Shown here piece after piece: positions 1 to 64,000 of a stretch of 64,000 bases of DNA. The translations under genes were made by a program, and so were the position numbers. Positions within the stretch are counted from its first letter, which is position 1, and every line of letters begins with the position of its first letter. The DNA comes from Ascoidea asiatica JCM 7603 (lineage: Eukaryota > Fungi > Ascomycota). The notes under the pieces were generated by a model. It was not told where the DNA came from and ran no database searches. It was given only the letters and a program-made list of their open reading frames with translations. The stretch covers positions 847,014 through 911,013 of the forward strand of contig BCKQ01000001.1 in the NCBI GenBank assembly GCA_001600695.1, in the 5' to 3' direction.

Positions 1-1
1 A

Positions 2-733
2 GCAGAGTTCGCTGATTCAGAGAAAGAGCGTAGGAAAGCAGAAGCAGAAAAAAGAGCTAAAAAATTTGTACGTCATGCATTCTTTCAAAATCTAAATAGT
101 AAAAAAGCAGAAGAATGGCTAGGACCTAAAGATAGAGGTGATTTTGTAATAAGGCCATCTTCTAAAGGTGAAAATCATTTGGCTATAACATGGAAAGTTG
201 ATAAAAATCTTTTTCAACATTTAAATATAGTAGAAGAACAAGATACTAATGGTACCAAATATTATAAAATAGATGATTACAAATATTCTGATTTAGATGA
301 TTTGATAGAAAATCATATAAAGAAATTAACAAGAAATCTTGATAGAATCTCCAATAATGAAAAATTTAGAAATGGCTCAAGAGAAGCTGTTGAAGATTAT
401 CTTAATACTTATTCCAAAGCCAATCCTAAGAGGGGATGTTATTTGTTTTGTTTTGATTATAAACATCCTGGTTGGATTTTATTGTTGTATAAGCTCAACT
501 ATAAGTCTAGGATTTACACAATGCATGTTAGAATAGGACCTGACGGATATTACCTTGATAATTATGCTTATACTTATGTTGATCAATTAACAAATGGATT
601 TAAACAGATAATGAGAAATAGAATAGCCGAATTTGATTCTCAAAGAAATAATAGAGATTCTTCAAGATATGATTATAATTCTAATATGCAGTCAAGACCT
701 CTTTCTTCTAAAAATAGGTGGAATAATAATTAA
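2..733 (+). CDS. SPT6: Transcription elongation factor Spt6, C-terminal tandem SH2 region (5'-partial)
   Basis: Frame open from base 2 (AEFADSEKERRK...HAFFQN...DRGDFVIRPSSKGENHLAITWKV). FVIRPSS/HLAITWK and Y.DLDDLI..H are Spt6 SH2 signatures. Confidence 0.95.
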   Translation, partial: AEFADSEKERRKAEAEKRAKKFVRHAFFQNLNSKKAEEWLGPKDRGDFVIRPSSKGENHLAITWKVDKNLFQHLNIVEEQDTNGTKYYKIDDYKYSDLDDLIENHIKKLTRNLDRISNNEKFRNGSREAVEDYLNTYSKANPKRGCYLFCFDYKHPGWILLLYKLNYKSRIYTMHVRIGPDGYYLDNYAYTYVDQLTNGFKQIMRNRIAEFDSQRNNRDSSRYDYNSNMQSRPLSSKNRWNNN

Positions 734-1140
734 GCCAGTTTTTGTTATATATATTTTTTATAAACGTTACATATGTTATACTTTAGTATTTTTTTAATTC
801 TTCTGTCCTGTTTTAATAAAAATGGCTTTGAGATGCCTTAGTACTTAATTTATGTTTTCTGATAGTAGTAACAAGTAGTTCATACATATTTTGAAAGCTC
901 AGTTTTAAAGAACCGGTATGTTCACTGTATTGTTAATAACTATTGCGGTAGGGCATTCAGTTGAGAGGGCCCAGAACTAAGCTCAAATCGATGAGTTGTT
1001 GATAGTTTTCAAATAGTTTTTCACCTCAAATAAATTTGAAATGAAAAGAAAGAATATATTTTGAAAATATAATATTCAAATTCAATTCAGTTGATAGTTT
1101 ATATTGATTATCTCAATTTGCTTCTTTTGTACTTCAAAGA

Positions 1141-2577
1141 ATGGGGTTTATGAGAAAGTTTTCACAGACTTTGTTCTGTGTGTGGATTTTGTTGTATACC
1201 TATATAAATACATATCCTAGTTTTAATGAAACGCAATGCTCTTGGAGAAAAGAAGATACAATAGAGAAAGACATTCATGATTCTAAAGCTTACTTTATCT
1301 ATAAAAGATTTGGCATTGATTCATTGCCATACTTTGGTGACTGTTATTACCAATATTTTTTGAAATCGGAAGATGAATTGGTCAATAAAGAGAAAAAAAT
1401 AAGAGATATAAGAATGCTTACTTTTGGAGATCCGCAGATAAATGGTAATTGGGATGCAACACCATATATTAAACGTCTTGATAATTATGGTAATGATCAT
1501 TATCTAGGTCACATATATAGCGTTATGAATGAAAGATTAAATCCAGATTATGTTGCTGTTATGGGTGATTTATTTTCTTCTCAATGGATATCCGACAGTG
1601 AATATTTCAATAGAACTAGGAGATATTTGACTAGATTATTTAAACAACCTGAGAATAAAACTAAAGATATCATGGATTTTATAAATACACATGAGAGGGT
1701 TGATTGGCAAGCTTTTCATGATTCTCAAAATGAAGCAAAATTTGAGGATATGCAATACGGATTCAATGATGTATATGATTGGATTGATCCTTCATTAAAA
1801 CAACCTGGTGAAAATGCATTATTTATAAATATTACAGGTAACCATGATGTTGGATATAGTGGTGATGCAACATGGCAACATATGGCAAGATATAGAAAAT
1901 TATTTGGAAAAGATAATTATTGGATTGAATATAATAGAGGAACGCCTCAAGCTTATAGAATTGTAGTTTTAGATACACTAACATTGGAAGGACCTGCTTT
2001 GTCTGAATTTTTTGTTGCTGATACTTGGAATTTTTTAAAGAAGCTTGAGGAACAAAATTTTGAAGGATCAACTATTCTTTTAACTCATATTCCTTTTTTT
2101 AAGAGAGAAGGGTTATGTTATGATGGACCTTATATAGAATATTATGATTTAGTTACATGCAAAACAGAGAAATATAAAGTTGGAAAATTGAGAGCTCAAA
2201 ATTTCATATCGCAAGAAACTACTAACAAAGTTTTAGATATTGTTTTTAAAAACCAAAAATCTGGTATTATTGCAACTGGTCATGATCATGAAGGTTGTGA
2301 AAATTATTTCAGTAAAAATAAAACAACTAATGAATGGGTTGCTGATAATAAAATATTGAATAAAGATCAGTATATCAAAGAAGTTACAGTTAGATCTATG
2401 ATGGGTGAATATCATGGTAACACCGGTTTAATTACAGGTATATTTGATGAACAAAAGCAACAGTGGAATTTTGATTTTTCATTATGTCCTTTTCAAATTC
2501 AGCATTTATGGTGGGCTACAAAAGTTGTTACAATATTAGTTGCTATTTTCTTACCAATAAGTTTAATGTATTTTTGA
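1141..2577 (+). CDS. TED1: GPI-remodelling metallophosphoesterase Ted1 (PGAP5 family)
   Basis: GDPQI, MGDLFSSQWI.D.EY..RT.R, GNHDVGY, LLTHIP and GHDHEGC motifs; N- and C-terminal hydrophobic helices. Confidence 0.9.
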   Translation: MGFMRKFSQTLFCVWILLYTYINTYPSFNETQCSWRKEDTIEKDIHDSKAYFIYKRFGIDSLPYFGDCYYQYFLKSEDELVNKEKKIRDIRMLTFGDPQINGNWDATPYIKRLDNYGNDHYLGHIYSVMNERLNPDYVAVMGDLFSSQWISDSEYFNRTRRYLTRLFKQPENKTKDIMDFINTHERVDWQAFHDSQNEAKFEDMQYGFNDVYDWIDPSLKQPGENALFINITGNHDVGYSGDATWQHMARYRKLFGKDNYWIEYNRGTPQAYRIVVLDTLTLEGPALSEFFVADTWNFLKKLEEQNFEGSTILLTHIPFFKREGLCYDGPYIEYYDLVTCKTEKYKVGKLRAQNFISQETTNKVLDIVFKNQKSGIIATGHDHEGCENYFSKNKTTNEWVADNKILNKDQYIKEVTVRSMMGEYHGNTGLITGIFDEQKQQWNFDFSLCPFQIQHLWWATKVVTILVAIFLPISLMYF

Positions 2578-2642
2578 AATCAGAATTTGGAAAATTTCAT
2601 TGAATAAAAATTTATTTTTATATAACTATATATTAAAAACTT

Positions 2643-5471
2643 TTAATTTCTATCAGTTCTAAGGGACCTTGCTTTTTTTCTTTCATTTAAGCTTAATACC
2701 CAATCTATATCAGATTCTTCATTTTCATCATCAAAACCCATTATCATAATGATTTGGGTAATTCGAGTAAACTCACTTCTCATAACATAATTTTGAAATT
2801 TAGTGAACTCATTAATAATAATTGATAATTTTTTCTCAAGTACAATTACTCCGTAAAGATTCACTTTTCGGGCTAATAACCAAACTTTTTTTTCAGTTAA
2901 TGTTGCTATTAGTTTGATAACCATAAGCAATAATTCTTGTAAAAGAACAGGAGATAAAATTTTTGCATAAGGTTTTATTAAAGAAGACCAATTTCTTAAA
3001 AAATTTGACAATGGAAGATCTTCGTCATTCATTGAAGTTGATTGATAAATCAAAAAATTACTATTATTGAAGTAATCCCCGATCATTATCTTTAATTTAT
3101 TCTTGAAGCATTGGTTAAATAAGATCGTTATATAATCTTTAATAACAGATTTTAGTTTTTGTTCAATAAATGTATCAATAAGATTAATCTGAATAATTCT
3201 TTCAAGCTTGATTAAATCAGATCCATAAGGAAAATTATTTCCAAGAATTGATTTATTCTGCGTCCCTTCTGCATTAATATCGGAGTCATTTCCATTTTTC
3301 TGTTCTATATATTTTTTAACAATTTTCAGAAGATATTCAGAAAATGAGGATAAAGAGTTTAAATATAATAGGTAGTTAAAAATTTTATTATCATCATCAG
3401 TATCTATTGCAAATGAGTTTAAAGCAGAAGCTCCTCTTGATAACATACTTCCTACCATTGAAGTGTTACCTATCGGTGTGGCTGATCTTTTTATTGAACT
3501 AATTAAACCAGAATTTAAGGTAGTACTTCTTTGAATATTAAGAGAATTTCTAGGTGTAGTTTTGTCAATTAAAGTAAGAATTGAACCATTTCTAGGCTGA
3601 TTGATTAAAAATTTTTTTGCCAAAATTTTTAAAAAAATATTAATTAAAAAATTCTTTGATAAAAATATAATTAAATTTTTCAATATTATTGGTTGTCCTG
3701 ATTCAATGGCCAACTTAAGACAATTATTTATAATCAAGATTAAATCCTCAATAACAGAGGAAGTTGGAGGAATTGTTGATGAATCTGTTTTTTCCTTTTG
3801 TTCATAACTGGAAGTTCTTTCATAATAATCTGAAATAAGAGGTAATTCTTCAAGTTTAAAAATTTTTTCTGTAGATTTTTTTAAATAAAATTCTATTAGT
3901 AAACTAACATTTGAAATATAAGTTGTTTGAATTTTATGATTAAATGAAGAATCAATTAAATGATTAGGTAAATGAAGTTCATTAGTTGAAATTCCAGTTA
4001 GTATTACAGATTGATCAGTTAAAAAATTTTCAATATCTTTCATTTCTTCCTCATTTATTTTTAATTCATCTATTGAATATTGTAAAGCTTTAGAAATTTC
4101 ATTATTATTATTTTTATAGGAAGTAAAATCTGTACCTATTGAATGACTTGGAGTTAATAAATTAATAAAATTTGATTTACTTTTTTCAATTTTTTCCTTT
4201 TCATTTTTTAAAACACTTTTTAATTGAATTAAATAATTTTTCCATTTAATTGAAGTAAAACTACAATATAAAGCCCATCTATTTAAAATGTCTATAATTT
4301 CAGTAAATAATTCACAAATTTTTATAACAGATAATTCATCATCACTATCATCATCATCATCAATGAGTGATGCATTATAATTAACACCTGAATTATTATT
4401 ATTGTTTAAATCGTTTGAAACTGGATTTATTTGAATATTTCCTGTTTCTAATAAGTTATGTAAATATTTGAAATCATAATTATTTAAGTCATTTAATATT
4501 TTATTTAAATTTTTATTATCCCATAAGGTATCTATTATTAAACAAGATTGTAAATCAATTTCAATTTGAAAATTTTTTAAAATTTTGAATATTGAAAATA
4601 AATCATAATACCTTATTATTATATTTGAATGTTGATTAATTAAATTTATTGAAATTTCTAATAATTTCATTAAAGTTGCAGAATAAATTCCAAATTTGAA
4701 ATTGATTGAAGTATTTAATAAATTGGCTTGAATTAAAGCTCTTGATTGAGTTGAGATTAAATTTGAAATAAATTTTGAATAACAATTTAAACCAAGATTT
4801 TTTTCATTAATTAATGGAAAATAAGAGAAAAATTTGGTTAATTTTTCAACATCTTTTGAAACCGCAGCATTATTAAATTCTTTTACAAATAATTCTCTTA
4901 AAAAAATTTTCCAATTATTTATTAAAACTTTAGGAATATCTGGAATCTCAGATGATGGAATCATAATATTTGAAAATTTACTATCATTTAATAAATTTTC
5001 AGGCAAATGATTTAAAATAATATTCATTGAATTAGAAGCTCTTGACCAATCTTTATTATTTAAAGCTTCATCAATAATTGAAATATTATTTCTTAATTCT
5101 TTTAAATTTGAAACAAATACTTGAGTTTTTTTAACTCTAATCCTTTTCAAATCTAAAAATTTAATCTTATATGATAAATTTAAAGATAAAAAATTTAATT
5201 CATTCAAAATTTTAATCAATTCTGAAGAAGTTGTTAGATTAGTTAATAGATTTGTTTTTGCTAAATCCAAATTAAGATCATAACTTGTATTATATATAGA
5301 ATATTTATAGTCAATAAATTGTTCAAGATATTCTGTTATTTCTTCATCTTTGGAGATTAAATCTGATCGAATTTTCACTAATTGAGATTTAGAAAGATTA
5401 TTGGATTGAATGGATTGAAGAATCTTTTCTAATTCACTTGTATCTATTATATTGTCATTAATTTTGTTCAT
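2643..5471 (-). CDS. COG4: Conserved oligomeric Golgi complex subunit 4
   Basis: F..AA..KDVEKLTKFF..FPLI....LGL.CYSKFI motif and C-terminal IDWVLSLNERKKARSLR. First ATG is at 5471; the track ORF starts at a GTG (5540). Confidence 0.88.
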   Translation of the reverse strand: MNKINDNIIDTSELEKILQSIQSNNLSKSQLVKIRSDLISKDEEITEYLEQFIDYKYSIYNTSYDLNLDLAKTNLLTNLTTSSELIKILNELNFLSLNLSYKIKFLDLKRIRVKKTQVFVSNLKELRNNISIIDEALNNKDWSRASNSMNIILNHLPENLLNDSKFSNIMIPSSEIPDIPKVLINNWKIFLRELFVKEFNNAAVSKDVEKLTKFFSYFPLINEKNLGLNCYSKFISNLISTQSRALIQANLLNTSINFKFGIYSATLMKLLEISINLINQHSNIIIRYYDLFSIFKILKNFQIEIDLQSCLIIDTLWDNKNLNKILNDLNNYDFKYLHNLLETGNIQINPVSNDLNNNNNSGVNYNASLIDDDDDSDDELSVIKICELFTEIIDILNRWALYCSFTSIKWKNYLIQLKSVLKNEKEKIEKSKSNFINLLTPSHSIGTDFTSYKNNNNEISKALQYSIDELKINEEEMKDIENFLTDQSVILTGISTNELHLPNHLIDSSFNHKIQTTYISNVSLLIEFYLKKSTEKIFKLEELPLISDYYERTSSYEQKEKTDSSTIPPTSSVIEDLILIINNCLKLAIESGQPIILKNLIIFLSKNFLINIFLKILAKKFLINQPRNGSILTLIDKTTPRNSLNIQRSTTLNSGLISSIKRSATPIGNTSMVGSMLSRGASALNSFAIDTDDDNKIFNYLLYLNSLSSFSEYLLKIVKKYIEQKNGNDSDINAEGTQNKSILGNNFPYGSDLIKLERIIQINLIDTFIEQKLKSVIKDYITILFNQCFKNKLKIMIGDYFNNSNFLIYQSTSMNDEDLPLSNFLRNWSSLIKPYAKILSPVLLQELLLMVIKLIATLTEKKVWLLARKVNLYGVIVLEKKLSIIINEFTKFQNYVMRSEFTRITQIIMIMGFDDENEESDIDWVLSLNERKKARSLRTDRN

Positions 5472-5874
5472 TTTCAATCCAAATTCACTTGAAAAGACCT
5501 CATAATCTTTTATTATATTGATTGAACTTAATGAGTTCACTTGTTTGCAATAATATATTCAATTTGATTAAATAAATGATTATTATAATTATGATTGTTA
5601 TGATTATTATTAACAAAAGGGTAATAAAAATTGATGCGTTGTTTTTCTTGGGTCTAAATTTTGAAATTTGTACGTAATGGGGATTTTTTAGTGTTGTTTT
5701 CTGTGCCAACCGAAAAAGATTGAATTTTAATAATTAAAATATAACTAAACACAATATAAAAATGAATTTTAATATATCTCAGTTAGCTAATCAATCAATC
5801 AGTGATAAGTACAGATAACCAAAGTATAATATAATAAGAAAAAAGAACAAGAAAATAGTATATAAGAAGGCAAA

Positions 5875-6693
5875 ATGTCTAGTTTCAAAAGAGATCAAAG
5901 TAAAATGAGCAGAGGCAACAGTGAGAATCCATTCAAAAGAAGAAGAGCAGGAACAGCTTGGAATAATAATGACAGTTCTATGATAAGAATCCATAAATCC
6001 CAGAGGGAGAATCCAATAATCAAAACAATTAAGTCAAATAGAATTGGATTTGAATTCACTGGAATGATCCATTCTGATTACATGATAAATTTATCAACTT
6101 ATATTTTGTTTTTATCTTTAAAATATCATAAATTACATCCAGAGTATATTTTTAAAAGAATGAAGAAGTTTGGATTAGGTAATTCAATTGAAAAAAATAA
6201 TAATTTGAAAATATTGTTATGTGTGTTGGATATAGATAATTCAAATATAGATTATTGGGAAATTTTGAAAAATTTAAGTAGATTATGTGTTTTTAATGAT
6301 TTTACTTTAATTTTAACATGGTCTTTTGAAGAAGCTGGAAATTATATTTGTGTTATAAAGAATTTATTCAATTCAAACTCTAGTTCCAATTCAAATTCAA
6401 ATTCAAATATAAATAATCGATTAATTAAAGGAGAAATTAAAAATGATTATTATTCTAGATTCTTAGCAGTCTTGACACAAATCAGAGGAGTTAATAAAAC
6501 TGATGTTTCAAATTTAATCAAATCAAATAAATATAAAAATTTTAAAGAATTAATATTGGATAATACAATAAAATTAAAGGAACTTAATGGTTGGGGTCCA
6601 ACGAAAATTAATAGATTTAATACAATAATAAATCAACCGTTTATTATAAATGATACAAATTTAGAAGATCAAAAAGAGAAGAAAGCAGAATAA
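5875..6693 (+). CDS. RAD10: NER endonuclease subunit Rad10/ERCC1
   Basis: Q..NP, LFLSLKYHKLHPEYI, LTWSFEEAGNY and C-terminal HhH motifs (IRGVNKTD, GWGPTK). Confidence 0.95.
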   Translation: MSSFKRDQSKMSRGNSENPFKRRRAGTAWNNNDSSMIRIHKSQRENPIIKTIKSNRIGFEFTGMIHSDYMINLSTYILFLSLKYHKLHPEYIFKRMKKFGLGNSIEKNNNLKILLCVLDIDNSNIDYWEILKNLSRLCVFNDFTLILTWSFEEAGNYICVIKNLFNSNSSSNSNSNSNINNRLIKGEIKNDYYSRFLAVLTQIRGVNKTDVSNLIKSNKYKNFKELILDNTIKLKELNGWGPTKINRFNTIINQPFIINDTNLEDQKEKKAE

Positions 6694-6779
6694 TAATAGT
6701 ATTTAAAAGAAAAAAGCAAAAAAAATAAGAATAATAAAAGCATATATTGTACATTAATTAGTTTAACATATAAAATGAA

Positions 6780-8951
6780 TTAAATTGGAAATTTTTTAAC
6801 ATCTAACAGAGATAAACAATCAATTAAATTATTATATAATTGTGGATTTTGAATAATTACATTTAATAAATCTTTTTCCATAGATTTAATTAAAATTTTA
6901 CCTTTTTCATTTTTTATTAATGAATTTAATAATAAAGAAGCAGATATTGAAATTTCAGATAATTTTGATTGATTTTGATTAATATTTTTAAAATCTGGAA
7001 ATATATTATTAATTAAATTAATTTTTGATTGTTGAACATTCAGTTTTTCTAAATTTTGATTTGTTATTCTAAATTTTTTTGGAGGATTATTAACTTCTTT
7101 ATTTGCAATTTTAAAATTTACAGGAAATTGTCTTGGTTCAATACCTTTAATAATAAATTTTTTAATATTATTATTTTGATTTATAACCATTGCAGAAGAA
7201 TTTGGAAAAGCATTTGCAACATTTTTAATAAAATCAACAGCTTGTAATAATTTTTTTGAATTAATTTTTTCAAAAATTGGTAAAAATTCTTTTTCATATG
7301 ATTTCCATAAAGAAATTTGAGTAACTTCACCAATTGGATTTGAAATAAAACAACATTTTAACCATTGTGTTGCTCTTAAAGGTTCATTTAATTTATTAAT
7401 TTGTAATTTTAAATCATTTGATAAATTTTGAGCAAATTCAGGTACAGATTCATTAACTCTTGGAATTAAAGTTAATGGAATTTTAAATAAATTTAATGAA
7501 TTTAATGAATTAAATAAATTATTTTTTTTATTAAAATTATTTGTAATTGAATTAAATAATAATAAATTTGGTAAAATTTTTAATAAATTTATAAATCTAT
7601 AATTTGAATTTAATAAAAAAGAAATTTTTAAATTACCACCAGAAATTATAAATTGATATAAAAAATCTAAAGTTGATAAAATTAAAATTGGATCTTTATT
7701 AATATAAAGATAATTAATAATTTGATTTAAGAAATTATTATTAATAGAATCTAAATAATTTGAATTTAATGAATTTGGTTTAATTTTTATAATTAATCTT
7801 GAAATTGATCTTAAAATAATGATAATAAAACCTCTATCATAATTAAATTTAAAATTATTTAAAAATTTAAAAAAATTTATTAAATTATTAAATAAATTTA
7901 AAACTAAAATATTTGAATTATTTAATTTTAAAAATGAAGAAATTGATTCAATAATATCTAAATTATAAGATAAAGATTCAAGAATTAAATCAAAATAATT
8001 ATTTGTAGGTAAAAAATTTTTAAGTAAGAAATTATTTGAAAGATTTAAGAAATTATTTAAATATGATAATATTGAATTATTATAAGATAAATATTGAGCA
8101 AAATTTATATCTTGAGATAAATTTCTTAAGATTAAAGCTGAATTTAAAGAATTTAATAAATTAATTTTAAATTCTTTATCTTCTTCATCTTCATTATCAT
8201 CTTCATTATCAGAATAATAATTGGATTGTAAAGTAAAAGGTATATTTTTTTTTAATAAATTATTTAAATCAAATTTATTTAAAGTTATTAAAGGATTATT
8301 AATAAATAATTTAATTAAATTATTTAAAATAAAAGTATTTTTTAAAAGATTTAAATTTTTTAATTGATTAAATTCATTATTATTTTTATTTATTAAATTC
8401 TTATTAATATTTTTATTTTTATTATTATTATTATTTTCATTATTTATTAAAGATTTTGAAGATAAATTAATTAAATAATTTAAAGCCCAATTAATTTCAG
8501 ATTGTAAATTTGAATAAAAAGTAAAATTTAATCTATTTAAATTATTTATTGAAGATTTATTTAAACCATGAATTCTATTATAATTAAATGGAATTTTATT
8601 TATTATTGAATTATTTGAATTAGATAATATTAAATAATTATTATTATTTGAAATTGATTGAAATATTTTTTTATTATTAATATTAATAGATTGAAAATTA
8701 TTAGTAGAATTATTTGATTGTTGAATGGATTGAGATTTTAATGAATTTTGAATTATTGGAGATGGAATTATTTCAATATTTGAATCATTATCATTATTTG
8801 GATTTAATATTGAATCATTTTTTAATTTCAGATTGTTATTGTAGTTATAGTGATTATTGTTATTGTTATTGTTATGAATATTATTATTATTATTGTGAAT
8901 GTTATTATTTGAATTTAAAGTCATTGATAATCTTGAAGGAGTTAAATTTGG

Positions 8952-8984
<33 letters not shown>

Positions 8985-9236
8985 GTTATGAAAAGATAAT
9001 TTTGAAATTTTATTTAAATTATTTGAAGATATTGAGATTGAATTTGAATGAGATCTTGGAGAATTTTTATTTGGTCTTCTACCTGGAGTTGTATCTGGAA
9101 GAAATGGAACATGAGGTTTTGGAGCATGACGAAGTCTTCTACCAGACAGAATATCAGCAGAAGTAGCAGAAGTAGCAGAAGTTGAAGAGGAAGAAGAAAT
9201 TGAGGGACCTGGAGGAGGTGTCTGGTTTGTTGGCAT
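6780..9236 (-). CDS. RSC9: RSC chromatin-remodelling subunit Rsc9 (RFX-type winged helix), Asn-rich
   Basis: EPLRATQWLKCCF...GEVTQISLWKSYE..F....LLQAVDFIKNV..AFP.S.AMV...KFIIKGI.PR. First ATG at 9236 (MPTNQTPPP); the track extension from 9413 is low-complexity. Confidence 0.9.
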
Positions 9237-9541
9237 TGAAGATTTGATTAAAAGAAGTGAAGAGAATGAGAATGAGAATGAGAATGAGAAATAAGAAATG
9301 AAAAGTTGAAAGTTGAAATACCCAAAGAGTGAAAAGAGTGAAAACCAGTGAATTGTGGAATAAAATAATTGAATTTGCAATAATATCGATAATAACAATA
9401 ACAATAATAACAATAAAGCATAATAATGTCAATATCAATAATAAATAACCAAAGTCAGTGATTATCACAATCTGCTGAAGTGCAGTGATGTTATTTTGAT
9501 AGCAGCCGGTCACATGGGCACAAAAGGTCAGGTGAAAGAAC

Positions 9542-9731
9542 GGAGCCAGGTACAGGGTACTTCTTTTATGAGACCATAGTTGTGGGTGTTCTAAAACGAG
9601 ACCAGAACATTGGTACTCCTAAAGCGAGACCAATTAAATGGTACTCTTCATTTGAAACCATTTTACTGGTACTCTTTGAAAGAGACCAACTATTTGGCAT
9701 TTCTTGTTTGAATCCATCTTTCTGGGTCTGG
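9542..9731. repeat. Array of 7 quasi-palindromic units (GAGACCA-N6-TGGTACTC-N7) at exact 28-bp period
   Basis: CCA cores at 9546, 9574, 9602, 9630, 9658, 9686 and 9714, each followed by 6 variable nt and then TGG (GGG in the first unit). Confidence 0.92.
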
Positions 9732-10359
9732 CTACTTTTGCATGTGTTTCTTTCCTTTTGCTGCTGATTGAAGGAAACTTTTCTTTCCGAAGATTGCGCT
9801 GCACGCCCCAGCACTGATTCCCACAAGGCCCTAATTGTTTTATCTAACGCCATTCAATTGAAAAAACACATTCAAATAGAATCAAATAATCAAATATAAT
9901 CAAATATACTCAAATATTATTATATTCAATTATAAACAATTACATTTAATATATTATAATAAAATATAGTCACTTATATTATATAAAGTTATATTAATTC
10001 ATTGTTTCATAACTGTTCATTATCTCCTGTCTTTTGTCTATTTACTTACTCTTAATCTTATTATTTGTTGGGTTAATACATTCAACTCATCTATTCTAAC
10101 CTAATCATAATCATAATCATAATCATAATCATAATCATAATCAATAATAAATAATTAATATTCTATATATTCATACATATATATATATATATATTCTTAT
10201 TACTATCTCTTTCTATCTCTTTCTATCTATCTATATATCTATCTATTTGTCTTTCTTTGTTTCCTTTTTCAAATCAATTTCAATAATATTCAATCAAATT
10301 CAATCATATTCAATCAAATTCAATCATATTCGATAATAATAATAATATAAAACTTCAAA

Positions 10360-12406
10360 ATGTCTTCTCAATTAGTTGATCCAGAAACTTTACTTTATCC
10401 AACTGCATATCCTTCAATAATTAATGAATCTTTATCACTTAAAGATTCTTTACATAAATTTCCATTAAAACAATCTGATATAAATAATGCTATAATTATA
10501 AATAATAATTTTAATCAAAAAAATTATTCTCCAATTTTTAGAAATAAAGCTTCAAAAGATAATTTATTTACAACTTTACATCCAAATTTAAAAACTGTTT
10601 ATGATATTTTTCAAAATACTGTAAATTTATATCCAAATAATGATTTTTTAGGTAAAAGATTATATAATAATTCAAAATTAAATGATTTTGATGATTTTTT
10701 TACTTTTGAAAATTTTAAATCTTCTCAATTAAAAAGAGATTATTTAGGTTCTGGAATTTTAAAATTATTTGAAAATAATAAAAAATATTTTAATAATTTA
10801 ACTTTAAAAAATAAACCAAATTTTATTTTTGCAATTTTTGCAAGTAATTGTTATGAATGGATTTTAACTGATATTATGTGTCATGCATATTCAATTCCAA
10901 ATACAACTTTATATGATACTTTAGGTCCAAATTCAACTAAATTTATTTTATCTTTAACTAATTCTCCAATAATTTTATTAAATAAAGATAAAATTAAAAA
11001 AATTTGTTCTCTTATTCAAGAAAATAAAAATTCCACAAAAGAAAATGATGATGAAAATGAAAATGAAAAAATTAATTTACTTTATATGATTTCAATTGAA
11101 GAATTAAATGAAAATAATAATGATGATAAATTATTATTTAATTTAACAAATTCTTTAAATATAAAATTATTTACTTTTAATCAAATTATTCAATTAGGTA
11201 AATTAAATCCATTTAAAAATATACCACCAAAACAAACTGATTTAGTTACAATATCTTTTACTTCTGGTACAACTGGTAAACCAAAAGGTGTTGAATTATC
11301 TCATGCAAATTTCATGGCAGCTTTAACATTTTTATATTGTCATGTTTATTTACCAAAAAATCCACATTCTTTATGTTTTTTACCTTTAGCTCATGTACTT
11401 GAAAGATATAAAGTAATTTATGAAATTTGTGCAGGTGCTGCAATTGTTTTCCCACATTTACCAGGTAATATAAAAACTTATATTGATGATATAAAATTAA
11501 TGAATAATTCAACACATTTATGTGCTGTACCAAGATTATATAATAGAATTGAAAGTGGTTTAAAATTAAATTTAAATTCAATTCATGGTTTTAAAGGATT
11601 TTTAATTAATTCAATAATTAATTTAAAACAAAATTTAATTTTTAAATTTAAAATTAATGAAAATAATTTTTTAATAAAATTAATAAATAATTTAATTTTA
11701 AATAAAATTAAATCTAAAATTGGTTTTAAAGATTTAAATTTTTTAATTTGTGGTTCTGCTCCATTACAATCATCTTCAATAAAATATCTTAGAACTGTAT
11801 TATCATGTGGATTTTTTATTGGATATGGTGCAACTGAAACTTTTGCAGGTATTGCAATAAGTGATTCATTAGATAAAAATCCAAATAATTGTGGACCAAT
11901 TGGTGTAACAAGTGATTTAAAATTAAAAGATCATATTGAATTAAATTATTCATGGGATTTAAATAAAAGTGGAGAAATTTTACTTTCTGGTCCACAAATT
12001 TCAAATAAATATTTTAAAAATTTAAAATTAACTGAAGAAAGTTTTGAAATTGATGAATTTGATAAAAATAAAAAATGGTTTAAAACTGGTGATATTGCAA
12101 AAATTGATATAAATAATGGTAATAAATTAATTATTATTGATAGAGTTAAAAATTTTTTTAAATTAAGTCAAGGTGAATATATTGCTGTTGAAAAAATTGA
12201 AAATTTTTATTCAACTTATGCAGGTAATATTATTGATCATATTTTTATTTATGGAGATTCTTATCAATCATATTTAATTTCAATTATTGGTTTAACTTCA
12301 ATTCATCAATTAATGAAATTAATTAAAGATAAAAAAGATTATTTTGATAAAACTTCATCATCATCATCATCATCATCAACTTCAGATAATGAAAATGAAA
12401 ATGATA

Positions 12407-12449
<43 letters not shown>

Positions 12450-12873
12450 TCAAAGAGATTCATTAATTCAAAGAGCAAAAGATATTACAAATTTAAAAAA
12501 TAAAATAAATCCAGATGAAGAAATTCAAAAAATTTTATTACAAGATATTTTAAAAGAATTTTATGAAGAAGAAAATTTAAATTCAGAAAATTATAATAAG
12601 ATTTTAGAAAAATTATTAAATGAAAAAATTATTAATAAAGATAAATCTCTTAGAAGATTTTTATTAATTGAAATTAATAAATTAGTTTTACCAAGTGAAT
12701 TATTTGGATTTGAAAAAATTAAAAATTGTGTATTTAAAATTGAACCAATGACAATTGAAAATGATTGTTTAACACCAACATTAAAAGTTAAAAGACCAAT
12801 TTGTAAAAAAATGTTTAAAAAAGATATTGAAGAATTATATAAAGAAGGTCTTCTTGAATTAAGAAAATATTAA
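10360..12873 (+). CDS. Long-chain fatty acyl-CoA synthetase (FAA2/ACSL type)
   Basis: [57 protein letters not shown] and LTPTLKVKR. Confidence 0.95.
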
Positions 12874-12920
12874 TAAGAAAATATTAATAACAATAATTAA
12901 TAAATACAATATAAAAGCAA

Positions 12921-12970
12921 TAACCGATGTATAACCGATGTGTAACCGATGTATATCCGATGTGTAACCG
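12921..12970. repeat. 11-bp tandem repeat TAACCGATGTR x4.5
   Basis: taaccgatgta/taaccgatgtg/taaccgatgta/tatccgatgtg/taaccg. Confidence 0.9.
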
Positions 12971-13020
12971 CATTATGCAACTGGATGTCTCTTGGCATTT
13001 CTTGGCGCATCTCGATGCTG

Positions 13021-13027
13021 TTACCCG
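13021..13027 (+). promoter_or_regulatory. Reb1-type site TTACCCG
   Basis: Exact consensus about 180 bp upstream of the ATG at 13206. A second copy lies at 38356-38362. Confidence 0.5.
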
Positions 13028-13205
13028 TTTTTTTCAAACTTAAAGCCAAACTTTAATTTTGGTTTGTAACCCCTAAAAAAAGTTGAAGAAAAAAATTGAA
13101 TTTAATAAAAGTAAGTAAATAAATAAGTAAATAAGTAACTGGTCTTTTATAAAGTTATTGGATATTTACAGTATATATGATAATAAGTAATTAGGAGTAT
13201 TTGAA

Positions 13206-14216
13206 ATGGAGGACAGTTTTCTTATTGAATATGTTTCTTCTAGTTTATTTGTTGTGATTATATTTGTAATAAGAGCATTTTATTTACAATTCTCAATTTC
13301 AAATGTGAATTCAATAGAGGATAAGAATATTAAAGAAAATGAATTTAAAGAGAAGATTAAGAATGAAAAAATACGATATGAAATGTTAAAAGATAAATTA
13401 AAAGAATTGGAAGTTTCAAATAAATCTTTAATTGAAGGTAATGATAATGATGGATATGGATATGGATATGGAGAAGATAATATTTATTATGAATTAAATA
13501 GAATTATGAAAGAGATGAATAAATATGAAGAGATTTATAAGAATTTAAATAATAAAAATAATAAATTTATTAAAGAAATTAAGAATTTAAAAGAGAATAA
13601 GATAATTTATTTAGAAAATGAGATAAATTTAAATTTAAATATTAAAATTAAAGATATAAATAAGAAGATTGAAATGAAAAAGAATGAAATTGAAAATAAT
13701 AATATTTTAAATTTTAAAGAATTCAATGAAATTAATGAAATAAAAGATATTGAAGATATTAAAGAATTTAAGAATAAAATATTATTTAAAAATAATAATT
13801 TTAAAATTCAAATTTATAATTTATCAAATAATTTTCAATTTTTATTTATTAATAATAATTTAAGATTTTTTAAAAATTTTGAATATTATTTTAAAGAATA
13901 TAAATTAGAAATTTTAAATTTAAAAATTAAATTAAATAAAATTAAATTTTATAAATTTATAAATTTAATTCAAAATAATTATAATAAAATTATTAAAAAA
14001 AAAAATTTGAGTTCAAATTTAAATATAGTTAAGATTAAAAGAAGAAATAATAAAAAAAATTCATATAATATTAAAGATATAAAAGAAATAAAAGAAATAA
14101 AGAAAATTGAATTTGAAATAGCATGTTTAAAAGATAATATATATAAAAGAAATGAAGAACATATTCAAAAATTAAATGAAATCAATAATTATAATTCAGA
14201 ATATGGAGGTAATTGA
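13206..14216 (+). CDS. Hypothetical protein: N-terminal hydrophobic helix plus K/E/N-rich coiled coil
   Basis: 336-aa ATG-initiated ORF in extremely AT-rich DNA, so unlikely to be open by chance. No recognisable family. Confidence 0.65.
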   Translation: MEDSFLIEYVSSSLFVVIIFVIRAFYLQFSISNVNSIEDKNIKENEFKEKIKNEKIRYEMLKDKLKELEVSNKSLIEGNDNDGYGYGYGEDNIYYELNRIMKEMNKYEEIYKNLNNKNNKFIKEIKNLKENKIIYLENEINLNLNIKIKDINKKIEMKKNEIENNNILNFKEFNEINEIKDIEDIKEFKNKILFKNNNFKIQIYNLSNNFQFLFINNNLRFFKNFEYYFKEYKLEILNLKIKLNKIKFYKFINLIQNNYNKIIKKKNLSSNLNIVKIKRRNNKKNSYNIKDIKEIKEIKKIEFEIACLKDNIYKRNEEHIQKLNEINNYNSEYGGN

Positions 14217-14728
14217 TCATTTTGAGATATTAATGGATTATATTTAAAATCATTAAAAATATTTTGAAAATATTTTGAAAATTTAAACATTCCACCATTA
14301 TTAAATATTAATAAAGATTTCCAAGTATATAAATAATTTAAACCACCATTTGGATTATTAATTTTAAATAAAATTTCAAATTTATTTGGACCAAACCATG
14401 GAGTAATTAAATTATATGAAATTATATTTTTAAATAATAAAACAAAATTATTAAAGTTATTATTATTATTATTGAATGAAGAAGATGAAGATGAAGATGA
14501 AGATGAAGATGAAGATAAAGATAAAAAAATTAATCTTTTATTTGTAAGATAAAGAATACCATTTGATGAAGATATAATTTCATGATTTTTATTTTCTATT
14601 GGATTTAAATTTATTGATATTCTTTCTAATGATTTAAATTTTAATATTTCATCTTGTAAAAGTATAAAAGGTAATGAATTTGATTCTTTATTCCAATCAG
14701 GTTTAATTTGAAGCCAATTTAAAGACAT
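14189..14728 (-). CDS. WBP2/UPF0664-like PH-GRAM protein with C-terminal PPxY motif
   Basis: MSLNW..., G.LYLTNKRLIF, PWFGPN, F..GG and terminal LPPYSEL. Confidence 0.85.
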   Translation of the reverse strand: MSLNWLQIKPDWNKESNSLPFILLQDEILKFKSLERISINLNPIENKNHEIISSSNGILYLTNKRLIFLSLSSSSSSSSSSSSSFNNNNNNFNNFVLLFKNIISYNLITPWFGPNKFEILFKINNPNGGLNYLYTWKSLLIFNNGGMFKFSKYFQNIFNDFKYNPLISQNDQLPPYSEL

Positions 14729-14882
14729 TTTAGTTCTGTAATTGAATCAACTCTCTATTCTTTCTTTAATATATATCAATCAATATAATCAATATAATCA
14801 ATATAATCTTTATATTCTTTATCTTCAAAAGAAGCTTCGTTTAACAAAATAAAAAAGTCATTGAAAGAAGTCATTTGAGACG

Positions 14883-14890
14883 GTCACGTG
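14883..14890. promoter_or_regulatory. Cbf1-type E-box GTCACGTG
   Basis: Exact consensus in a divergent promoter. Further copies at 22901-22908 and 36866-36875 (GTCACGTGAC). Confidence 0.55.
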
Positions 14891-15132
14891 CGATTATGTA
14901 ATACTGATACAATTTGTTATTGATTTGATTTTTGAAGTTTTTGAAGAAGTGAAAGAAGTGAAAGAAGTGAATATAAAAGAAGATAAAGATTAGAAGATAT
15001 AAAGATTAGAAGATATAAAGAATGAATACAAAGAAGTGAATCTATTGAATTGAATACATTGAATACATTGAATACAGTGATTCAATTGATAGAGTGGTTA
15101 CTTACCTTGTTAGATACATCATTGCTTATACA

Positions 15133-16545
15133 ATGGGTTCCAAGTTCAGAATAACTGAGCTTCCAAGAGAACTAATAATAAGAATTCTATCTTATTTAGA
15201 TCATGATTCATTGTTTATAGTTGGTGAATTAAATTCATATTTCAATTATTTAGTTAATAGTAATCAAATTTGGTTTAATTTATACATTCAAACTTTCTTA
15301 CAACCTTCATATAATCAAAATCTTATCACAAATAACATCAATGATAATAATATCAATAATAATATCAATAATAATAATGGTAATAATTTTTATTTACCAA
15401 ATAATAAAAAAAAATATAAATTTCAAAAAGAATTATATAAAAATTTAATTTATAAAAATAATCAAATTTTAATTAAATTTCCATCTTTATCAAAATCTAT
15501 ATATTGGAAATTAGAATATTTAATAAAATTTGAAATTATTGAAAATTTTTTAAAAAAAACAAATATAAAAAATTATAAAAAAAAAAATATAATTGGTTCT
15601 CCAAATTTATTAATTTCAACTTATCAATTAAATGATAATATTAAAATAAATAAAATAAATTGTGATTTTGAGAAAAATAGATTATTATTATTTAGTTCAA
15701 CTACTTTTAATATGAATATTTGTGATTTAAAACAAGGTAAATCAAATAATTTAATTCAATGTTCTTTATCTTCTTCAAATATTTCAAATTTAAATACCAA
15801 TAACAATAATAACAATAATAACAATAATCAATTATTAAATAATCAATATGAATATTTAATAACTTGTTATGAATTTACAAAAAATTATTATTTAATTGGT
15901 AATTATCTTGGTTCAATATATTTAATGAATTTAAATCAATTAAATCATTCAAATTCTTTTAATTATACTTTTAATTATAAATATATTGGTAAACATTTAA
16001 AAGAAACTGAAGTTACAGACTCCAATGAAAATTCAATTGAAAATTCAATAATTTCAATAAAAATTAATGAAAATTCAAAATTTTTAAATAATAAAAAAAA
16101 AAAATTAGATATTTATAAATTTATAGATTTTATTACTGGTGATATTCATGGAAATTTATATATTTGGAATTTAAATCAAATTAATTCAAATAAAATTTTA
16201 TTAAATTTAAATATCTTTAATAAACCAATATTAAAAATTGAAACTAATTTTAAAGATTTAATATTTATAGAATCTTTAAATAATTCAATTTATTTAATTA
16301 ATTTAATTTTTAATGATAATTTAAATAAATTTAATTATAATTTAATTACCATCAAAAATGAAAATAATATCTCTACAAACAATATCAATTTCAATAACTT
16401 TAATAGAAATTATAATTATTCAAGTATAATAAATTTAATAAATCCAATTGATGAAAGTAAAAAAACTTTTTTAGATATTGATTATAAAAATGATAAAATT
16501 TTTTATAGTTATAATAATCAAATTGAAATTATTAATTATAATAAC

Positions 16546-16582
<37 letters not shown>

Positions 16583-18141
16583 GTTATTTCTTAAATACAA
16601 AAATTTTAAATGATTTAAATGAAGATAAATATATTATTCAAACAAAAATTATAAATAATAAAAAAATTAAAAATAATGATAATGAAAAATTATCTGGTAA
16701 TGATTCAATAATTTTCTCAGTTTTATTTAATAAAGGTAAAATTATTATATATTCAAATGAAAATAATTTAATAATTTTAAAAATTTTCCCAAAATTTTTA
16801 AATATTGAATATAATTTAAATTTAAAAGATATTAATAAACCATTATTAAGTATGGATATAAATAATTTAATTTTAATTGCAAATTCTTTTAATGGATATA
16901 TTATAATTATAAATATTATTAATGGAGAAATTATAAAAGAAATAAAAGATTGTTTGAAAAAAAATGAAATTGAAAAAGCAATGAATATTGAAATGTTTAT
17001 GAATGGATTAATTGGTAATAATAGTATAAATTGTATAAAATTAAATGAATTTAAAATTATTAATAATGATAATAATGATAATAATAATAATAATGATAAA
17101 AATAAAGAAATTGTTGAAAATTTATTAATTAATGGTATAATTGTAATTAATAATATTATTGAATATTTTCAAATATCATATAAAGATTTAAATTATAATT
17201 TTAAAAATTATTTTAATGAAATTAATTATAATTTAAATAAATATAAAGATAAAGATAAGATAAGTAAAATGAATAGAATTTTAAAAGAGAATAAAAAAAA
17301 AAAATTAATTTTAAAAGAAATTATTAATGAAGATATTAAAGATTATGAAATTGAGAATGAGAATAAATTAAATTTTAAGAAAAAAATTGAAGAAAAAATA
17401 AATAAATTTAATGGAATTTTAAATAATGAATTAAATGAAGAAGAAACTTTAAATTTAGCAATTGCAATGAGTGAAAGTTTAAAAATTAATAAAAATGAAA
17501 TTAAAAAAAATGAAATTAATGAAAAAATAAAGAAATTACATCAAGGAAAAGTCAAAGAGGGAGTCCATGATAATATAGAAGAAGAAGAAGAAGAAGAAGA
17601 AGAGGAGGAAGAGGATATTGAATTGAAGAAAGCTATTGAATTGTCATTAAAAGATAATAAATTTGAAAGGATTGATGATTATGAGAATGTTAATTATGAA
17701 AATGATGAATATGAAAATGAAAATGAAAATGAAAATGAAAATGAAAATGAAAATGAAAATGAAGACGAAGATGAAGAGTTTAAGAGAGCTTTAGAATTAT
17801 CTTTAAAAGAATCCAAGAAGGAATCTAAGAAAGAATTGAATGATAATTGGAATAATTGGAATATATTGAAATTGAAAAGGAAAGAACAGAATAATAAAGA
17901 AGAAGATATACTGTATAATAATAATATCAATGAAAAAGATTATAATGATTCTTATAACATTTCTTATAATGAAATGAATAAAGAGAATAAACAAGATAAA
18001 GATAAAGATAATGAAGAAGTAGATGAAGATTTAAAAGCTGCAATTGAATTATCATTAAGAGATATGGATTGTAAGAAAGATAAAAATCAATTAATGAGAA
18101 AATTAGAATTTTTAGGTGAAGGAACAAGTAATTCCAAATAA
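15133..18141 (+). CDS. UFO1: F-box/degenerate WD40 protein with four C-terminal UIMs (Ufo1/Pof10-like)
   Basis: N-terminal F-box ITELPRELIIRILSYL. UIMs: EETLNLAIAMS, DIELKKAIELS, DEEFKRALELS, DEDLKAAIELS. First ATG at 15133. Confidence 0.8.
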
Positions 18142-19501
18142 AAACAAAATTTAAATTTAAGAATCTTTTAATTATTATAATTATTTTAATTATTATTAAA
18201 TTTAATAGAACATTTATTATAAAAAGTTATTATTAATTTATATTAATATGTATTTAGTTGTAATGGATAGGTCTATCTAGATGATATTTAATATTGTAAA
18301 AGTATTTATTGAAGCTATATATTTCGAATTGCTTGATTATTAAAATAAACTATTAATTCTAATAATCAAGGGATTACTTATTTATATAAATGGGATAAAT
18401 CCTATGAATTGATTAGTAATGACACCTAATGCGGAATGGCCCACTAGTGTTCATTACATTAGTAAAATAGACCTTGAGACCAATATTTTGGGTCGTATTC
18501 GGAGTTTATGTCATGCAGTTCATGCAGATATTGAATGTGTAAGTATGCATGATGTATGCGTGTGCGGGTATGCGTGTGCGAGTATGATGTATGTGTGTGC
18601 TTAGAAATTGTGGCGTAAAGATTTAGATATTGCGCGCATTTCGGAATTAGTTTTTGTGTTGCGTTGATTATGATGAAGATGCGTTGCTGTAAATGCGTAC
18701 TAAACGTGTTTCATCTACGCAATTGTATTACAATAGCACTGCAATAGCATTGCAAAAGCGTTCCCAGAGCGGAGTTATCTGATTACAGCGGTGATATTGC
18801 GCGGTTTTGCTCCGCTCGGAAGAACATTGAAATAAGCTGAGCATTGAGCTAATTTGTTTTGGGTGCGAGAAGTCTGAGACAGCGAGAGAAGAGACAGAAG
18901 GAGAAGAAACACCAAAGGAGGAAGAAGAAGAAGAAGAAACAGAAACAGACTCAGACCACGACAAGACAAGACAAGACAAGATAAAACAAAACAAGGTGAG
19001 GGTCAGACGAGTGGGAAGAGAAGAGAACAGAAGAGAACAGAAGTGGGACATTTTTAAGAGGCTGATTGAAGCGAATGAATGTTATTGATAATAAATACAT
19101 TCTCTTCTGTATTCTTTTTCAAATAATTCTGAATTTGTGTCATTGAGTTGATTCTGACTACAAAAGAGGAGATTGAGACTGAAATGACTGGAAGTGATGC
19201 TATTATTATTGTAGTTATTATTGTAGTTATTATTGTAGTTATTATTGTTGTTATTGCAGTTATTGTTATGTTCTTTCTTTCTCTTAGATAAGATTCACCG
19301 CGTATTTTCCAAATTTCGGTTTCACCGCTAGTTAAAATCATACTTAAAATCATAGTCAAAATCTGATAACTCAAATGAAGTTTATTTCAATATGGAAATT
19401 GAATCAAAATTGTAAATGAATAAAATATTTACTATTTAAACAAAAGATATTCCTCTTTATATATTATTTAATATTCATTATTCAATTCAATTATTTTCAA
19501 A

Positions 19502-20302
19502 ATGTCAATGTTTAGAACTCTTCAATCTTCAAAGGATATCATTACAATATTGTAAGTCATTTATTTTCAACTACTTATATAATATATTATACTAATGTAT
19601 ATATCAAATATACATTCATTACTAACAAATATTTTATAATTAATTAGTCATTTATCAACATCTCAAAAATCAATTAATCTTTTAAATACTTTACAAAAAA
19701 ATCAATATATTTATCCATCAAAAGTAAATAATAATACAAATTCAATTTCAATTTCAAATGATGAAAAATCATTATGGAGAAAATTAAAAGATAAAAAAAT
19801 AGAATTTAAAAATAATTTAAAAAATAATTTAAAAAATGATTTAAAAAATGATTTAAGATATAATATTGATATTCAATTAAATAAATTTCCAACTTATAAT
19901 CAATTAAATTTAATTCATAATACAATTAATATTAATCCAATTTGTAAAAAAACTTATTTAGAAACATTTCCAAAATTTTTAAAAATTGATATTAAAAATA
20001 ATTTATCATTATCAAAAGATTTAAATTCAATAAATTTTAAAAATGATATAAAAAATCCATATAAAATTAAAATTAATGATTTAAATTTAATTTCAAAAGA
20101 TGAATATAATAATATTATTAATAATTATAATTTTAATCAAATTATTTTAAATAATATTTTTAATCCTCCATTAATTATTGATTGGTCAAATAATTTAATT
20201 TGTAATAATGATAAAGATTTTATTGAAAAAATTTTAAAACATCATCAAAATGATGATTCTGATGCTATTGACAGAGATCATGATAATGAACTTAACATGT
20301 AA
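19502..20302 (+). CDS. FMP46: Fmp46-like mitochondrial thioredoxin-fold protein (DUF1687); exons 19502-19551 and 19648-20302, 234 aa
   Basis: Intron GTAAGT(19552)...TACTAAC(19620)...TAG(19647). Splicing gives MSMFRTLQSSKDIITIFHLSTSQKS...FPTY.Q...FNPPLIVDWSNN. Not in the ORF track. Confidence 0.85.
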
Positions 20303-20548
20303 TCTCTTCTCTTATCTTCTCTCTTTACTTACTTACTTATATATATATATATCTATTATATATATTCATTTACGTATAATATAATAAATTTTAATTAATA
20401 TTCTTTATATAATATGAAAGTGTATGAATGTCGGATGAATTTATTATTATTATATACAGTATAAAAATAGACTTTTTTGCCGTTTTCGATTCAATCCAAA
20501 GAAAATAAAGCAATAATATATTCAATAACAAAAGGAAGTGAGTAAGTG

Positions 20549-21085
20549 ATGGTGGAATATAAGGAAATATTAATAAATAGATTAGATCAAAGAGATTCAA
20601 ATGAATCTAAAAACATTGAAATATTCATATCCTTTGAGAAATTAATAAATAGAACTCTTAAAGCAGAAAATATTAATAATATTAATAATATTAATAATAA
20701 TAAATTTTATAAAAATGAAGAAATTTTAAATTTAAATAATAATTTAAAAAAACAAAAAATTTTAAATTTAAATTTAATTAAAAAATTAAATTTTAAAATT
20801 GAAGAAAATATTGAAAAAAATAAAGCTTTAAATTTAATTAATGATGATTTATTAGCTTTAAATATTCAAAATAATTTATTAAATAAAAATTTAAATAATT
20901 TAAATTTAGAAAATAAAAATTTAATTAATAAAATTTTAAAATTTCAAGATTTTAATAAAAATTTAATTCAAAATGATGATTTAATTAATTTAAATTTAAA
21001 AAATAATTTCTTATCAAATAAATTAGAACTTTTAGAAATTGAAAATAAAAATTTAATCAATAAATTAAATAGTCTCAGCAAGTAA
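20549..21085 (+). CDS. ATG16: Autophagy protein Atg16-like
   Basis: N-terminal Atg5-binding-type helix (ILINRLDQRDSNE) and coiled coil INDDLLALNIQNNLL......ENKNLI. ATG at 20549. Confidence 0.75.
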   Translation: MVEYKEILINRLDQRDSNESKNIEIFISFEKLINRTLKAENINNINNINNNKFYKNEEILNLNNNLKKQKILNLNLIKKLNFKIEENIEKNKALNLINDDLLALNIQNNLLNKNLNNLNLENKNLINKILKFQDFNKNLIQNDDLINLNLKNNFLSNKLELLEIENKNLINKLNSLSK

Positions 21086-21202
21086 TAAATGAATATATAT
21101 AAAAAGTTAACACCATCTTCTTTTTATTATTGTAGACAGTGCTAACCTTTTTTTCTGCAACAATTAAATAGATCAAAATACCTAGCAAAAACAAGTAGGA
21201 AA

Positions 21203-21274
21203 TTCCGATACCGGGAGTCGAACCCGGGTCTCCTCGGTGAAAGCGAGGTATGATCACCGTTACACTATATCGGA
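21203..21274 (-). tRNA. tRNA-Glu (UUC), intronless
   Basis: TCCGATATAGTGTAACGGTGATCATACCTCGCTTTCACCGAGGAGACCCGGGTTCGACTCCCGGTATCGGAA folds as a cloverleaf with TTC anticodon and GGTTCGA B-box. T-run terminator at 21187-21191. Confidence 0.97.
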
Positions 21275-21447
21275 ATTAGCTTGAAGTAAGTGGAAAATAA
21301 TACAAAAAGAAGAAATTTACAGTTTTCATTTCAATACTAAGAATTTGTACTATATTAACAATATTAATAACTATATTAATACTCTGTAAGTAAGTAAATA
21401 AGTAAGTATTTTTGATTAATGAACATTTATTGTAATTATATTTCATA

Positions 21448-22380
21448 TTATATTTCAGTTGAATTTTCATATTCATACATATCTAAAGCTACAATTGCAC
21501 TTTCTTTAACTACAATCACATCATCTTTTAACATATCATTTAATACAGGTAATACATCATTTGTTGCAATTGCTCCTAAAGCTTCTGCTGCTTCATGTCT
21601 TACCATTGGTGCTTCATCTTTTTTTTTTAAAATTTCAATTAATGATGGTATTATTATTGGATTACAAATTTGTCCAAAAATATAAGCAACTTCATGTTTT
21701 AATAATGCTGAAGGATCTTTAAATGATGATGCTAATGCAAGACATGCTTCATCATTACCAATATCTCTTAATCTAAACATTGCTCTATATCTATTAAATA
21801 AATTTTCATTTTGATTATTTAAAATATTTTTAAGTTCAAAAATTTTATATGATTTTTTAATTGAAAATGGTGGTGCAGGATCAATTGATGTATATAAAGA
21901 TTTTTTTAAAATTTCATTTTTTTTTTTATTTTCATCATTTTCAAAATTTATTTTCTCAATTGCTAATTCACATGTTTGCCTTATTTCAATCATTGAATCA
22001 TTTAAATAATAATATTTTAAAATTGATAATGAATTTTTATCTGATAATGCTCCTAAAGCTTCTGCTGCTTCATGTCTTACCATACATTCTTGATTTTCAT
22101 CTTTTAAAACATTTTGTAAAAAAATTGATGAATATAAATTTTTACTTTGTCCTAAAACATATGCAACTTCATGTTTTAATAATTCTGATTTATCTTTAAA
22201 ACATTCACAAATATATTCAACTGCTAAATTTGATTTTTTTGGTGTAATTTTAAATTCTTCTGCAATTGTTTTAAGTTTAAATAATGCTCTAAATCTTTTA
22301 CCTAAATTTATATCTCCAGATTTATTAATTAAAATATCTCTTAATTCTTCTAAAGAAGATAAATTTTCTTTTTCAACCAT
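21448..22380 (-). CDS. LIA1: Deoxyhypusine hydroxylase
   Basis: Four HE motifs in HEAT-like repeats (LLKHEVAY x2, MVRHEAAEALGA x2) and DPAPP. Confidence 0.97.
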   Translation of the reverse strand: MVEKENLSSLEELRDILINKSGDINLGKRFRALFKLKTIAEEFKITPKKSNLAVEYICECFKDKSELLKHEVAYVLGQSKNLYSSIFLQNVLKDENQECMVRHEAAEALGALSDKNSLSILKYYYLNDSMIEIRQTCELAIEKINFENDENKKKNEILKKSLYTSIDPAPPFSIKKSYKIFELKNILNNQNENLFNRYRAMFRLRDIGNDEACLALASSFKDPSALLKHEVAYIFGQICNPIIIPSLIEILKKKDEAPMVRHEAAEALGAIATNDVLPVLNDMLKDDVIVVKESAIVALDMYEYENSTEI

Positions 22381-22948
22381 TGAAATTTGAATAAACTTAA
22401 CTTTTATATTATTTATATATAAAAAAATATGAAATTAAAATAAATAACTTCTTAACAGTATTTATATTATTCAAATTCGAAAAGAAATAAGAATTTTATT
22501 TGAGAATTAAATCAATTTTAAACTTCGTAAACGATAAATTCATTTTCATTTTCATTTTCATTTAAAAATTTAAAAAATATTTTTTTTATTCACTTTCGGG
22601 TTCCGTTTCAAACTGCGTGACAAATTTCAGCGCATGATTTCCAAGTTTCGTTACTAAACACCCCAAACAAAAATTGCAATGGAGGACTTACGAATTAATT
22701 AAAAAAAACATATTTTCATATTTTAATTAATATTATTAATATTTAGTTTACTTACAAACTGTTTTTAATTTCTTCTTGAAATATTATTCATTTCTTTTAT
22801 TGAAATAAAATTTATCTGTTTATCGGCTACTTAACGGTTAATCAGCGGTTATTAAAAACTTATATTTAGTTAATCAGCCACACAATTTCCATTTATAGAA
22901 GTCACGTGTTTGAGGCTTGTCTTGTTATTTTTATTTCGGATAAACAAA

Positions 22949-23001
22949 GGCTATAGGCTATAGGCTATAGGCTATAAGCAAATGCTATAGGCTATAGGCT
23001 A
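22949..23001. repeat. 7-bp tandem repeat GGCTATA
   Basis: (ggctata)4 agcaaat gctataggctataggcta. Confidence 0.85.
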
Positions 23002-23277
23002 TTACAATTAAATATTCTTTTATTTTAATGGAATTGTTATTGAATTAACAGAGTCATTGAATAAACAGAGTTACTTATTTAAGAAGAGTGAGGTGATGTG
23101 AATAAAATACTTTATATAAAAGAAGAGAAAATGAATTTGAATTGAAGAAAATGAATTTTATTAATAAGCATTTGAATCAAATTTGATTGAAAAGAGATAT
23201 AGAATAATAATAATAATACAGTATGAATAGTAAATGTAATTAAGAGTTCAAACTTAAGAACTATGACTAGAACTAAT

Positions 23278-24204
23278 TTAAAGAATTGGATTTTCTTTTT
23301 TCCATCTATAAATTAAATTATAAAGATCTTTTAAAGTAAATTTTATTGAATTTTCACCAAAAATCTCTATTAATTCTTCCATCACAGTTTTTGTTGTTGA
23401 ACCATGTTTATATAAAATTATTGCTGCTTTTTCTTGTTCTTTTGTAAAAAATCTTAAATTTGCACTAAGTTTTTTATCTGAATATGGTAAATGATTATGA
23501 TTATTATTTAAATGTTCAATAATAAAATTTATATCTGATAATTTTCTTATACCAATTTTATATGGACAATTTGAACGTTTAGATGTTGTAATTCTAATTT
23601 TTTTAATACCATTTAATTTTCTTAAATTATTTCTTGGTTTACCAGATTTATCACATCTATAAATTAATAATTTTGATTTTTTATTTTGTCCTGCACTTAC
23701 AATTGAATAATTTTTTTCTTCTGCAAAATTTTTTATATATTTTATTGCCTCTTTTTTTTCTTCAAAACTTTTTATAGGAACATTTAATATTGAAAATATT
23801 TCATTATTATTATTATTGCTATTGTTATTTTCATTTTCATTTTCATTTTCATTTCCAGATAAATCATTATCTTCTTCTGCTAAATTATCACTATTTAAAT
23901 TATCATCTAAATTCAAATTAATATTATTGATATTATTGAGATTATTAAGATTATTTATATTATTAAAATTGTTAATATTATTATTTATATTATTAAGATT
24001 ATTAAGATTATTAAGATTATTAAGATCATTGTTAATTGTATTAATATTATCAATATTATTAATACTATTACTTAACAAATTTTCTTTTGTCATCATAATT
24101 TGATCAGAATTTTTATCCAAAATTGAATAATTTGATTGATTATTCGAAGGAATTATCATCTGATTCGTTTCCGAAGAATTTGAGGATAAACCATTATTAT
24201 TATG

Positions 24205-24243
<39 letters not shown>

Positions 24244-24348
24244 TTGTAGTTGATTAATTTGATTAAGCTGAGTAAGTTGATTAAGACTAAGTTGAGTAAG
24301 TCGATTGAGTCGATTGAGTTGATTTAGCTGAAATGAATCTTCTTCCAT
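23278..24348 (-). CDS. FAR1/WRKY-GCM1-type (Mutator-transposase-derived) zinc DNA-binding protein with N/Q-rich N-terminus
   Basis: F....EA..YI..FA...NY.I...YRCDKSG...TSKRSNCPYKI...HNH, then a helical segment ending TLKDLYNL. No DDE domain follows. Confidence 0.8.
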
Positions 24349-24921
24349 GATTAAATATATTAAATCTTTAGCTCTTCTAAAATTAGATCACCTACCTTTT
24401 AAAAATAATAAGTTGAATATAATAATATTTTATGAAAATGGATTTTTTAGACTATTTGCTTGTGCAGAGGAAAGTTTTGCATTTAGTTCAGGACAGCAAT
24501 TGCAGCCATGGGAAACACTGGAAGCTCTCCTTGTTTTTTATTTTATTAATTTATTATTCATGCGCCTTCTTTCAGGGGTCTCAGCACAGCCACAAATTAA
24601 AAGCCAGCGCAAAAACAACGCGAAAACTACGCCATTTGTGTTTGGGTGCATATTCAGTCATGCTGCGTAAGTTTCAGTCCACTCATAAAATATGTCGTAT
24701 TGAACTAGATCTTGATTTAGATCTAATCTCAATTTGAAAAAAAAAAAAATGTATATCATAATCTGAAAAATAAGTGAATGAGAATAATTAAAACAGAATT
24801 ATGTTTAGTAAAAAGACTAAAAATACAATTGTCAGAAGTAAGAAAAATTAAATTGTGTTAAATATATTATCATTTGTACTTTCACTTAAGTTTCTTTCTT
24901 TGAATTATGTGTTTTTTTTTT

Positions 24922-27398
24922 TTAACCTCCAAAAATATCAACTTTTAGAGACTTTAATACATTTCTCCATTGATAATCATGTTCATTCATTCCAGCTCCT
25001 CTTCTTCTCCATATCTCCTTAAGTAATAAAATAATTTTATTCACTGTAGGTATTTCAATTATAATATAATTTCTATTATTATCACTGAAATCATTATAAA
25101 GATCATCATAAATATTATTTTTATGATTATTTGCAATAATATTATCATTATTATTTAAACCATTATTATCAAAATTACAAAATATTTTAAATTCTTTTAT
25201 TTTATTTAAAAAATTCATAATTATAAATTGTGAATCAAATTCAACTGCTTCTGATCCAATTATTAAAATTGGCCAAATTAATCCAAGTAACTTTTCTTGA
25301 CTTTTATTATTAATAATATTATCGTTTTCATTGAATTCATTAATAAGGTAATTCAAATGTTCTAAACATTGATCTACCATAATCTTTATGGAATTTTTAT
25401 TATGTTTTCCATTATAAAATTCTCTTAAAAAGAATATGTAAATTGATGAATAAAATACATAAGATTTATGATATAAATAATTTTTTTCTTCAACATTTAT
25501 TAAAAATAGATAATCTGTAACTTTGGCACTATTATTACCATTTCTTTTATAATATGAGTTTAACCCTTCTAGAAATTTACTTCTATCAATTAATAAATCA
25601 TTTTTATCATATTTAGTTATTGTACTTGCTGCACTATTATTTCTACTACTTTCATTTGAACTTGATCCTAAATTTAAATTAGATTTAGAATTAGATTTAG
25701 AATTAGAATTAGAATTAGAATTAAAATGAGAATTGATGAATTGATTAGTATTATTATTTTGATTTTTATCTATTCCTTTATCCTTGGATTTATCTTCTTC
25801 TTTTATTTTATCCCTATCTATATCTTTAAGTCGGTCTTTATGTTTATCTCTTAATAAAAAAAATAATATTAAATGATATTCTGACCATAAAAAATTTTCA
25901 ACTTCAAATGATTTAAATCTAACATTGAATGAGTTTAAATTTGAACTATTATTTATATTTTCTTTTTCTTTATTATTCTTATCAATTTCTAAACTTGTTG
26001 TTATTAATATAATAAAATTATATAAAGAATGTTTACTTATTCCACTTTCCTGTAAATCTTCATCTTCATTTTCATTCGCAATTTCAATTTCAATTTCAAT
26101 TTCGTTTTCAGTATTATTATTATTAGAATTTTCATTAATTGATTCCTCTTCATTACTTGATTCATTTGAATCACTCAAATCATTATCCAGATTTTCTTGA
26201 CTTTCCAGTTCATTTTCACTTAATTCATTTGACAGATTATTTTTATTAAAATTAAGTTTATTAGACTTTAAAATATCAAAATCTTTTATATCATTATTTA
26301 AGAATGTGTTATTGAAAATATTGTCATTAAATAATTTTTTTCTTAAATTTTTACATTTTTTCTCCTTTTGTTCATTATATGTGTTTATAATATCACTTTT
26401 ATTATTATCAATATTATTATCATTGTTATTATTTTCATTATTAGTACTATTCATCATAAAATTTATATCATTTAAAAATTCAATATCATTTGAACTTAAT
26501 AGATTATGATTTAAAGATAAACAAACAGTTAAAAGGTATGAAGAAAATCTGAATAAATAAGAATTATTTCTTAAATCTAATTTAATTAATAATTTTATAA
26601 TTATTCTTACATGATTCATCCAATTATCATTAATATTCATATTATTATTTTTATAAGGTAAAATAATTCTATCAGAAATCAAAAACATTAAAGCAATTAT
26701 TAAAGATTCTTTAATTTTAAGTTTTGAATTTAAATTTGAACTTAAATTTGAATTTGAATTTGAATTTGAATTAGACTGATTGATTCCATTATTAATAATA
26801 TTATTAGTTGTATTTAAGAGATCATTAAAAGATTTAATTCTTGAATTTATTGATAATAATTTAAATTTAATGAAAAAATGATTATAATTTTTAAAAGAAT
26901 AATTTTTTTCATAAAATTTTGATAAAAATAAAGAAGAAATTGATAAAATTGAATTAAATAGAATTGAATTATTATTTAAATTATTATTATCCAATTTATT
27001 ATTATTATTATTATTATAATTCGATGAAATTAAAGATTTTATAATTTTATCAAATTTTGAAGGGAAAAGTATTGGAGAAATGAAATTTAGGAAATAATTT
27101 AAATTTATATTTATATTTGTATTTGAATTATTTGAATGAATTTTATTTCTATTTATATTTGAATTGAAATTTGAATTGAAATTTGAATTAAAACTTGAAT
27201 TTAATAAGTTTTTAATTTTCAATTTTTCATTTAATTTATTATTTAAAGTTGTATTTATATTTGAAATTTCATTAAAATTTTGAAATTGATTAAAATTTGA
27301 AAATTGATTAAAATTTGAAATTATATTTGAGTTATTTGATTGTAATTTTAATCTTTTATTTGTATTAATAATATTTTTTTTAAATATTTTATTATTAA

Positions 27399-27441
<43 letters not shown>

Positions 27442-28101
27442 AAGAAAAGTGAAAACAGTGAATGGTTTTTTAATAATTTGATTATTTTTTAATAATTTTA
27501 AATTATTTAAATTATAAGTATCTAAAAGTTCTAATAATTTATCAATTTCATTTTCATTATTGTTATTGTTATTGTTATTGTTATTGTTATTGTTATTGTT
27601 ATTGTTATTGTTATTGTTATTGTTATTGTTATTGTTATTGTTATTGTTATTGTTATTGTTATTGTTATTAATATTATTATTGTTGTTGTTATTGATATTA
27701 TTATTATTATAAAAATTCATATAATTAAATTTAGTAAAATCATATAAAATAAATCTTCTTAAATTATCAGAATTTTTATGATTCCAACATAATCTAATTG
27801 TATAACCTTCACATTTTAAACCAGATTCTATACATTTTTTACAAAATGGTTTAAATTCATCACATTTTATACCTCTTTCTCTACAAGTCCAACAACCTGA
27901 ATATGTTTTTGTCTTTTTTTTTTTAATTTTTAATGGTTTTATTGATTTTATAGGATTTATAGGATTTATAGGATTTATAGGTCTTATAGGTCTTATAGGT
28001 CTCAAAGGTTTTGAAATTTTATTTTTATTATTTGTAATATTTGAATTATTTGAATTATTAAATATGATTGAATCTGAAGGTTTTAATATTCGATTTGACA
28101 T
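24922..28101 (-). CDS. Zn(II)2Cys6 transcription factor, Arg81/Thi2-like
   Basis: KTYSGCWTCRERGIKCDEFKPFCKKCIESGLKCEGYTIRLCW, plus a C-terminal fungal TF domain (WP.LI.G.EA ... EIWRRR ... WR.VL). Confidence 0.88.
27556..27669. repeat. (TTATTG)n hexanucleotide microsatellite encoding poly-Asn
   Basis: Long, pure alternating AAT/AAC codon run inside the Zn-cluster gene. Confidence 0.9.
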
Positions 28102-29088
28102 TTTATTTTTTTATTAAATAATTAATTATGAAATGATATTTTAATATTACAAATGTAAATATCTAATTATGTTATTGAATGATAATAATAATAATAATAA
28201 CAATAATGGTATGATTTCATATTTCTTAAAAATGGATTCCAAAGTAAGAAATGAAGAAATATAGAATTAAAAATGAATTAAAAATGAATTAGAATTGAAA
28301 TTGATAGGAAATTGAATTAAAATCGAATAAAAAAAAATATATATATATTTTGAGTATTATTTTCACTTATCTTATTATTTTTATTGTCTTAGAAATTTAA
28401 ATAGCAGTAGTCATACAGTATATCCGTAGAGCAAGGAGAATATTGAATAGTTGTTCTAGAATGTTGTGAGAAAAGCATTGAAAGCAATAACTTGTTGATG
28501 TTGAATATCTTTTGGTGATGATGGTTCTTTTGTTTCTGATGGATGTTTTCAATTCATTTGATTCTCTTGATTCATTTGGTTCATTTGCTTCATTTGATTT
28601 AGTTTCTTCACCTTCTTTTGAATTCATTCACTTTCAACTCCATTTCTGGTTCTGGATTCGTTGCTGGAACTGATTCTGATTCATTTCCATTTTCGACAGC
28701 ACTCGTTTTTTGGACCGAAGCAGTAAAAACTGCCACACGCGTGTGGCGGCAGGCGGCAAAAGCTGGGCGCAGGGGTGCAGGGTCCGGCGCTAGAAAGACT
28801 AGAGGTTTCTTGATTATGTAACAGCACGTGCCGAGTTGAGTATTTCAGCTCCTGTTTCTGGTTTTTTCTGTTTTTTTCTGGGTTTTGCTTGGCGCTCTTA
28901 TCGCTCGGTGGGTTTCGAGGTCTATTTCCGACTGTGGCTGAGCAGCGCAATAGTTGCCTAAAATAGACGAGAAGAGACGAGAAGCAAAAGAAGCAAAAGA
29001 AGCTGTAAAAGAATCATGGAATTAAATCAGATTTTTTAAATAGAGTCAGTCGTGAGTTTGTTATTTCACTTTTATTCAAGATCATCGT

Positions 29089-30126
29089 TTAAATGGCAGG
29101 ATCATTAGAAAAGAGAAAGTCACCAAAGATGTCTGTTCTTCGATGATTCCATAATGGCATATCTCTTCGAATCTTTTCCAACACTTTCAAATCAATATCT
29201 GCAATACAAAGATCAGGTTCCTCATTATCATAATTCACATCTGAACATTCACTTAAAATTGTTCCCCATGGATCAATAATACATGCATGTCCATAACTCA
29301 TTCTAGTTACTTTTTTAGTATTTTCATCTTCTTTAATTTTAACAACTTTAACATCTCCATTTTCATCATCTTCAATATCTTCAATATTAACATTATGAAC
29401 TCCTTTTTGTGCAGCCATAATTACAAAACATTGAGTATCTATAGCTCTTGATCTACCTAATAATTTCCAATGTGCAGATCCAGTTTTAACTGTAAATGCT
29501 GATGGATATGTTAAAATTTCTGCTCCTAATGATCTTAATTTCATTGATAATTCTGGAAATCTAATATCATAACAAATTCCTAATCCTAAATTTCCTGCAA
29601 TTGTTTTAAAAGGTTTATTTATTAAATTTCCATTTTCAACTGAATTACTTTCTTTTAAAATTGGTCCATTTTTAATATTAACATCAAATAAATGAATTTT
29701 ATCATATCTTGAAATAATTTCTCCATTTTCATTAATATAAATTAATGTATTTTTAACTTTACATTTATTAATTTCATTAAAATTATCATTCATTTTATCA
29801 TTCATTTTACCATTTTTTAATTTTTCTTTTTCTTTTTGTAAAAAATCATTTGGTTCATGAATTCCAACACAAACATTAAGAAATTTACCATTTAATTTTA
29901 ATCTTTTAATTTCATTTTGAATACCTTTAACAAATAATGAATCTTCAATAGTACGTGAGATTTTAAAACTTTGTTTAAAATTACTTGATATATAATCTGA
30001 AGCTTCTGGTAAAAATAAAATTTTAACATTTTGTTTAATTGCTTTATTCATTAATTTTAAAACATATTTTAAATTTGTTGATAATGATGATGTTGAAGAT
30101 AATTGTCCTGCTCCAACCAATACCAT
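29089..30126 (-). CDS. NIT2: Nitrilase-superfamily deaminated-glutathione amidase (Nit1/Nit2 type)
   Basis: LFLPEASDYI, YDKIHLFDV, GPILKES, ICYDIRFPE, PSAFTVKTGSAHW; E-K-C catalytic triad. Confidence 0.92.
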   Translation of the reverse strand: MVLVGAGQLSSTSSLSTNLKYVLKLMNKAIKQNVKILFLPEASDYISSNFKQSFKISRTIEDSLFVKGIQNEIKRLKLNGKFLNVCVGIHEPNDFLQKEKEKLKNGKMNDKMNDNFNEINKCKVKNTLIYINENGEIISRYDKIHLFDVNIKNGPILKESNSVENGNLINKPFKTIAGNLGLGICYDIRFPELSMKLRSLGAEILTYPSAFTVKTGSAHWKLLGRSRAIDTQCFVIMAAQKGVHNVNIEDIEDDENGDVKVVKIKEDENTKKVTRMSYGHACIIDPWGTILSECSDVNYDNEEPDLCIADIDLKVLEKIRRDMPLWNHRRTDIFGDFLFSNDPAI

Positions 30127-30436
30127 TTTTAATCTACTACTCTCTCTCTTTCTCTCTCTTATCGATTATCGATTAAGTATATATTCAATAATCTTTTTTG
30201 TATTAATATTTTGAGATTTATATGAATATATTTTGAAATATTAGTGAAGTTTTACAAACTCAGATAAGTACTACCGATAATAATCTACTGAAATTAATTA
30301 ACTACGAGAATCTCCGATCGGATTAAATCCGTTTATTACATAATTACGAAATTAATATGTTTTTATTTTTGATAAAAAAAAAATCTATAATTTTTTAAAT
30401 TTTTAACTAGTTTTAAAAAAAAAAAAAAATTTTAAT

Positions 30437-31046
30437 CTATAAAATTGGAAGATAACTTCCAACAATCATCATCGGTATACCAAATACATCTCTTTTTAAA
30501 GTCCAAATACATGTAGTATTAATTTTTTTATTTTTTGAAGTAATTAATGTACAACCAGTCATTGTTGCACCTCTAAAATCACCATATGCAATTTTTGAAA
30601 ATAATTCAAAATATTCAATAACACTTAAATCATCCATTAATTCAACAATAAATGTACCTTTACCTAATAATTTATCTCTTGTCCATCCAGTTAAAATTAT
30701 AAATTCTTCACTTACATAACAAATTTGTCCAGTTCTTCTCCAAACAATTGTTGGAGTACCAGAAATTGAAATAAATTTATCATATTCTAATAAAGTTCTT
30801 TGAAAACATTGTTCCATGAAAATAAAATCATCTTCTTTTAAAGTTATTGTACAAGCAATAAATGATGGTCTATATTCAGTCATTGATTTTGCCATTTTTA
30901 CAAGTTGTTCTTTATTAAATCTTTTTCTAAGATATTTTATTAATAAATGATAACCAATTTTATAACCAAATGGAGTTTTAACATTTGAATAAATTTCTTC
31001 AGGTTCTTTAAATTTTAAACCCCAATAATCAATTTTTTCATTATCA

Positions 31047-31084
<38 letters not shown>

Positions 31085-31688
31085 ATTATTTTTATTTGAA
31101 AGATCTGAATTTAAATTTAAATTTGAATTTGATCTATTAAAAGTACTATTAAGTTTATTATTATTACTATTAATATTACTATTAAATATAAAAGAATTAT
31201 CATTATTATTAACACCAATTGAAAATGAAATTTGAGATTTTAAACCAGAATCATTTGTATGTAAAATATTTGGATTTAATTTTTTCTTTTTTTCAATAAT
31301 TTCAATAACATCAGGATATGTCATAATTGATTTACCTTCTGGTAAACCAGGTAATGGACCTAAGAAATATTGATTTATAGAAGGATCACAATTTGGATAT
31401 AAATTATAAATATCATTTCTATTTGAATGATTTTTATTTGAATTATTTCTAATTTTCTTAATTTTCTTTGTCTTATTATTGTTATTAGTATTAGAATTGT
31501 TGTTGTTATTATAGGGAGAAGGTGTTGAACTTGGATTACTTATAGTTTGATTTGAATTTTGAATAAGATTATGAGAATGATTAAGATTACTACTTTTATT
31601 ATTATTTATATTATTTATGTTATTTATATTATTAATATTATGATGAGGATATGAAGATTTATGATGATAAAAAGCATTATATAAAGAA

Positions 31689-31727
<39 letters not shown>

Positions 31728-32879
31728 GAAATAGTTGGATTAGTTGTAGAATCATTTGATAATATAAAACTTTCAGATTCAGACATTGAAATTGATGGAC
31801 TTAAAATATCATTTGAATTATTTGGATATTCTTTAATAATTTGAGATAATATTGAATATTCTAAATTAGCAGTATTTGATAAGAATTTAGAAGAATTTGA
31901 ATGTGAAGAATTTGTAGAATTTTGTTTCACAATTTGAATTTCATTATTGTTATTGTTATTTTTATTGTTGTTGTTATTTATTGAAGGTATTAGTTGTGGA
32001 GAGTTATGTGGAGGTCTTGGAGATATTATTAAATTTGAAATTGAATTTCTATTTGAAAATTTATTATTTTTATTATTATTATTACTTTTGTTAATAATTT
32101 GATTTGGAGAATTATCAGATATTGAACTTGAATTATTTGGACTATTTAAGTTATTTAAATTATTTAAATTATTTAAGTTATTTTGATGTAAAGATTGATT
32201 ATTTAATATCAATGGCGGTTGATGTAATATGATATTATTATTAATATTATTAGTATTGGCGCTACTTATATTATTATTATTATTATAATTTAAGTAATTA
32301 TTATAATTTAAATCATAAATATTTGAATTTAAATTTGAATTTAAATTTGAATTAATTGAATTAATTGAATTAATTGTTGAAGATAATGGAGGTTTTGTTA
32401 ATTCATCAGGTACATCCATTAAATATTTTTTTTTTTTTCTTGGAGCATCTTTACAAGTTAATTGTAAATTTTTTGAAATACATCTTTTACATGGTCTTTG
32501 ATTATCACAAGTCATATGAGATTTATGACAATGATTACAAGCTCTTGCAGTTTTTTTTCTAATTTTCTTAGTTAATTTTTTATTATTTAAATTATTTATA
32601 TTATTTATGGTATTTTTTAAATTTGAAGTTGAAGAATCAGAAGTTGAAGATTGAGTAATTTGATTAAGTTGATTTAGTTGATTAAGTTGATTGAGTTGAT
32701 TGAATTGGTTAATTTGATTAGATTGATTTTGTTGATTTTGTTGATTAGGAATAGATTGATTAGATTGATTAGATTGATTAGATTGATGATGAAATGAATT
32801 ATATAAAAACTTTTGAGATTGATTAATGTTATTATTATTATTTATTGGATCATTTTCTATTACTTTTCCATTATTATTA

Positions 32880-32923
<44 letters not shown>

Positions 32924-33052
32924 TAATATCGGCATCATATTATCATTATTAAAACTATTAATATTACTTATATTACTTATATTACTTATATTATTAGTAT
33001 TATTATTAGTATTAGTATTATTTGAATTTAAATCTTTTTTAGAAAGATTCAT
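30437..33052 (-). CDS. ERT1: Zn cluster + PAS gluconeogenesis regulator Ert1/AcuK
   Basis: RKKTARACNHCHKSHMTCD..RPC.RC...CKDAPRKKKKYL; C-terminal RPSFIA...EDDFIFMEQCFQRTLLEY...GTPT.VWRRTGQI...KRDVFGIPMMIVG. Confidence 0.9.
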
Positions 33053-33775
33053 TTTTAATTATATTAAATAATAAAGTATATAAAGTATATAAATGAATAT
33101 AACATAGAATGGCTGAATAATATAGTAATTAATAATGATTTTTTTACAAATGAGAAAATTATAATATTTTTTAAAGGATATATAATAAAATGTAAAGTGA
33201 TATAATAAGATGTGAGATAATATGATATAATATGGTAATATGATATAAAGATTTACAAAATTTATGAATTTGAATGTATTTATTTGGATGTAAATATTGG
33301 GGTAAAGTAGAAATAATAGAAATATTAGAAATAATAGAAATAGAAGTGGAAATAGAAATGAAGAAGCATAAAAAAGGGAGAATGAAAATTAATACCCTTA
33401 TGATAAATTCTGAAAAGATGTATGATTGAAGAGTATTATTATTTTATTTACAAATAGTAATCCATGAGTAGTAATAGAAGTAGTTTGATAATATGATTAG
33501 ATGTATATTTGATATTCAATAGGTATATTTTGCATTCGTTTATTCATTTACTGCTTTTATTACTGCTTTTATTACTACTATTACTACTATTACTATTATT
33601 ATTATTATATTGGTGTGTTCTGGTTGAGTGTGCACGGCAGCGAGATCTGAATTGGAGGAAGCCCTACGGAGATAGCAACAGAAGTAGTAGCACTGGTAGT
33701 AGCACTGGTAGTAGTACTGGTAGTAGCACTTCAGCAGTTTACTCTCTGTCTGCTTCTGAATCTTCTCTTGCTTCC

Positions 33776-33906
33776 GGTGGCAAACTCACTCGCTGACCAT
33801 CTTCATCATCTTCTTCACCACAAACACCACAAACACCATCACTACTATCACTACTATCACTTCTATTTCCTCTATTTAAAACCAAGACATCTGAGTCACT
33901 GAGTCA
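33776..33906. promoter_or_regulatory. Rpn4-type PACE (GGTGGCAAA, 33776) and tandem Gcn4/AP-1 sites (TGAGTCA, 33892 and 33900) upstream of ERT1
   Basis: Exact consensus matches. A Mig1-like GCGGGG lies at 34233. Confidence 0.5.
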
Positions 33907-34380
33907 TTGCTTTGTTGAAATATTAATACCGAATTAAACCATTTATAATCTACTTCTTTCTTTTCAGATCGACTTTAAGACATTTACACTGATTCCAAGA
34001 AATACAAGAAATACAAGAAATCCAATGAATCTAAGACTTGGGGTTAAATCTCAAAGCCCACTTTAATTCAATATTCATTCAATCAAATTCTTTCTTATTC
34101 ATTCTTCTTTATCTTCTTCTTCTTCTTTTTATTCTTAATAATAATTTTGTTCTCGTGTGACTTGTTCTACAGCGGGATTTTAATTACTTCTATTACAGTA
34201 ATAAATAAACCTAATGATATTTCTTACGATTTGCGGGGCCAATATAATAAATAATTTAAATTATTTTATCAACTACTATACCATAAATCAGTACTTTGTA
34301 GTTATTTATATATAATAAATAAAATAAATGTTAATAAATAAAATAAATAAAGAAATAATAATAATATTTTTAATATCAAT

Positions 34381-35520
34381 TTAACGAACAACTGCTCCAA
34401 CTAATGTTGAAACTTTACAAACTTCTCCATTTTCATTAACTAATTTAAATGATTTTTTATTTTCTTCATCTTTAAAAATTACATTAAATTTATCATCTGT
34501 ACTAAAAAATGGTTGTAAAGTTTCCCAAATTTTTTTTTTTGGATTTAAAATTTTTTCAGGTTCACCATTAAATCCTTCAAAATAAATTTTATCACCTGCT
34601 TTTGATCCAATTGGTGGTAAAACAAATTCAACTTTATCATGTTCATTATCACTACCACATAATACCATTGCCATAGATTTTATACTTCTCATATTTACAG
34701 GTTTTAAATTTCCAATAACAATCACATATTTTTTTTGCATCTCTTCAATTGGTATATATTTAACTAATCCTGAACAAACTGTTCTTGGACCTTCTTTATC
34801 TCCCATATTAATTGTTGAAACATAAAGTGAATCTGCATTTGGATGTTTAATTGCTTTTTCAATAAATCCAACTCTAAAATCAATCATTGATGGATTTATT
34901 TTAATAACTTCTTTAATAACAACTTCTTTCTTTTTTTTTTCTTTTTTCTCTTTCTTCTTTCTTTCTTGTTTCTTATCTTTTCCTTCATCTTTATTCTCTT
35001 TTTTCTTCTCTTCTTTTACTACTTTTTCCACCTTCTCTTCTTTCTTATCATTCTTATCATTCTTATCATCTTTTTTTTCTTTAATTTTAATTTCTCTTGG
35101 TATTTCATTACATAAACTTAAATTAATTTTAATTTTTTCATCTTCTTTAATATCATTAAATTCACAATCTAAATTTTCAATTAAATTAATCCATCTTAAA
35201 ATATAACGAAATTTAATATAATATTCTAATTCATTTATTTTTTTTAAATTCTTAATTTCATTTAAAATATATAAATTTAAATATTTATAAATAATATAAT
35301 CAAATTTTAAATTTAAATTTAAATTGTTAAAATTATTATTTAAAATAAATGTATTCTTCTTTAACCAATTATTTAAATTTAAAATTATTTCTTCTTTATT
35401 ATTTTCATTCTCATTCTCATTCTCTTTAATTAATTTAATCCATTGATTCTTAATTGCTTTTTCTTCAATTGATAAATTTAAATCTAATTCTTCAAATTGA
35501 TTAATTAATTCACTTGACAT
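34381..35520 (-). CDS. ARC1: tRNA-aminoacylation cofactor Arc1
   Basis: GST-like N-terminus, Lys-rich linker and OB-fold IDFRVGFIEKAIKHPNADSLYVS..PRTVCSGLV..NLKPVNMR. Confidence 0.95.
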   Translation of the reverse strand: MSSELINQFEELDLNLSIEEKAIKNQWIKLIKENENENENNKEEIILNLNNWLKKNTFILNNNFNNLNLNLKFDYIIYKYLNLYILNEIKNLKKINELEYYIKFRYILRWINLIENLDCEFNDIKEDEKIKINLSLCNEIPREIKIKEKKDDKNDKNDKKEEKVEKVVKEEKKKENKDEGKDKKQERKKKEKKEKKKKEVVIKEVIKINPSMIDFRVGFIEKAIKHPNADSLYVSTINMGDKEGPRTVCSGLVKYIPIEEMQKKYVIVIGNLKPVNMRSIKSMAMVLCGSDNEHDKVEFVLPPIGSKAGDKIYFEGFNGEPEKILNPKKKIWETLQPFFSTDDKFNVIFKDEENKKSFKLVNENGEVCKVSTLVGAVVR

Positions 35521-36132
35521 CTTTATTTATATTATTATATTATTATATTATTATATTATTATCGATTTTAATTCTATTCTTTTAATAATTCAAAAGATTT
35601 AAAATTAAATATTTAAAATATGTACTCTTTTTTTTTTTTTTATATTTATTCTAAAGTATGAGTAATTTAAAATTTGAAAAATTTACAAATTTAACACTTC
35701 ATCAAGTCACATGTACTCTTTTAAATTATCTTTAATTATTAAGGTAATTTACTATTATATTTATTTGTTTTTTTTTATATTTAATAAAATATAAAATATA
35801 AAATAATACCATTATTAAAGGTATTTTATTAATTCTTCTATAAAATTCTTTAATTTTATTCATTTATTCATTTATGTATAAAATTTTATTTACTTACTGT
35901 ATATGAATTATGTTTAAATTCAAGATATAATTATAAAATGGGAATCAAAATGATATTAAAAGAAAGTTTTAAAAGAAAAATTGAAATAAAAAATTGAACA
36001 TACTATATATAAATAAACTAATAATTAAGCTAATAATTTGATTGATAAATAAATTGATAAATAAATAAATTGATTGATTGATAAAGAGTCTTGAATTTAA
36101 TTGATTAGAAATTGAATTAATGAATGAAATAA

Positions 36133-36642
36133 TCATTGAGCTAAGATACTTTTAACAAATTCAACATAATCAACATTACCATCTTTTGTTACATTAACAC
36201 CTTTTAATAATTCATCAACTTCAGAATCTGTTAATTTTTCACCAATTGATGTTAATATATAACGTAATTCTCCAACACCAATAAATCCACTCATATTTTT
36301 ATCAAAAACTTGAAAACCTCTAATATAATCTTCTGGTTCTCCTAAAGGTTTAAAACCATCTGGTCTATTTATAATTTTAACATATGTTTCAAAATCTAAT
36401 TCTCCTGGTAATTGCCTTTCTAATTCAGAAATTTCTGCTAATGTTGGATTTTGTCCAACTGCTCTTAATAAATCTCCTAAAGCTTCTGGTGGTACTCTAC
36501 CTGTACCTTTTTTATCAAATAATGAAAATGCATCTTTATAAGTTTTTGTATTTGAAGACTATATTTCGAATTAGTTAGTATTTTTGTAAATTAATTAATA
36601 AATTCTATATATATACATATTCATAAAACAGTAACATACCAT
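36133..36642 (-). CDS. MLC1: Myosin light chain Mlc1; exon 1 is the ATG only (36640-36642), exon 2 is 36133-36558, 142 aa
   Basis: Intron 36559-36639: GTATGT...TACTAAC...TAG. Product MSSNTKTYKDAFSLFDKKG...LGDLLRAVGQNPTLAEI...GFQVFDK...GELRYILTSIGEKLTDSEVDELLK. Not in the ORF track. Confidence 0.95.
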
Positions 36643-37071
36643 ATTGATTTAAATTGTGATTAATATTGTAAATTATAATTATAATAATGATAAATGATTT
36701 GAATTGAATATAAATTGAATTAAATATAATATAATAAGATCAAACAATAACTTCTTCATAAATTGTTTATTTCAATTTTGAATTGGAGTGTGTTGTGCTG
36801 TTAAAGTTACTGTTTCTGTTTACTTTTCGATCCAACTCTTTCCAAAAACGAAAACCATAACAAATGTCACGTGACACTTCACCTTGCACTGTTTCGGTAT
36901 TTAATGAAATTCATTACGACTCCATAACCAAAGAAAGATGTAACTTTAAATAAAGATGTAAAGAAAGAAGGAAAGAAGTCTATAATCATTAATATTTATT
37001 GTTGGGAATTTATTTATAAGAAAATAAAATATTATTCTATAGAGAAATTAATCTACTCTATAAATTGTATT

Positions 37072-37974
37072 CTATATACGTATTGGTTCCTGTAGAAGAT
37101 GACCCATTTTTCTAATTTTCGTCCTTAGATAACCATCAATTTCTTTTGAATGAATTCCATGTTTATGTAGTGTATTATCATTATCATTATCATTATCATT
37201 ATCATTATCTTCTTTTTCTTCATCTTCTTTCCAAGCTAATGGAATCATTGGTATTCTTTCAACAACTTCAATTTGATTTTGATTACCTTGAATATCTTTA
37301 ATTTTATCAGGATTATTTGTTAATAATTTAATTTTAGATATATTTAAATCTAATAAAATACTTGTAGCAATTGAAAAACTTCTTTTATCAGCAGGATGAT
37401 TTAACATCAAATTTGCTTGAATTGTATCTGCACCTAAATCTTGTAAATTATAAGCTTTTAATTTTTCTCCAAGTCCAATACCTCTACCTTCTTGTCTTAA
37501 ATAAATTATAATACCATGACCAATTTTACTCATTAATTTTCCAGCTTCATCAAATTGTTCACCACAATCACATCTCGCAGACCATGCAGTTTCTCCTGTA
37601 TAACATTCAGAATGAACTCTAACTAATAATGAATTATTTGAATCATAACAATTATTTGATTTTGAAATTATTAAATCACCATTTAAATTAAATTTTAAAG
37701 AATTATTATTTAAATTATCAAAATCTGCATTTTTTCTATTTGGTGATAATTTTCCAATATATGCACCTCTAATCATTCTATCAGATTGATTATCATTTTT
37801 TTTAAATTTAAATAATGTTTTACTTCTTATATCTTCACCAAATACTATAGCTAAATGTTCTTTATTATCTATATTATTTTTATATAAATGTAAAAAAATA
37901 TCAACTCCATTTATTGTTGGAATTCTTGCTCTTGCAATACATTCAACTATTGGTAATTCTTCTGATACACTCAT
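37072..37974 (-). CDS. RIB1: GTP cyclohydrolase II
   Basis: VRVHSECYTGETAWSARCDCGEQ, YLRQEGRGIGL, LLTNNPDK and KMGH. Confidence 0.97.
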   Translation of the reverse strand: MSVSEELPIVECIARARIPTINGVDIFLHLYKNNIDNKEHLAIVFGEDIRSKTLFKFKKNDNQSDRMIRGAYIGKLSPNRKNADFDNLNNNSLKFNLNGDLIISKSNNCYDSNNSLLVRVHSECYTGETAWSARCDCGEQFDEAGKLMSKIGHGIIIYLRQEGRGIGLGEKLKAYNLQDLGADTIQANLMLNHPADKRSFSIATSILLDLNISKIKLLTNNPDKIKDIQGNQNQIEVVERIPMIPLAWKEDEEKEDNDNDNDNDNDNTLHKHGIHSKEIDGYLRTKIRKMGHLLQEPIRI

Positions 37975-38798
37975 TTTTATATTATTAATATTGAAATTTA
38001 GTATATAAAATGAAAAAAAGCCTAAGTTTACTATACAGAGATTTTCTTGAAGTATTATATATATTTATATATTTATATATAAATTATGGTATTATTGAAA
38101 TAAGTTAAGTTTTATACTAGTACTTTAATTTCTTTTATATTTTCTTTATATGTCTTTTATATGTCTTTTATATGTCTTTTATGTCTTATAAATTACTTTT
38201 ATTTTCACATAACACTGAGAAGATGAATAATTCATTAATAATACAAATAGAAATACAGCTTTAAGATATCGAATTAGCAGTCAGTGATCACTGTGATGAA
38301 TATCAGCAGCTCCATTACCATACTATTATTAATAATTGTAATAATTGTTATGCGATTACCCGAGAGGAGCAGATGCCCGCCAATGACCAAGGATTGATAC
38401 CCCAAAGTGCGGATTTTACTGTTTTCCGTATTACATAATCTATTATGTAATTTATGAAAAAATAAAATAGAAGACCCAAATTACTGGCGACAAATAAATT
38501 ACCAAATCGATATTTTCAATTAATGCTGACTAAGCACTGAATAAGCCATATAATATATTTCAACCAACCAGAAGATTGTAAAATCTAATCTTTTTTAAAG
38601 TACTAACAATAATCAATAATCAATAATCAATAATCAATAATCAATAATCAATACTCAATTAACAGAGGTTATCTAGTAAGATATTAAAGATATAATTATA
38701 TCAAGAAGTGTGAATTGAAAATTATATTGTCATCAGTAGAAATTACAATAACAATAACAATAACATTAACGTTATTAATAATTTTCTATTAATTAAAA

Positions 38799-39944
38799 AT
38801 GTTTAAATATAATAATATACAAATTTTACCAAAAATTATTTCAAATTCAAGATCTTTATATACTAATGTTTTAAAAAGTGATATTAATATTACAAAAAAT
38901 GGTAAAACTAATATTACTATTGGTAGTGGAGGTAGATCATCAAGAACAGGATATACAGTAACAGTATTTGGTTCAACTGGATTTTTAGGACGTTATTTAG
39001 TTTCAAAATTAGCAAGACATGGTACAATTACAGTTTGTCCATCAAGAGATGAAATGAAAAGAAGATTTTTAAAAGTTACAGGAGATTTAGGTGTTGTTAA
39101 TTTTATGGAATTTGATTTAAGAAATATTAAATCTATTGAAGATTCTATTAAACATTCAGATATTGTATTTAATTGTTTAGAAGCTGATTATCATACTAAA
39201 AATTTCTCAATGGCTGATGTTAATATTGAAGGTGCAAAAAGAATTTCAAAAATTTGTAAAGAATTTGAAATTCCAAGATTAATTCATCTTTCAACATATA
39301 ATGCAAATCCAAATTCAAAATCCATTTATTATGCTACAAAAGGTATTGGAGAAGAAGTTGTTAAAGAAGAATTTCCAACAGCAACAATTGTTAGACCATC
39401 ACCAATGTTTGGTAGAGAAGATAATATTTTAAGAATTTGGGGTAATAGAGCTTCAATATTTACATATAATAATAATAATAAAAAAATTTATCCAACTCAT
39501 GTTTTAGATGTTGCAAAAGCTTTAGAAATTATTGGATTTCAAGATTCAACAGAAAATGAATTATATGAATTAATTGGTAATAAAAAATATACAAAAAATG
39601 AAATTAGAAAATTATTATCAGAAACAACAAAACAAAAATATGTTAATATTGATATACCAAAAAATATTGGTATATCATTATCAAAATTATCACAATATTT
39701 ATATTGGAATACAACAAATCCAGATCAAATTGAAAGAGAATTTATTAATCAAATTATTCCAGAAAGTTTAATTACTCAAGGTAAAATTAAAACTTATAAA
39801 GATTTAGGTATTGAACCAGATAATTTAACAGATCATTTATATAAATATACTCATCAATTTAGAAATTATTTACATTCACATGATTTACCACCAAGTGAAA
39901 AAGAAATAAGAGAAAGAAAAAATTATATTCATGTTGTTGATTAA
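38799..39944 (+). CDS. Complex I 39/40-kDa subunit (NDUFA9/NUEM)
   Basis: GSGGRSSRTGYTVTVFGSTGFLGRY, LKVTGDLGVV and IVRPSPMFGRED; presequence-like N-terminus. Confidence 0.95.
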   Translation: MFKYNNIQILPKIISNSRSLYTNVLKSDINITKNGKTNITIGSGGRSSRTGYTVTVFGSTGFLGRYLVSKLARHGTITVCPSRDEMKRRFLKVTGDLGVVNFMEFDLRNIKSIEDSIKHSDIVFNCLEADYHTKNFSMADVNIEGAKRISKICKEFEIPRLIHLSTYNANPNSKSIYYATKGIGEEVVKEEFPTATIVRPSPMFGREDNILRIWGNRASIFTYNNNNKKIYPTHVLDVAKALEIIGFQDSTENELYELIGNKKYTKNEIRKLLSETTKQKYVNIDIPKNIGISLSKLSQYLYWNTTNPDQIEREFINQIIPESLITQGKIKTYKDLGIEPDNLTDHLYKYTHQFRNYLHSHDLPPSEKEIRERKNYIHVVD

Positions 39945-40101
39945 ATAATTAACATTATTTATATCTTTATTTATATTAATATATAATAAATATCATAAAT
40001 AATTCAATATATATTCTAATGAAATACTGAATAAATCAAAGTAAATAATTTTATATTTAATTTATATATAATCCAATTCATTTTATTTTTTATATAAATA
40101 A

Positions 40102-40440
40102 TTAAAAGAAAAGACGAATTAATTCTAATATAGCACCACCTATTACTAAAAAAACAATTAAAGCTATCCAAGTCATTGATAATGGAAATTTTTTCTTAAT
40201 TAAAGGTTTTGGTTTACCCATTTTTTTATTTTGTTTATTATAAAATTTTGCATTTGCAGCTTTTTGTCTTGGAGTTTGAGGTACTGGTTTTGCCTGAAAT
40301 TAAAAAAAAATAAAAGAATATAAAAATATGAAATTTAAAAAATTATTAATTGTTAATATTGTCTCGGATTTAATTATTTATTATTGACTTGAGATCTAAT
40401 GAAATTAATAGATAAAATTTATGAATTGAAAACTTACCAT
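40102..40440 (-). CDS. YSY6: Ysy6/RAMP4 (SERP1) small ER membrane protein; exon 1 is the ATG (40438-40440), exon 2 is 40102-40293, 64 aa
   Basis: Intron 40294-40437 GTAAGT...CAG. Product MAKPVPQTPRQKAANAKF...MGKPK...FPLSMTWIALIVFLVIGGAILELIRLFF. Not in the ORF track. Confidence 0.92.
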
Positions 40441-40803
40441 TGTGAAATATTTGATAAAGATTATGAACAGGATTGAATTGAACAGGATTGAAATAAATTG
40501 AATTGAAATAAATTGAATTGAACTGAATTGAATTGAAATAAATTGAATTGAAGTGATAAAGATAGAAAGTATCAGATTATATTTATTAATAAATGTGATA
40601 TTTAAAAGATTGCAGATAATAACAATAATATAATAATAATAATATAATAATATCCTTTATTTTTCTTCTTTTGATCTGAAGGTCGAACAAGAGCTAAATC
40701 TCAACTGCCACATTATTTAGTTCCATTCATGTTACTATTGGTAATAAATACTATTTTAATACTATTTCTACCAGTGGAGTCTGAATCGATGACGCTCAGG
40801 GAC

Positions 40804-41070
40804 TGACGTGGCCGTGGAACAGCGACAGAAGAAAACCCAAAGAAACGGTGTGAAACATGTCATGCGCACGCATGAAACCAATCGTGTGGAACTTTTAATT
40901 TGGTCACGTTTACATTTGAATCCATTGATACGGGTCTTGTTTTTTATGTTACGTAATCATGCCAGTGGCTTTGTGTGGCAAGTGTGCTGCGCCCTTTGCA
41001 CGTGCTCCTCTGCTGTGGGCTTAACTGCTTGCGGGTTCAGCTTCGGCGCGATTTCGCGTTTGCGACGCGT
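40804..41070. promoter_or_regulatory. GC-rich YSY6/KTR divergent promoter: TGACGTGG (UPRE/CRE-like, 40804), TTACGTAA (40949), SCB-like TTTCGCG (41052), MCB ACGCGT (41065)
   Basis: Consensus matches read directly from the sequence. Confidence 0.5.
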
Positions 41071-41524
41071 GTTTTTTGACAGCTTCCGCTGCTTTTTCTC
41101 GTCTGTTTTCTGGTTCGTGATTCTGTTTTTGGAATTTCAATTTTTTCACTGATCTCATTACGCAGTAACCACTCAAATAAATAAAATACATTTATTTTCA
41201 ATCAATAAATATTCACTCCAATCTCTCTTCAAAATAATAATCATAATCATAATAATTATCTTTTTTATTCATCTCCATTTTCATTCACATCTTTTTTCAT
41301 ATATTTTCTTTTTTATATATATCCAATTAATATCCATTTCATATTATATCCATATTTTGTTCAATGATTCAAAAAAACCTTCAAATGATAAACTGAATCT
41401 AGACTCTTTCACCGTTAATATTTTACAAATTTCACCCAAGTAATAATAGTAAATAACGTAATCTTGGCAAATATATAAATATTGCAGATATACAAATAGG
41501 CAAATATACAAATAATTCTTTCAA

Positions 41525-42913
41525 ATGACAATAACTACGGATTCAAATTCTTTGATTTCAAAAATTAAAAATTTCTTTAATTCTAAAAAATTCAATATTT
41601 CAATAAATAAAAGAATAAAATATATAATTTTTACTATAATAACTTTAATTTTTTTATGTTCTTTCTTTTATTTAATTGAATTTAAATTTGATGATAAAAG
41701 TTATTTACCAATAAGTTATAATATGAAAAATAATCCAAATGATTCTATAAATAAATATTTATCTTCAAAAACTAATAATAACAATAACAATAATAATAAT
41801 AAAAACAATAACAATAATATTGAAAATATAAATGAACTTATAATTCCAGATAAAAATGATAAATCAACTTTATCAAAAGAAAATTATAATAAATTTTTTA
41901 ATTCAATTGATGATATTCAATATAATTTAATTAAACAAAATAAAGTTAATGCAACTTTTGTAACTTTAGCTAGAAATGAAGATATTTGGGGTTTAATTGA
42001 TGCAATTAGATCAATTGAAGATAGATTTAATAGAAAATTTCATTATGATTGGATTTTTTTAAATGATAAAGATTTTACAAAAGAATTTATAGATGCAACA
42101 ACTTCAATAGTTTCCGGAATTACAAAATATGGTAAAATTCCAAAAGATCAATGGTCAATTCCAGATCATATTGATCAAAAAAAAATGAAAAGAAATATGA
42201 GATTTTTAAAAGCTGCAAATGTACCTTATGGTAATTTATTATCTTATAGACATATGTGTAGATATGAATCTGGTTTTTTTTTTAGACATCCATTATTAAA
42301 TGATTATGATTGGTATTGGAGAATTGAACCTGATGTGAAATTTTTTTGTGATATAAATTATGATGTTTTTAAATTTATGCAAGATAATAATAAATTATAT
42401 GGTTTTACTATTTCTTTATATGAATTTAGACAAACTGTTAAAACTTTATTTAAAACAACAAAAAAATTTTTAAAAGAAAATCCAAAATTTTTAAATAAAA
42501 ATAATTTAATGAATTTTTTATCTGATGATGATGGTTATTCATATAATTTATGTCATTATTGGTCAAATTTTGAAATTGCAAATTTAAATTTTTTTAGATC
42601 TGAAGCTTATTTAAAATATTTTGATTATTTAGATAAAAATGGTGGGTTTTTTTATGAAAGATGGGGAGATGCACCAATTCATTCAATTGCAATATCATTA
42701 TTTGAAAATAAAAATAAAATTCATTTTTTTGATGATATTGGTTATTCTCATTCTATTTTCTCAAATTGTCCAATTAATGATCAATTTAGAAAAGATCATC
42801 ATTGTTCTTGTGATCCAGATACTGATTTTGCTTGGAGAGGTTATAGTTGTACTGGAAAATATTATGATGCTCAAAATTTAAAAAGACCTGATGGTTGGGA
42901 AAATTTTGTATAA
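41525..42913 (+). CDS. Alpha-1,2-mannosyltransferase, GT15 (KRE2/KTR/MNT family)
   Basis: Type II TM helix; NATFVTLARN, SYRHMCRYESGFF, YWRIEPD, YNLCHYWSNFEI and GFFYERWGDAPIHSIA. Confidence 0.96.
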   Translation: MTITTDSNSLISKIKNFFNSKKFNISINKRIKYIIFTIITLIFLCSFFYLIEFKFDDKSYLPISYNMKNNPNDSINKYLSSKTNNNNNNNNNKNNNNNIENINELIIPDKNDKSTLSKENYNKFFNSIDDIQYNLIKQNKVNATFVTLARNEDIWGLIDAIRSIEDRFNRKFHYDWIFLNDKDFTKEFIDATTSIVSGITKYGKIPKDQWSIPDHIDQKKMKRNMRFLKAANVPYGNLLSYRHMCRYESGFFFRHPLLNDYDWYWRIEPDVKFFCDINYDVFKFMQDNNKLYGFTISLYEFRQTVKTLFKTTKKFLKENPKFLNKNNLMNFLSDDDGYSYNLCHYWSNFEIANLNFFRSEAYLKYFDYLDKNGGFFYERWGDAPIHSIAISLFENKNKIHFFDDIGYSHSIFSNCPINDQFRKDHHCSCDPDTDFAWRGYSCTGKYYDAQNLKRPDGWENFV

Positions 42914-43023
42914 CTTGTAAAACTTGTAAAATTTTTATAACTTTAATATATCCTTATATTTATTCTATTTTATACTCCTAATGCATATAATAATATACAT
43001 ACATACCCATACTTATATAATAT

Positions 43024-45879
43024 TTATCGAAATGCTTCTTCAATTTTTGGTTTACTTGTTCCTGTATTTAATGCAGCCCTTTTCCTTGGTGGTAATTGAT
43101 TTTGAGATCCACTCTCATTTTGATTTTGAATTTCAGAATTTGAATTTGAATTCGAATTTGAATATAAATTACCAATTAATCTTTTTTTATACAATTGACT
43201 AACTTCAGTATTTGAATTAAATAGTTTAAAATCTTTTAATAATAATTTATCATTTAAATCTTGTTCTATAATATTAATATTCGATTCATCTCCTTTAATC
43301 CTTTTACCATTATTAAATAATCCTGTTGAATCTAAAATTTTAACTTCAAAAGATAATTTTTCTTTCTTCATACAATCTTTAAATAAATAAATTATATCTT
43401 TATCAAATATTTTTACTTTTTTACCTCTTCCAAGTCTTTTTTTATTTATAAAACATCCATTTGTACTTGAATCAATTAACCAAATATCATCTAAACCCTG
43501 AGCTGGTGATTCATATATACTATCTCCAACTTCATGTCTTTTTTTAATTATTAAACAATGAATTTTAGAAATTCTATATTCATCAATTATAAAATTTGAA
43601 ATTTCATTTCTACCAATTATAAATGGTTTATTTCCTTGATTTATATATATTGTAAAATCTTTAAATGAATGTTTTAATGATTTTAATTTTAAAAATGTTC
43701 CAATTGGTAATTTTTCTCTTTTTTCTTTCATCATATCTTTTTGTGATGATATTCCAATAAATTCTTTTTCTGAAAATGATTTATTTACTTCATTTTCAAT
43801 TGCTTCTGTAGAATTATTATTACGATTAGTTGTTCTTTCTGCCCTAAGATTTTTTACATATTCTTCAAGTTCCAAATTTGGCTCAAAAGATAATTGTTCA
43901 TTAAGATTTCCTTCAGAATTTTCTTCAATATCTGAAAGTTCATATGAATCACGATGTATCCTTCGTATTCGATCTATCTCTCTTAATTCATCTTCTGTTC
44001 CACGCAATTGAAGTGAAAAATTTGCTTTATCAATTTCTTCAATTTCTTCTTCTTTTTCATTCATTGAAGCTTTAACTTTATTAAAAGGAAGTTGTGGTTT
44101 TATAAATGTTGGTTTTTTAAACGTTTGAGATTTTTCATCAAAATTTTCTTTTCCCAGATTTGCATTAGATAAAGAAGAATTTAAATTATCTAAAGATACT
44201 TGATTTTCAATTCTTTGTTGATTTGATTGAGATTGAGAAAGTGAGACTTGAGAATTTGACATTTTTATCCAAGGATGATTTAAAGCTTCGGTTGCAGTTA
44301 ATCTTTTTAAAGGATCAACTTGAATTAAAGATTCAATAAAATCTTTAACCTCATCAGAAACGTCAGCTTCTCTTAATGGAGCATCATGATAAGTTCCTGC
44401 AGCAATTTTACTAAAAAGATTTTCTTGACTACCACCACTAAATGGTAAATGAGCAGTTATAATTACATATAATAAACAACCTAATGACCACATATCAACT
44501 AAGCATGAATAAGCAATTTTTTTTGCATTTGATTGTTTTTTAAGACTTTTTCTACCAGAAACAACTTCTGGTGCAACATAAGCCAAAGTTCCACAAAATG
44601 TTTTCATTTTTGTATTATTATCAGACATTTTTGCTAAACCAAAATCAGTTATTTTTACAATAGTTGGATCATCTTGAGCTATTAATATATTATCAGGTTT
44701 TAAATCTCTATGACTAATGCCTAAAGCATGAACATATTCTATAGCTTCAAGAATTTGTTTTGTAATTTCTCTTGCAGCTTCTTCGCCAACCGCACCATGA
44801 GCTGCAACAAAATCCATTAAATCACCACCTGGAACATACTCCATAACTAGATAATATGAATCTTTATCTTGATAAAATCCTTTTAATTTAACAATATTTG
44901 GATGATTTAATCTACCTAAAATTTTTAATTCTCTCGAGACTGCTAATTCATTACCAGCAATTTTTCTTTTTGAAATAATTTTAACAGCAAAAATTTTACC
45001 AGTTGATCTCTCAATAGCCTTTTTAACAGTTGCAAAGGCACCTTGACCAACAATTTCATTCATTATTGTAAAATATTTGAAAATTCCATTATTATTTTTT
45101 TCTTCTGCAATTCTATGCTCAACTTTTGAATATTCTGATGGAAACATTATAATAAATTTTATTGTATCTTCTTGAACACCAATTCCAACAGATATTTCAT
45201 CACCATGATTTAAAACATAATTTTGTCCTTTCACAACTCTCAGATTATTTATATAAGTACCATTTGTTGATAAATCTTGTAATAAAACATTATTTATATT
45301 CGAATACCAAATTTTAAAATGTTTATTACTTAATCTATTATTTGATCTTGGTAAAACAAAATCTGAGAATAAAGCTCTTCCAATTAAAAATGATTTTCGG
45401 TCTGATTTTTGTATAAGAAAATCTTTTAATCCACCTTGAGTGCATAATAATTTACAAACCAATCCATCGAATGAATTTTTTGCAATTTCAGCTTCTATTC
45501 GAGCATTATTGGGTTGTGTAGCTTGGGTAGCCTGTGTCGCTTGACTTGGTTGAGAAGGTTGACTAGGCTGACTAGGTTGATTAGGCTGTTTTACTTGTTT
45601 TGACTGGTTTGGTTGATTTGGTTGATTTGATGGATTTGATGGATTTGATGGATTTGATGGACTTGGTTTATTTAGCTTATTTGGTTGTTCTGGATAATTA
45701 TGAACTCCAATGGTTATCTCATTAACTTCATTGAGTTGGATATATTGATTAGGCTGATCAGGTCGATGAAGCTGATTAAGTAGAGCTGTATAACTTACAT
45801 TTGCTGGCAAACCCAAATTTTCAATTATGCTTTCACTTAATTCATCGCCATTCTCAAGTATATTAACCTTGTCTAACAT
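43024..45879 (-). CDS. RAD53: Checkpoint kinase Rad53 (SCD-FHA1-kinase-FHA2)
   Basis: FHA1 (IGR..RLSNKHF..DLSTNGT), kinase (VGQGAFATVKKAIER, ISHRDLKPDNILI, MKTFCGTLAYVAPE) and FHA2 (ESPAQGLDDIW). Confidence 0.97.
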   Translation of the reverse strand: MLDKVNILENGDELSESIIENLGLPANVSYTALLNQLHRPDQPNQYIQLNEVNEITIGVHNYPEQPNKLNKPSPSNPSNPSNPSNQPNQPNQSKQVKQPNQPSQPSQPSQPSQATQATQATQPNNARIEAEIAKNSFDGLVCKLLCTQGGLKDFLIQKSDRKSFLIGRALFSDFVLPRSNNRLSNKHFKIWYSNINNVLLQDLSTNGTYINNLRVVKGQNYVLNHGDEISVGIGVQEDTIKFIIMFPSEYSKVEHRIAEEKNNNGIFKYFTIMNEIVGQGAFATVKKAIERSTGKIFAVKIISKRKIAGNELAVSRELKILGRLNHPNIVKLKGFYQDKDSYYLVMEYVPGGDLMDFVAAHGAVGEEAAREITKQILEAIEYVHALGISHRDLKPDNILIAQDDPTIVKITDFGLAKMSDNNTKMKTFCGTLAYVAPEVVSGRKSLKKQSNAKKIAYSCLVDMWSLGCLLYVIITAHLPFSGGSQENLFSKIAAGTYHDAPLREADVSDEVKDFIESLIQVDPLKRLTATEALNHPWIKMSNSQVSLSQSQSNQQRIENQVSLDNLNSSLSNANLGKENFDEKSQTFKKPTFIKPQLPFNKVKASMNEKEEEIEEIDKANFSLQLRGTEDELREIDRIRRIHRDSYELSDIEENSEGNLNEQLSFEPNLELEEYVKNLRAERTTNRNNNSTEAIENEVNKSFSEKEFIGISSQKDMMKEKREKLPIGTFLKLKSLKHSFKDFTIYINQGNKPFIIGRNEISNFIIDEYRISKIHCLIIKKRHEVGDSIYESPAQGLDDIWLIDSSTNGCFINKKRLGRGKKVKIFDKDIIYLFKDCMKKEKLSFEVKILDSTGLFNNGKRIKGDESNINIIEQDLNDKLLLKDFKLFNSNTEVSQLYKKRLIGNLYSNSNSNSNSEIQNQNESGSQNQLPPRKRAALNTGTSKPKIEEAFR

Positions 45880-46268
45880 GAGAAATATTTTATTAAGGAT
45901 GTTTTCATCCTACTCTAGTTCATATGTATTTTTGATTTTATATTTTTGTGAATAAGCAATCAGTTCTTCTTCGATATTTTGATTAGCAAAAGAGTGACTA
46001 GTTTGATGGTTTATTGAAATACAGATAATATCTGAACAGGACCTCAATTAATCAATTATTGATTCTTCTTTGAGATTTAATGGTGATAAATATAATGATG
46101 ATGGTAATTATGAATATAGATATGATCCTGTGTCTGATTGTTGAACAGTCAATATTAAATATTGGCCTCCATCAATTATTTCTTTCACAGTTGCAAATTT
46201 CGGTTTTAGATTTTTCCAAATCTTTGCTCTGATTCCAAAGTAAAAAAAGAAAAAGCCAAAAATCCCAG

Positions 46269-46297
46269 ACGCGTCAAAATTGCTTCTCGCGACGCGT
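46269..46297. promoter_or_regulatory. Two MCB elements (ACGCGT) upstream of RAD53
   Basis: GACGCGTC palindromes with ACGCGT at 46269 and 46292; consistent with MBF/G1-S control. Confidence 0.7.
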
Positions 46298-46493
46298 CGG
46301 AGCTTGCCAAAAAAATTAAATCGGCTGGTGCACCGCAAAACATAAAAACGGAAATTTCCAGGGGCTGACACAAAAAAAGGTTTTACCGAAATTCTATTTT
46401 TTTGTGTATTTAAATCAGATTCCAAGAACTTTTTATTTATTTTATTTGTTTTTATGAAATATTTAGTTTAGTCTATATAAATTAGATTGTTCA

Positions 46494-49400
46494 TCATTTG
46501 AAACATGAGAATGTGGTAGAACTACTTTTGACATTGCTTTCCACTAGTCTTCTGACACTTTCAATGATAACTTTTGGATCAGTTTTTGATCTCATTATTG
46601 AATTGTAAATTGTGTCTAAATCTCTCAATGATTTGGAACTGAATCCATATTTACTACTTCCATATGTATTATCAAAAATAATTTTCAAAAATTCAATATC
46701 TGAAGAAATTTGTTGAAATCCAGATACTGAAAATTCATTAACATTACCAATTTCTTCCAATAATGTACCTGTAATATATTCTTGTAATTCTTTCATAATT
46801 TTTGGTATTAAATCTTTTGAAATTAAGACTATTGATGAATGAATCATAATTAAGTATGTCAAAGATTCATAAACAAAATTACTAATTTTTTTAGGAGGTT
46901 GATTATTTTTCCAATTAAAACTACGTACCCCGGTTTTAATGATTTCACTTAGATTTTCTTTTTTTTCATTACAATAACTACTAAATATTTTTTCTTCCAT
47001 TAATGATAATTGTGGCCAAATAGTTAATGATTTACCACTTAAATTTATATTAAAAATAGAATCATAACTTTTTACAATTCCAGGTACAATTTCTTTACTT
47101 AATTGTGATAAATTATTCATACATAATAATTTGATCAAATCTCCTGCAATATTTTCATTTTGAGTATGAATTTCAAATAATTTAGATAATCCATCCGATT
47201 GATTTTCAACTTTATTTAAATTATTTGATTTTTTAGAAATTTCATTAATATTTTTAGATAATCCTTCTAATAATAATTTTAAATTAGATGAAAACATACT
47301 ATGAACGCCAACTAATGTTTCTCTTGAAGGGTATGAAATTATTCTAACATCATTATCAAAATTTAAATTATCCAATTCATCTGTTGATCTATTTCCAGTT
47401 CCATATAATAGTTTTTTATCTTGCTCAACTTTTTTTGAAAGATAATCTTGAATATATAAAACATTTTTTATACTAATCATCATTAAATTTTCATAATCAC
47501 GTATTACTTTTGGAATTGTAATCAAAGAATTTAAATCTCCATCTGAAGATTCAAGACTCAGAAATCTTAATAATGATATTGATAAAAGTCTTTCATCGAT
47601 AATATTAAAAGATGATGAATCGTTAACCCAAGTCGAACATATAGCTTCAATAATTAATCGAACTATATTTAAATGAGTATTTCTTAAAATTTCAACTGTA
47701 TTTTTAATCTTAATATTACCTAATTTTATAAAACTTGCAGAAATTGAAATTAAAAATTTTTTTAAATATCTAACTGTACCAATAGAATTTGCAAAAGGTG
47801 GTAAAAATCCATAATCATCAGGTTTACGAACTTTAAAGACTTCATTAACTTTCAATCTATCAAAAGAATTTTTTTTAAATAGAATATTTGAAAGATTTTT
47901 TTGAGATGAATTAAAGAAACTTTGTAAATTTATACAAATTAATTTAATCAAATTTTCTCCATTTTTTTCAATATTCTGAATTTCATAGCTTTGTAAAATT
48001 AAATGAGCTTCAGATTCATTTTTATATCCTTTTGGTAAAGTTAATTGAATTTTATTTTCAATGAATAATCTACATTGTGCCCAAAATAAAATAATTCTAT
48101 TTGATTCTATTATCACAATATCATCAATTAATCTTTTTATTACTAACCACATTTCAGTTATATGAGTAGAATCAACTAAACCGTGATTGAAATTATTTGT
48201 TCTTTCACTAATTGAATTTGACTTTGAACTATCGTTATTGTTCAAATTATTATCCGACTTATTATTGTCATTACTATTTTTGTTATTTTTATTATTATTA
48301 TTATTATTATTATTGTTTTTATTATTATTATTTTCATTTTCATCATTTTCATCATTTTCATCATTATTTTTATCATCAGATCTTGATAAAAATTGAATAA
48401 ATGAAACATCAGTTGAATTGGTTGTATTTAAAATAGTTTTTTGAAAAGTTATAATTTTTTTTAATAATTTTTCAAAATTTTCATTAATCTCATCATAAAT
48501 TGAATTATATTGAAAATCAATCCAAGCAGTTATTGGATTATCTTCAACACCTAATTCTAATAATTTTGATATTAAACTTATATGACTACTATCGCTTAAA
48601 GTTGTTTTAGCTAAAGCATCCCAGGTATCTTTTTTATAACTGTCAACAATTGCTTCAACTTCTTCCCAAATTCTATCTAAAACTCTTTGTGATTGATCAT
48701 TAGTTATAGAATAAGGATCATTAGTTCCAGAAATTCCTACATCCTTCTCATTATCACTATTGTTGTTATTATTAATATTACTATCCAAATCAAGATTTGT
48801 ATTCGAAGGAACTCTTGAGACATTTCTTGAAACATTTCTTGATGGATTCCTTGAATTATTTCTTGAACTATTTCTCGATAAAGATTCTAATAAAGGAGAT
48901 TGAGATAAAGGATTTCCATTTAAAGAAGAATTTGATATAAAATCTCTACCTTTTTTATAATCTTGTATAAGTGATTCATAATCATTATTTTCTATATGAT
49001 TTAATAAGGTTTTGGGTAAATCAAATAAATATCTATTTTTTTCAACAAATTTTAAAGCAGATTTTATATGTTGTTCTTTTTGTTTATTATCAATTATTGG
49101 TTTTATGATTGAAGAAACTTTTGAATTTGAAATATTTATAGTTTCTTTCAATGACATTAATTCCGTTTTTTTTTTTTCTTTTATATTTTTAGTATTATTT
49201 TTATTATTATTAAGTAAATAATCATTATCTGAATTTTCACTCAAACCAGAATTAATAAATTCTTCAAAAACTCTATCTAAACTTGATTTAACTTTAACAA
49301 ACTTAGCAAACTCATTTTCAACTAAATATTGTAATTCTTGAGATTGTTTAGCAATTGAAGATTCTAAATAATCTAAAGATTTATTCAATTGATTGAAAGA

Positions 49401-49832
49401 ATCATTTCTATGTAAAGTATTTAAGAAAACTTTAGTATTAAAATTTTTTGAACTTATTAAAAATTTTTGACTTTTTGATAAAATTTCGTTTTCATTTTCA
49501 ATTTGAGTTTGATTTTGATTTTGTAAAACATATTTTGTTCTTTGAATTGTAGATTTAAATAAACCTAAAGGATCAGGTTCATCAATTATTTGAAATTCAG
49601 TTTTATCTTGATCATCAGTTAAACTTTTAAGAAGTACAGCAGCTTTATCAACATCATTTATATCATCTTTATTATAATCAAAATCTATTGACATCCAATC
49701 ATTTTTTGATGTTGGCGTTAAAGTTTTCAATTGATAAAATTTCAATAATGAATCATCATCTGGATCAATTGAATTTTGGATATTTGTATTAGAATCGAGA
49801 GAAGAATTATTATTCTGGGCATAAGATTCCAT
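46494..49832 (-). CDS. SEC5: Exocyst subunit Sec5
   Basis: LLKFYQL, EPDPLG, FLISSKNFN...FL..LH..DSF..L, LVENEFAKFVKVKSSLD and F.LP..L. Confidence 0.92.
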   Translation of the reverse strand: MESYAQNNNSSLDSNTNIQNSIDPDDDSLLKFYQLKTLTPTSKNDWMSIDFDYNKDDINDVDKAAVLLKSLTDDQDKTEFQIIDEPDPLGLFKSTIQRTKYVLQNQNQTQIENENEILSKSQKFLISSKNFNTKVFLNTLHRNDSFNQLNKSLDYLESSIAKQSQELQYLVENEFAKFVKVKSSLDRVFEEFINSGLSENSDNDYLLNNNKNNTKNIKEKKKTELMSLKETINISNSKVSSIIKPIIDNKQKEQHIKSALKFVEKNRYLFDLPKTLLNHIENNDYESLIQDYKKGRDFISNSSLNGNPLSQSPLLESLSRNSSRNNSRNPSRNVSRNVSRVPSNTNLDLDSNINNNNNSDNEKDVGISGTNDPYSITNDQSQRVLDRIWEEVEAIVDSYKKDTWDALAKTTLSDSSHISLISKLLELGVEDNPITAWIDFQYNSIYDEINENFEKLLKKIITFQKTILNTTNSTDVSFIQFLSRSDDKNNDENDENDENENNNNKNNNNNNNNNKNNKNSNDNNKSDNNLNNNDSSKSNSISERTNNFNHGLVDSTHITEMWLVIKRLIDDIVIIESNRIILFWAQCRLFIENKIQLTLPKGYKNESEAHLILQSYEIQNIEKNGENLIKLICINLQSFFNSSQKNLSNILFKKNSFDRLKVNEVFKVRKPDDYGFLPPFANSIGTVRYLKKFLISISASFIKLGNIKIKNTVEILRNTHLNIVRLIIEAICSTWVNDSSSFNIIDERLLSISLLRFLSLESSDGDLNSLITIPKVIRDYENLMMISIKNVLYIQDYLSKKVEQDKKLLYGTGNRSTDELDNLNFDNDVRIISYPSRETLVGVHSMFSSNLKLLLEGLSKNINEISKKSNNLNKVENQSDGLSKLFEIHTQNENIAGDLIKLLCMNNLSQLSKEIVPGIVKSYDSIFNINLSGKSLTIWPQLSLMEEKIFSSYCNEKKENLSEIIKTGVRSFNWKNNQPPKKISNFVYESLTYLIMIHSSIVLISKDLIPKIMKELQEYITGTLLEEIGNVNEFSVSGFQQISSDIEFLKIIFDNTYGSSKYGFSSKSLRDLDTIYNSIMRSKTDPKVIIESVRRLVESNVKSSSTTFSCFK

Positions 49833-50444
49833 GACTAGTTTGAGTTTAAATTTTCTGCTTTATTTTCTTATTCATATCCAATGCACTAATAGTTATCATT
49901 CATTTCGATGTCATAAACAAGCAAATAAACAAATAAACAAATAATTAAATAAATTCGTAAAAAGATCAAAAAAGGCCCATTATTTTAAACACAGCACATA
50001 ATTGAGATAAACATCAGCATTTGAAGCTTGCATATTTAGGTTTAAGTCAGGGCTGTGGTTAAATCTGTAAATATGTGCGATTTTGGGAGGTATTTTTCAT
50101 GTAAGGCATAATTTAAAAGTTTAGATTGTTAGTTAGTATCCCTATATATAGAGGGTTTTCTGGTGTGCCCACCCTGTCCAATATCAGGGGATGGGTTTGC
50201 GAAGTGCCAAGTTCCCATCATCAAAAGGCTGTTTTTAATCAAGCTCAGGAGAAGAATCAAAAAGAAAACAAACCCAAAGAAATGCATTTATCAAATTGAC
50301 AATTAAAAACGTATTATATTAAGACATCTATTTCTTGGATTTTTGTATCAATTGTTATCAATAATTTGCAATTTTCAGTTACAAATTATCAAATATCAAT
50401 TATAACTACTAATATATCCAACAGATTCAAAATACTTTTTCAAA

Positions 50445-51164
50445 ATGTCAGGAGAATTACCAGCCTTTACAACCCCACAACAATTTCAAAAAAAAAGATA
50501 TAATCTTTATCATCAACCAACTGGGGAAGCTCCTTTATATAAGCAAAAACCACAAGAATTAGCATTCATTCCACAACAAGCAACTGGTGAATCTGAAGCT
50601 CTTTATAGAAATTGTGTTGGTATGTTTCAAGCTGTTGATATTGATAGATCTGGTACTCTTGCACCAAGAGAATTAGCTGATGCTTTATATAGAACTTTTG
50701 GATCAAGATTTGAACCTTCAACAATAAGATTAATGATTAAATTATTTGATACAGATAATTCTAATCTTTTAGATTTTAGAGAATTTTATTTTTTAAATAA
50801 TTATTTAAAATATTGGAGAAGTTCATTTTATCAAATGGATTTAGATAGATCAGGTACAATTACTTTAAATGAATATCTGAATACAGTCAAAAAATTTGGT
50901 TATAATTTAAATCCAAATCTTGTTACTTTTATTTTCAATAAATTTGCAAGATTTGATTATAATGCACTTATGCAAAATCCATTTTCTGGCGGTTATGCAA
51001 ATAATAATGATACAGTTAATATGAAATTTGGTAATTTTGTTGAAAGTTTAGTTTGGTTATTAAGATTTACAAATGTATTTAGAAAATATGACAGAAATAA
51101 TGATGGTGTTGCTCTGTTTAATTTTGATAGTTTCCTTTTTGAAGAATTAACTTTATTACTCTAA
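50445..51164 (+). CDS. PEF1: Penta-EF-hand protein (Pef1/peflin)
   Basis: EF loops DIDRSGTL..RE, DTDNSN.LDFREF, DLDRSGTITLNE and DRNNDG; FVESLVWL.R.T..F. Confidence 0.88.
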   Translation: MSGELPAFTTPQQFQKKRYNLYHQPTGEAPLYKQKPQELAFIPQQATGESEALYRNCVGMFQAVDIDRSGTLAPRELADALYRTFGSRFEPSTIRLMIKLFDTDNSNLLDFREFYFLNNYLKYWRSSFYQMDLDRSGTITLNEYLNTVKKFGYNLNPNLVTFIFNKFARFDYNALMQNPFSGGYANNNDTVNMKFGNFVESLVWLLRFTNVFRKYDRNNDGVALFNFDSFLFEELTLLL

Positions 51165-51496
51165 ATGATCACCATAGAGAAGTAAATTAAAATGAACCTT
51201 TTCTGTTTTTTTTTTTTTGATTTTTAGTTTATTTCAAAAAATTTGCAATTTTGTCTTGTTATTCTTATTCTTAATTCATTTCTTAATATTATTTCATATA
51301 CTTTTATTATTCTTAAACTAGTAATTTATTTTAGTTTTTTTTTTCTTCTTCAATTGTAATTAAAGTCTAAGAGACTCGATGGGTGAAGATATTCAAGAAA
51401 ATAGAGAAAAGAATATATATATTTTCTGGATTGGATTTAAATGAATATATAATTTCTGATTATGACTATTTACAAAGACACGATTTCTAGTTGATT

Positions 51497-51802
51497 TTAG
51501 TTTGGTAATTCTTCATTATGGTCCTTTTCCTTTTGAGGAAACTCGGTTGATACTTGGACACCATCTTCAGAAAACACAGGTATTGGAATATCCTGTCTTA
51601 AATGTCCATCTTTTTTTAATTGTTCTCTTTATGAATTGTTAGTATTTTAAATTTATTTTTCATTATGATAGCTCCTAGTTCATATTAGTAATATCACTTA
51701 ATTTACTCACATTACAATAGGCTGGAAAAATTTCACTCCACTATACCATCCAATAGCTGCCACTGAAACAATAGCAAACACATCAAAACCTCTAATTCCC
51801 AT
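51497..51802 (-). CDS. Small membrane protein, Ecm19-like; exons 51711-51802 and 51497-51626, 73 aa
   Basis: Intron 51627-51710 GTGAGT...TACTAAC...AAG. Product MGIRGFDVFAIVSVAAIGWYSGVKFFQPIVIEQLKKDGHLRQDIPIPVFSEDG... The FF.PIVI..L..DG.LR.DIPIP motif is recalled from Ecm19. Not in the ORF track. Confidence 0.8.
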
Positions 51803-52194
51803 TTTTATAATATTGTTTTCATTTGCTTTTTAACTTTTTTGTTCTTTTTTGTTCTTTTTCAACACTGATAGTAATAAGATAATATTCAAAGTATTAAAAA
51901 GCAATAATAATAATATATAAACATTTAAATTATCATCTTCTTCCTTCAATATTTCTATTTCATTTTATTTTTCTGGTAGGAAGCCAGATCTACGGTACTT
52001 CTTACCTTACTCTATTCTGGGAATTTATTCTCATATTTTTACTTGCATGAAAGAACCAATTTAAAAACACCAGAACCAATTTAGAAGTAAAGAATAATTT
52101 ATTATTCAGATCATTAAAAAACAAAATTAAATTGTTCTGATTATTTTTTACTGATTACTTTGAATATTTATTTCATTGAACAAATTTATAAAAA

Positions 52195-52581
52195 ATGGGT
52201 ATTTTGAGTTGGTTTTCTTTTTCTCAACCTTCTGAAAATGACTCCAATTCAGTCTCAAGCTCAAGTAAGAGCCCCCAAAGCACTATCAATAAAACAGAAA
52301 ATTCAAGTAGAGCCATAGATCTTAGTGCAAAAAAAAAAGAAGAGGAAGAGGTTTTTGATAATGATGACGATGCTGATGATGATGATGAACCTGACGAATG
52401 GGACAAAAGAATAATGAAAACTGGATGTGCAGAGGAGAATCTAAAGCTACAATTATGCCATGCAGACACTGGAGATTGGAGGCAATGTCTTAAAGAAATG
52501 GATGCATTTAAAAAATGTTGGAATAATCATAATAATAATCAAAGAACATTCACAAAAGATAATCCTGATCCGAAGGTGTAA
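52195..52581 (+). CDS. COA4: Cytochrome c oxidase assembly factor Coa4 (twin CX9C)
   Basis: DEWDKRIMKTGCAEENLKLQLCHADTGDWRQCLKEMDAFKKCW. Confidence 0.93.
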   Translation: MGILSWFSFSQPSENDSNSVSSSSKSPQSTINKTENSSRAIDLSAKKKEEEEVFDNDDDADDDDEPDEWDKRIMKTGCAEENLKLQLCHADTGDWRQCLKEMDAFKKCWNNHNNNQRTFTKDNPDPKV

Positions 52582-52863
52582 ATGTGTAGAATGATTGATT
52601 AACAGTTAACGTTCAATGAATAATGATTACAATGTGTATTATACAGTATATACTTTGAAGTATAAATTTAAATATGAAAATGTAAATGAAAATGAAAATG
52701 AAAATGAAAATAATGAAATAATAAATAAGTTCTTGTTAATAGTTCAATTGATTTCAAAATAATATTAATCTTCCAGTATGACAAATTGAATTGATCAATA
52801 TTTAATCTCATTTCGTAGTTGTGTTACTTGAAATTCTCTAAATCGATATACAAATATTTTATT

Positions 52864-53394
52864 TTATGTTGATTTATTTTCTGTAACTTCTGGTGCCTCG
52901 GATTCTTCGCTTTTACTTTCAATTTTATTTTTCAATTTATGTTTCTCTTTAGCTTGTTTTCTTTTCAATCTTTTTAATCTATTTTTTTCAGTTTTAGAAT
53001 CATCCATTTCTTTATATTTTTGTTTCAATTTATTAAATTCTTCTTTATTTTTGATTATTTCATCTCGTTCTTTTATAATCTTCATTCTTTGAGTTTCTTT
53101 ATCTTTTTGTCTTTTATATAAATGATATTGATCAGATCCTGCCCCAGCTATAGAAGATTTAATATTATAATTTATATCTGGAATGCTTTCGATTAATCTT
53201 TTTTCTCTTTCATTATATTCTTGAATTGCATCTTTTTTCAAATCTAGTTTTATTTTTTTACTTGGATTTGATAGTAGTTTTTCTACATTTAATTTTTGTA
53301 ATTTTATAGGATCTGATATATTTGTTGATTTCGTTTTTTTATTTGGTTTGCTTATTTTAGATGTTTCTTTATGATTTTTCATATTTGAACTCAT
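52864..53394 (-). CDS. PRKRIP1-like (DUF1168) spliceosome-associated protein
   Basis: SS.AGAGS..YH.YK....E..R motif and KTEKNR.KR.KRK. Confidence 0.82.
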   Translation of the reverse strand: MSSNMKNHKETSKISKPNKKTKSTNISDPIKLQKLNVEKLLSNPSKKIKLDLKKDAIQEYNEREKRLIESIPDINYNIKSSIAGAGSDQYHLYKRQKDKETQRMKIIKERDEIIKNKEEFNKLKQKYKEMDDSKTEKNRLKRLKRKQAKEKHKLKNKIESKSEESEAPEVTENKST

Positions 53395-53917
53395 GCCTTT
53401 TTTTAATTGATTAATTATTCAATCTTTTAACGTGTTAAATACTTGAATCAGTAACTTCAATTAATTTATTTGAGGTTTTATAACTTATATTAATAAATAA
53501 GTTTAATCTTTATCTCGATAGAATATTATAAAATAACCGACTGTCAATACGCACTGCAGTAATATTTTTTTTCTAAAGTTTCACGGCTTATGAGAAAAAT
53601 CGTATAATCTTTTCCTATTTATCTCCTAAGATCCTAATAAAGATTAAAATGAAAAAGTATATAATAAAGATATTAGTAAAAGAGATTTAAATCAATTCAT
53701 TGACCCGATGTTAAGAGTGCTTTACTAATTGATATATGCTACAAATCTAGTATAAATTAATAGTTTTAAGATGATGAAATGGGAATATATTATTGTTTAA
53801 CTAGCGTAATAAATTTTAAGGCATAAAAAACTAAAAATTAGAAATAAAAAAGACAAAAAAAAGAATGTAGATGAAATAATCTATTTAAATAATTAGGATG
53901 AAAAAAAAGAAGAAAAA

Positions 53918-55189
53918 CTAAAGTGGGTATGAATTTGGTTCACTTTCATTGGTATAACCTTCAGCTTCTTGTTCTTTTGCTCTTTTTTCAAGATATGGTA
54001 ATAAAATATCTTTAAATTTAGTATAACCTCTATATTCTTGAACATCCTCATCCCAACTATTAATACCATTTAATAATCTTCTTGGTACATATGGTTCTTC
54101 ACACATTTTTGTTACAGGTAAAAAATAAGTTCTAATTGTAAAAGCAATTGAACCAGTTTTTGGTAATCTACTAACACTTTGTCTTTCACTTCTATAATAA
54201 ATTTGATTAATAGTTGTTGCTTCAGGCGCAGTATACCAACCAATTGGATCAGTATCTTCATTACCAATTGAAAATGACCAAGCAATATCATCATCAGTTT
54301 GAATGAAATAATTATTTCTTACAACAGGTTTATCACAAGTTAATCTTGAAAAAAATTTATCCATACTTTTTCTTAATTTTTCATTATATTTTGGTACATC
54401 AGCTTCAGTATGAATTGCATATAAAGGTAAATTAAGTTTATCTTTTAATCTCCAAAAACCTGCTAAAAGAATTGCACCAGCTTTTAAATAATATAAACCA
54501 TCTTCACCTTCAATCATTATAGCTAAATCATCTTGAGTTAATTTAGCTGCAATTAACATTGGATCTTCTTTTAAAGGTCTTTCAAGTATATTAAAAGTTT
54601 CTTTGGTTACAAGATTATCTAAAACTCCAGTTTCAGGATCATATTTAAATAAAGTTGGATATCTTTTACTTAAATAATCAACTAAATTTTCAAGATATTC
54701 ATAAGCAGCATTCATTGCAATTGGTAAAGTACCATATAATTCTTCACCTTTTTCCTTTATTCTTTCTAATTTTCTATTATGATATTTAAGCCATTGATTA
54801 TCTAATTCAATCCATGAATTCCAATCCATTGATCTTATACCCATAGTAATATAATAATTATGTTTAAAAGCTCTATATGGAATAGGTTCAGTTTTTTCAA
54901 TATCCCAATTTTCAAATGGAGTTGGATCAGGTCTTTTAAAATCTTCTGGAGTCCAAGTTCCTGGAATTCTAGTTTTATTTTTAATTACAGCATTACTTAA
55001 TGGTTTTGATAATGTTTTAGATTTAGATTTAGATTTTGTATTTGAATTTGAATTTGTTGTTAAAAAAGTTTTAATTGTTATAGTTCCAATTATAGAAATT
55101 AATAAACCTGATAATACAATATATGAGGAATAATGCTTTTCACTAAATGAAGATTTTATATTTGATATTGAAGCTAAAACAAGAGACAT
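53918..55189 (-). CDS. DUF3445 / HRQ-family (heme-dependent oxidative N-demethylase alpha-like) protein with N-terminal TM helix
   Basis: PYRAF, ITMGIRSM.W..WIELD, QDDLAIM, GFWRLKDK, IH...VP.Y..KL, RNNYFIQ and RSERQS..RLPKTG...FTIRTY. Confidence 0.85.
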   Translation of the reverse strand: MSLVLASISNIKSSFSEKHYSSYIVLSGLLISIIGTITIKTFLTTNSNSNTKSKSKSKTLSKPLSNAVIKNKTRIPGTWTPEDFKRPDPTPFENWDIEKTEPIPYRAFKHNYYITMGIRSMDWNSWIELDNQWLKYHNRKLERIKEKGEELYGTLPIAMNAAYEYLENLVDYLSKRYPTLFKYDPETGVLDNLVTKETFNILERPLKEDPMLIAAKLTQDDLAIMIEGEDGLYYLKAGAILLAGFWRLKDKLNLPLYAIHTEADVPKYNEKLRKSMDKFFSRLTCDKPVVRNNYFIQTDDDIAWSFSIGNEDTDPIGWYTAPEATTINQIYYRSERQSVSRLPKTGSIAFTIRTYFLPVTKMCEEPYVPRRLLNGINSWDEDVQEYRGYTKFKDILLPYLEKRAKEQEAEGYTNESEPNSYPL

Positions 55190-56794
55190 TTTTAATATAA
55201 GTTATAATATATAATTTATTATATTAATTATATAAATATATTAAAAGAAATAATGTTATAAAAATTATAATGTGAATATAATGAAATTAAAATGAGATTC
55301 AAATTAAAAATAAAAATTAAAAGGAAACAATATTAGAAGTATTTATATTAAGTATTAAATAGATAAATGATAAAATTTAAATTAGAAATTATAGATTAAA
55401 ATTTTAAATGTAATTAAATCAGCTAATTAAAGAATTATGATTGATAATTGAAAATTGATAATCTATAATGGAAATTTATTGGATCAAAATATCATAAGGG
55501 AAAAAAATTTAAGAATTTTAAGAATTTCAAGGAATAAGGAATAAGGAATTCCATATTTTACAAATTGTTATTACTATGAGTAAGTAAATGGATGTGGTTT
55601 AATTTACCTATTGAAAACATATAAGCAAAATGATTTTTCAATTATTTATTTACTATTTACTAAGCTTATTTACTGTCAATAAAATTAGTAGTGAAACTAG
55701 TTATTAATTAAGATGAACTTTGTTTATAATTTCAGTATTATATTAAGGAATATAGTTTTTTCTTCAAAGGTATTAAAATCAGAGAAGAATATTATAACTG
55801 CTTTAGTTAAGGTTGCGAAATAATTTTAAGTGTTTATTGATTATTGCTATGCAGAAAGTTTGATTTGAATTCTAGTTGAATAAAGTGCTGTATGTATGAT
55901 AAGAAGAAAACTTCCGAATTGGGTTAATATACGCATCGCTCGATGATGAAATCATTCACTATGGTTTTGTAGGGTATTGTATGGTTTGGTTGGCATATAT
56001 TTTATTCGTCTGTCTGGTTTAATAGTGGGATTTTTTATTAAGAGTAATTACATAAGTAATGAGTAACTAAAATTAATAATAAATAACGATAATACTAGAA
56101 TAAGTTGGTTTTGGGAGTCGTCAATTGTAAATAAAAACAAAGAACATGAAAAACATTATAAAAATCACCTCATTTTTTGTTGAGGAAACTTAGAAAATTT
56201 TAAATACATTTTTCAATAGAGTCTATTTACATTTGAGAGTGTTTCTTTCATGTAATTAACATCGTAATTGATAGCATTATTATCATTTTTATCATAATCA
56301 TCGCAATTCTTAAATCAAAAAAGTGGATTAAAAACGAAGTTTCCGAGAAGCAAAGCAAAAAAAAGAAGTTTTGGCAATCAATTTTTCAAGTTGCTGAGAG
56401 ACCATCTTTGTGGGTCTTCTTTAAAAAGTAATGACGTGTATTGAAGCAACTACAAGTTGTTCCATCCCTATGGTGGTACCATTGTAATGGATCCCTGTCA
56501 AGTGACACAAGCCAATATAAGAGATCGCCCCCGTGAAGATTAAACCCAAAATAAACCCAGATCTGAAATATTTTTGTATTGAAGCTAGTTCCAAATTTCT
56601 AATTTTCGGATTCCAGTTTCTGATTTTGGGTCTTGCTTTAATTTTAGGTCTTGAAAGTGATCCAGTCCTTCTACATATTTTTGATTTATTATTTTATTGT
56701 TCTTTTGTATTGTTCAGTGATTTTACATAATTGATCTGAGAAAAATGCTATTCTAAAGTAAAAAACTGATGAAAAACTGAAGCCAAAACAAGAT

Positions 56795-57535
56795 TCAGAG
56801 AATATTCCAAACATCTTCACACCCATGACAAAATTTACTGCAAGCTACAGAAGCTGATAAAGGATATTGAGAAACACCAATTTTTTCATCAATCCATTCA
56901 TCAGCAAAATTATCTTTACCTCTTGCCATTGCACCAACAAATACACATATACTTTCATTTTCACCTAAAGTTTCAATATAACTTTGAACTTTTATTACTG
57001 GAGCTTCAAATGATAAAGTAATTTTACGACAATTTGTTGGTAAATGATCTGTAATTGGATTTTTAATAACTTTTAATAATTTCTCTTGAGAATTTACACT
57101 TCTTATAGATAATTTATGTAATAATTGTACCATTAAACCTGAAAATCTTTTAAAAGTTCTTGGAATTCTAACACTTGGATTAATTTCTATTAATACACCT
57201 CTTGCAGTTTGTATATAAACTTGTAATTTACCTGCTTTATTAATTGGTGAATCTAATAATGTTAATAAACATTGATGAGTTATATCTGGTCTTGCTTCTG
57301 CAATATCTCTACCCATTTTTTTCAATAATCCTTGATGATCATCACAATTCAATAATGCATATTTATCTCCTCCAGGTCCTCCAGTACTCATCTTATGAGT
57401 CTCGAGACATGCCTGTGATAGCACTACTATGAGTCTTTTAGTATCTTTATCCTTTGAAGTTAATGCTTGTGGTCTCTTAGGCACTAATGAAGATGGTAAT
57501 TCCTCACCTGTTTTCTCTTGTTCTTCTCTACCCAT
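56795..57535 (-). CDS. NEP1: 18S rRNA pseudouridine methyltransferase Nep1/Emg1
   Basis: [44 protein letters not shown] and YPLSASVAC. First ATG at 57535. Confidence 0.97.
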
Positions 57536-58203
57536 TTTCAATATTCAATTTCACCTATTCTTCCTAACTAAACTATTCTCCAGTCAATACACTATATTAT
57601 AATATGAAATATCAGATTATTGTCTTTCTTCTTCTTCTTCTTTCTAAATCTGTCAACAGTTTCGATTTCTCTTTCAGACTCTGAAAAAAATAAAATTTGC
57701 CAGATTTTTCCTGGAATTCTCTGCCGCTTCTGCCTCCGCATCCATGCACACGGAAGACCCTCCGAAGGCTAAATACCTTTCGAAACAGGACTTTAGCAAA
57801 TATTTCTAGTGCTCCTTAATAAAACGGGCTTTGAAGTTAACCATACTGATTAGCCACTCCTGCACCTGTTGTTCTCCCTGTACTTAACAGAATACCTTCT
57901 TGCTTCAACCTCTCAGTCCCCTAGTAATTTTAATATTAATAATCTTTAATCTATTACTTTGGTCTAAGATTTATCGGAACTTTTGATTATTTAAACCTTC
58001 TGTTGATTTAGCACCCAAAACATAAATTAATCTTAAGAAATGTATTATTAATCTAATCATTGCTTCAAAATTAAAAAAATATTCAGTATTTATATATATA
58101 TATATATATAGAAGGATATATATTCAATTGAAAAGAAAAATAACTAATATTGTTAAAAATTTTGTTAATGAATACATAAATATATATATACAATTACTTT
58201 TTA

Positions 58204-59622
58204 ATGAATACTATTAAAAAAATGGCTCCAGTTTTAAAACATTATGATTATTTAGTTATCGGCGGTGGTTCAGGTGGTGTTGCTTCTTCAAGAAGAGCTG
58301 CATCTTATGGTGCAAAAGTTTTATTAATTGAATCAAATAAAATGGGTGGAACTTGTGTTAATGTTGGTTGTGTACCAAAAAAAGTAATGTGGTATGCTTC
58401 TGATATGGCTTCAAAAATTGCAAATGCTAAAGAATATGGTTTTGATGTTAATCCAAATTTATCAAAAACTTTTAATTGGGAATATTTTAAACCAAAAAGA
58501 GACTCATATATTAAAAGATTAAATGGTATTTATGAAAAAAATTTAAAAAAGGAAGGTGTTGAATATATTTATGGTTATGCTTATTTTAATAAAGATGGTA
58601 AAATTGAAGTTAAAAATTCAAATAATGAAATTTCAACTTTTACTGCTGATAAAGTTTTAATTGCTACGGGTGGAAAACCAATTTTACCAACTAATATACC
58701 TGGCTATAATCTTGGTATTACAAGTGATGGTTTCTTTAGTTTAAATAAACAACCAAAAACTGTTGCAATTGTTGGTGCTGGTTATATTGGTATTGAATTT
58801 GCTGGTGTTTTTCATAATTTAGGTTCAAATACTCATCTTATTATTAGAGGTGAAACTGTTTTAAGAAAATTTGATGATTCAATTCAAGAAACTATCACAA
58901 ATCATTATGTCAATGAAGGTATTAACGTTCATAAATCTTCAAATGTTATTTCAGTTGAAAAAGTAAATATAGATGATCCTGAAAGTCAATTAAAAGTAAA
59001 TTTAAGTACTGGTAAATCAATTATTGTTGATACTTTAATATGGACTATTGGTAGAAAATCTTTATCTCATATTGGTTTAGAAAATGTTGGTGTTAAATTG
59101 AATAAAAATGAACAAATTACTGTTGATGAATATCAAAATTCAAATATTAAAAATATTTATTCATTAGGTGATGTTGTTGGTAATGTTGAATTAACTCCAG
59201 TTGCAATTGCAGCTGGTAGAAAATTAGCAAATAGATTATTTGGTCCTGAAAAATTCAAAAATCAAAAACAAGATTATACAAATATACCTTCAGTAATATT
59301 TTCTCATCCAGAAGCTGGTTCAATTGGTTTAAGTGAAAAAGAAGCAATTGAAAAATTTGGTAAAGATGATCTAAAAATTTATAAATCAAGATTTACTTCA
59401 ATGTATTATGCAATGTTAGAACATAAATCTCCAACAAGTTATAAATTAATTTGTCAAGGTGAAAATGAAAAAGTTGTTGGTTTACATATTGTTGGTGATG
59501 ATTCTGCTGAAATTTTACAAGGTTTTGGTGTTGCTATAAAAATGGGTGCAACTAAAGAAGATTTCGATAATTGTGTAGCTATTCATCCTACAAGTGCTGA
59601 AGAAATTGTTACTCTTCGTTAA
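58204..59622 (+). CDS. GLR1: Glutathione reductase
   Basis: [35 protein letters not shown] and AIHPTSAEE. Confidence 0.97.
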
Positions 59623-59956
59623 TTTACCAATTAATTCTTTTTACAACTTTTAGATGTACTGTATAGTTTAATTCAACTTTAAATATTAAACACTTTAATA
59701 CTGTAATAGAACTTAAATGTCATTTGTAATAATTCAAATACAAGTCTTATATCTTTCCCCAAAACAAATATAAAAAAAAGATATCAATTTAGTAAGGTTC
59801 TTTTTCTTTCAAGAAATTCCTGGATCGAATGTTCAATTGATTGATTGATTGATTAATTAATTAAGATTTTTTTTTTTATTCTACAAAAAATAACAAATAG
59901 TTTTTTTTTAAACAATTCTTAAGACATAAACATATTTATAAATATTACAAAAAAGT

Positions 59957-61192
59957 TTAAGCTTTAAGAGAAGATGCACGTCTCTTTCTAACTTCTGCTT
60001 TAACAGATTTACGTTCATGTAATCTTTTAGCTAATAATTCAGCATATTCAGCAGCTGCATCACGTTGAGCCTGAGCATTTTTAATTTTAAGAGCTTTTAA
60101 ATGACGTTTTCTTTGTAAAACTTGTGGAGTAACTAAACGTTGAATTTTTGGAGCTTTAGTATATTTTCTACCATTTTTACCTTCAACTTCTCTTCTAATA
60201 ACATATTTTCTAACATCATCTTCTTTGGCTAAACCAAATAATTTTCTAATATTATTTGCACGTTTTGGACCTAATCTTTTAGCAACAGTAGTATCAGTAA
60301 GACCAGCAATATCCTTTTCACCTTGTTTAACAACAACTAATGATAAGACAGCTAAATCTGAACCAACAATACAACCTCTGACTGATTTTCTTTTACGTTC
60401 ACCAACACGACGAGTACGGTAACAAGAATGTCCTTCAGCTAATAATAAACGAACACGAGTTGGATGCATAACACCTTGTTTCATTGGGAAACCTTGTTTA
60501 TCATTACCACCGGTAATTTTAAGAATATAACCTTTGAATTCATCTCCAAGAGCATCACCTTCAACTTCTTGGCCCATACGTTTATCGTAGAAAATACGAA
60601 GACGATGTTCATCATCGATTTCAATACATTTTTGAGTACCGTTTGGTGGATATGAAAAATTGAGCTAAATTGAAATAAAAAGTTAGTAAATTGAATTTAA
60701 AATATTTGATACTACAATAAGAAATTTTAATAATTCCAATTTAATCTAAACAAATTGTTATAAAATGATACACCTCTAGTTATAATAAGTTCAAATACCT
60801 TTTTCATGATTCTACGAATGAAATTAAATCATTTAGTTGAAATATATTATTGTTTCTACTTTTGTTCTTTTGATAAGTATTCCTGAAATTGTATGTTTTT
60901 TTAAATTGATAAAAGTGAAATAACCTTATATTCCATTTAGTAATCAATATTAATTCTTTCTTGAACCTGATCAAATAAGTTGGATATTATATTATTAATT
61001 GCTCTCGATTTGAAATTTCCATTATAAAGTTTTATATCTATTATTAATACGTATTATATTGTTTTCAGCAAAGTTTTAATGATTTTCATTTTTTATATTC
61101 TTTTCTTATTAATGATAATAACATAATGTTTACAAGTCCTAGATTTGAATTTGAATTGGATGATTGAATTCCGACAGTCAACATACCTTCAT
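59957..61192 (-). CDS. RPS6: 40S ribosomal protein S6 (eS6); exon 1 is 61187-61192 (MK), exon 2 is 59957-60664, 237 aa
   Basis: Intron 60665-61186 GTATGT...TACTAAC...TAG. Product [36 protein letters not shown]...[10 protein letters not shown]. Confidence 0.97.
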
Positions 61193-61450
61193 TTTTTAAA
61201 TCTTCTATATTATATCTCCTACTACAACTCTGGTGATTTTGGTTCTTTAGAAATATTGGTATTTTTTATATATATCTAATAGAGCCTTTTTTGAATATTC
61301 AATCACCACCACTTCAAGAAAGGTGTAAGCATGAAAAACCAAAAGACCTTGCACACCGGCATTACCTAAGTGCTTAGTCAGATTGCTGAAACTTTGAAAA
61401 TCTAAAAAAACTCTTTTTGCCCGTGCTTTAAAATCAATTGCTCCTGTTGT

Positions 61451-61521
61451 CGTGACTGCGAAACAATTAGACAGTAGTAGCCCTACATGAATTCACGTGC
61501 CATATCAACACATAGGGCTAC
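61451..61521. promoter_or_regulatory. RPS6 promoter module: Homol-D-like CGTGACTG, inverted Tbf1/IFHL-type sites GTAGCCCTA/TAGGGCTAC flanking a Cbf1 box TCACGTG
   Basis: Motifs at 61451-61458, 61477-61485, 61493-61499 and 61513-61521. Confidence 0.7.
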
Positions 61522-61807
61522 ATAAATGCTTTAAACTTTTTTGGCTGCAATAGGACGCAACTCATAAAGTTAATATTTAGAGTAGTGCTAACGCTAATTT
61601 ATGGAAGAATTTAACTGAAAAGCTAAATAATAAGAACTTTTCGTATATCGTATTTAGAAACCAAAAAATAAAAACATCAATTTAATAATACAAATAGGAA
61701 AATATATAAAATATAAACAACAATAAAAAAAAACTAACAAAAAATGAGACTTAGCAAAATAAAAATAACTTAAAAAATTGACCATAAGTGATAAAAAAAA
61801 GAAATGA

Positions 61808-64000
61808 CTAAAATGTTATTGTATTTAAACGTCTGTCAATTGCACCTATCTCTTCTTTAATACAGGCTTCCTCAACTGTCTTTACAAGTTCTTTTGTACA
61901 TTTAGCTATATCAAAAGATATCCCGGCAAGTCTTTGTTTGAAATGTTTTTGAGCATAGTTGAAATCTGTTTCTTCTGTTTCTCGATCACAAAGCATATCT
62001 AATCTCTTAACACAGTCAGATAAATTTTGAATTACCCATCTACCATGCTCTCGAAGTTGGGAATTTCTGGATTGAGCCATTGAGACACTAGTTGCATCAT
62101 ACATTTGATTTACAACCCTACTAATTGCCTTTGCACTGATTTTTAATTCTCCAGTTGTAGAATCTGGAATTTTTATTGAGGATAATAGAGTTTGAATTGT
62201 TGAAATAACTTCAATTGTCTGATGTTCCAAATATAATAACAATTGAGCTAAAGTATTATCTGGATTTTCAATATCAAATGTATCAATATTAAATTCTTCA
62301 GATTTTTTGTCCAAGTCATTTCGCAGTGGCGGTAAAGGAGAAGGCTCCGTAGACAGACCAGCACTTGTAGGAGTAGGTGGAACAACAATTGGAGAAGGAA
62401 TGATATTATTTTTCTTTTTATCATCAGAAAAAGATTGATTAGGAATTCCTAAAGATGACCCTGGAAATTTTTGCTCGACATTCAAATGAGAAAAAGGTTT
62501 ATCTAGATTATCATCCGAAGTATTATTACTTTTTGTAAACAGACTTTCATCTTCAATCGGAGAAACTTTCACAGTAGAAGTACTCACTTTAGAAGGACTT
62601 ACTGTAGAAGAGATATTATACAAAGGTTCATCCACAACTTTATTTCCTATTGAAGAGACTCTTATATCTGTGGTATTAGGTTTATACTCTCTTGTAGTTA
62701 CATTTTCTACCTGGGTATAATTAGTATTTATCAGAGTATGAGACCGATCAATTGAAAAATTCGGAGTTACAGAATCTTCATTGATATTTTTATCATATTG
62801 AATTGTAACATCTTCATCATATTCCACTCCATGAGGATTTTTTAGTAATTGAGGTTGATTACTTGAAAATCCTTTATTAACTAAATCTTCTTGGTAGCCT
62901 CGGTTATAGACCTCCACATCGGAAGTCTCCAGAGACTCCAAATTTATAACCTGATCACCTTCATTTGAACCGAATTTGCTGTTTTTTTGAAAATTCCTCA
63001 TTCCAGCATTCTTTGAAAATTTAGCAGAAACCTGTCTCACTGCTTGACCGTCAACAATAGAAAAATCGCTTTCATAGTCTGAATCAAAATCACTATCTAA
63101 GGTTGCAGAATCATTATCAGGTGAATCATGAAAATCTCTTTTACTAGCATCATGAGTTTCACTTTCATTTGATATGTCATTGAGAGGGACTGAAGATTTA
63201 ATGTTTGAATATTCATGTATATTTTCGTTGGCTTTTTCAGTAAATAGTGATAAATTTGGAATTTTTTCGCTATATTGTGATAAAATTGGAGTTTTTTCTA
63301 CATACTCTGATAAATTTGGAGTTTCTTCGATATACTGTGATAAATCGGGAGTTTCTTCAGACGAATAAACTGTCTTTTGAACTGATGTGTCAGCTGGTTC
63401 TAAATCCTTATTAAAGCTGGTTAAAGTTGCAGTATGAAAGGAGGCTTCACTGTTTTGTGCTTCCGAGTATATTGAAGCTCCAGTATAGGTAGGATTTATG
63501 GAATAAAATGACTCTTCAGAATTGTCATTTTGTAAGAATGATATTCTTGGCTGAACATTGCTAGGGTCTGATAGAATTGAGAGACTTTTGAAATCGCCCT
63601 CTGATTCTATTTTTGGAATTTTAATTGCCAACTTATTATTTTGAAAATGTTTCATTTCATCATTATTGTTATTTGATTTGACTGAATTAGAGTTCAGATT
63701 ATTTATGATAGTGGACTCCTTTGGGTCTTTAGTGAACTGGGAATCAATGAAAGCATGCGTCTCAGTATTTATTGGCTTATTGTAATGAGACGAATGAGTA
63801 TCATTCTCCTTATTATTTGTAGTAATAAAATAGTTGTTCCCTTTAATATGTGAATGATTATCATGATTGATAATATTATCATTGTTGACGTTCTTATTAG
63901 CATTAGTGTCATTATCAATATTGTTATTATCATTATTGAACATATTATGATCAATATCATTTAAAGGAATATCAACATTATTGTGATTATTTTTATCATT
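61808..64000 (-). CDS. SPA2: Polarisome scaffold Spa2, C-terminal part (5'-partial)
   Basis: SHD-V/GIT_C domain: LLLYLEHQT..VISTIQ.LL..IK...LREHG.W....L....KQRLAGISFDIAKCTKELVK. Frame stays open to the window edge. Confidence 0.9.
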   Translation of the reverse strand, partial: NDKNNHNNVDIPLNDIDHNMFNNDNNNIDNDTNANKNVNNDNIINHDNHSHIKGNNYFITTNNKENDTHSSHYNKPINTETHAFIDSQFTKDPKESTIINNLNSNSVKSNNNNDEMKHFQNNKLAIKIPKIESEGDFKSLSILSDPSNVQPRISFLQNDNSEESFYSINPTYTGASIYSEAQNSEASFHTATLTSFNKDLEPADTSVQKTVYSSEETPDLSQYIEETPNLSEYVEKTPILSQYSEKIPNLSLFTEKANENIHEYSNIKSSVPLNDISNESETHDASKRDFHDSPDNDSATLDSDFDSDYESDFSIVDGQAVRQVSAKFSKNAGMRNFQKNSKFGSNEGDQVINLESLETSDVEVYNRGYQEDLVNKGFSSNQPQLLKNPHGVEYDEDVTIQYDKNINEDSVTPNFSIDRSHTLINTNYTQVENVTTREYKPNTTDIRVSSIGNKVVDEPLYNISSTVSPSKVSTSTVKVSPIEDESLFTKSNNTSDDNLDKPFSHLNVEQKFPGSSLGIPNQSFSDDKKKNNIIPSPIVVPPTPTSAGLSTEPSPLPPLRNDLDKKSEEFNIDTFDIENPDNTLAQLLLYLEHQTIEVISTIQTLLSSIKIPDSTTGELKISAKAISRVVNQMYDATSVSMAQSRNSQLREHGRWVIQNLSDCVKRLDMLCDRETEETDFNYAQKHFKQRLAGISFDIAKCTKELVKTVEEACIKEEIGAIDRRLNTITF
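63239..63358 (-). repeat. Four 30-bp (10-aa) coding repeats in Spa2
   Basis: EETPDLSQYI/EETPNLSEYV/EKTPILSQYS/EKIPNLSLFT. Confidence 0.85.

Follow-up and report, generated by a model that had tools for sequence, protein, structure and literature searches.

A phased promoter array in Ascoidea asiatica is a local form of a genome-wide bipartite motif, likely a site for a lineage-specific factor resembling general regulatory factors

A seven-unit phased array lies between RSC9 and an FAA2-like gene

The window analyzed here, a 64,000-nucleotide stretch of the Ascoidea asiatica genome to which all positions refer, contains two divergently transcribed genes, between which a short tandem array is embedded in a GC-richer island. 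The left gene matches the S. cerevisiae Rsc9 of the RSC cryo-EM structures (E 3e-51, PDB sequence search) and was also identified as an RSC9 homologue by an exhaustive search of representative sequences; a word-indexed homologue search with this N-rich protein returned no match. The right gene encodes an AMP-binding long-chain acyl-CoA ligase, so that the initial annotation had named both neighbors correctly. The array and its surroundings comprise the following features:

6780..9236, minus strand: RSC9 homologue with an N-rich N-terminal extension, ATG 306 bp from unit 1
9500..9899, no strand: GC-richer island holding the array, 35-48% GC compared to 8-27% around it
9506..9520, no strand: CCG-GTCACA-TGG (CCG-N6-TGG), out of phase, without outer arms, not counted as a unit
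9542..9569, plus strand: unit 1, degenerate (GGAGCCA-N6-GGGTACTTC), in phase, left arm without A, right arm GGG instead of YGG
9570..9597, plus strand: unit 2 (GAGACCA-N6-TGGGTGTTC), exact match to the GAGACCA-N6-TGG core
9598..9625, plus strand: unit 3 (GAGACCA-N6-TGGTACTC), perfect match to the consensus
9626..9653, plus strand: unit 4 (GAGACCA-N6-TGGTACTC), perfect match to the consensus
9654..9681, plus strand: unit 5 (GAAACCA-N6-TGGTACTC), one mismatch
9682..9709, plus strand: unit 6 (GAGACCA-N6-TGGCATTTC), GAGACCA-N6-TGG core kept
9710..9731, plus strand: unit 7, degenerate (GAATCCA-N6-TGGGTCT), in-register reading
10360..12873, plus strand: FAA2-like long-chain acyl-CoA ligase gene, ATG around 630 bp from unit 7

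Read in register, the seven units follow each other head-to-tail over 190 bp (9542-9731) with an exact period of 28 bp (unit starts at 9542, 9570, 9598, 9626, 9654, 9682, and 9710), and the CCA at unit positions 5-7 recurs every 28 bp, exactly as the initial annotation had described. Each in-register unit is built from GAGACCA, six variable bases, TGG, two variable bases, CT(C/T), and a T-rich linker. Columns 1, 5-7, 15, 16, and 20 are invariant and columns 2, 14, and 23 hold in six of the seven units, while the majority base of the loop columns 8-13 is mostly found in only two or three of them. Consequently, the mean pairwise identity reaches 0.76 in the arms (columns 1-7 and 14-20) compared to 0.32 in the other columns, with a random expectation of 0.26 (arms versus remainder: Mann-Whitney p = 2.8e-5; mismatch-position permutation p = 0.003), which confirms the earlier description of conserved arms, differing loops and linkers, and non-uniform decay. 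A search of the 64-kb window with the pattern, allowing up to three mismatches, returned seven matches, compared to 0.24 expected from shuffles. Tandem Repeats Finder did not call the array, because its units are too diverged outside the arms. As for the eighth, out-of-phase copy proposed at 9506, the letters CCG-GTCACA-TGG are indeed present, but the element lacks the outer arms and the register and is indistinguishable from chance.

For the region 9300-10079, contigs of two sequencing runs (2016 and 2023), both possibly sources of the assembly and hence not independent, were identical, and no length polymorphism of the array was found between these two read sets. The contigs of four runs agree with the assembly, and run X4 holds a likely carry-over contig.

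The array is a local form of a genome-wide bipartite motif

To place the array in its genomic context, the genome (20.3 Mb in 71 contigs, around 23% GC) was scanned by pattern, with the reversed pattern serving as a control. The bipartite motif GAGACCA-N6-YGG-NN-CTY is present at approximately 600 strict sites genome-wide, which corresponds to an enrichment of around 20- to 40-fold. Indeed, the 21-mer GAGACCA-N6-TGGTACTC with up to two mismatches had 192 matches (reversed control: 13), exact GAGACCA-N6-TGG had 364 (control: 9), and exact GAGACCR-N6-CGG had 234 (control: 11), a copy number as high as that which characterizes sites of the general-regulatory-factor (GRF) type. Position 7 was an A in about 93% of the GAGACCR-N6-CGG matches listed. 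When the same arms were separated by five bases, only five matches were found (control: 11), and with seven bases there were 23 (control: 3), many of which are in truth N6 sites with a GGG right arm. The N6 spacer is strict, as neither N5 nor N7 shows comparable enrichment. Most of the approximately 600 sites are single, no similarity was found among the flanks of single sites, and the overall density amounts to roughly at least 450 loci in 20.3 Mb, or one per 35-55 kb. The window array is a local amplified form of this genome-wide motif and not a private minisatellite, and the initial idea of a peculiarity of one promoter does not hold in view of so many strict sites elsewhere.

The full site is 21-24 bp long and bipartite, with a near-invariant GAGACCA followed by six largely unconstrained bases, YGG-NN-CTY, and a T-rich tail. 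Among 51 sites (39 loci plus the rest of the window), the T at position +23, which lies beyond the searched pattern, was present in 45, and no site was directly preceded by a G. Part of the site sample had been picked with the full 21-mer, so that the right-arm frequencies at positions 17-21 are biased; sites that were found secondarily revealed a second right-arm flavor, YGGGTNTT. Apart from the array, the pattern scan and reading of the window yielded:

18476..18491, plus strand: single intergenic site with an exact GAGACCA-N6-TGG core
40874..40933, plus strand: two weak sites (GAAACCA..TGG and GAATCCA..CGG) 44 bp apart, around 600 bp upstream of a KTR-type mannosyltransferase gene
56398..56418, plus strand: single intergenic site (GAGACCA-N6-TGGGTCTT)

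Head-to-tail arrays with a fixed pitch occur at unrelated promoters

Adjacent head-to-tail pairs of GACCA-N6-YGG with a period of 14-44 bp were observed 34 times, compared to 0 in the control. Three of these pairs, which stem from an unrelated 32-bp repeat close to contig ends, were left out. The periods of the remaining 31 pairs were strongly concentrated, with 27 bp (11 pairs), 28 bp (11 pairs), and 29 bp (four pairs) accounting for 26 of them even though 31 spacings were allowed, and with 30, 31, 36, 39, and 43 bp each occurring once. At distances of 32-61 bp there were 15 pairs; in 13 of them the distance is twice the period (54-57 bp), and a degenerate unit fills the gap. Pairs in inverted orientation within 30 bp were seen at only six loci, compared to the 31 direct pairs. 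Head-to-tail arrays are present at no fewer than 17 separate loci.

The arrays that we read, namely those at RSC9/FAA2, peptidase M3, PGK1, a zinc-cluster gene, PDS5, GCN1, and ALD, have three to seven units each, with a near-invariant GAGACCA and differing loops; around ten others are known from pattern matches only. Neither similarity between array flanks nor terminal inverted repeats were found. Two arrays on contig 13 (L034 and L035) share 87% identity over two units and are the only ones that resemble each other. Since L035 moreover holds two identical neighboring units, arrays appear to grow by tandem duplication. Given that the pitch is uniform at unrelated loci, either the spacing is under selection or a mechanistic bias is strong; in part, the pitch could be due to the way in which arrays originate rather than to cooperative binding. 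At a pitch of 27-28 bp the sites, with their approximately 24 constrained base pairs, almost abut, and three units span around eight helical turns.

Sites are almost entirely confined to promoter-bearing intergenic DNA of unrelated genes

The location of the motif was assessed in a sample of 259 kb (40 loci of 5 kb plus the window), which contains 69 core sites in 44 clusters. Only one of these clusters lies inside an open reading frame of at least 150 codons, while such frames make up 61% of the 259 kb (p = 1e-16). By type of intergene, 12 clusters are divergent, 25 tandem, and one convergent, which deviates from a 1:2:1 expectation (p = 2e-4). The nearest ATG facing a site is at a median distance of 428 bp (interquartile range 334-790 bp), and most sites are located 200-650 bp upstream of an ATG. 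The orientation relative to the downstream gene shows no bias (15 same, 10 opposite, hand count). A few single sites in tandem intergenes (L033, L036, L037, and L043) are found 46-110 bp downstream of stop codons, with the next ATG more than 1 kb away from the sites at L033 and L043 and 594 bp away from that at L037. These single sites just past stop codons fit a terminator-side or boundary role equally well as an activating role.

The neighboring genes are of mixed function and include PGK1 (six units), ALD (aldehyde dehydrogenase), hexokinase, GND1 (6-phosphogluconate dehydrogenase), ADK1 (adenylate kinase), UGP1 together with PEX11, peptidase M3, GCN1, PDS5, POL3, SEC27, a septin gene, VPS53, CDC50, FIP1, a zinc-cluster regulator, and others. 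The sites therefore display the promoter-intergenic placement, the freedom of orientation, and the unrelated neighbors of GRF-type sites. A dedicated regulator of glycolysis would fit the sites at PGK1, hexokinase, GND1, UGP1, and ALD but is contradicted by the three enolase genes, none of which carries the motif within approximately 1 kb upstream; given these motif-free enolase promoters, the motif is not a universal mark of highly expressed genes either. An association with tRNA genes or TFIIIC was likewise rejected, as a tRNA gene lies within around 100 bp of a site at only two of the 40 loci. The zinc-cluster gene beside the L034 array was not assignable to any known regulator.

The motif, but not the array, has possible counterparts in a relative

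The nearest named relative, Ascoidea rubescens, shares 63% identity for the ligase and 81% for PGK. The region upstream of its FAA2 orthologue, where the gene order differs, contains no motif, and neither does the region upstream of its RSC9 orthologue, where the RSC9-RAD10 synteny is kept. Since it is absent at both orthologues, any role of the array at RSC9/FAA2 is not ancient, and the comparison of upstream DNA suggested in the initial annotation revealed no conservation of the array in this species. Within the 86 kb of A. rubescens that were scanned, there were three core matches, of which a weaker one is inside a gene and two are in the promoter of PGK1, the gene that bears a six-unit array in the window's genome. 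This pair is in inverted orientation, with the two matches 52 bp apart and 530-585 bp upstream of the ATG, and adjoins a Reb1-like CGGGTAA and a CACGTG; by a hand estimate, around 0.02 matches would be expected by chance in this 840-bp GC-rich promoter. With this one promoter as its basis, the finding hints that the factor and the left arm may predate the species split, while site number and targets may turn over. At the PGK1 and RSC9 loci of Saccharomycopsis crataegensis, weak core matches were all that we found, none of them in the promoter of either gene.

Discussion

We propose that the motif is most likely the putative binding site of an abundant DNA-binding protein, an interpretation that we favor because it occurs almost only in promoter-bearing intergenic DNA. 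For the array itself, we consider it likely that it represents a set of sites for a lineage-specific, GRF-like protein, held at a fixed pitch within a GC-rich island that serves both RSC9 and the FAA2-like gene, which are divergently transcribed. The initial annotation had preferred an array for a dimeric DNA-binding protein that it could not assign to a known yeast factor; this is supported by the enrichment, the N6 spacer, the promoter placement, and the pitch, while the "cooperative or polymerising" binding that it added is a deduction from the fixed pitch. Protein binding, dimer geometry, cooperativity, and an effect on transcription or chromatin are what we infer from these patterns.

The closest parallels are the GRF sites of S. 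cerevisiae (Abf1, Reb1 with TTACCCG, and Rap1), which likewise exist in hundreds of copies, are intergenic, promoter-proximal, and orientation-independent, and adjoin unrelated housekeeping genes. PGK1 is a classic target of Rap1 and Abf1, and Abf1 sites also consist of two short arms with unconstrained bases between them. The sequences of these sites are, however, unrelated to the motif described here. Indeed, the motif does not fit the Abf1 consensus RTCRYN5ACG, and a search of the genome for the Abf1 family (PF04684) gave no match, with search controls that were uninformative. Moreover, we are not aware of strictly phased head-to-tail arrays of GRF sites in S. cerevisiae. The everted-triplet sites of Zn2Cys6 proteins (CCG-N4-CGG for Leu3/Uga3) share the two 3-bp cores (CCR...YGG) and a strictly fixed spacer. 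CGG is over-represented in the right arm (T:C in YGG of 1.7:1 compared to a background of around 3.3:1), and arrays lie upstream of at least one zinc-cluster transcription factor gene (L034). Unlike in such sites, the left core is CCA rather than CCG (around 13:1), and the outer arms of 7-8 bp (GAGA.. and ..NNCTY) hold much information. We know of no characterized zinc-cluster protein with this site, and the likeness is a resemblance only.

The P-box of the MADS-box proteins Mcm1 and SRF, CC(A/T)6GG, likewise combines CC and GG cores into a dyad around an A/T-rich centre and, in yeasts, is the site of a general factor. Given the strict spacer of the motif (CC-N8-GG instead of CC-N6-GG, with 5 versus 11 matches for N5 and 23 versus 3 for N7 in the scans above), the initial annotation had rightly set Mcm1 apart, and the outer arms do not match TTACC/GGTAA. 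The family of repeats of EBV oriP consists of 30-bp units with one EBNA1 palindrome each, and the papillomavirus E2 site is ACC-N6-GGT. These viral elements resemble the array in their head-to-tail repeats of around 30 bp, their dyads with a free centre, and their ACC...GGT-type arms, but the arrays described here are chromosomal, are found at many unrelated promoters, contain two to seven units of an ACC-N8-GGT type, and have no episome context. Tandem repeats that tune expression in yeast promoters and the Su(Hw) array of gypsy are further examples of DNA that varies in repeat number and either bears factor sites or keeps nucleosomes away. In the gypsy insulator, 340-430 bp accommodate 8 or 12 copies of the site of a zinc-finger protein (PMC3022720). 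In comparison, the pitch in A. asiatica is tighter and far more uniform across loci. A search of the literature with the literal sequence returned primer noise only, and a search for Ascoidea and promoter motifs returned nothing relevant.

Other explanations of the array differ in whether a protein is involved and in what it would do. The factor might mainly act as a boundary, roadblock-terminator, or insulator, in which case the array would form a barrier that separates transcription of RSC9 from that of FAA2. Roadblock activity is established for Reb1 and Rap1 of S. cerevisiae. This explanation, which we consider rather unlikely, could account for the single sites past stop codons in tandem intergenes and for the occurrence of sites in either orientation. 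The architecture also resembles that of the gypsy insulator, in which sites of a zinc-finger protein are arrayed (PMC3022720). Yet most sites are 200-650 bp upstream of an ATG, and convergent genes, between which a pure terminator or boundary element would likewise be of use, enclose only one cluster. As it shares the protein-binding premise with the GRF-like explanation and differs in the output, the two overlap and are inseparable by sequence. It is improbable, in our view, that the motif is instead a replication-origin recognition element, that is, the ORC/ARS consensus of this lineage, with arrays as strong origins. The approximately 600 strict sites, one per 35-55 kb, do have an origin-like density and are strictly intergenic, an AT-rich consensus would not be specific at around 23% GC, and Komagataella has origin motifs that are GC-rich and promoter-proximal. 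What speaks against origins is the avoidance of convergent intergenes (1 of 38), in which origins of the S. cerevisiae type are enriched, together with UAS-like distances to start codons and with the head-to-tail arrays, whose runs of as many as seven sites with a 27-29 bp pitch have no known parallel among ORC sites.

Very little probability remains for a neutral minisatellite or a dispersed mobile repeat (a MITE or transposon subterminal repeats) located in promoters by chance, an explanation that is already largely refuted. Although the window array is a head-to-tail tandem repeat, L034 and L035 share 87% identity over two units, and the identical units of L035 testify to recent duplication, a neutral minisatellite would decay uniformly and have no copies elsewhere. 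Neither is the case: decay in the window array is strongly non-uniform (0.76 in the arms versus 0.32, p = 2.8e-5), and the majority of the approximately 600 sites stand alone in unrelated flanking DNA. Copy-and-paste spread would not produce the loop differences seen between copies, and the exclusion from open reading frames and convergent intergenes suggests a function. The transposon subterminal repeats considered in the initial annotation are not borne out, as the array flanks lack similarity and terminal inverted repeats, sites are mostly single, and inverted pairs are rare. Least probable of all is a transcribed array of short bulged hairpins, either a repeat-spacer ncRNA or an RNA element in a UTR. 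A 7-bp stem with a bulged A can be drawn for each unit, and the array folds somewhat better than shuffles (z of -2.1 on the plus strand and -3.2 on the minus strand), but such excess stability is seen in any run of inverted repeats, and in the minimum-free-energy folds, units pair with one another instead of each forming its own hairpin. The stem would require pairing between positions 7 and 14, yet around 218 sites combine A7 with C14, G7 is about 13-fold rarer than A7 even opposite C, and the left-arm variants GAA and GAGT are uncompensated. This lack of covariation agrees with the absence of compensatory base changes noted in the initial annotation and, along with the missing Rfam match and unit hairpins, speaks against the guide-like ncRNA array that it had listed as an option; there is no orientation bias relative to genes either.

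According to the GRF-like explanation, the array would be a homotypic cluster of sites at which an abundant protein of this yeast lineage is predicted to bind in a sequence-specific manner. This protein, probably a dimer or a two-domain protein, would read both arms across an unread 6-bp centre, and as the CC and GG cores are 9 bp apart centre to centre, both halves would lie on the same side of the helix. Candidate classes are a zinc-cluster dimer on everted CCR/YGG triplets, suggested by the over-representation of C at position 14 relative to composition, a multi-finger C2H2 protein, and a paired or CENP-B-like protein with two HTH domains. Single sites would mark several hundred promoter-bearing intergenes of unrelated housekeeping genes in the style of general regulatory factors, while a minority of promoters carry head-to-tail runs of two to seven sites at the fixed 27-29 bp pitch. 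Such runs probably arose by tandem duplication of one site with a minimal linker, after which selection may hold the arms and the pitch while loops and linkers drift. At RSC9/FAA2, the array could keep a nucleosome-sized stretch occupied by the factor, and this stretch might act as a shared upstream activating or nucleosome-excluding element for RSC9, the FAA2-like gene, or both. More tentatively, we speculate that an undescribed lineage-specific pioneer factor or GRF may assemble head-to-tail at the 27-28 bp pitch into a polar, nucleosome-sized filament on selected promoters, in which case array length would set promoter openness or output. To our knowledge, no phased promoter array of this kind has been described in yeasts.

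A few general regulatory factors organize the promoters of budding yeasts, and which factors these are differs from lineage to lineage. Beyond the models Saccharomyces, Candida, and Yarrowia, we know of hardly any such factors. The turnover of GRF motifs between yeast lineages, including novel species-restricted motifs, has been documented (PMC2897762). What is described here is, on present evidence, a lineage-specific GRF-like bipartite site, the new aspect of which is the unusually strict head-to-tail phasing. It would be an unusually clean case, with a long, information-rich bipartite motif in around 600 copies that is almost totally excluded from coding DNA, and with a second layer of organization, in which at least 17 unrelated promoters carry head-to-tail arrays whose pitch is fixed at 27-29 bp. 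The array could serve directly as an affinity bait, which should make the factor easy to isolate, and the natural series of one to seven sites at the same pitch could reveal how nucleosome exclusion and expression depend on the number and spacing of sites. Cooperative head-to-tail binding, should it underlie the pitch, would be a promoter architecture new for fungi.

Sequence elements accompanying the motif

At three unrelated 5-kb loci of the A. asiatica genome, a solitary GAGACCA-N6-TGG site is preceded, at a distance of 20–35 bp on its upstream side, by TTACGTAAT (a bZIP-type palindrome) followed by GTGA(C), and this arrangement may represent a composite module.

L014, approximately 2522–2560, site on the minus strand: TTACGTAAT, GTGA(C) and site
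L017, approximately 2522–2565, site on the minus strand: same elements
L030, approximately 2522–2565, site on the minus strand: same elements

Another sequence, TTCCC(C)GGG, lies directly 3' of the last motif unit in L023, L026 and L030, which are three unrelated promoters (PGK1, GND1 and CDC50), and may be a second element that co-occurs with the motif.

The PGK1 promoter of A. rubescens is a compact GC-rich regulatory block, in which a Reb1-like CGGGTAA, a CACGTG box and two copies of the motif are packed into approximately 100 bp.

L052:9380–9480: Reb1-like CGGGTAA, motif copy, CACGTG box, second motif copy (inverted)

The A. asiatica genome carries three intact enolase genes, each of 439–442 codons, and the motif was found upstream of none of them.

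C3:1338978 (L054): enolase gene
C1:763042 (L055): enolase gene
C1:418451 (L056): enolase gene

Motif-like sequences in repeats and duplicated DNA

Near contig ends of the same genome, we observed a repeated 32-bp sequence containing two halves that resemble GACCA..TGG, with 18 bp between one and the next. Because the GAGACCA arm is missing, these copies were set apart from the motif; they have the appearance of an unrelated subtelomeric repeat family.

C3:1324–1355: 32-bp repeat copy
C13:433545–433576: 32-bp repeat copy
C15:340257–340288: 32-bp repeat copy

Two small contigs also carry near-identical 5-kb duplicates that have a set of short ORFs in common, with a motif-like match falling within a 120-codon frame.

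C29:71515–76515 (L038): duplicate
C32:4003–9003 (L039): duplicate

The array region and its flanking genes

Sequencing run X4, labeled as a different organism from the same study, yielded one 293-bp contig identical to window positions 9606–9898, at a depth of 2.7 compared with approximately 31 for the run's own contigs. This contig is probably sample carry-over and not derived from a relative.

The A. rubescens RSC9 gene (L057:9146–10966, KV454476.1) is annotated with 322 aa and reaches 607 aa when the upstream open frame is included; its gene model is probably truncated at the 5' end. Long asparagine-rich low-complexity stretches occur in both array-flanking proteins of the window, namely RSC9 and the acyl-CoA ligase.

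6780–9236, minus strand: RSC9, with approximately 350 additional N-terminal residues
10360–12873, plus strand: acyl-CoA ligase, approximately 90–150 aa longer than its relatives

These stretches and the extra length of the two proteins are in keeping with a genome of approximately 23% GC.

Follow-up and report, generated by a model that had tools for sequence, protein, structure and literature searches.

The DNA analysed here, hereafter the window, is a 64,000-nucleotide stretch of the Ascoidea asiatica genome in which copies of a bipartite element lie between genes, both singly and in a seven-unit array (Table 1). An earlier note, made from the letters of the window, had quoted ten strings outside the array as instances of this element, and all ten are present where it placed them. 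However, only seven of them (18476, 38470, 40837, 40874, 40918, 51980 and 56398) score as genuine sites, at 16.5-26.9 bits, whereas the remaining three (56462, 56479 and 57742, with 6.6, 9.0 and 4.6 bits) are probably chance matches, since sites with shifted spacers are as frequent at such scores. The resemblance that had been noticed between the scattered sites and the array units was borne out with the same matrix. As to the neighbouring genes, the FMP46-like (DUF1687) gene, whose start lies near 19503, was identified by tblastx to a DUF1687 gene of A. rubescens, and the element at 56398 is 1.2 kb upstream of a DUF3445/HODM-like gene. The KTR mannosyltransferase gene is divergent from a putative small spliced YSY6-like gene, and the COA4-like gene from another putative small spliced gene. 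A public contig, which may derive from the source strain, covers the seven-unit array with 0 differences. One sequencing run considered for footprinting covered 293 bp at a depth of 2.7 with no differences, most likely through cross-contamination.

Table 1. Copies of the element in the window, with the genes that flank the array (positions from the first letter of the window; bits, matrix score).
Feature	Position	Strand	Score	Context
RSC9-like chromatin remodeller subunit gene	6780..9236	-		seven-unit array 315-483 bp upstream
Seven-element head-to-tail array	9542..9732	+	14.4-24.2 bits, cross-validated	exact 28-bp period; divergent RSC9 / acyl-CoA ligase promoter
Long-chain acyl-CoA ligase (FAA2-like) gene	10360..12873	+		seven-unit array 640-808 bp upstream
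Single element	18476..18498	+	23.5 bits	344 bp past stop of F-box/UIM gene, about 1.0 kb before FMP46-like start
Single element	38469..38491	-	16.5 bits	divergent RIB1 / NUEM (NDUFA9) promoter
Element 1 of 3	40830..40852	-	18.4 bits	KTR mannosyltransferase promoter
Element 2 of 3	40874..40896	+	17.3 bits	KTR promoter
Element 3 of 3	40918..40940	+	21.5 bits	KTR promoter
Single element	51980..52002	+	19.5 bits	205 bp upstream of COA4-like CHCH gene
Near-consensus element	56398..56420	+	26.9 bits	387 bp past NEP1 stop
Weak, doubtful element (56479 of the earlier note)	56472..56494	-	9.0 bits	within shifted-spacer background

In the window itself, the core in its loose form, CCA-Nk-YGG, occurs 22 times at k=6 and 0-14 times at other spacings, counts which, taken alone, are only suggestive. 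Genome-wide, GARWCCA-N6-YGG gives 970 matches, against 68 at k=5, 65 at k=7 and 59 for a reversed control. In addition, an unbiased scan of promoter DNA returned the element as its top-ranked spaced pair, and the partner arm is present for 18 of 20 non-coding left arms. These results confirm that the element is genuine, widespread in promoters and built around a fixed spacer of 6 bp. Its consensus, GARACCA-N6-YGG(G/T)TCTYCT, spans 23 bp, beyond which the alignment of sites holds approximately zero information. The matrix and the gene-level tests draw on a 264-kb sample of genome letters with spliced genes left unjoined, and cross-validation used a matrix trained solely on 28 sites outside the window. 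We estimate a genome total of about 1,000-1,700 sites. Text searches of the literature found no description of the GARACCA-N6-YGG element.

The site is strictly polar and not a palindrome: left arms pair with right arms in 68 cases, while left-left and right-right pairings both number 0. This argues against a symmetric homodimer of the Gal4/Leu3 type, whose palindromic arms never occur here, and the dimeric factor that had been proposed from the window needs correcting to that extent. The CCR...YGG or CC...GG core is shared with the Mcm1/MADS CArG box (CC-N6-GG) and with the everted sites of Zn2Cys6 factors (Leu3, Lys14), from which the element nevertheless differs in having 8 bp between CC and GG, a spacer not restricted to A/T and outer arms that are never symmetric. 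Lys14, a Zn2Cys6 factor, uses CCR/YGG half-sites, and a Zn2Cys6 heterodimer on everted half-sites of this kind is one form of the view that the element serves a broad condition-specific regulator, developmental or stress-related. Another form is a heterodimer of velvet proteins, for which Histoplasma Ryp2/Ryp3 offers a precedent: its asymmetric, heterodimeric motif, GAACCATGGT, resembles both arms joined without the spacer, and VosA, for its part, binds at over 1,500 sites (PMC4999599). However, velvet dimers span about 10-11 contiguous bases (PMC3876986) rather than 23 bp interrupted by a gap of 6 bp, the right arm of the element is longer than its velvet counterpart, and the contiguous form of the arms is not enriched. 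Since the targets, moreover, resemble housekeeping genes, we regard a condition-specific regulator as unlikely.

A second property of the element is its phased arrangement. Same-strand pairs number 109, against 10 in controls, with a peak of distances at 27-29 bp, and 74 of 100 head-to-tail neighbours fall within this range, whereas pairs at 24 bp and 25 bp number 1 and 0, respectively. Across arrays the period ranges from 26 to 31 bp, and spacers within one array resemble one another no more closely than do those of different arrays. Such units could be read as relics of small mobile elements, recombinase sites, recent tandem repeats or a repeat-spacer RNA. For instance, a unit of 28 bp whose central 6 bp are free (11+6+11) has the geometry of tyrosine-recombinase, dif-like sites; the genome encodes five GCR1_C (Crypton-type) domains; and the seven-unit array folds as RNA with z=-2.5. 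Yet relics or MITEs should share internal or flanking sequence, of which there is next to none outside the 23 bp; variable periods and mutually unrelated spacers speak against recent repeats; and the z-score is explained by the pseudo-palindromic units, the centroid being weak and Rfam giving no match for the array. Recent tandem duplication, a CRISPR-like array and a structured RNA were rejected on these grounds. Crypton insertions, furthermore, were not found in Saccharomycotina by Kojima and Jurka (PMC3212892), which also counts against a mobile origin, and this whole group of explanations appears very improbable. A further possible origin, a telomere repeat of the Rap1-like kind, is not supported, as no perfect arrays lie at contig ends among the pairs listed; in the literature, we did not find the Ascoidea telomere repeat given.

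Turning to genomic placement, sites occur in 24 of the 67 intergenic regions that contain a promoter but in 0 of 22 convergent ones, namely, in 12 of 26 divergent, 12 of 41 tandem and 0 of 22 convergent regions (Fisher p=0.0005); judged by length alone, their absence from convergent regions reaches p=0.06 only. The untrained pattern has 24 non-coding matches against 1 coding match in a sample that is 67% coding, and GC-rich promoter islands hold 33 of 43 sites. About two thirds of promoters are without the element. Orientation relative to the gene is random (12 versus 11), with no strand bias. In tandem regions, clusters are nearer to the stop of the upstream gene than to the start of the gene downstream (mean relative position 0.34, n=11, p=0.03), and this, together with polarity and head-to-tail arrays, would suit a polar barrier or replication element, that is, a roadblock to read-through transcription or to forks, or an origin-associated sequence, in which promoter activation would be secondary. 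The Reb1, TTF-I and Sap1 barriers typically show both strict polarity and head-to-tail arrays. On the other hand, a barrier is hard to reconcile with random orientation and with divergent promoters being the richest class while convergent regions have none, and the estimated number of sites is large for origins. Thus, we find such a primary role improbable; roadblocking is, in any case, an ordinary secondary activity of general factors, and the explanation overlaps with the reading preferred below.

The genes next to the sites in the 264-kb sample include those for an LSG1-like GTPase, YPT6, RIX1, GCN1, TFC3, VPS16, an SSF1-like Brix protein, ADE12, PMT, SYS1, RSC9 and the U3 snoRNA, that is, functions in ribosome biogenesis, vesicle traffic, TFIIIC, glycosylation and purine synthesis, in addition to RSC9 and U3 themselves. 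The earlier note had offered two options, a general regulatory factor or a mitochondrial and lipid regulator. The latter was suggested by NUEM, COA4, FMP46 and the acyl-CoA ligase in the window, to which NDUFA5 and MRPL49, adjoining sites further on, can be added. However, most targets in the 264 kb are unrelated to these functions and about one third of promoter regions carry the element, so that a dedicated regulon is highly unlikely, and the first option gains from the same breadth of unrelated housekeeping targets.

Beyond A. asiatica, the element is present in A. rubescens, where a four-unit array with a period of exactly 28 bp precedes GET3 and one KTR paralogue promoter carries a site (L021:18951, 17.4 bits). 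The orthologous NUEM, RIB1, FMP46 and ligase promoters of that species have no element, and the RSC9 homologue (contig L032) has no site in the 260 bp present upstream of it; sites thus turn over at the orthologous promoters examined. Density is several-fold lower, with 5 sites in 2 clusters over about 46 kb compared with 37 in 86 kb. In Saccharomycopsis, 28.7 kb of non-coding DNA yielded no site above 14 bits. One sequencing run considered for footprinting covered 293 bp at a depth of 2.7 with no differences, most likely through cross-contamination.

The element thus occurs, as expected for the site of a general regulatory factor, in hundreds to thousands of promoter-confined copies, before unrelated housekeeping genes in either orientation, and is conserved in a related species. 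We consider it probable, on the sequence evidence, that the element is the site of a putative Ascoidea-specific general regulatory factor, asymmetric and of the Abf1/Reb1/Rap1 functional type. We infer protein binding, nucleosome exclusion and a boundary role as follows. The putative factor would be an abundant, constitutive, sequence-specific promoter protein that reads two unlike arms, with 6 free bases between them, over about 23 bp, and would accordingly be a heterodimer or a single chain that carries two distinct DNA-binding modules. On the DNA, neighbouring copies would pack head to tail, shoulder to shoulder, leaving a gap of 4-6 bp, from which arrays of 27-29 bp would result. Most likely, the factor would hold housekeeping promoters free of nucleosomes and mark the upstream edge of the promoter, a role which in Ascoidea would be that of Abf1 plus Reb1 in baker's yeast.

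Both of these factors offer parallels. First, the Abf1 site of S. cerevisiae (RTCRY-N5-ACG) is also bipartite and asymmetric with a fixed free spacer, and is found, regardless of orientation, at about a thousand or more promoters of housekeeping genes; its sequence, however, is unrelated, as the consensus RTCRY-N5-ACG is not matched by the element. Abf1 is not known to form tight phased arrays. Second, sites of the Reb1/TTF-I family (TTACCCG; Sal box) are polar and form tandem arrays at barriers, and the Reb1 site shares CGGGT with the right arm. Compared with the Reb1 core, TTACCCG(G/T), this arm nevertheless reads YGGGTCT and not CGGGTAA, and the element has an obligatory second arm 6 bp away. 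Neither motif is enriched in the genome (Abf1, 451 versus 1808 in the control; Reb1, 308 versus 352), and given the differences in consensus we rejected Abf1, Reb1 and Mcm1 sites as the identity of the element. The BAF1_ABF1 domain (PF04684) has no match in the genome, a search that was silent in the control genomes too.

With regard to the protein itself, we tentatively advance, as a minority possibility, that a new class was recruited in the Ascoidea lineage as a genome-wide promoter opener. It could be a velvet heterodimer whose spacing has changed, or else the DNA-binding module of a transposase or recombinase that has been domesticated (Crypton GCR1_C, Mutator FAR1 or pogo type). By binding cooperatively head to tail, it might build short filaments on arrays phased at 28 bp, which would have arisen independently at different genes. 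Autoregulation was discarded as a route to the factor, since the gene beside the array, RSC9, encodes no sequence-specific factor. Among the matches listed, no strict site lies upstream of the GCR1_C gene at C1:742493, and the window's FAR1/AFT-like gene is likewise devoid of sites.

The places at which yeast promoters open are determined by general regulatory factors, which have been swapped during evolution. Their repertoires differ between yeast lineages, and yeasts distant from S. cerevisiae rely on sites other than those of Abf1 and Reb1, as Ascoidea would do with the element (Tsankov 2010, PMC2897762). The motifs of that study, which did not cover Ascoidea, are 6-7-mers supported by nucleosome data, whereas the element is a 23-bp bipartite site in phased arrays. 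Little is understood of how a new general factor emerges and comes to occupy a thousand promoters, and the element provides a site that is long, sharply defined and bounded by a clear phylogenetic edge, being present in two Ascoidea species and not seen in the Saccharomycopsis sample. Its natural multi-site arrays could be used as they are to pull down the putative factor, whose size and cooperativity are predicted by the fixed packing at 27-29 bp, and they might also find use as promoter parts in Ascoideales yeasts.

The GARACCA-N6-YGG promoter element is real, and decisively so on spacer counts across the whole A. asiatica assembly (20,313,720 bases in 71 contigs, records BCKQ01000001-71; PMC6041473). 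Matches of GARWCCA-Nk-YGG number 970 at k=6, 68 at k=5 and 65 at k=7, and the reversed pattern matches 59 times, which bears out the spacing preference expected in the earlier note; this test is independent because the pattern was derived from 0.3% of the genome. The window by itself, positions 847014-911013 of contig C1, provides weak evidence, with 22 matches of the loose core at spacer 6 and at most 14 at any other spacer. All ten strings of the earlier note are present where it had placed them, and with a matrix trained outside the window seven were confirmed, at 16.5-26.9 bits, whereas those at 56462, 56479 and 57742 score at background level. In the contiguous sample used for coding and non-coding tests, namely, the window plus 20 further stretches (L001-L020; 264 kb in all), the untrained pattern has 24 non-coding matches versus one coding match, though coding sequence makes up 67% of this DNA, and small and spliced genes missed in the ORF calls leave a few intergenic regions wrongly classed. 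An unbiased scan of promoter DNA, in which palindromic pairs are counted twice, ranked CCA-N6-TGG first among all spaced trimer pairs. Scaling up the sample gives roughly 1,000-1,700 sites genome-wide.

The consensus, GARACCA-N6-YGG(G/T)TCTYCT, spans 23 bp, with little information in the spacer and near zero beyond its ends. The inner CCA and YGG are symmetric, and the outer AGA/TCT is shifted by one base on the right. A partner arm accompanies 18 of 20 non-coding GAGACCA, solitary arms being rare, and genome-wide the left-right combination occurs 68 times, left-left and right-right never. A symmetric homodimer using either arm predicts at least about 34 sites of one symmetric class; since neither class was observed, this candidate was rejected and the site is obligately polar.

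Same-strand pairs with periods of 24-32 bp are found 109 times genome-wide, versus 10 in controls. Among the 100 pairs listed, the counts from 24 to 32 bp are 1, 0, 7, 25, 31, 18, 12, 5 and 1; the abrupt lower limit suggests steric exclusion, and the peak that neighbouring units may be in contact. Recent tandem duplication as the origin of the arrays was rejected, because spacers within arrays (identities of 0.26 and 0.37) are no more alike than those between arrays (0.37) or between single sites (0.30).

Sites above 14 bits occur, in both orientations, in 12 of 26 divergent, 12 of 41 tandem and none of 22 convergent intergenic regions (p=0.0005 by region, 0.06 by length). GC-rich promoter islands hold 33 of 43 sites; these islands reach 40-50% G+C, and the window has 26% in intergenic and 24% in coding DNA. 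Most sites lie 190-700 bp from a start codon, and one precedes a U3 snoRNA by about 230 bp. In tandem regions clusters average a relative position of 0.34, closer to the upstream stop than to the downstream start (n=11, p=0.03), which hints at a boundary role, confounded by long AT-rich leaders. The neighbouring genes span ribosome biogenesis (RIX1, LSG1-like, Brix), traffic (YPT6, VPS16, SYS1), TFC3, GCN1, ADE12, PMT, KTR, RSC9 and complex I; they do not form a mitochondrial or lipid set, as the second option of the earlier note would have it. TTAC(G/A)TAA is present in 10 of 24 element-bearing and 6 of 43 element-free promoter regions (p=0.017, confounded by length), several copies being 12-60 bp from an element; a bZIP-like partner of the putative factor is possible.

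Coordinates of the array and of other features in A. asiatica and A. rubescens
Feature	Location	Strand	Remarks
Seven-unit array, exact 28 bp period	window 9542-9732		between RSC9-like and acyl-CoA ligase genes
tRNA-Glu(TTC) gene	window 21202-21275	-	sole Rfam match in window
Asn-rich protein, FAR1/AFT-like (WRKY-GCM1, Mutator-type) domain	window 23278-24348	-	lacks a transposase core; likely a domesticated DNA-binding protein; no element upstream
bZIP-like TTAC(G/A)TAA sites	window 38431, 38443, 40949		also beside elements in L003, L006, L007, L008
U3 snoRNA gene	L008:257-560		about 49 kb from the other copy
U3 snoRNA gene	L012:9166-9469		the only copy with an element upstream
999-aa protein, DDE_1 (pogo/CENP-B type) domain	L017:4425-7421	-	probably Pdc2-like; element 256 bp upstream
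Two adjacent GCR1_C-domain genes	G000:C2:2280974-2284421 (A. asiatica assembly)		ORFs of 653 and 1753 aa
KTR mannosyltransferase paralogues, four in tandem	L021:13212-20681 (A. rubescens)		one in A. asiatica

The top protein matches are from Ascoidea rubescens, at 69-71% identity; CTG codons are scarce (87 of 59,237), and the Asn runs of proteins encoded in the window are very long. The GET3 gene of A. rubescens has, 240-320 bp upstream, a four-unit array with an exact 28 bp period next to an inverted unit, and a 17-bit site lies in the promoter of one KTR paralogue. Sites above 14 bits number five at spacer 6 versus 0-2 at other spacers, and density is lower, with two clusters in about 46 kb of non-coding DNA. 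The orthologous NUEM, RIB1, FMP46 and ligase promoters of A. rubescens have no site, and among the pairs listed no strict pair accompanies A. asiatica GET3 (contig C4, position 586585). Since A. rubescens has an array of like period and orthologous promoters differ, motif and phasing are retained and there is turnover of sites and arrays, the pattern expected of the binding site of a putative factor. Non-coding DNA of two species, one labelled Saccharomycopsis and the other probably of that genus, has no site above 14 bits in the 28.7 kb scanned, which rules out the A. asiatica density and, only weakly, that of A. rubescens.

Text searches of the literature turned up no earlier account of the motif. 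There are three tentative leads to the factor: velvet, GCR1_C/recombinase-like and Reb1-type. First, the two arms look like halves of the Ryp2/Ryp3 velvet site (PMC4999599) set six bases apart, whereas velvet dimers cover 10-11 contiguous bases (PMC3876986). Second, the genome has five GCR1_C domains, and the 11+6+11 geometry is reminiscent of recombinase sites. Third, CGGGT is common to the right arm and Reb1-type sites.

Neither the Abf1 motif (451 versus 1808 in a reversed control that lacks CpG and is hence inflated; no excess over local shuffles either) nor the Reb1 motif (308 versus 352) is enriched; Cbf1 sites are (13 versus 2). Yeasts distant from S. cerevisiae employ other general-factor sites (Tsankov et al., PMC2897762). 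We infer protein binding and chromatin effects at the element, and the simplest reading, which we consider likely, is that of a general regulatory factor at the level of the genus, which would occupy 23 bp asymmetrically, clear nucleosomes at housekeeping promoters, and stack on arrays where stronger occupancy is favoured.
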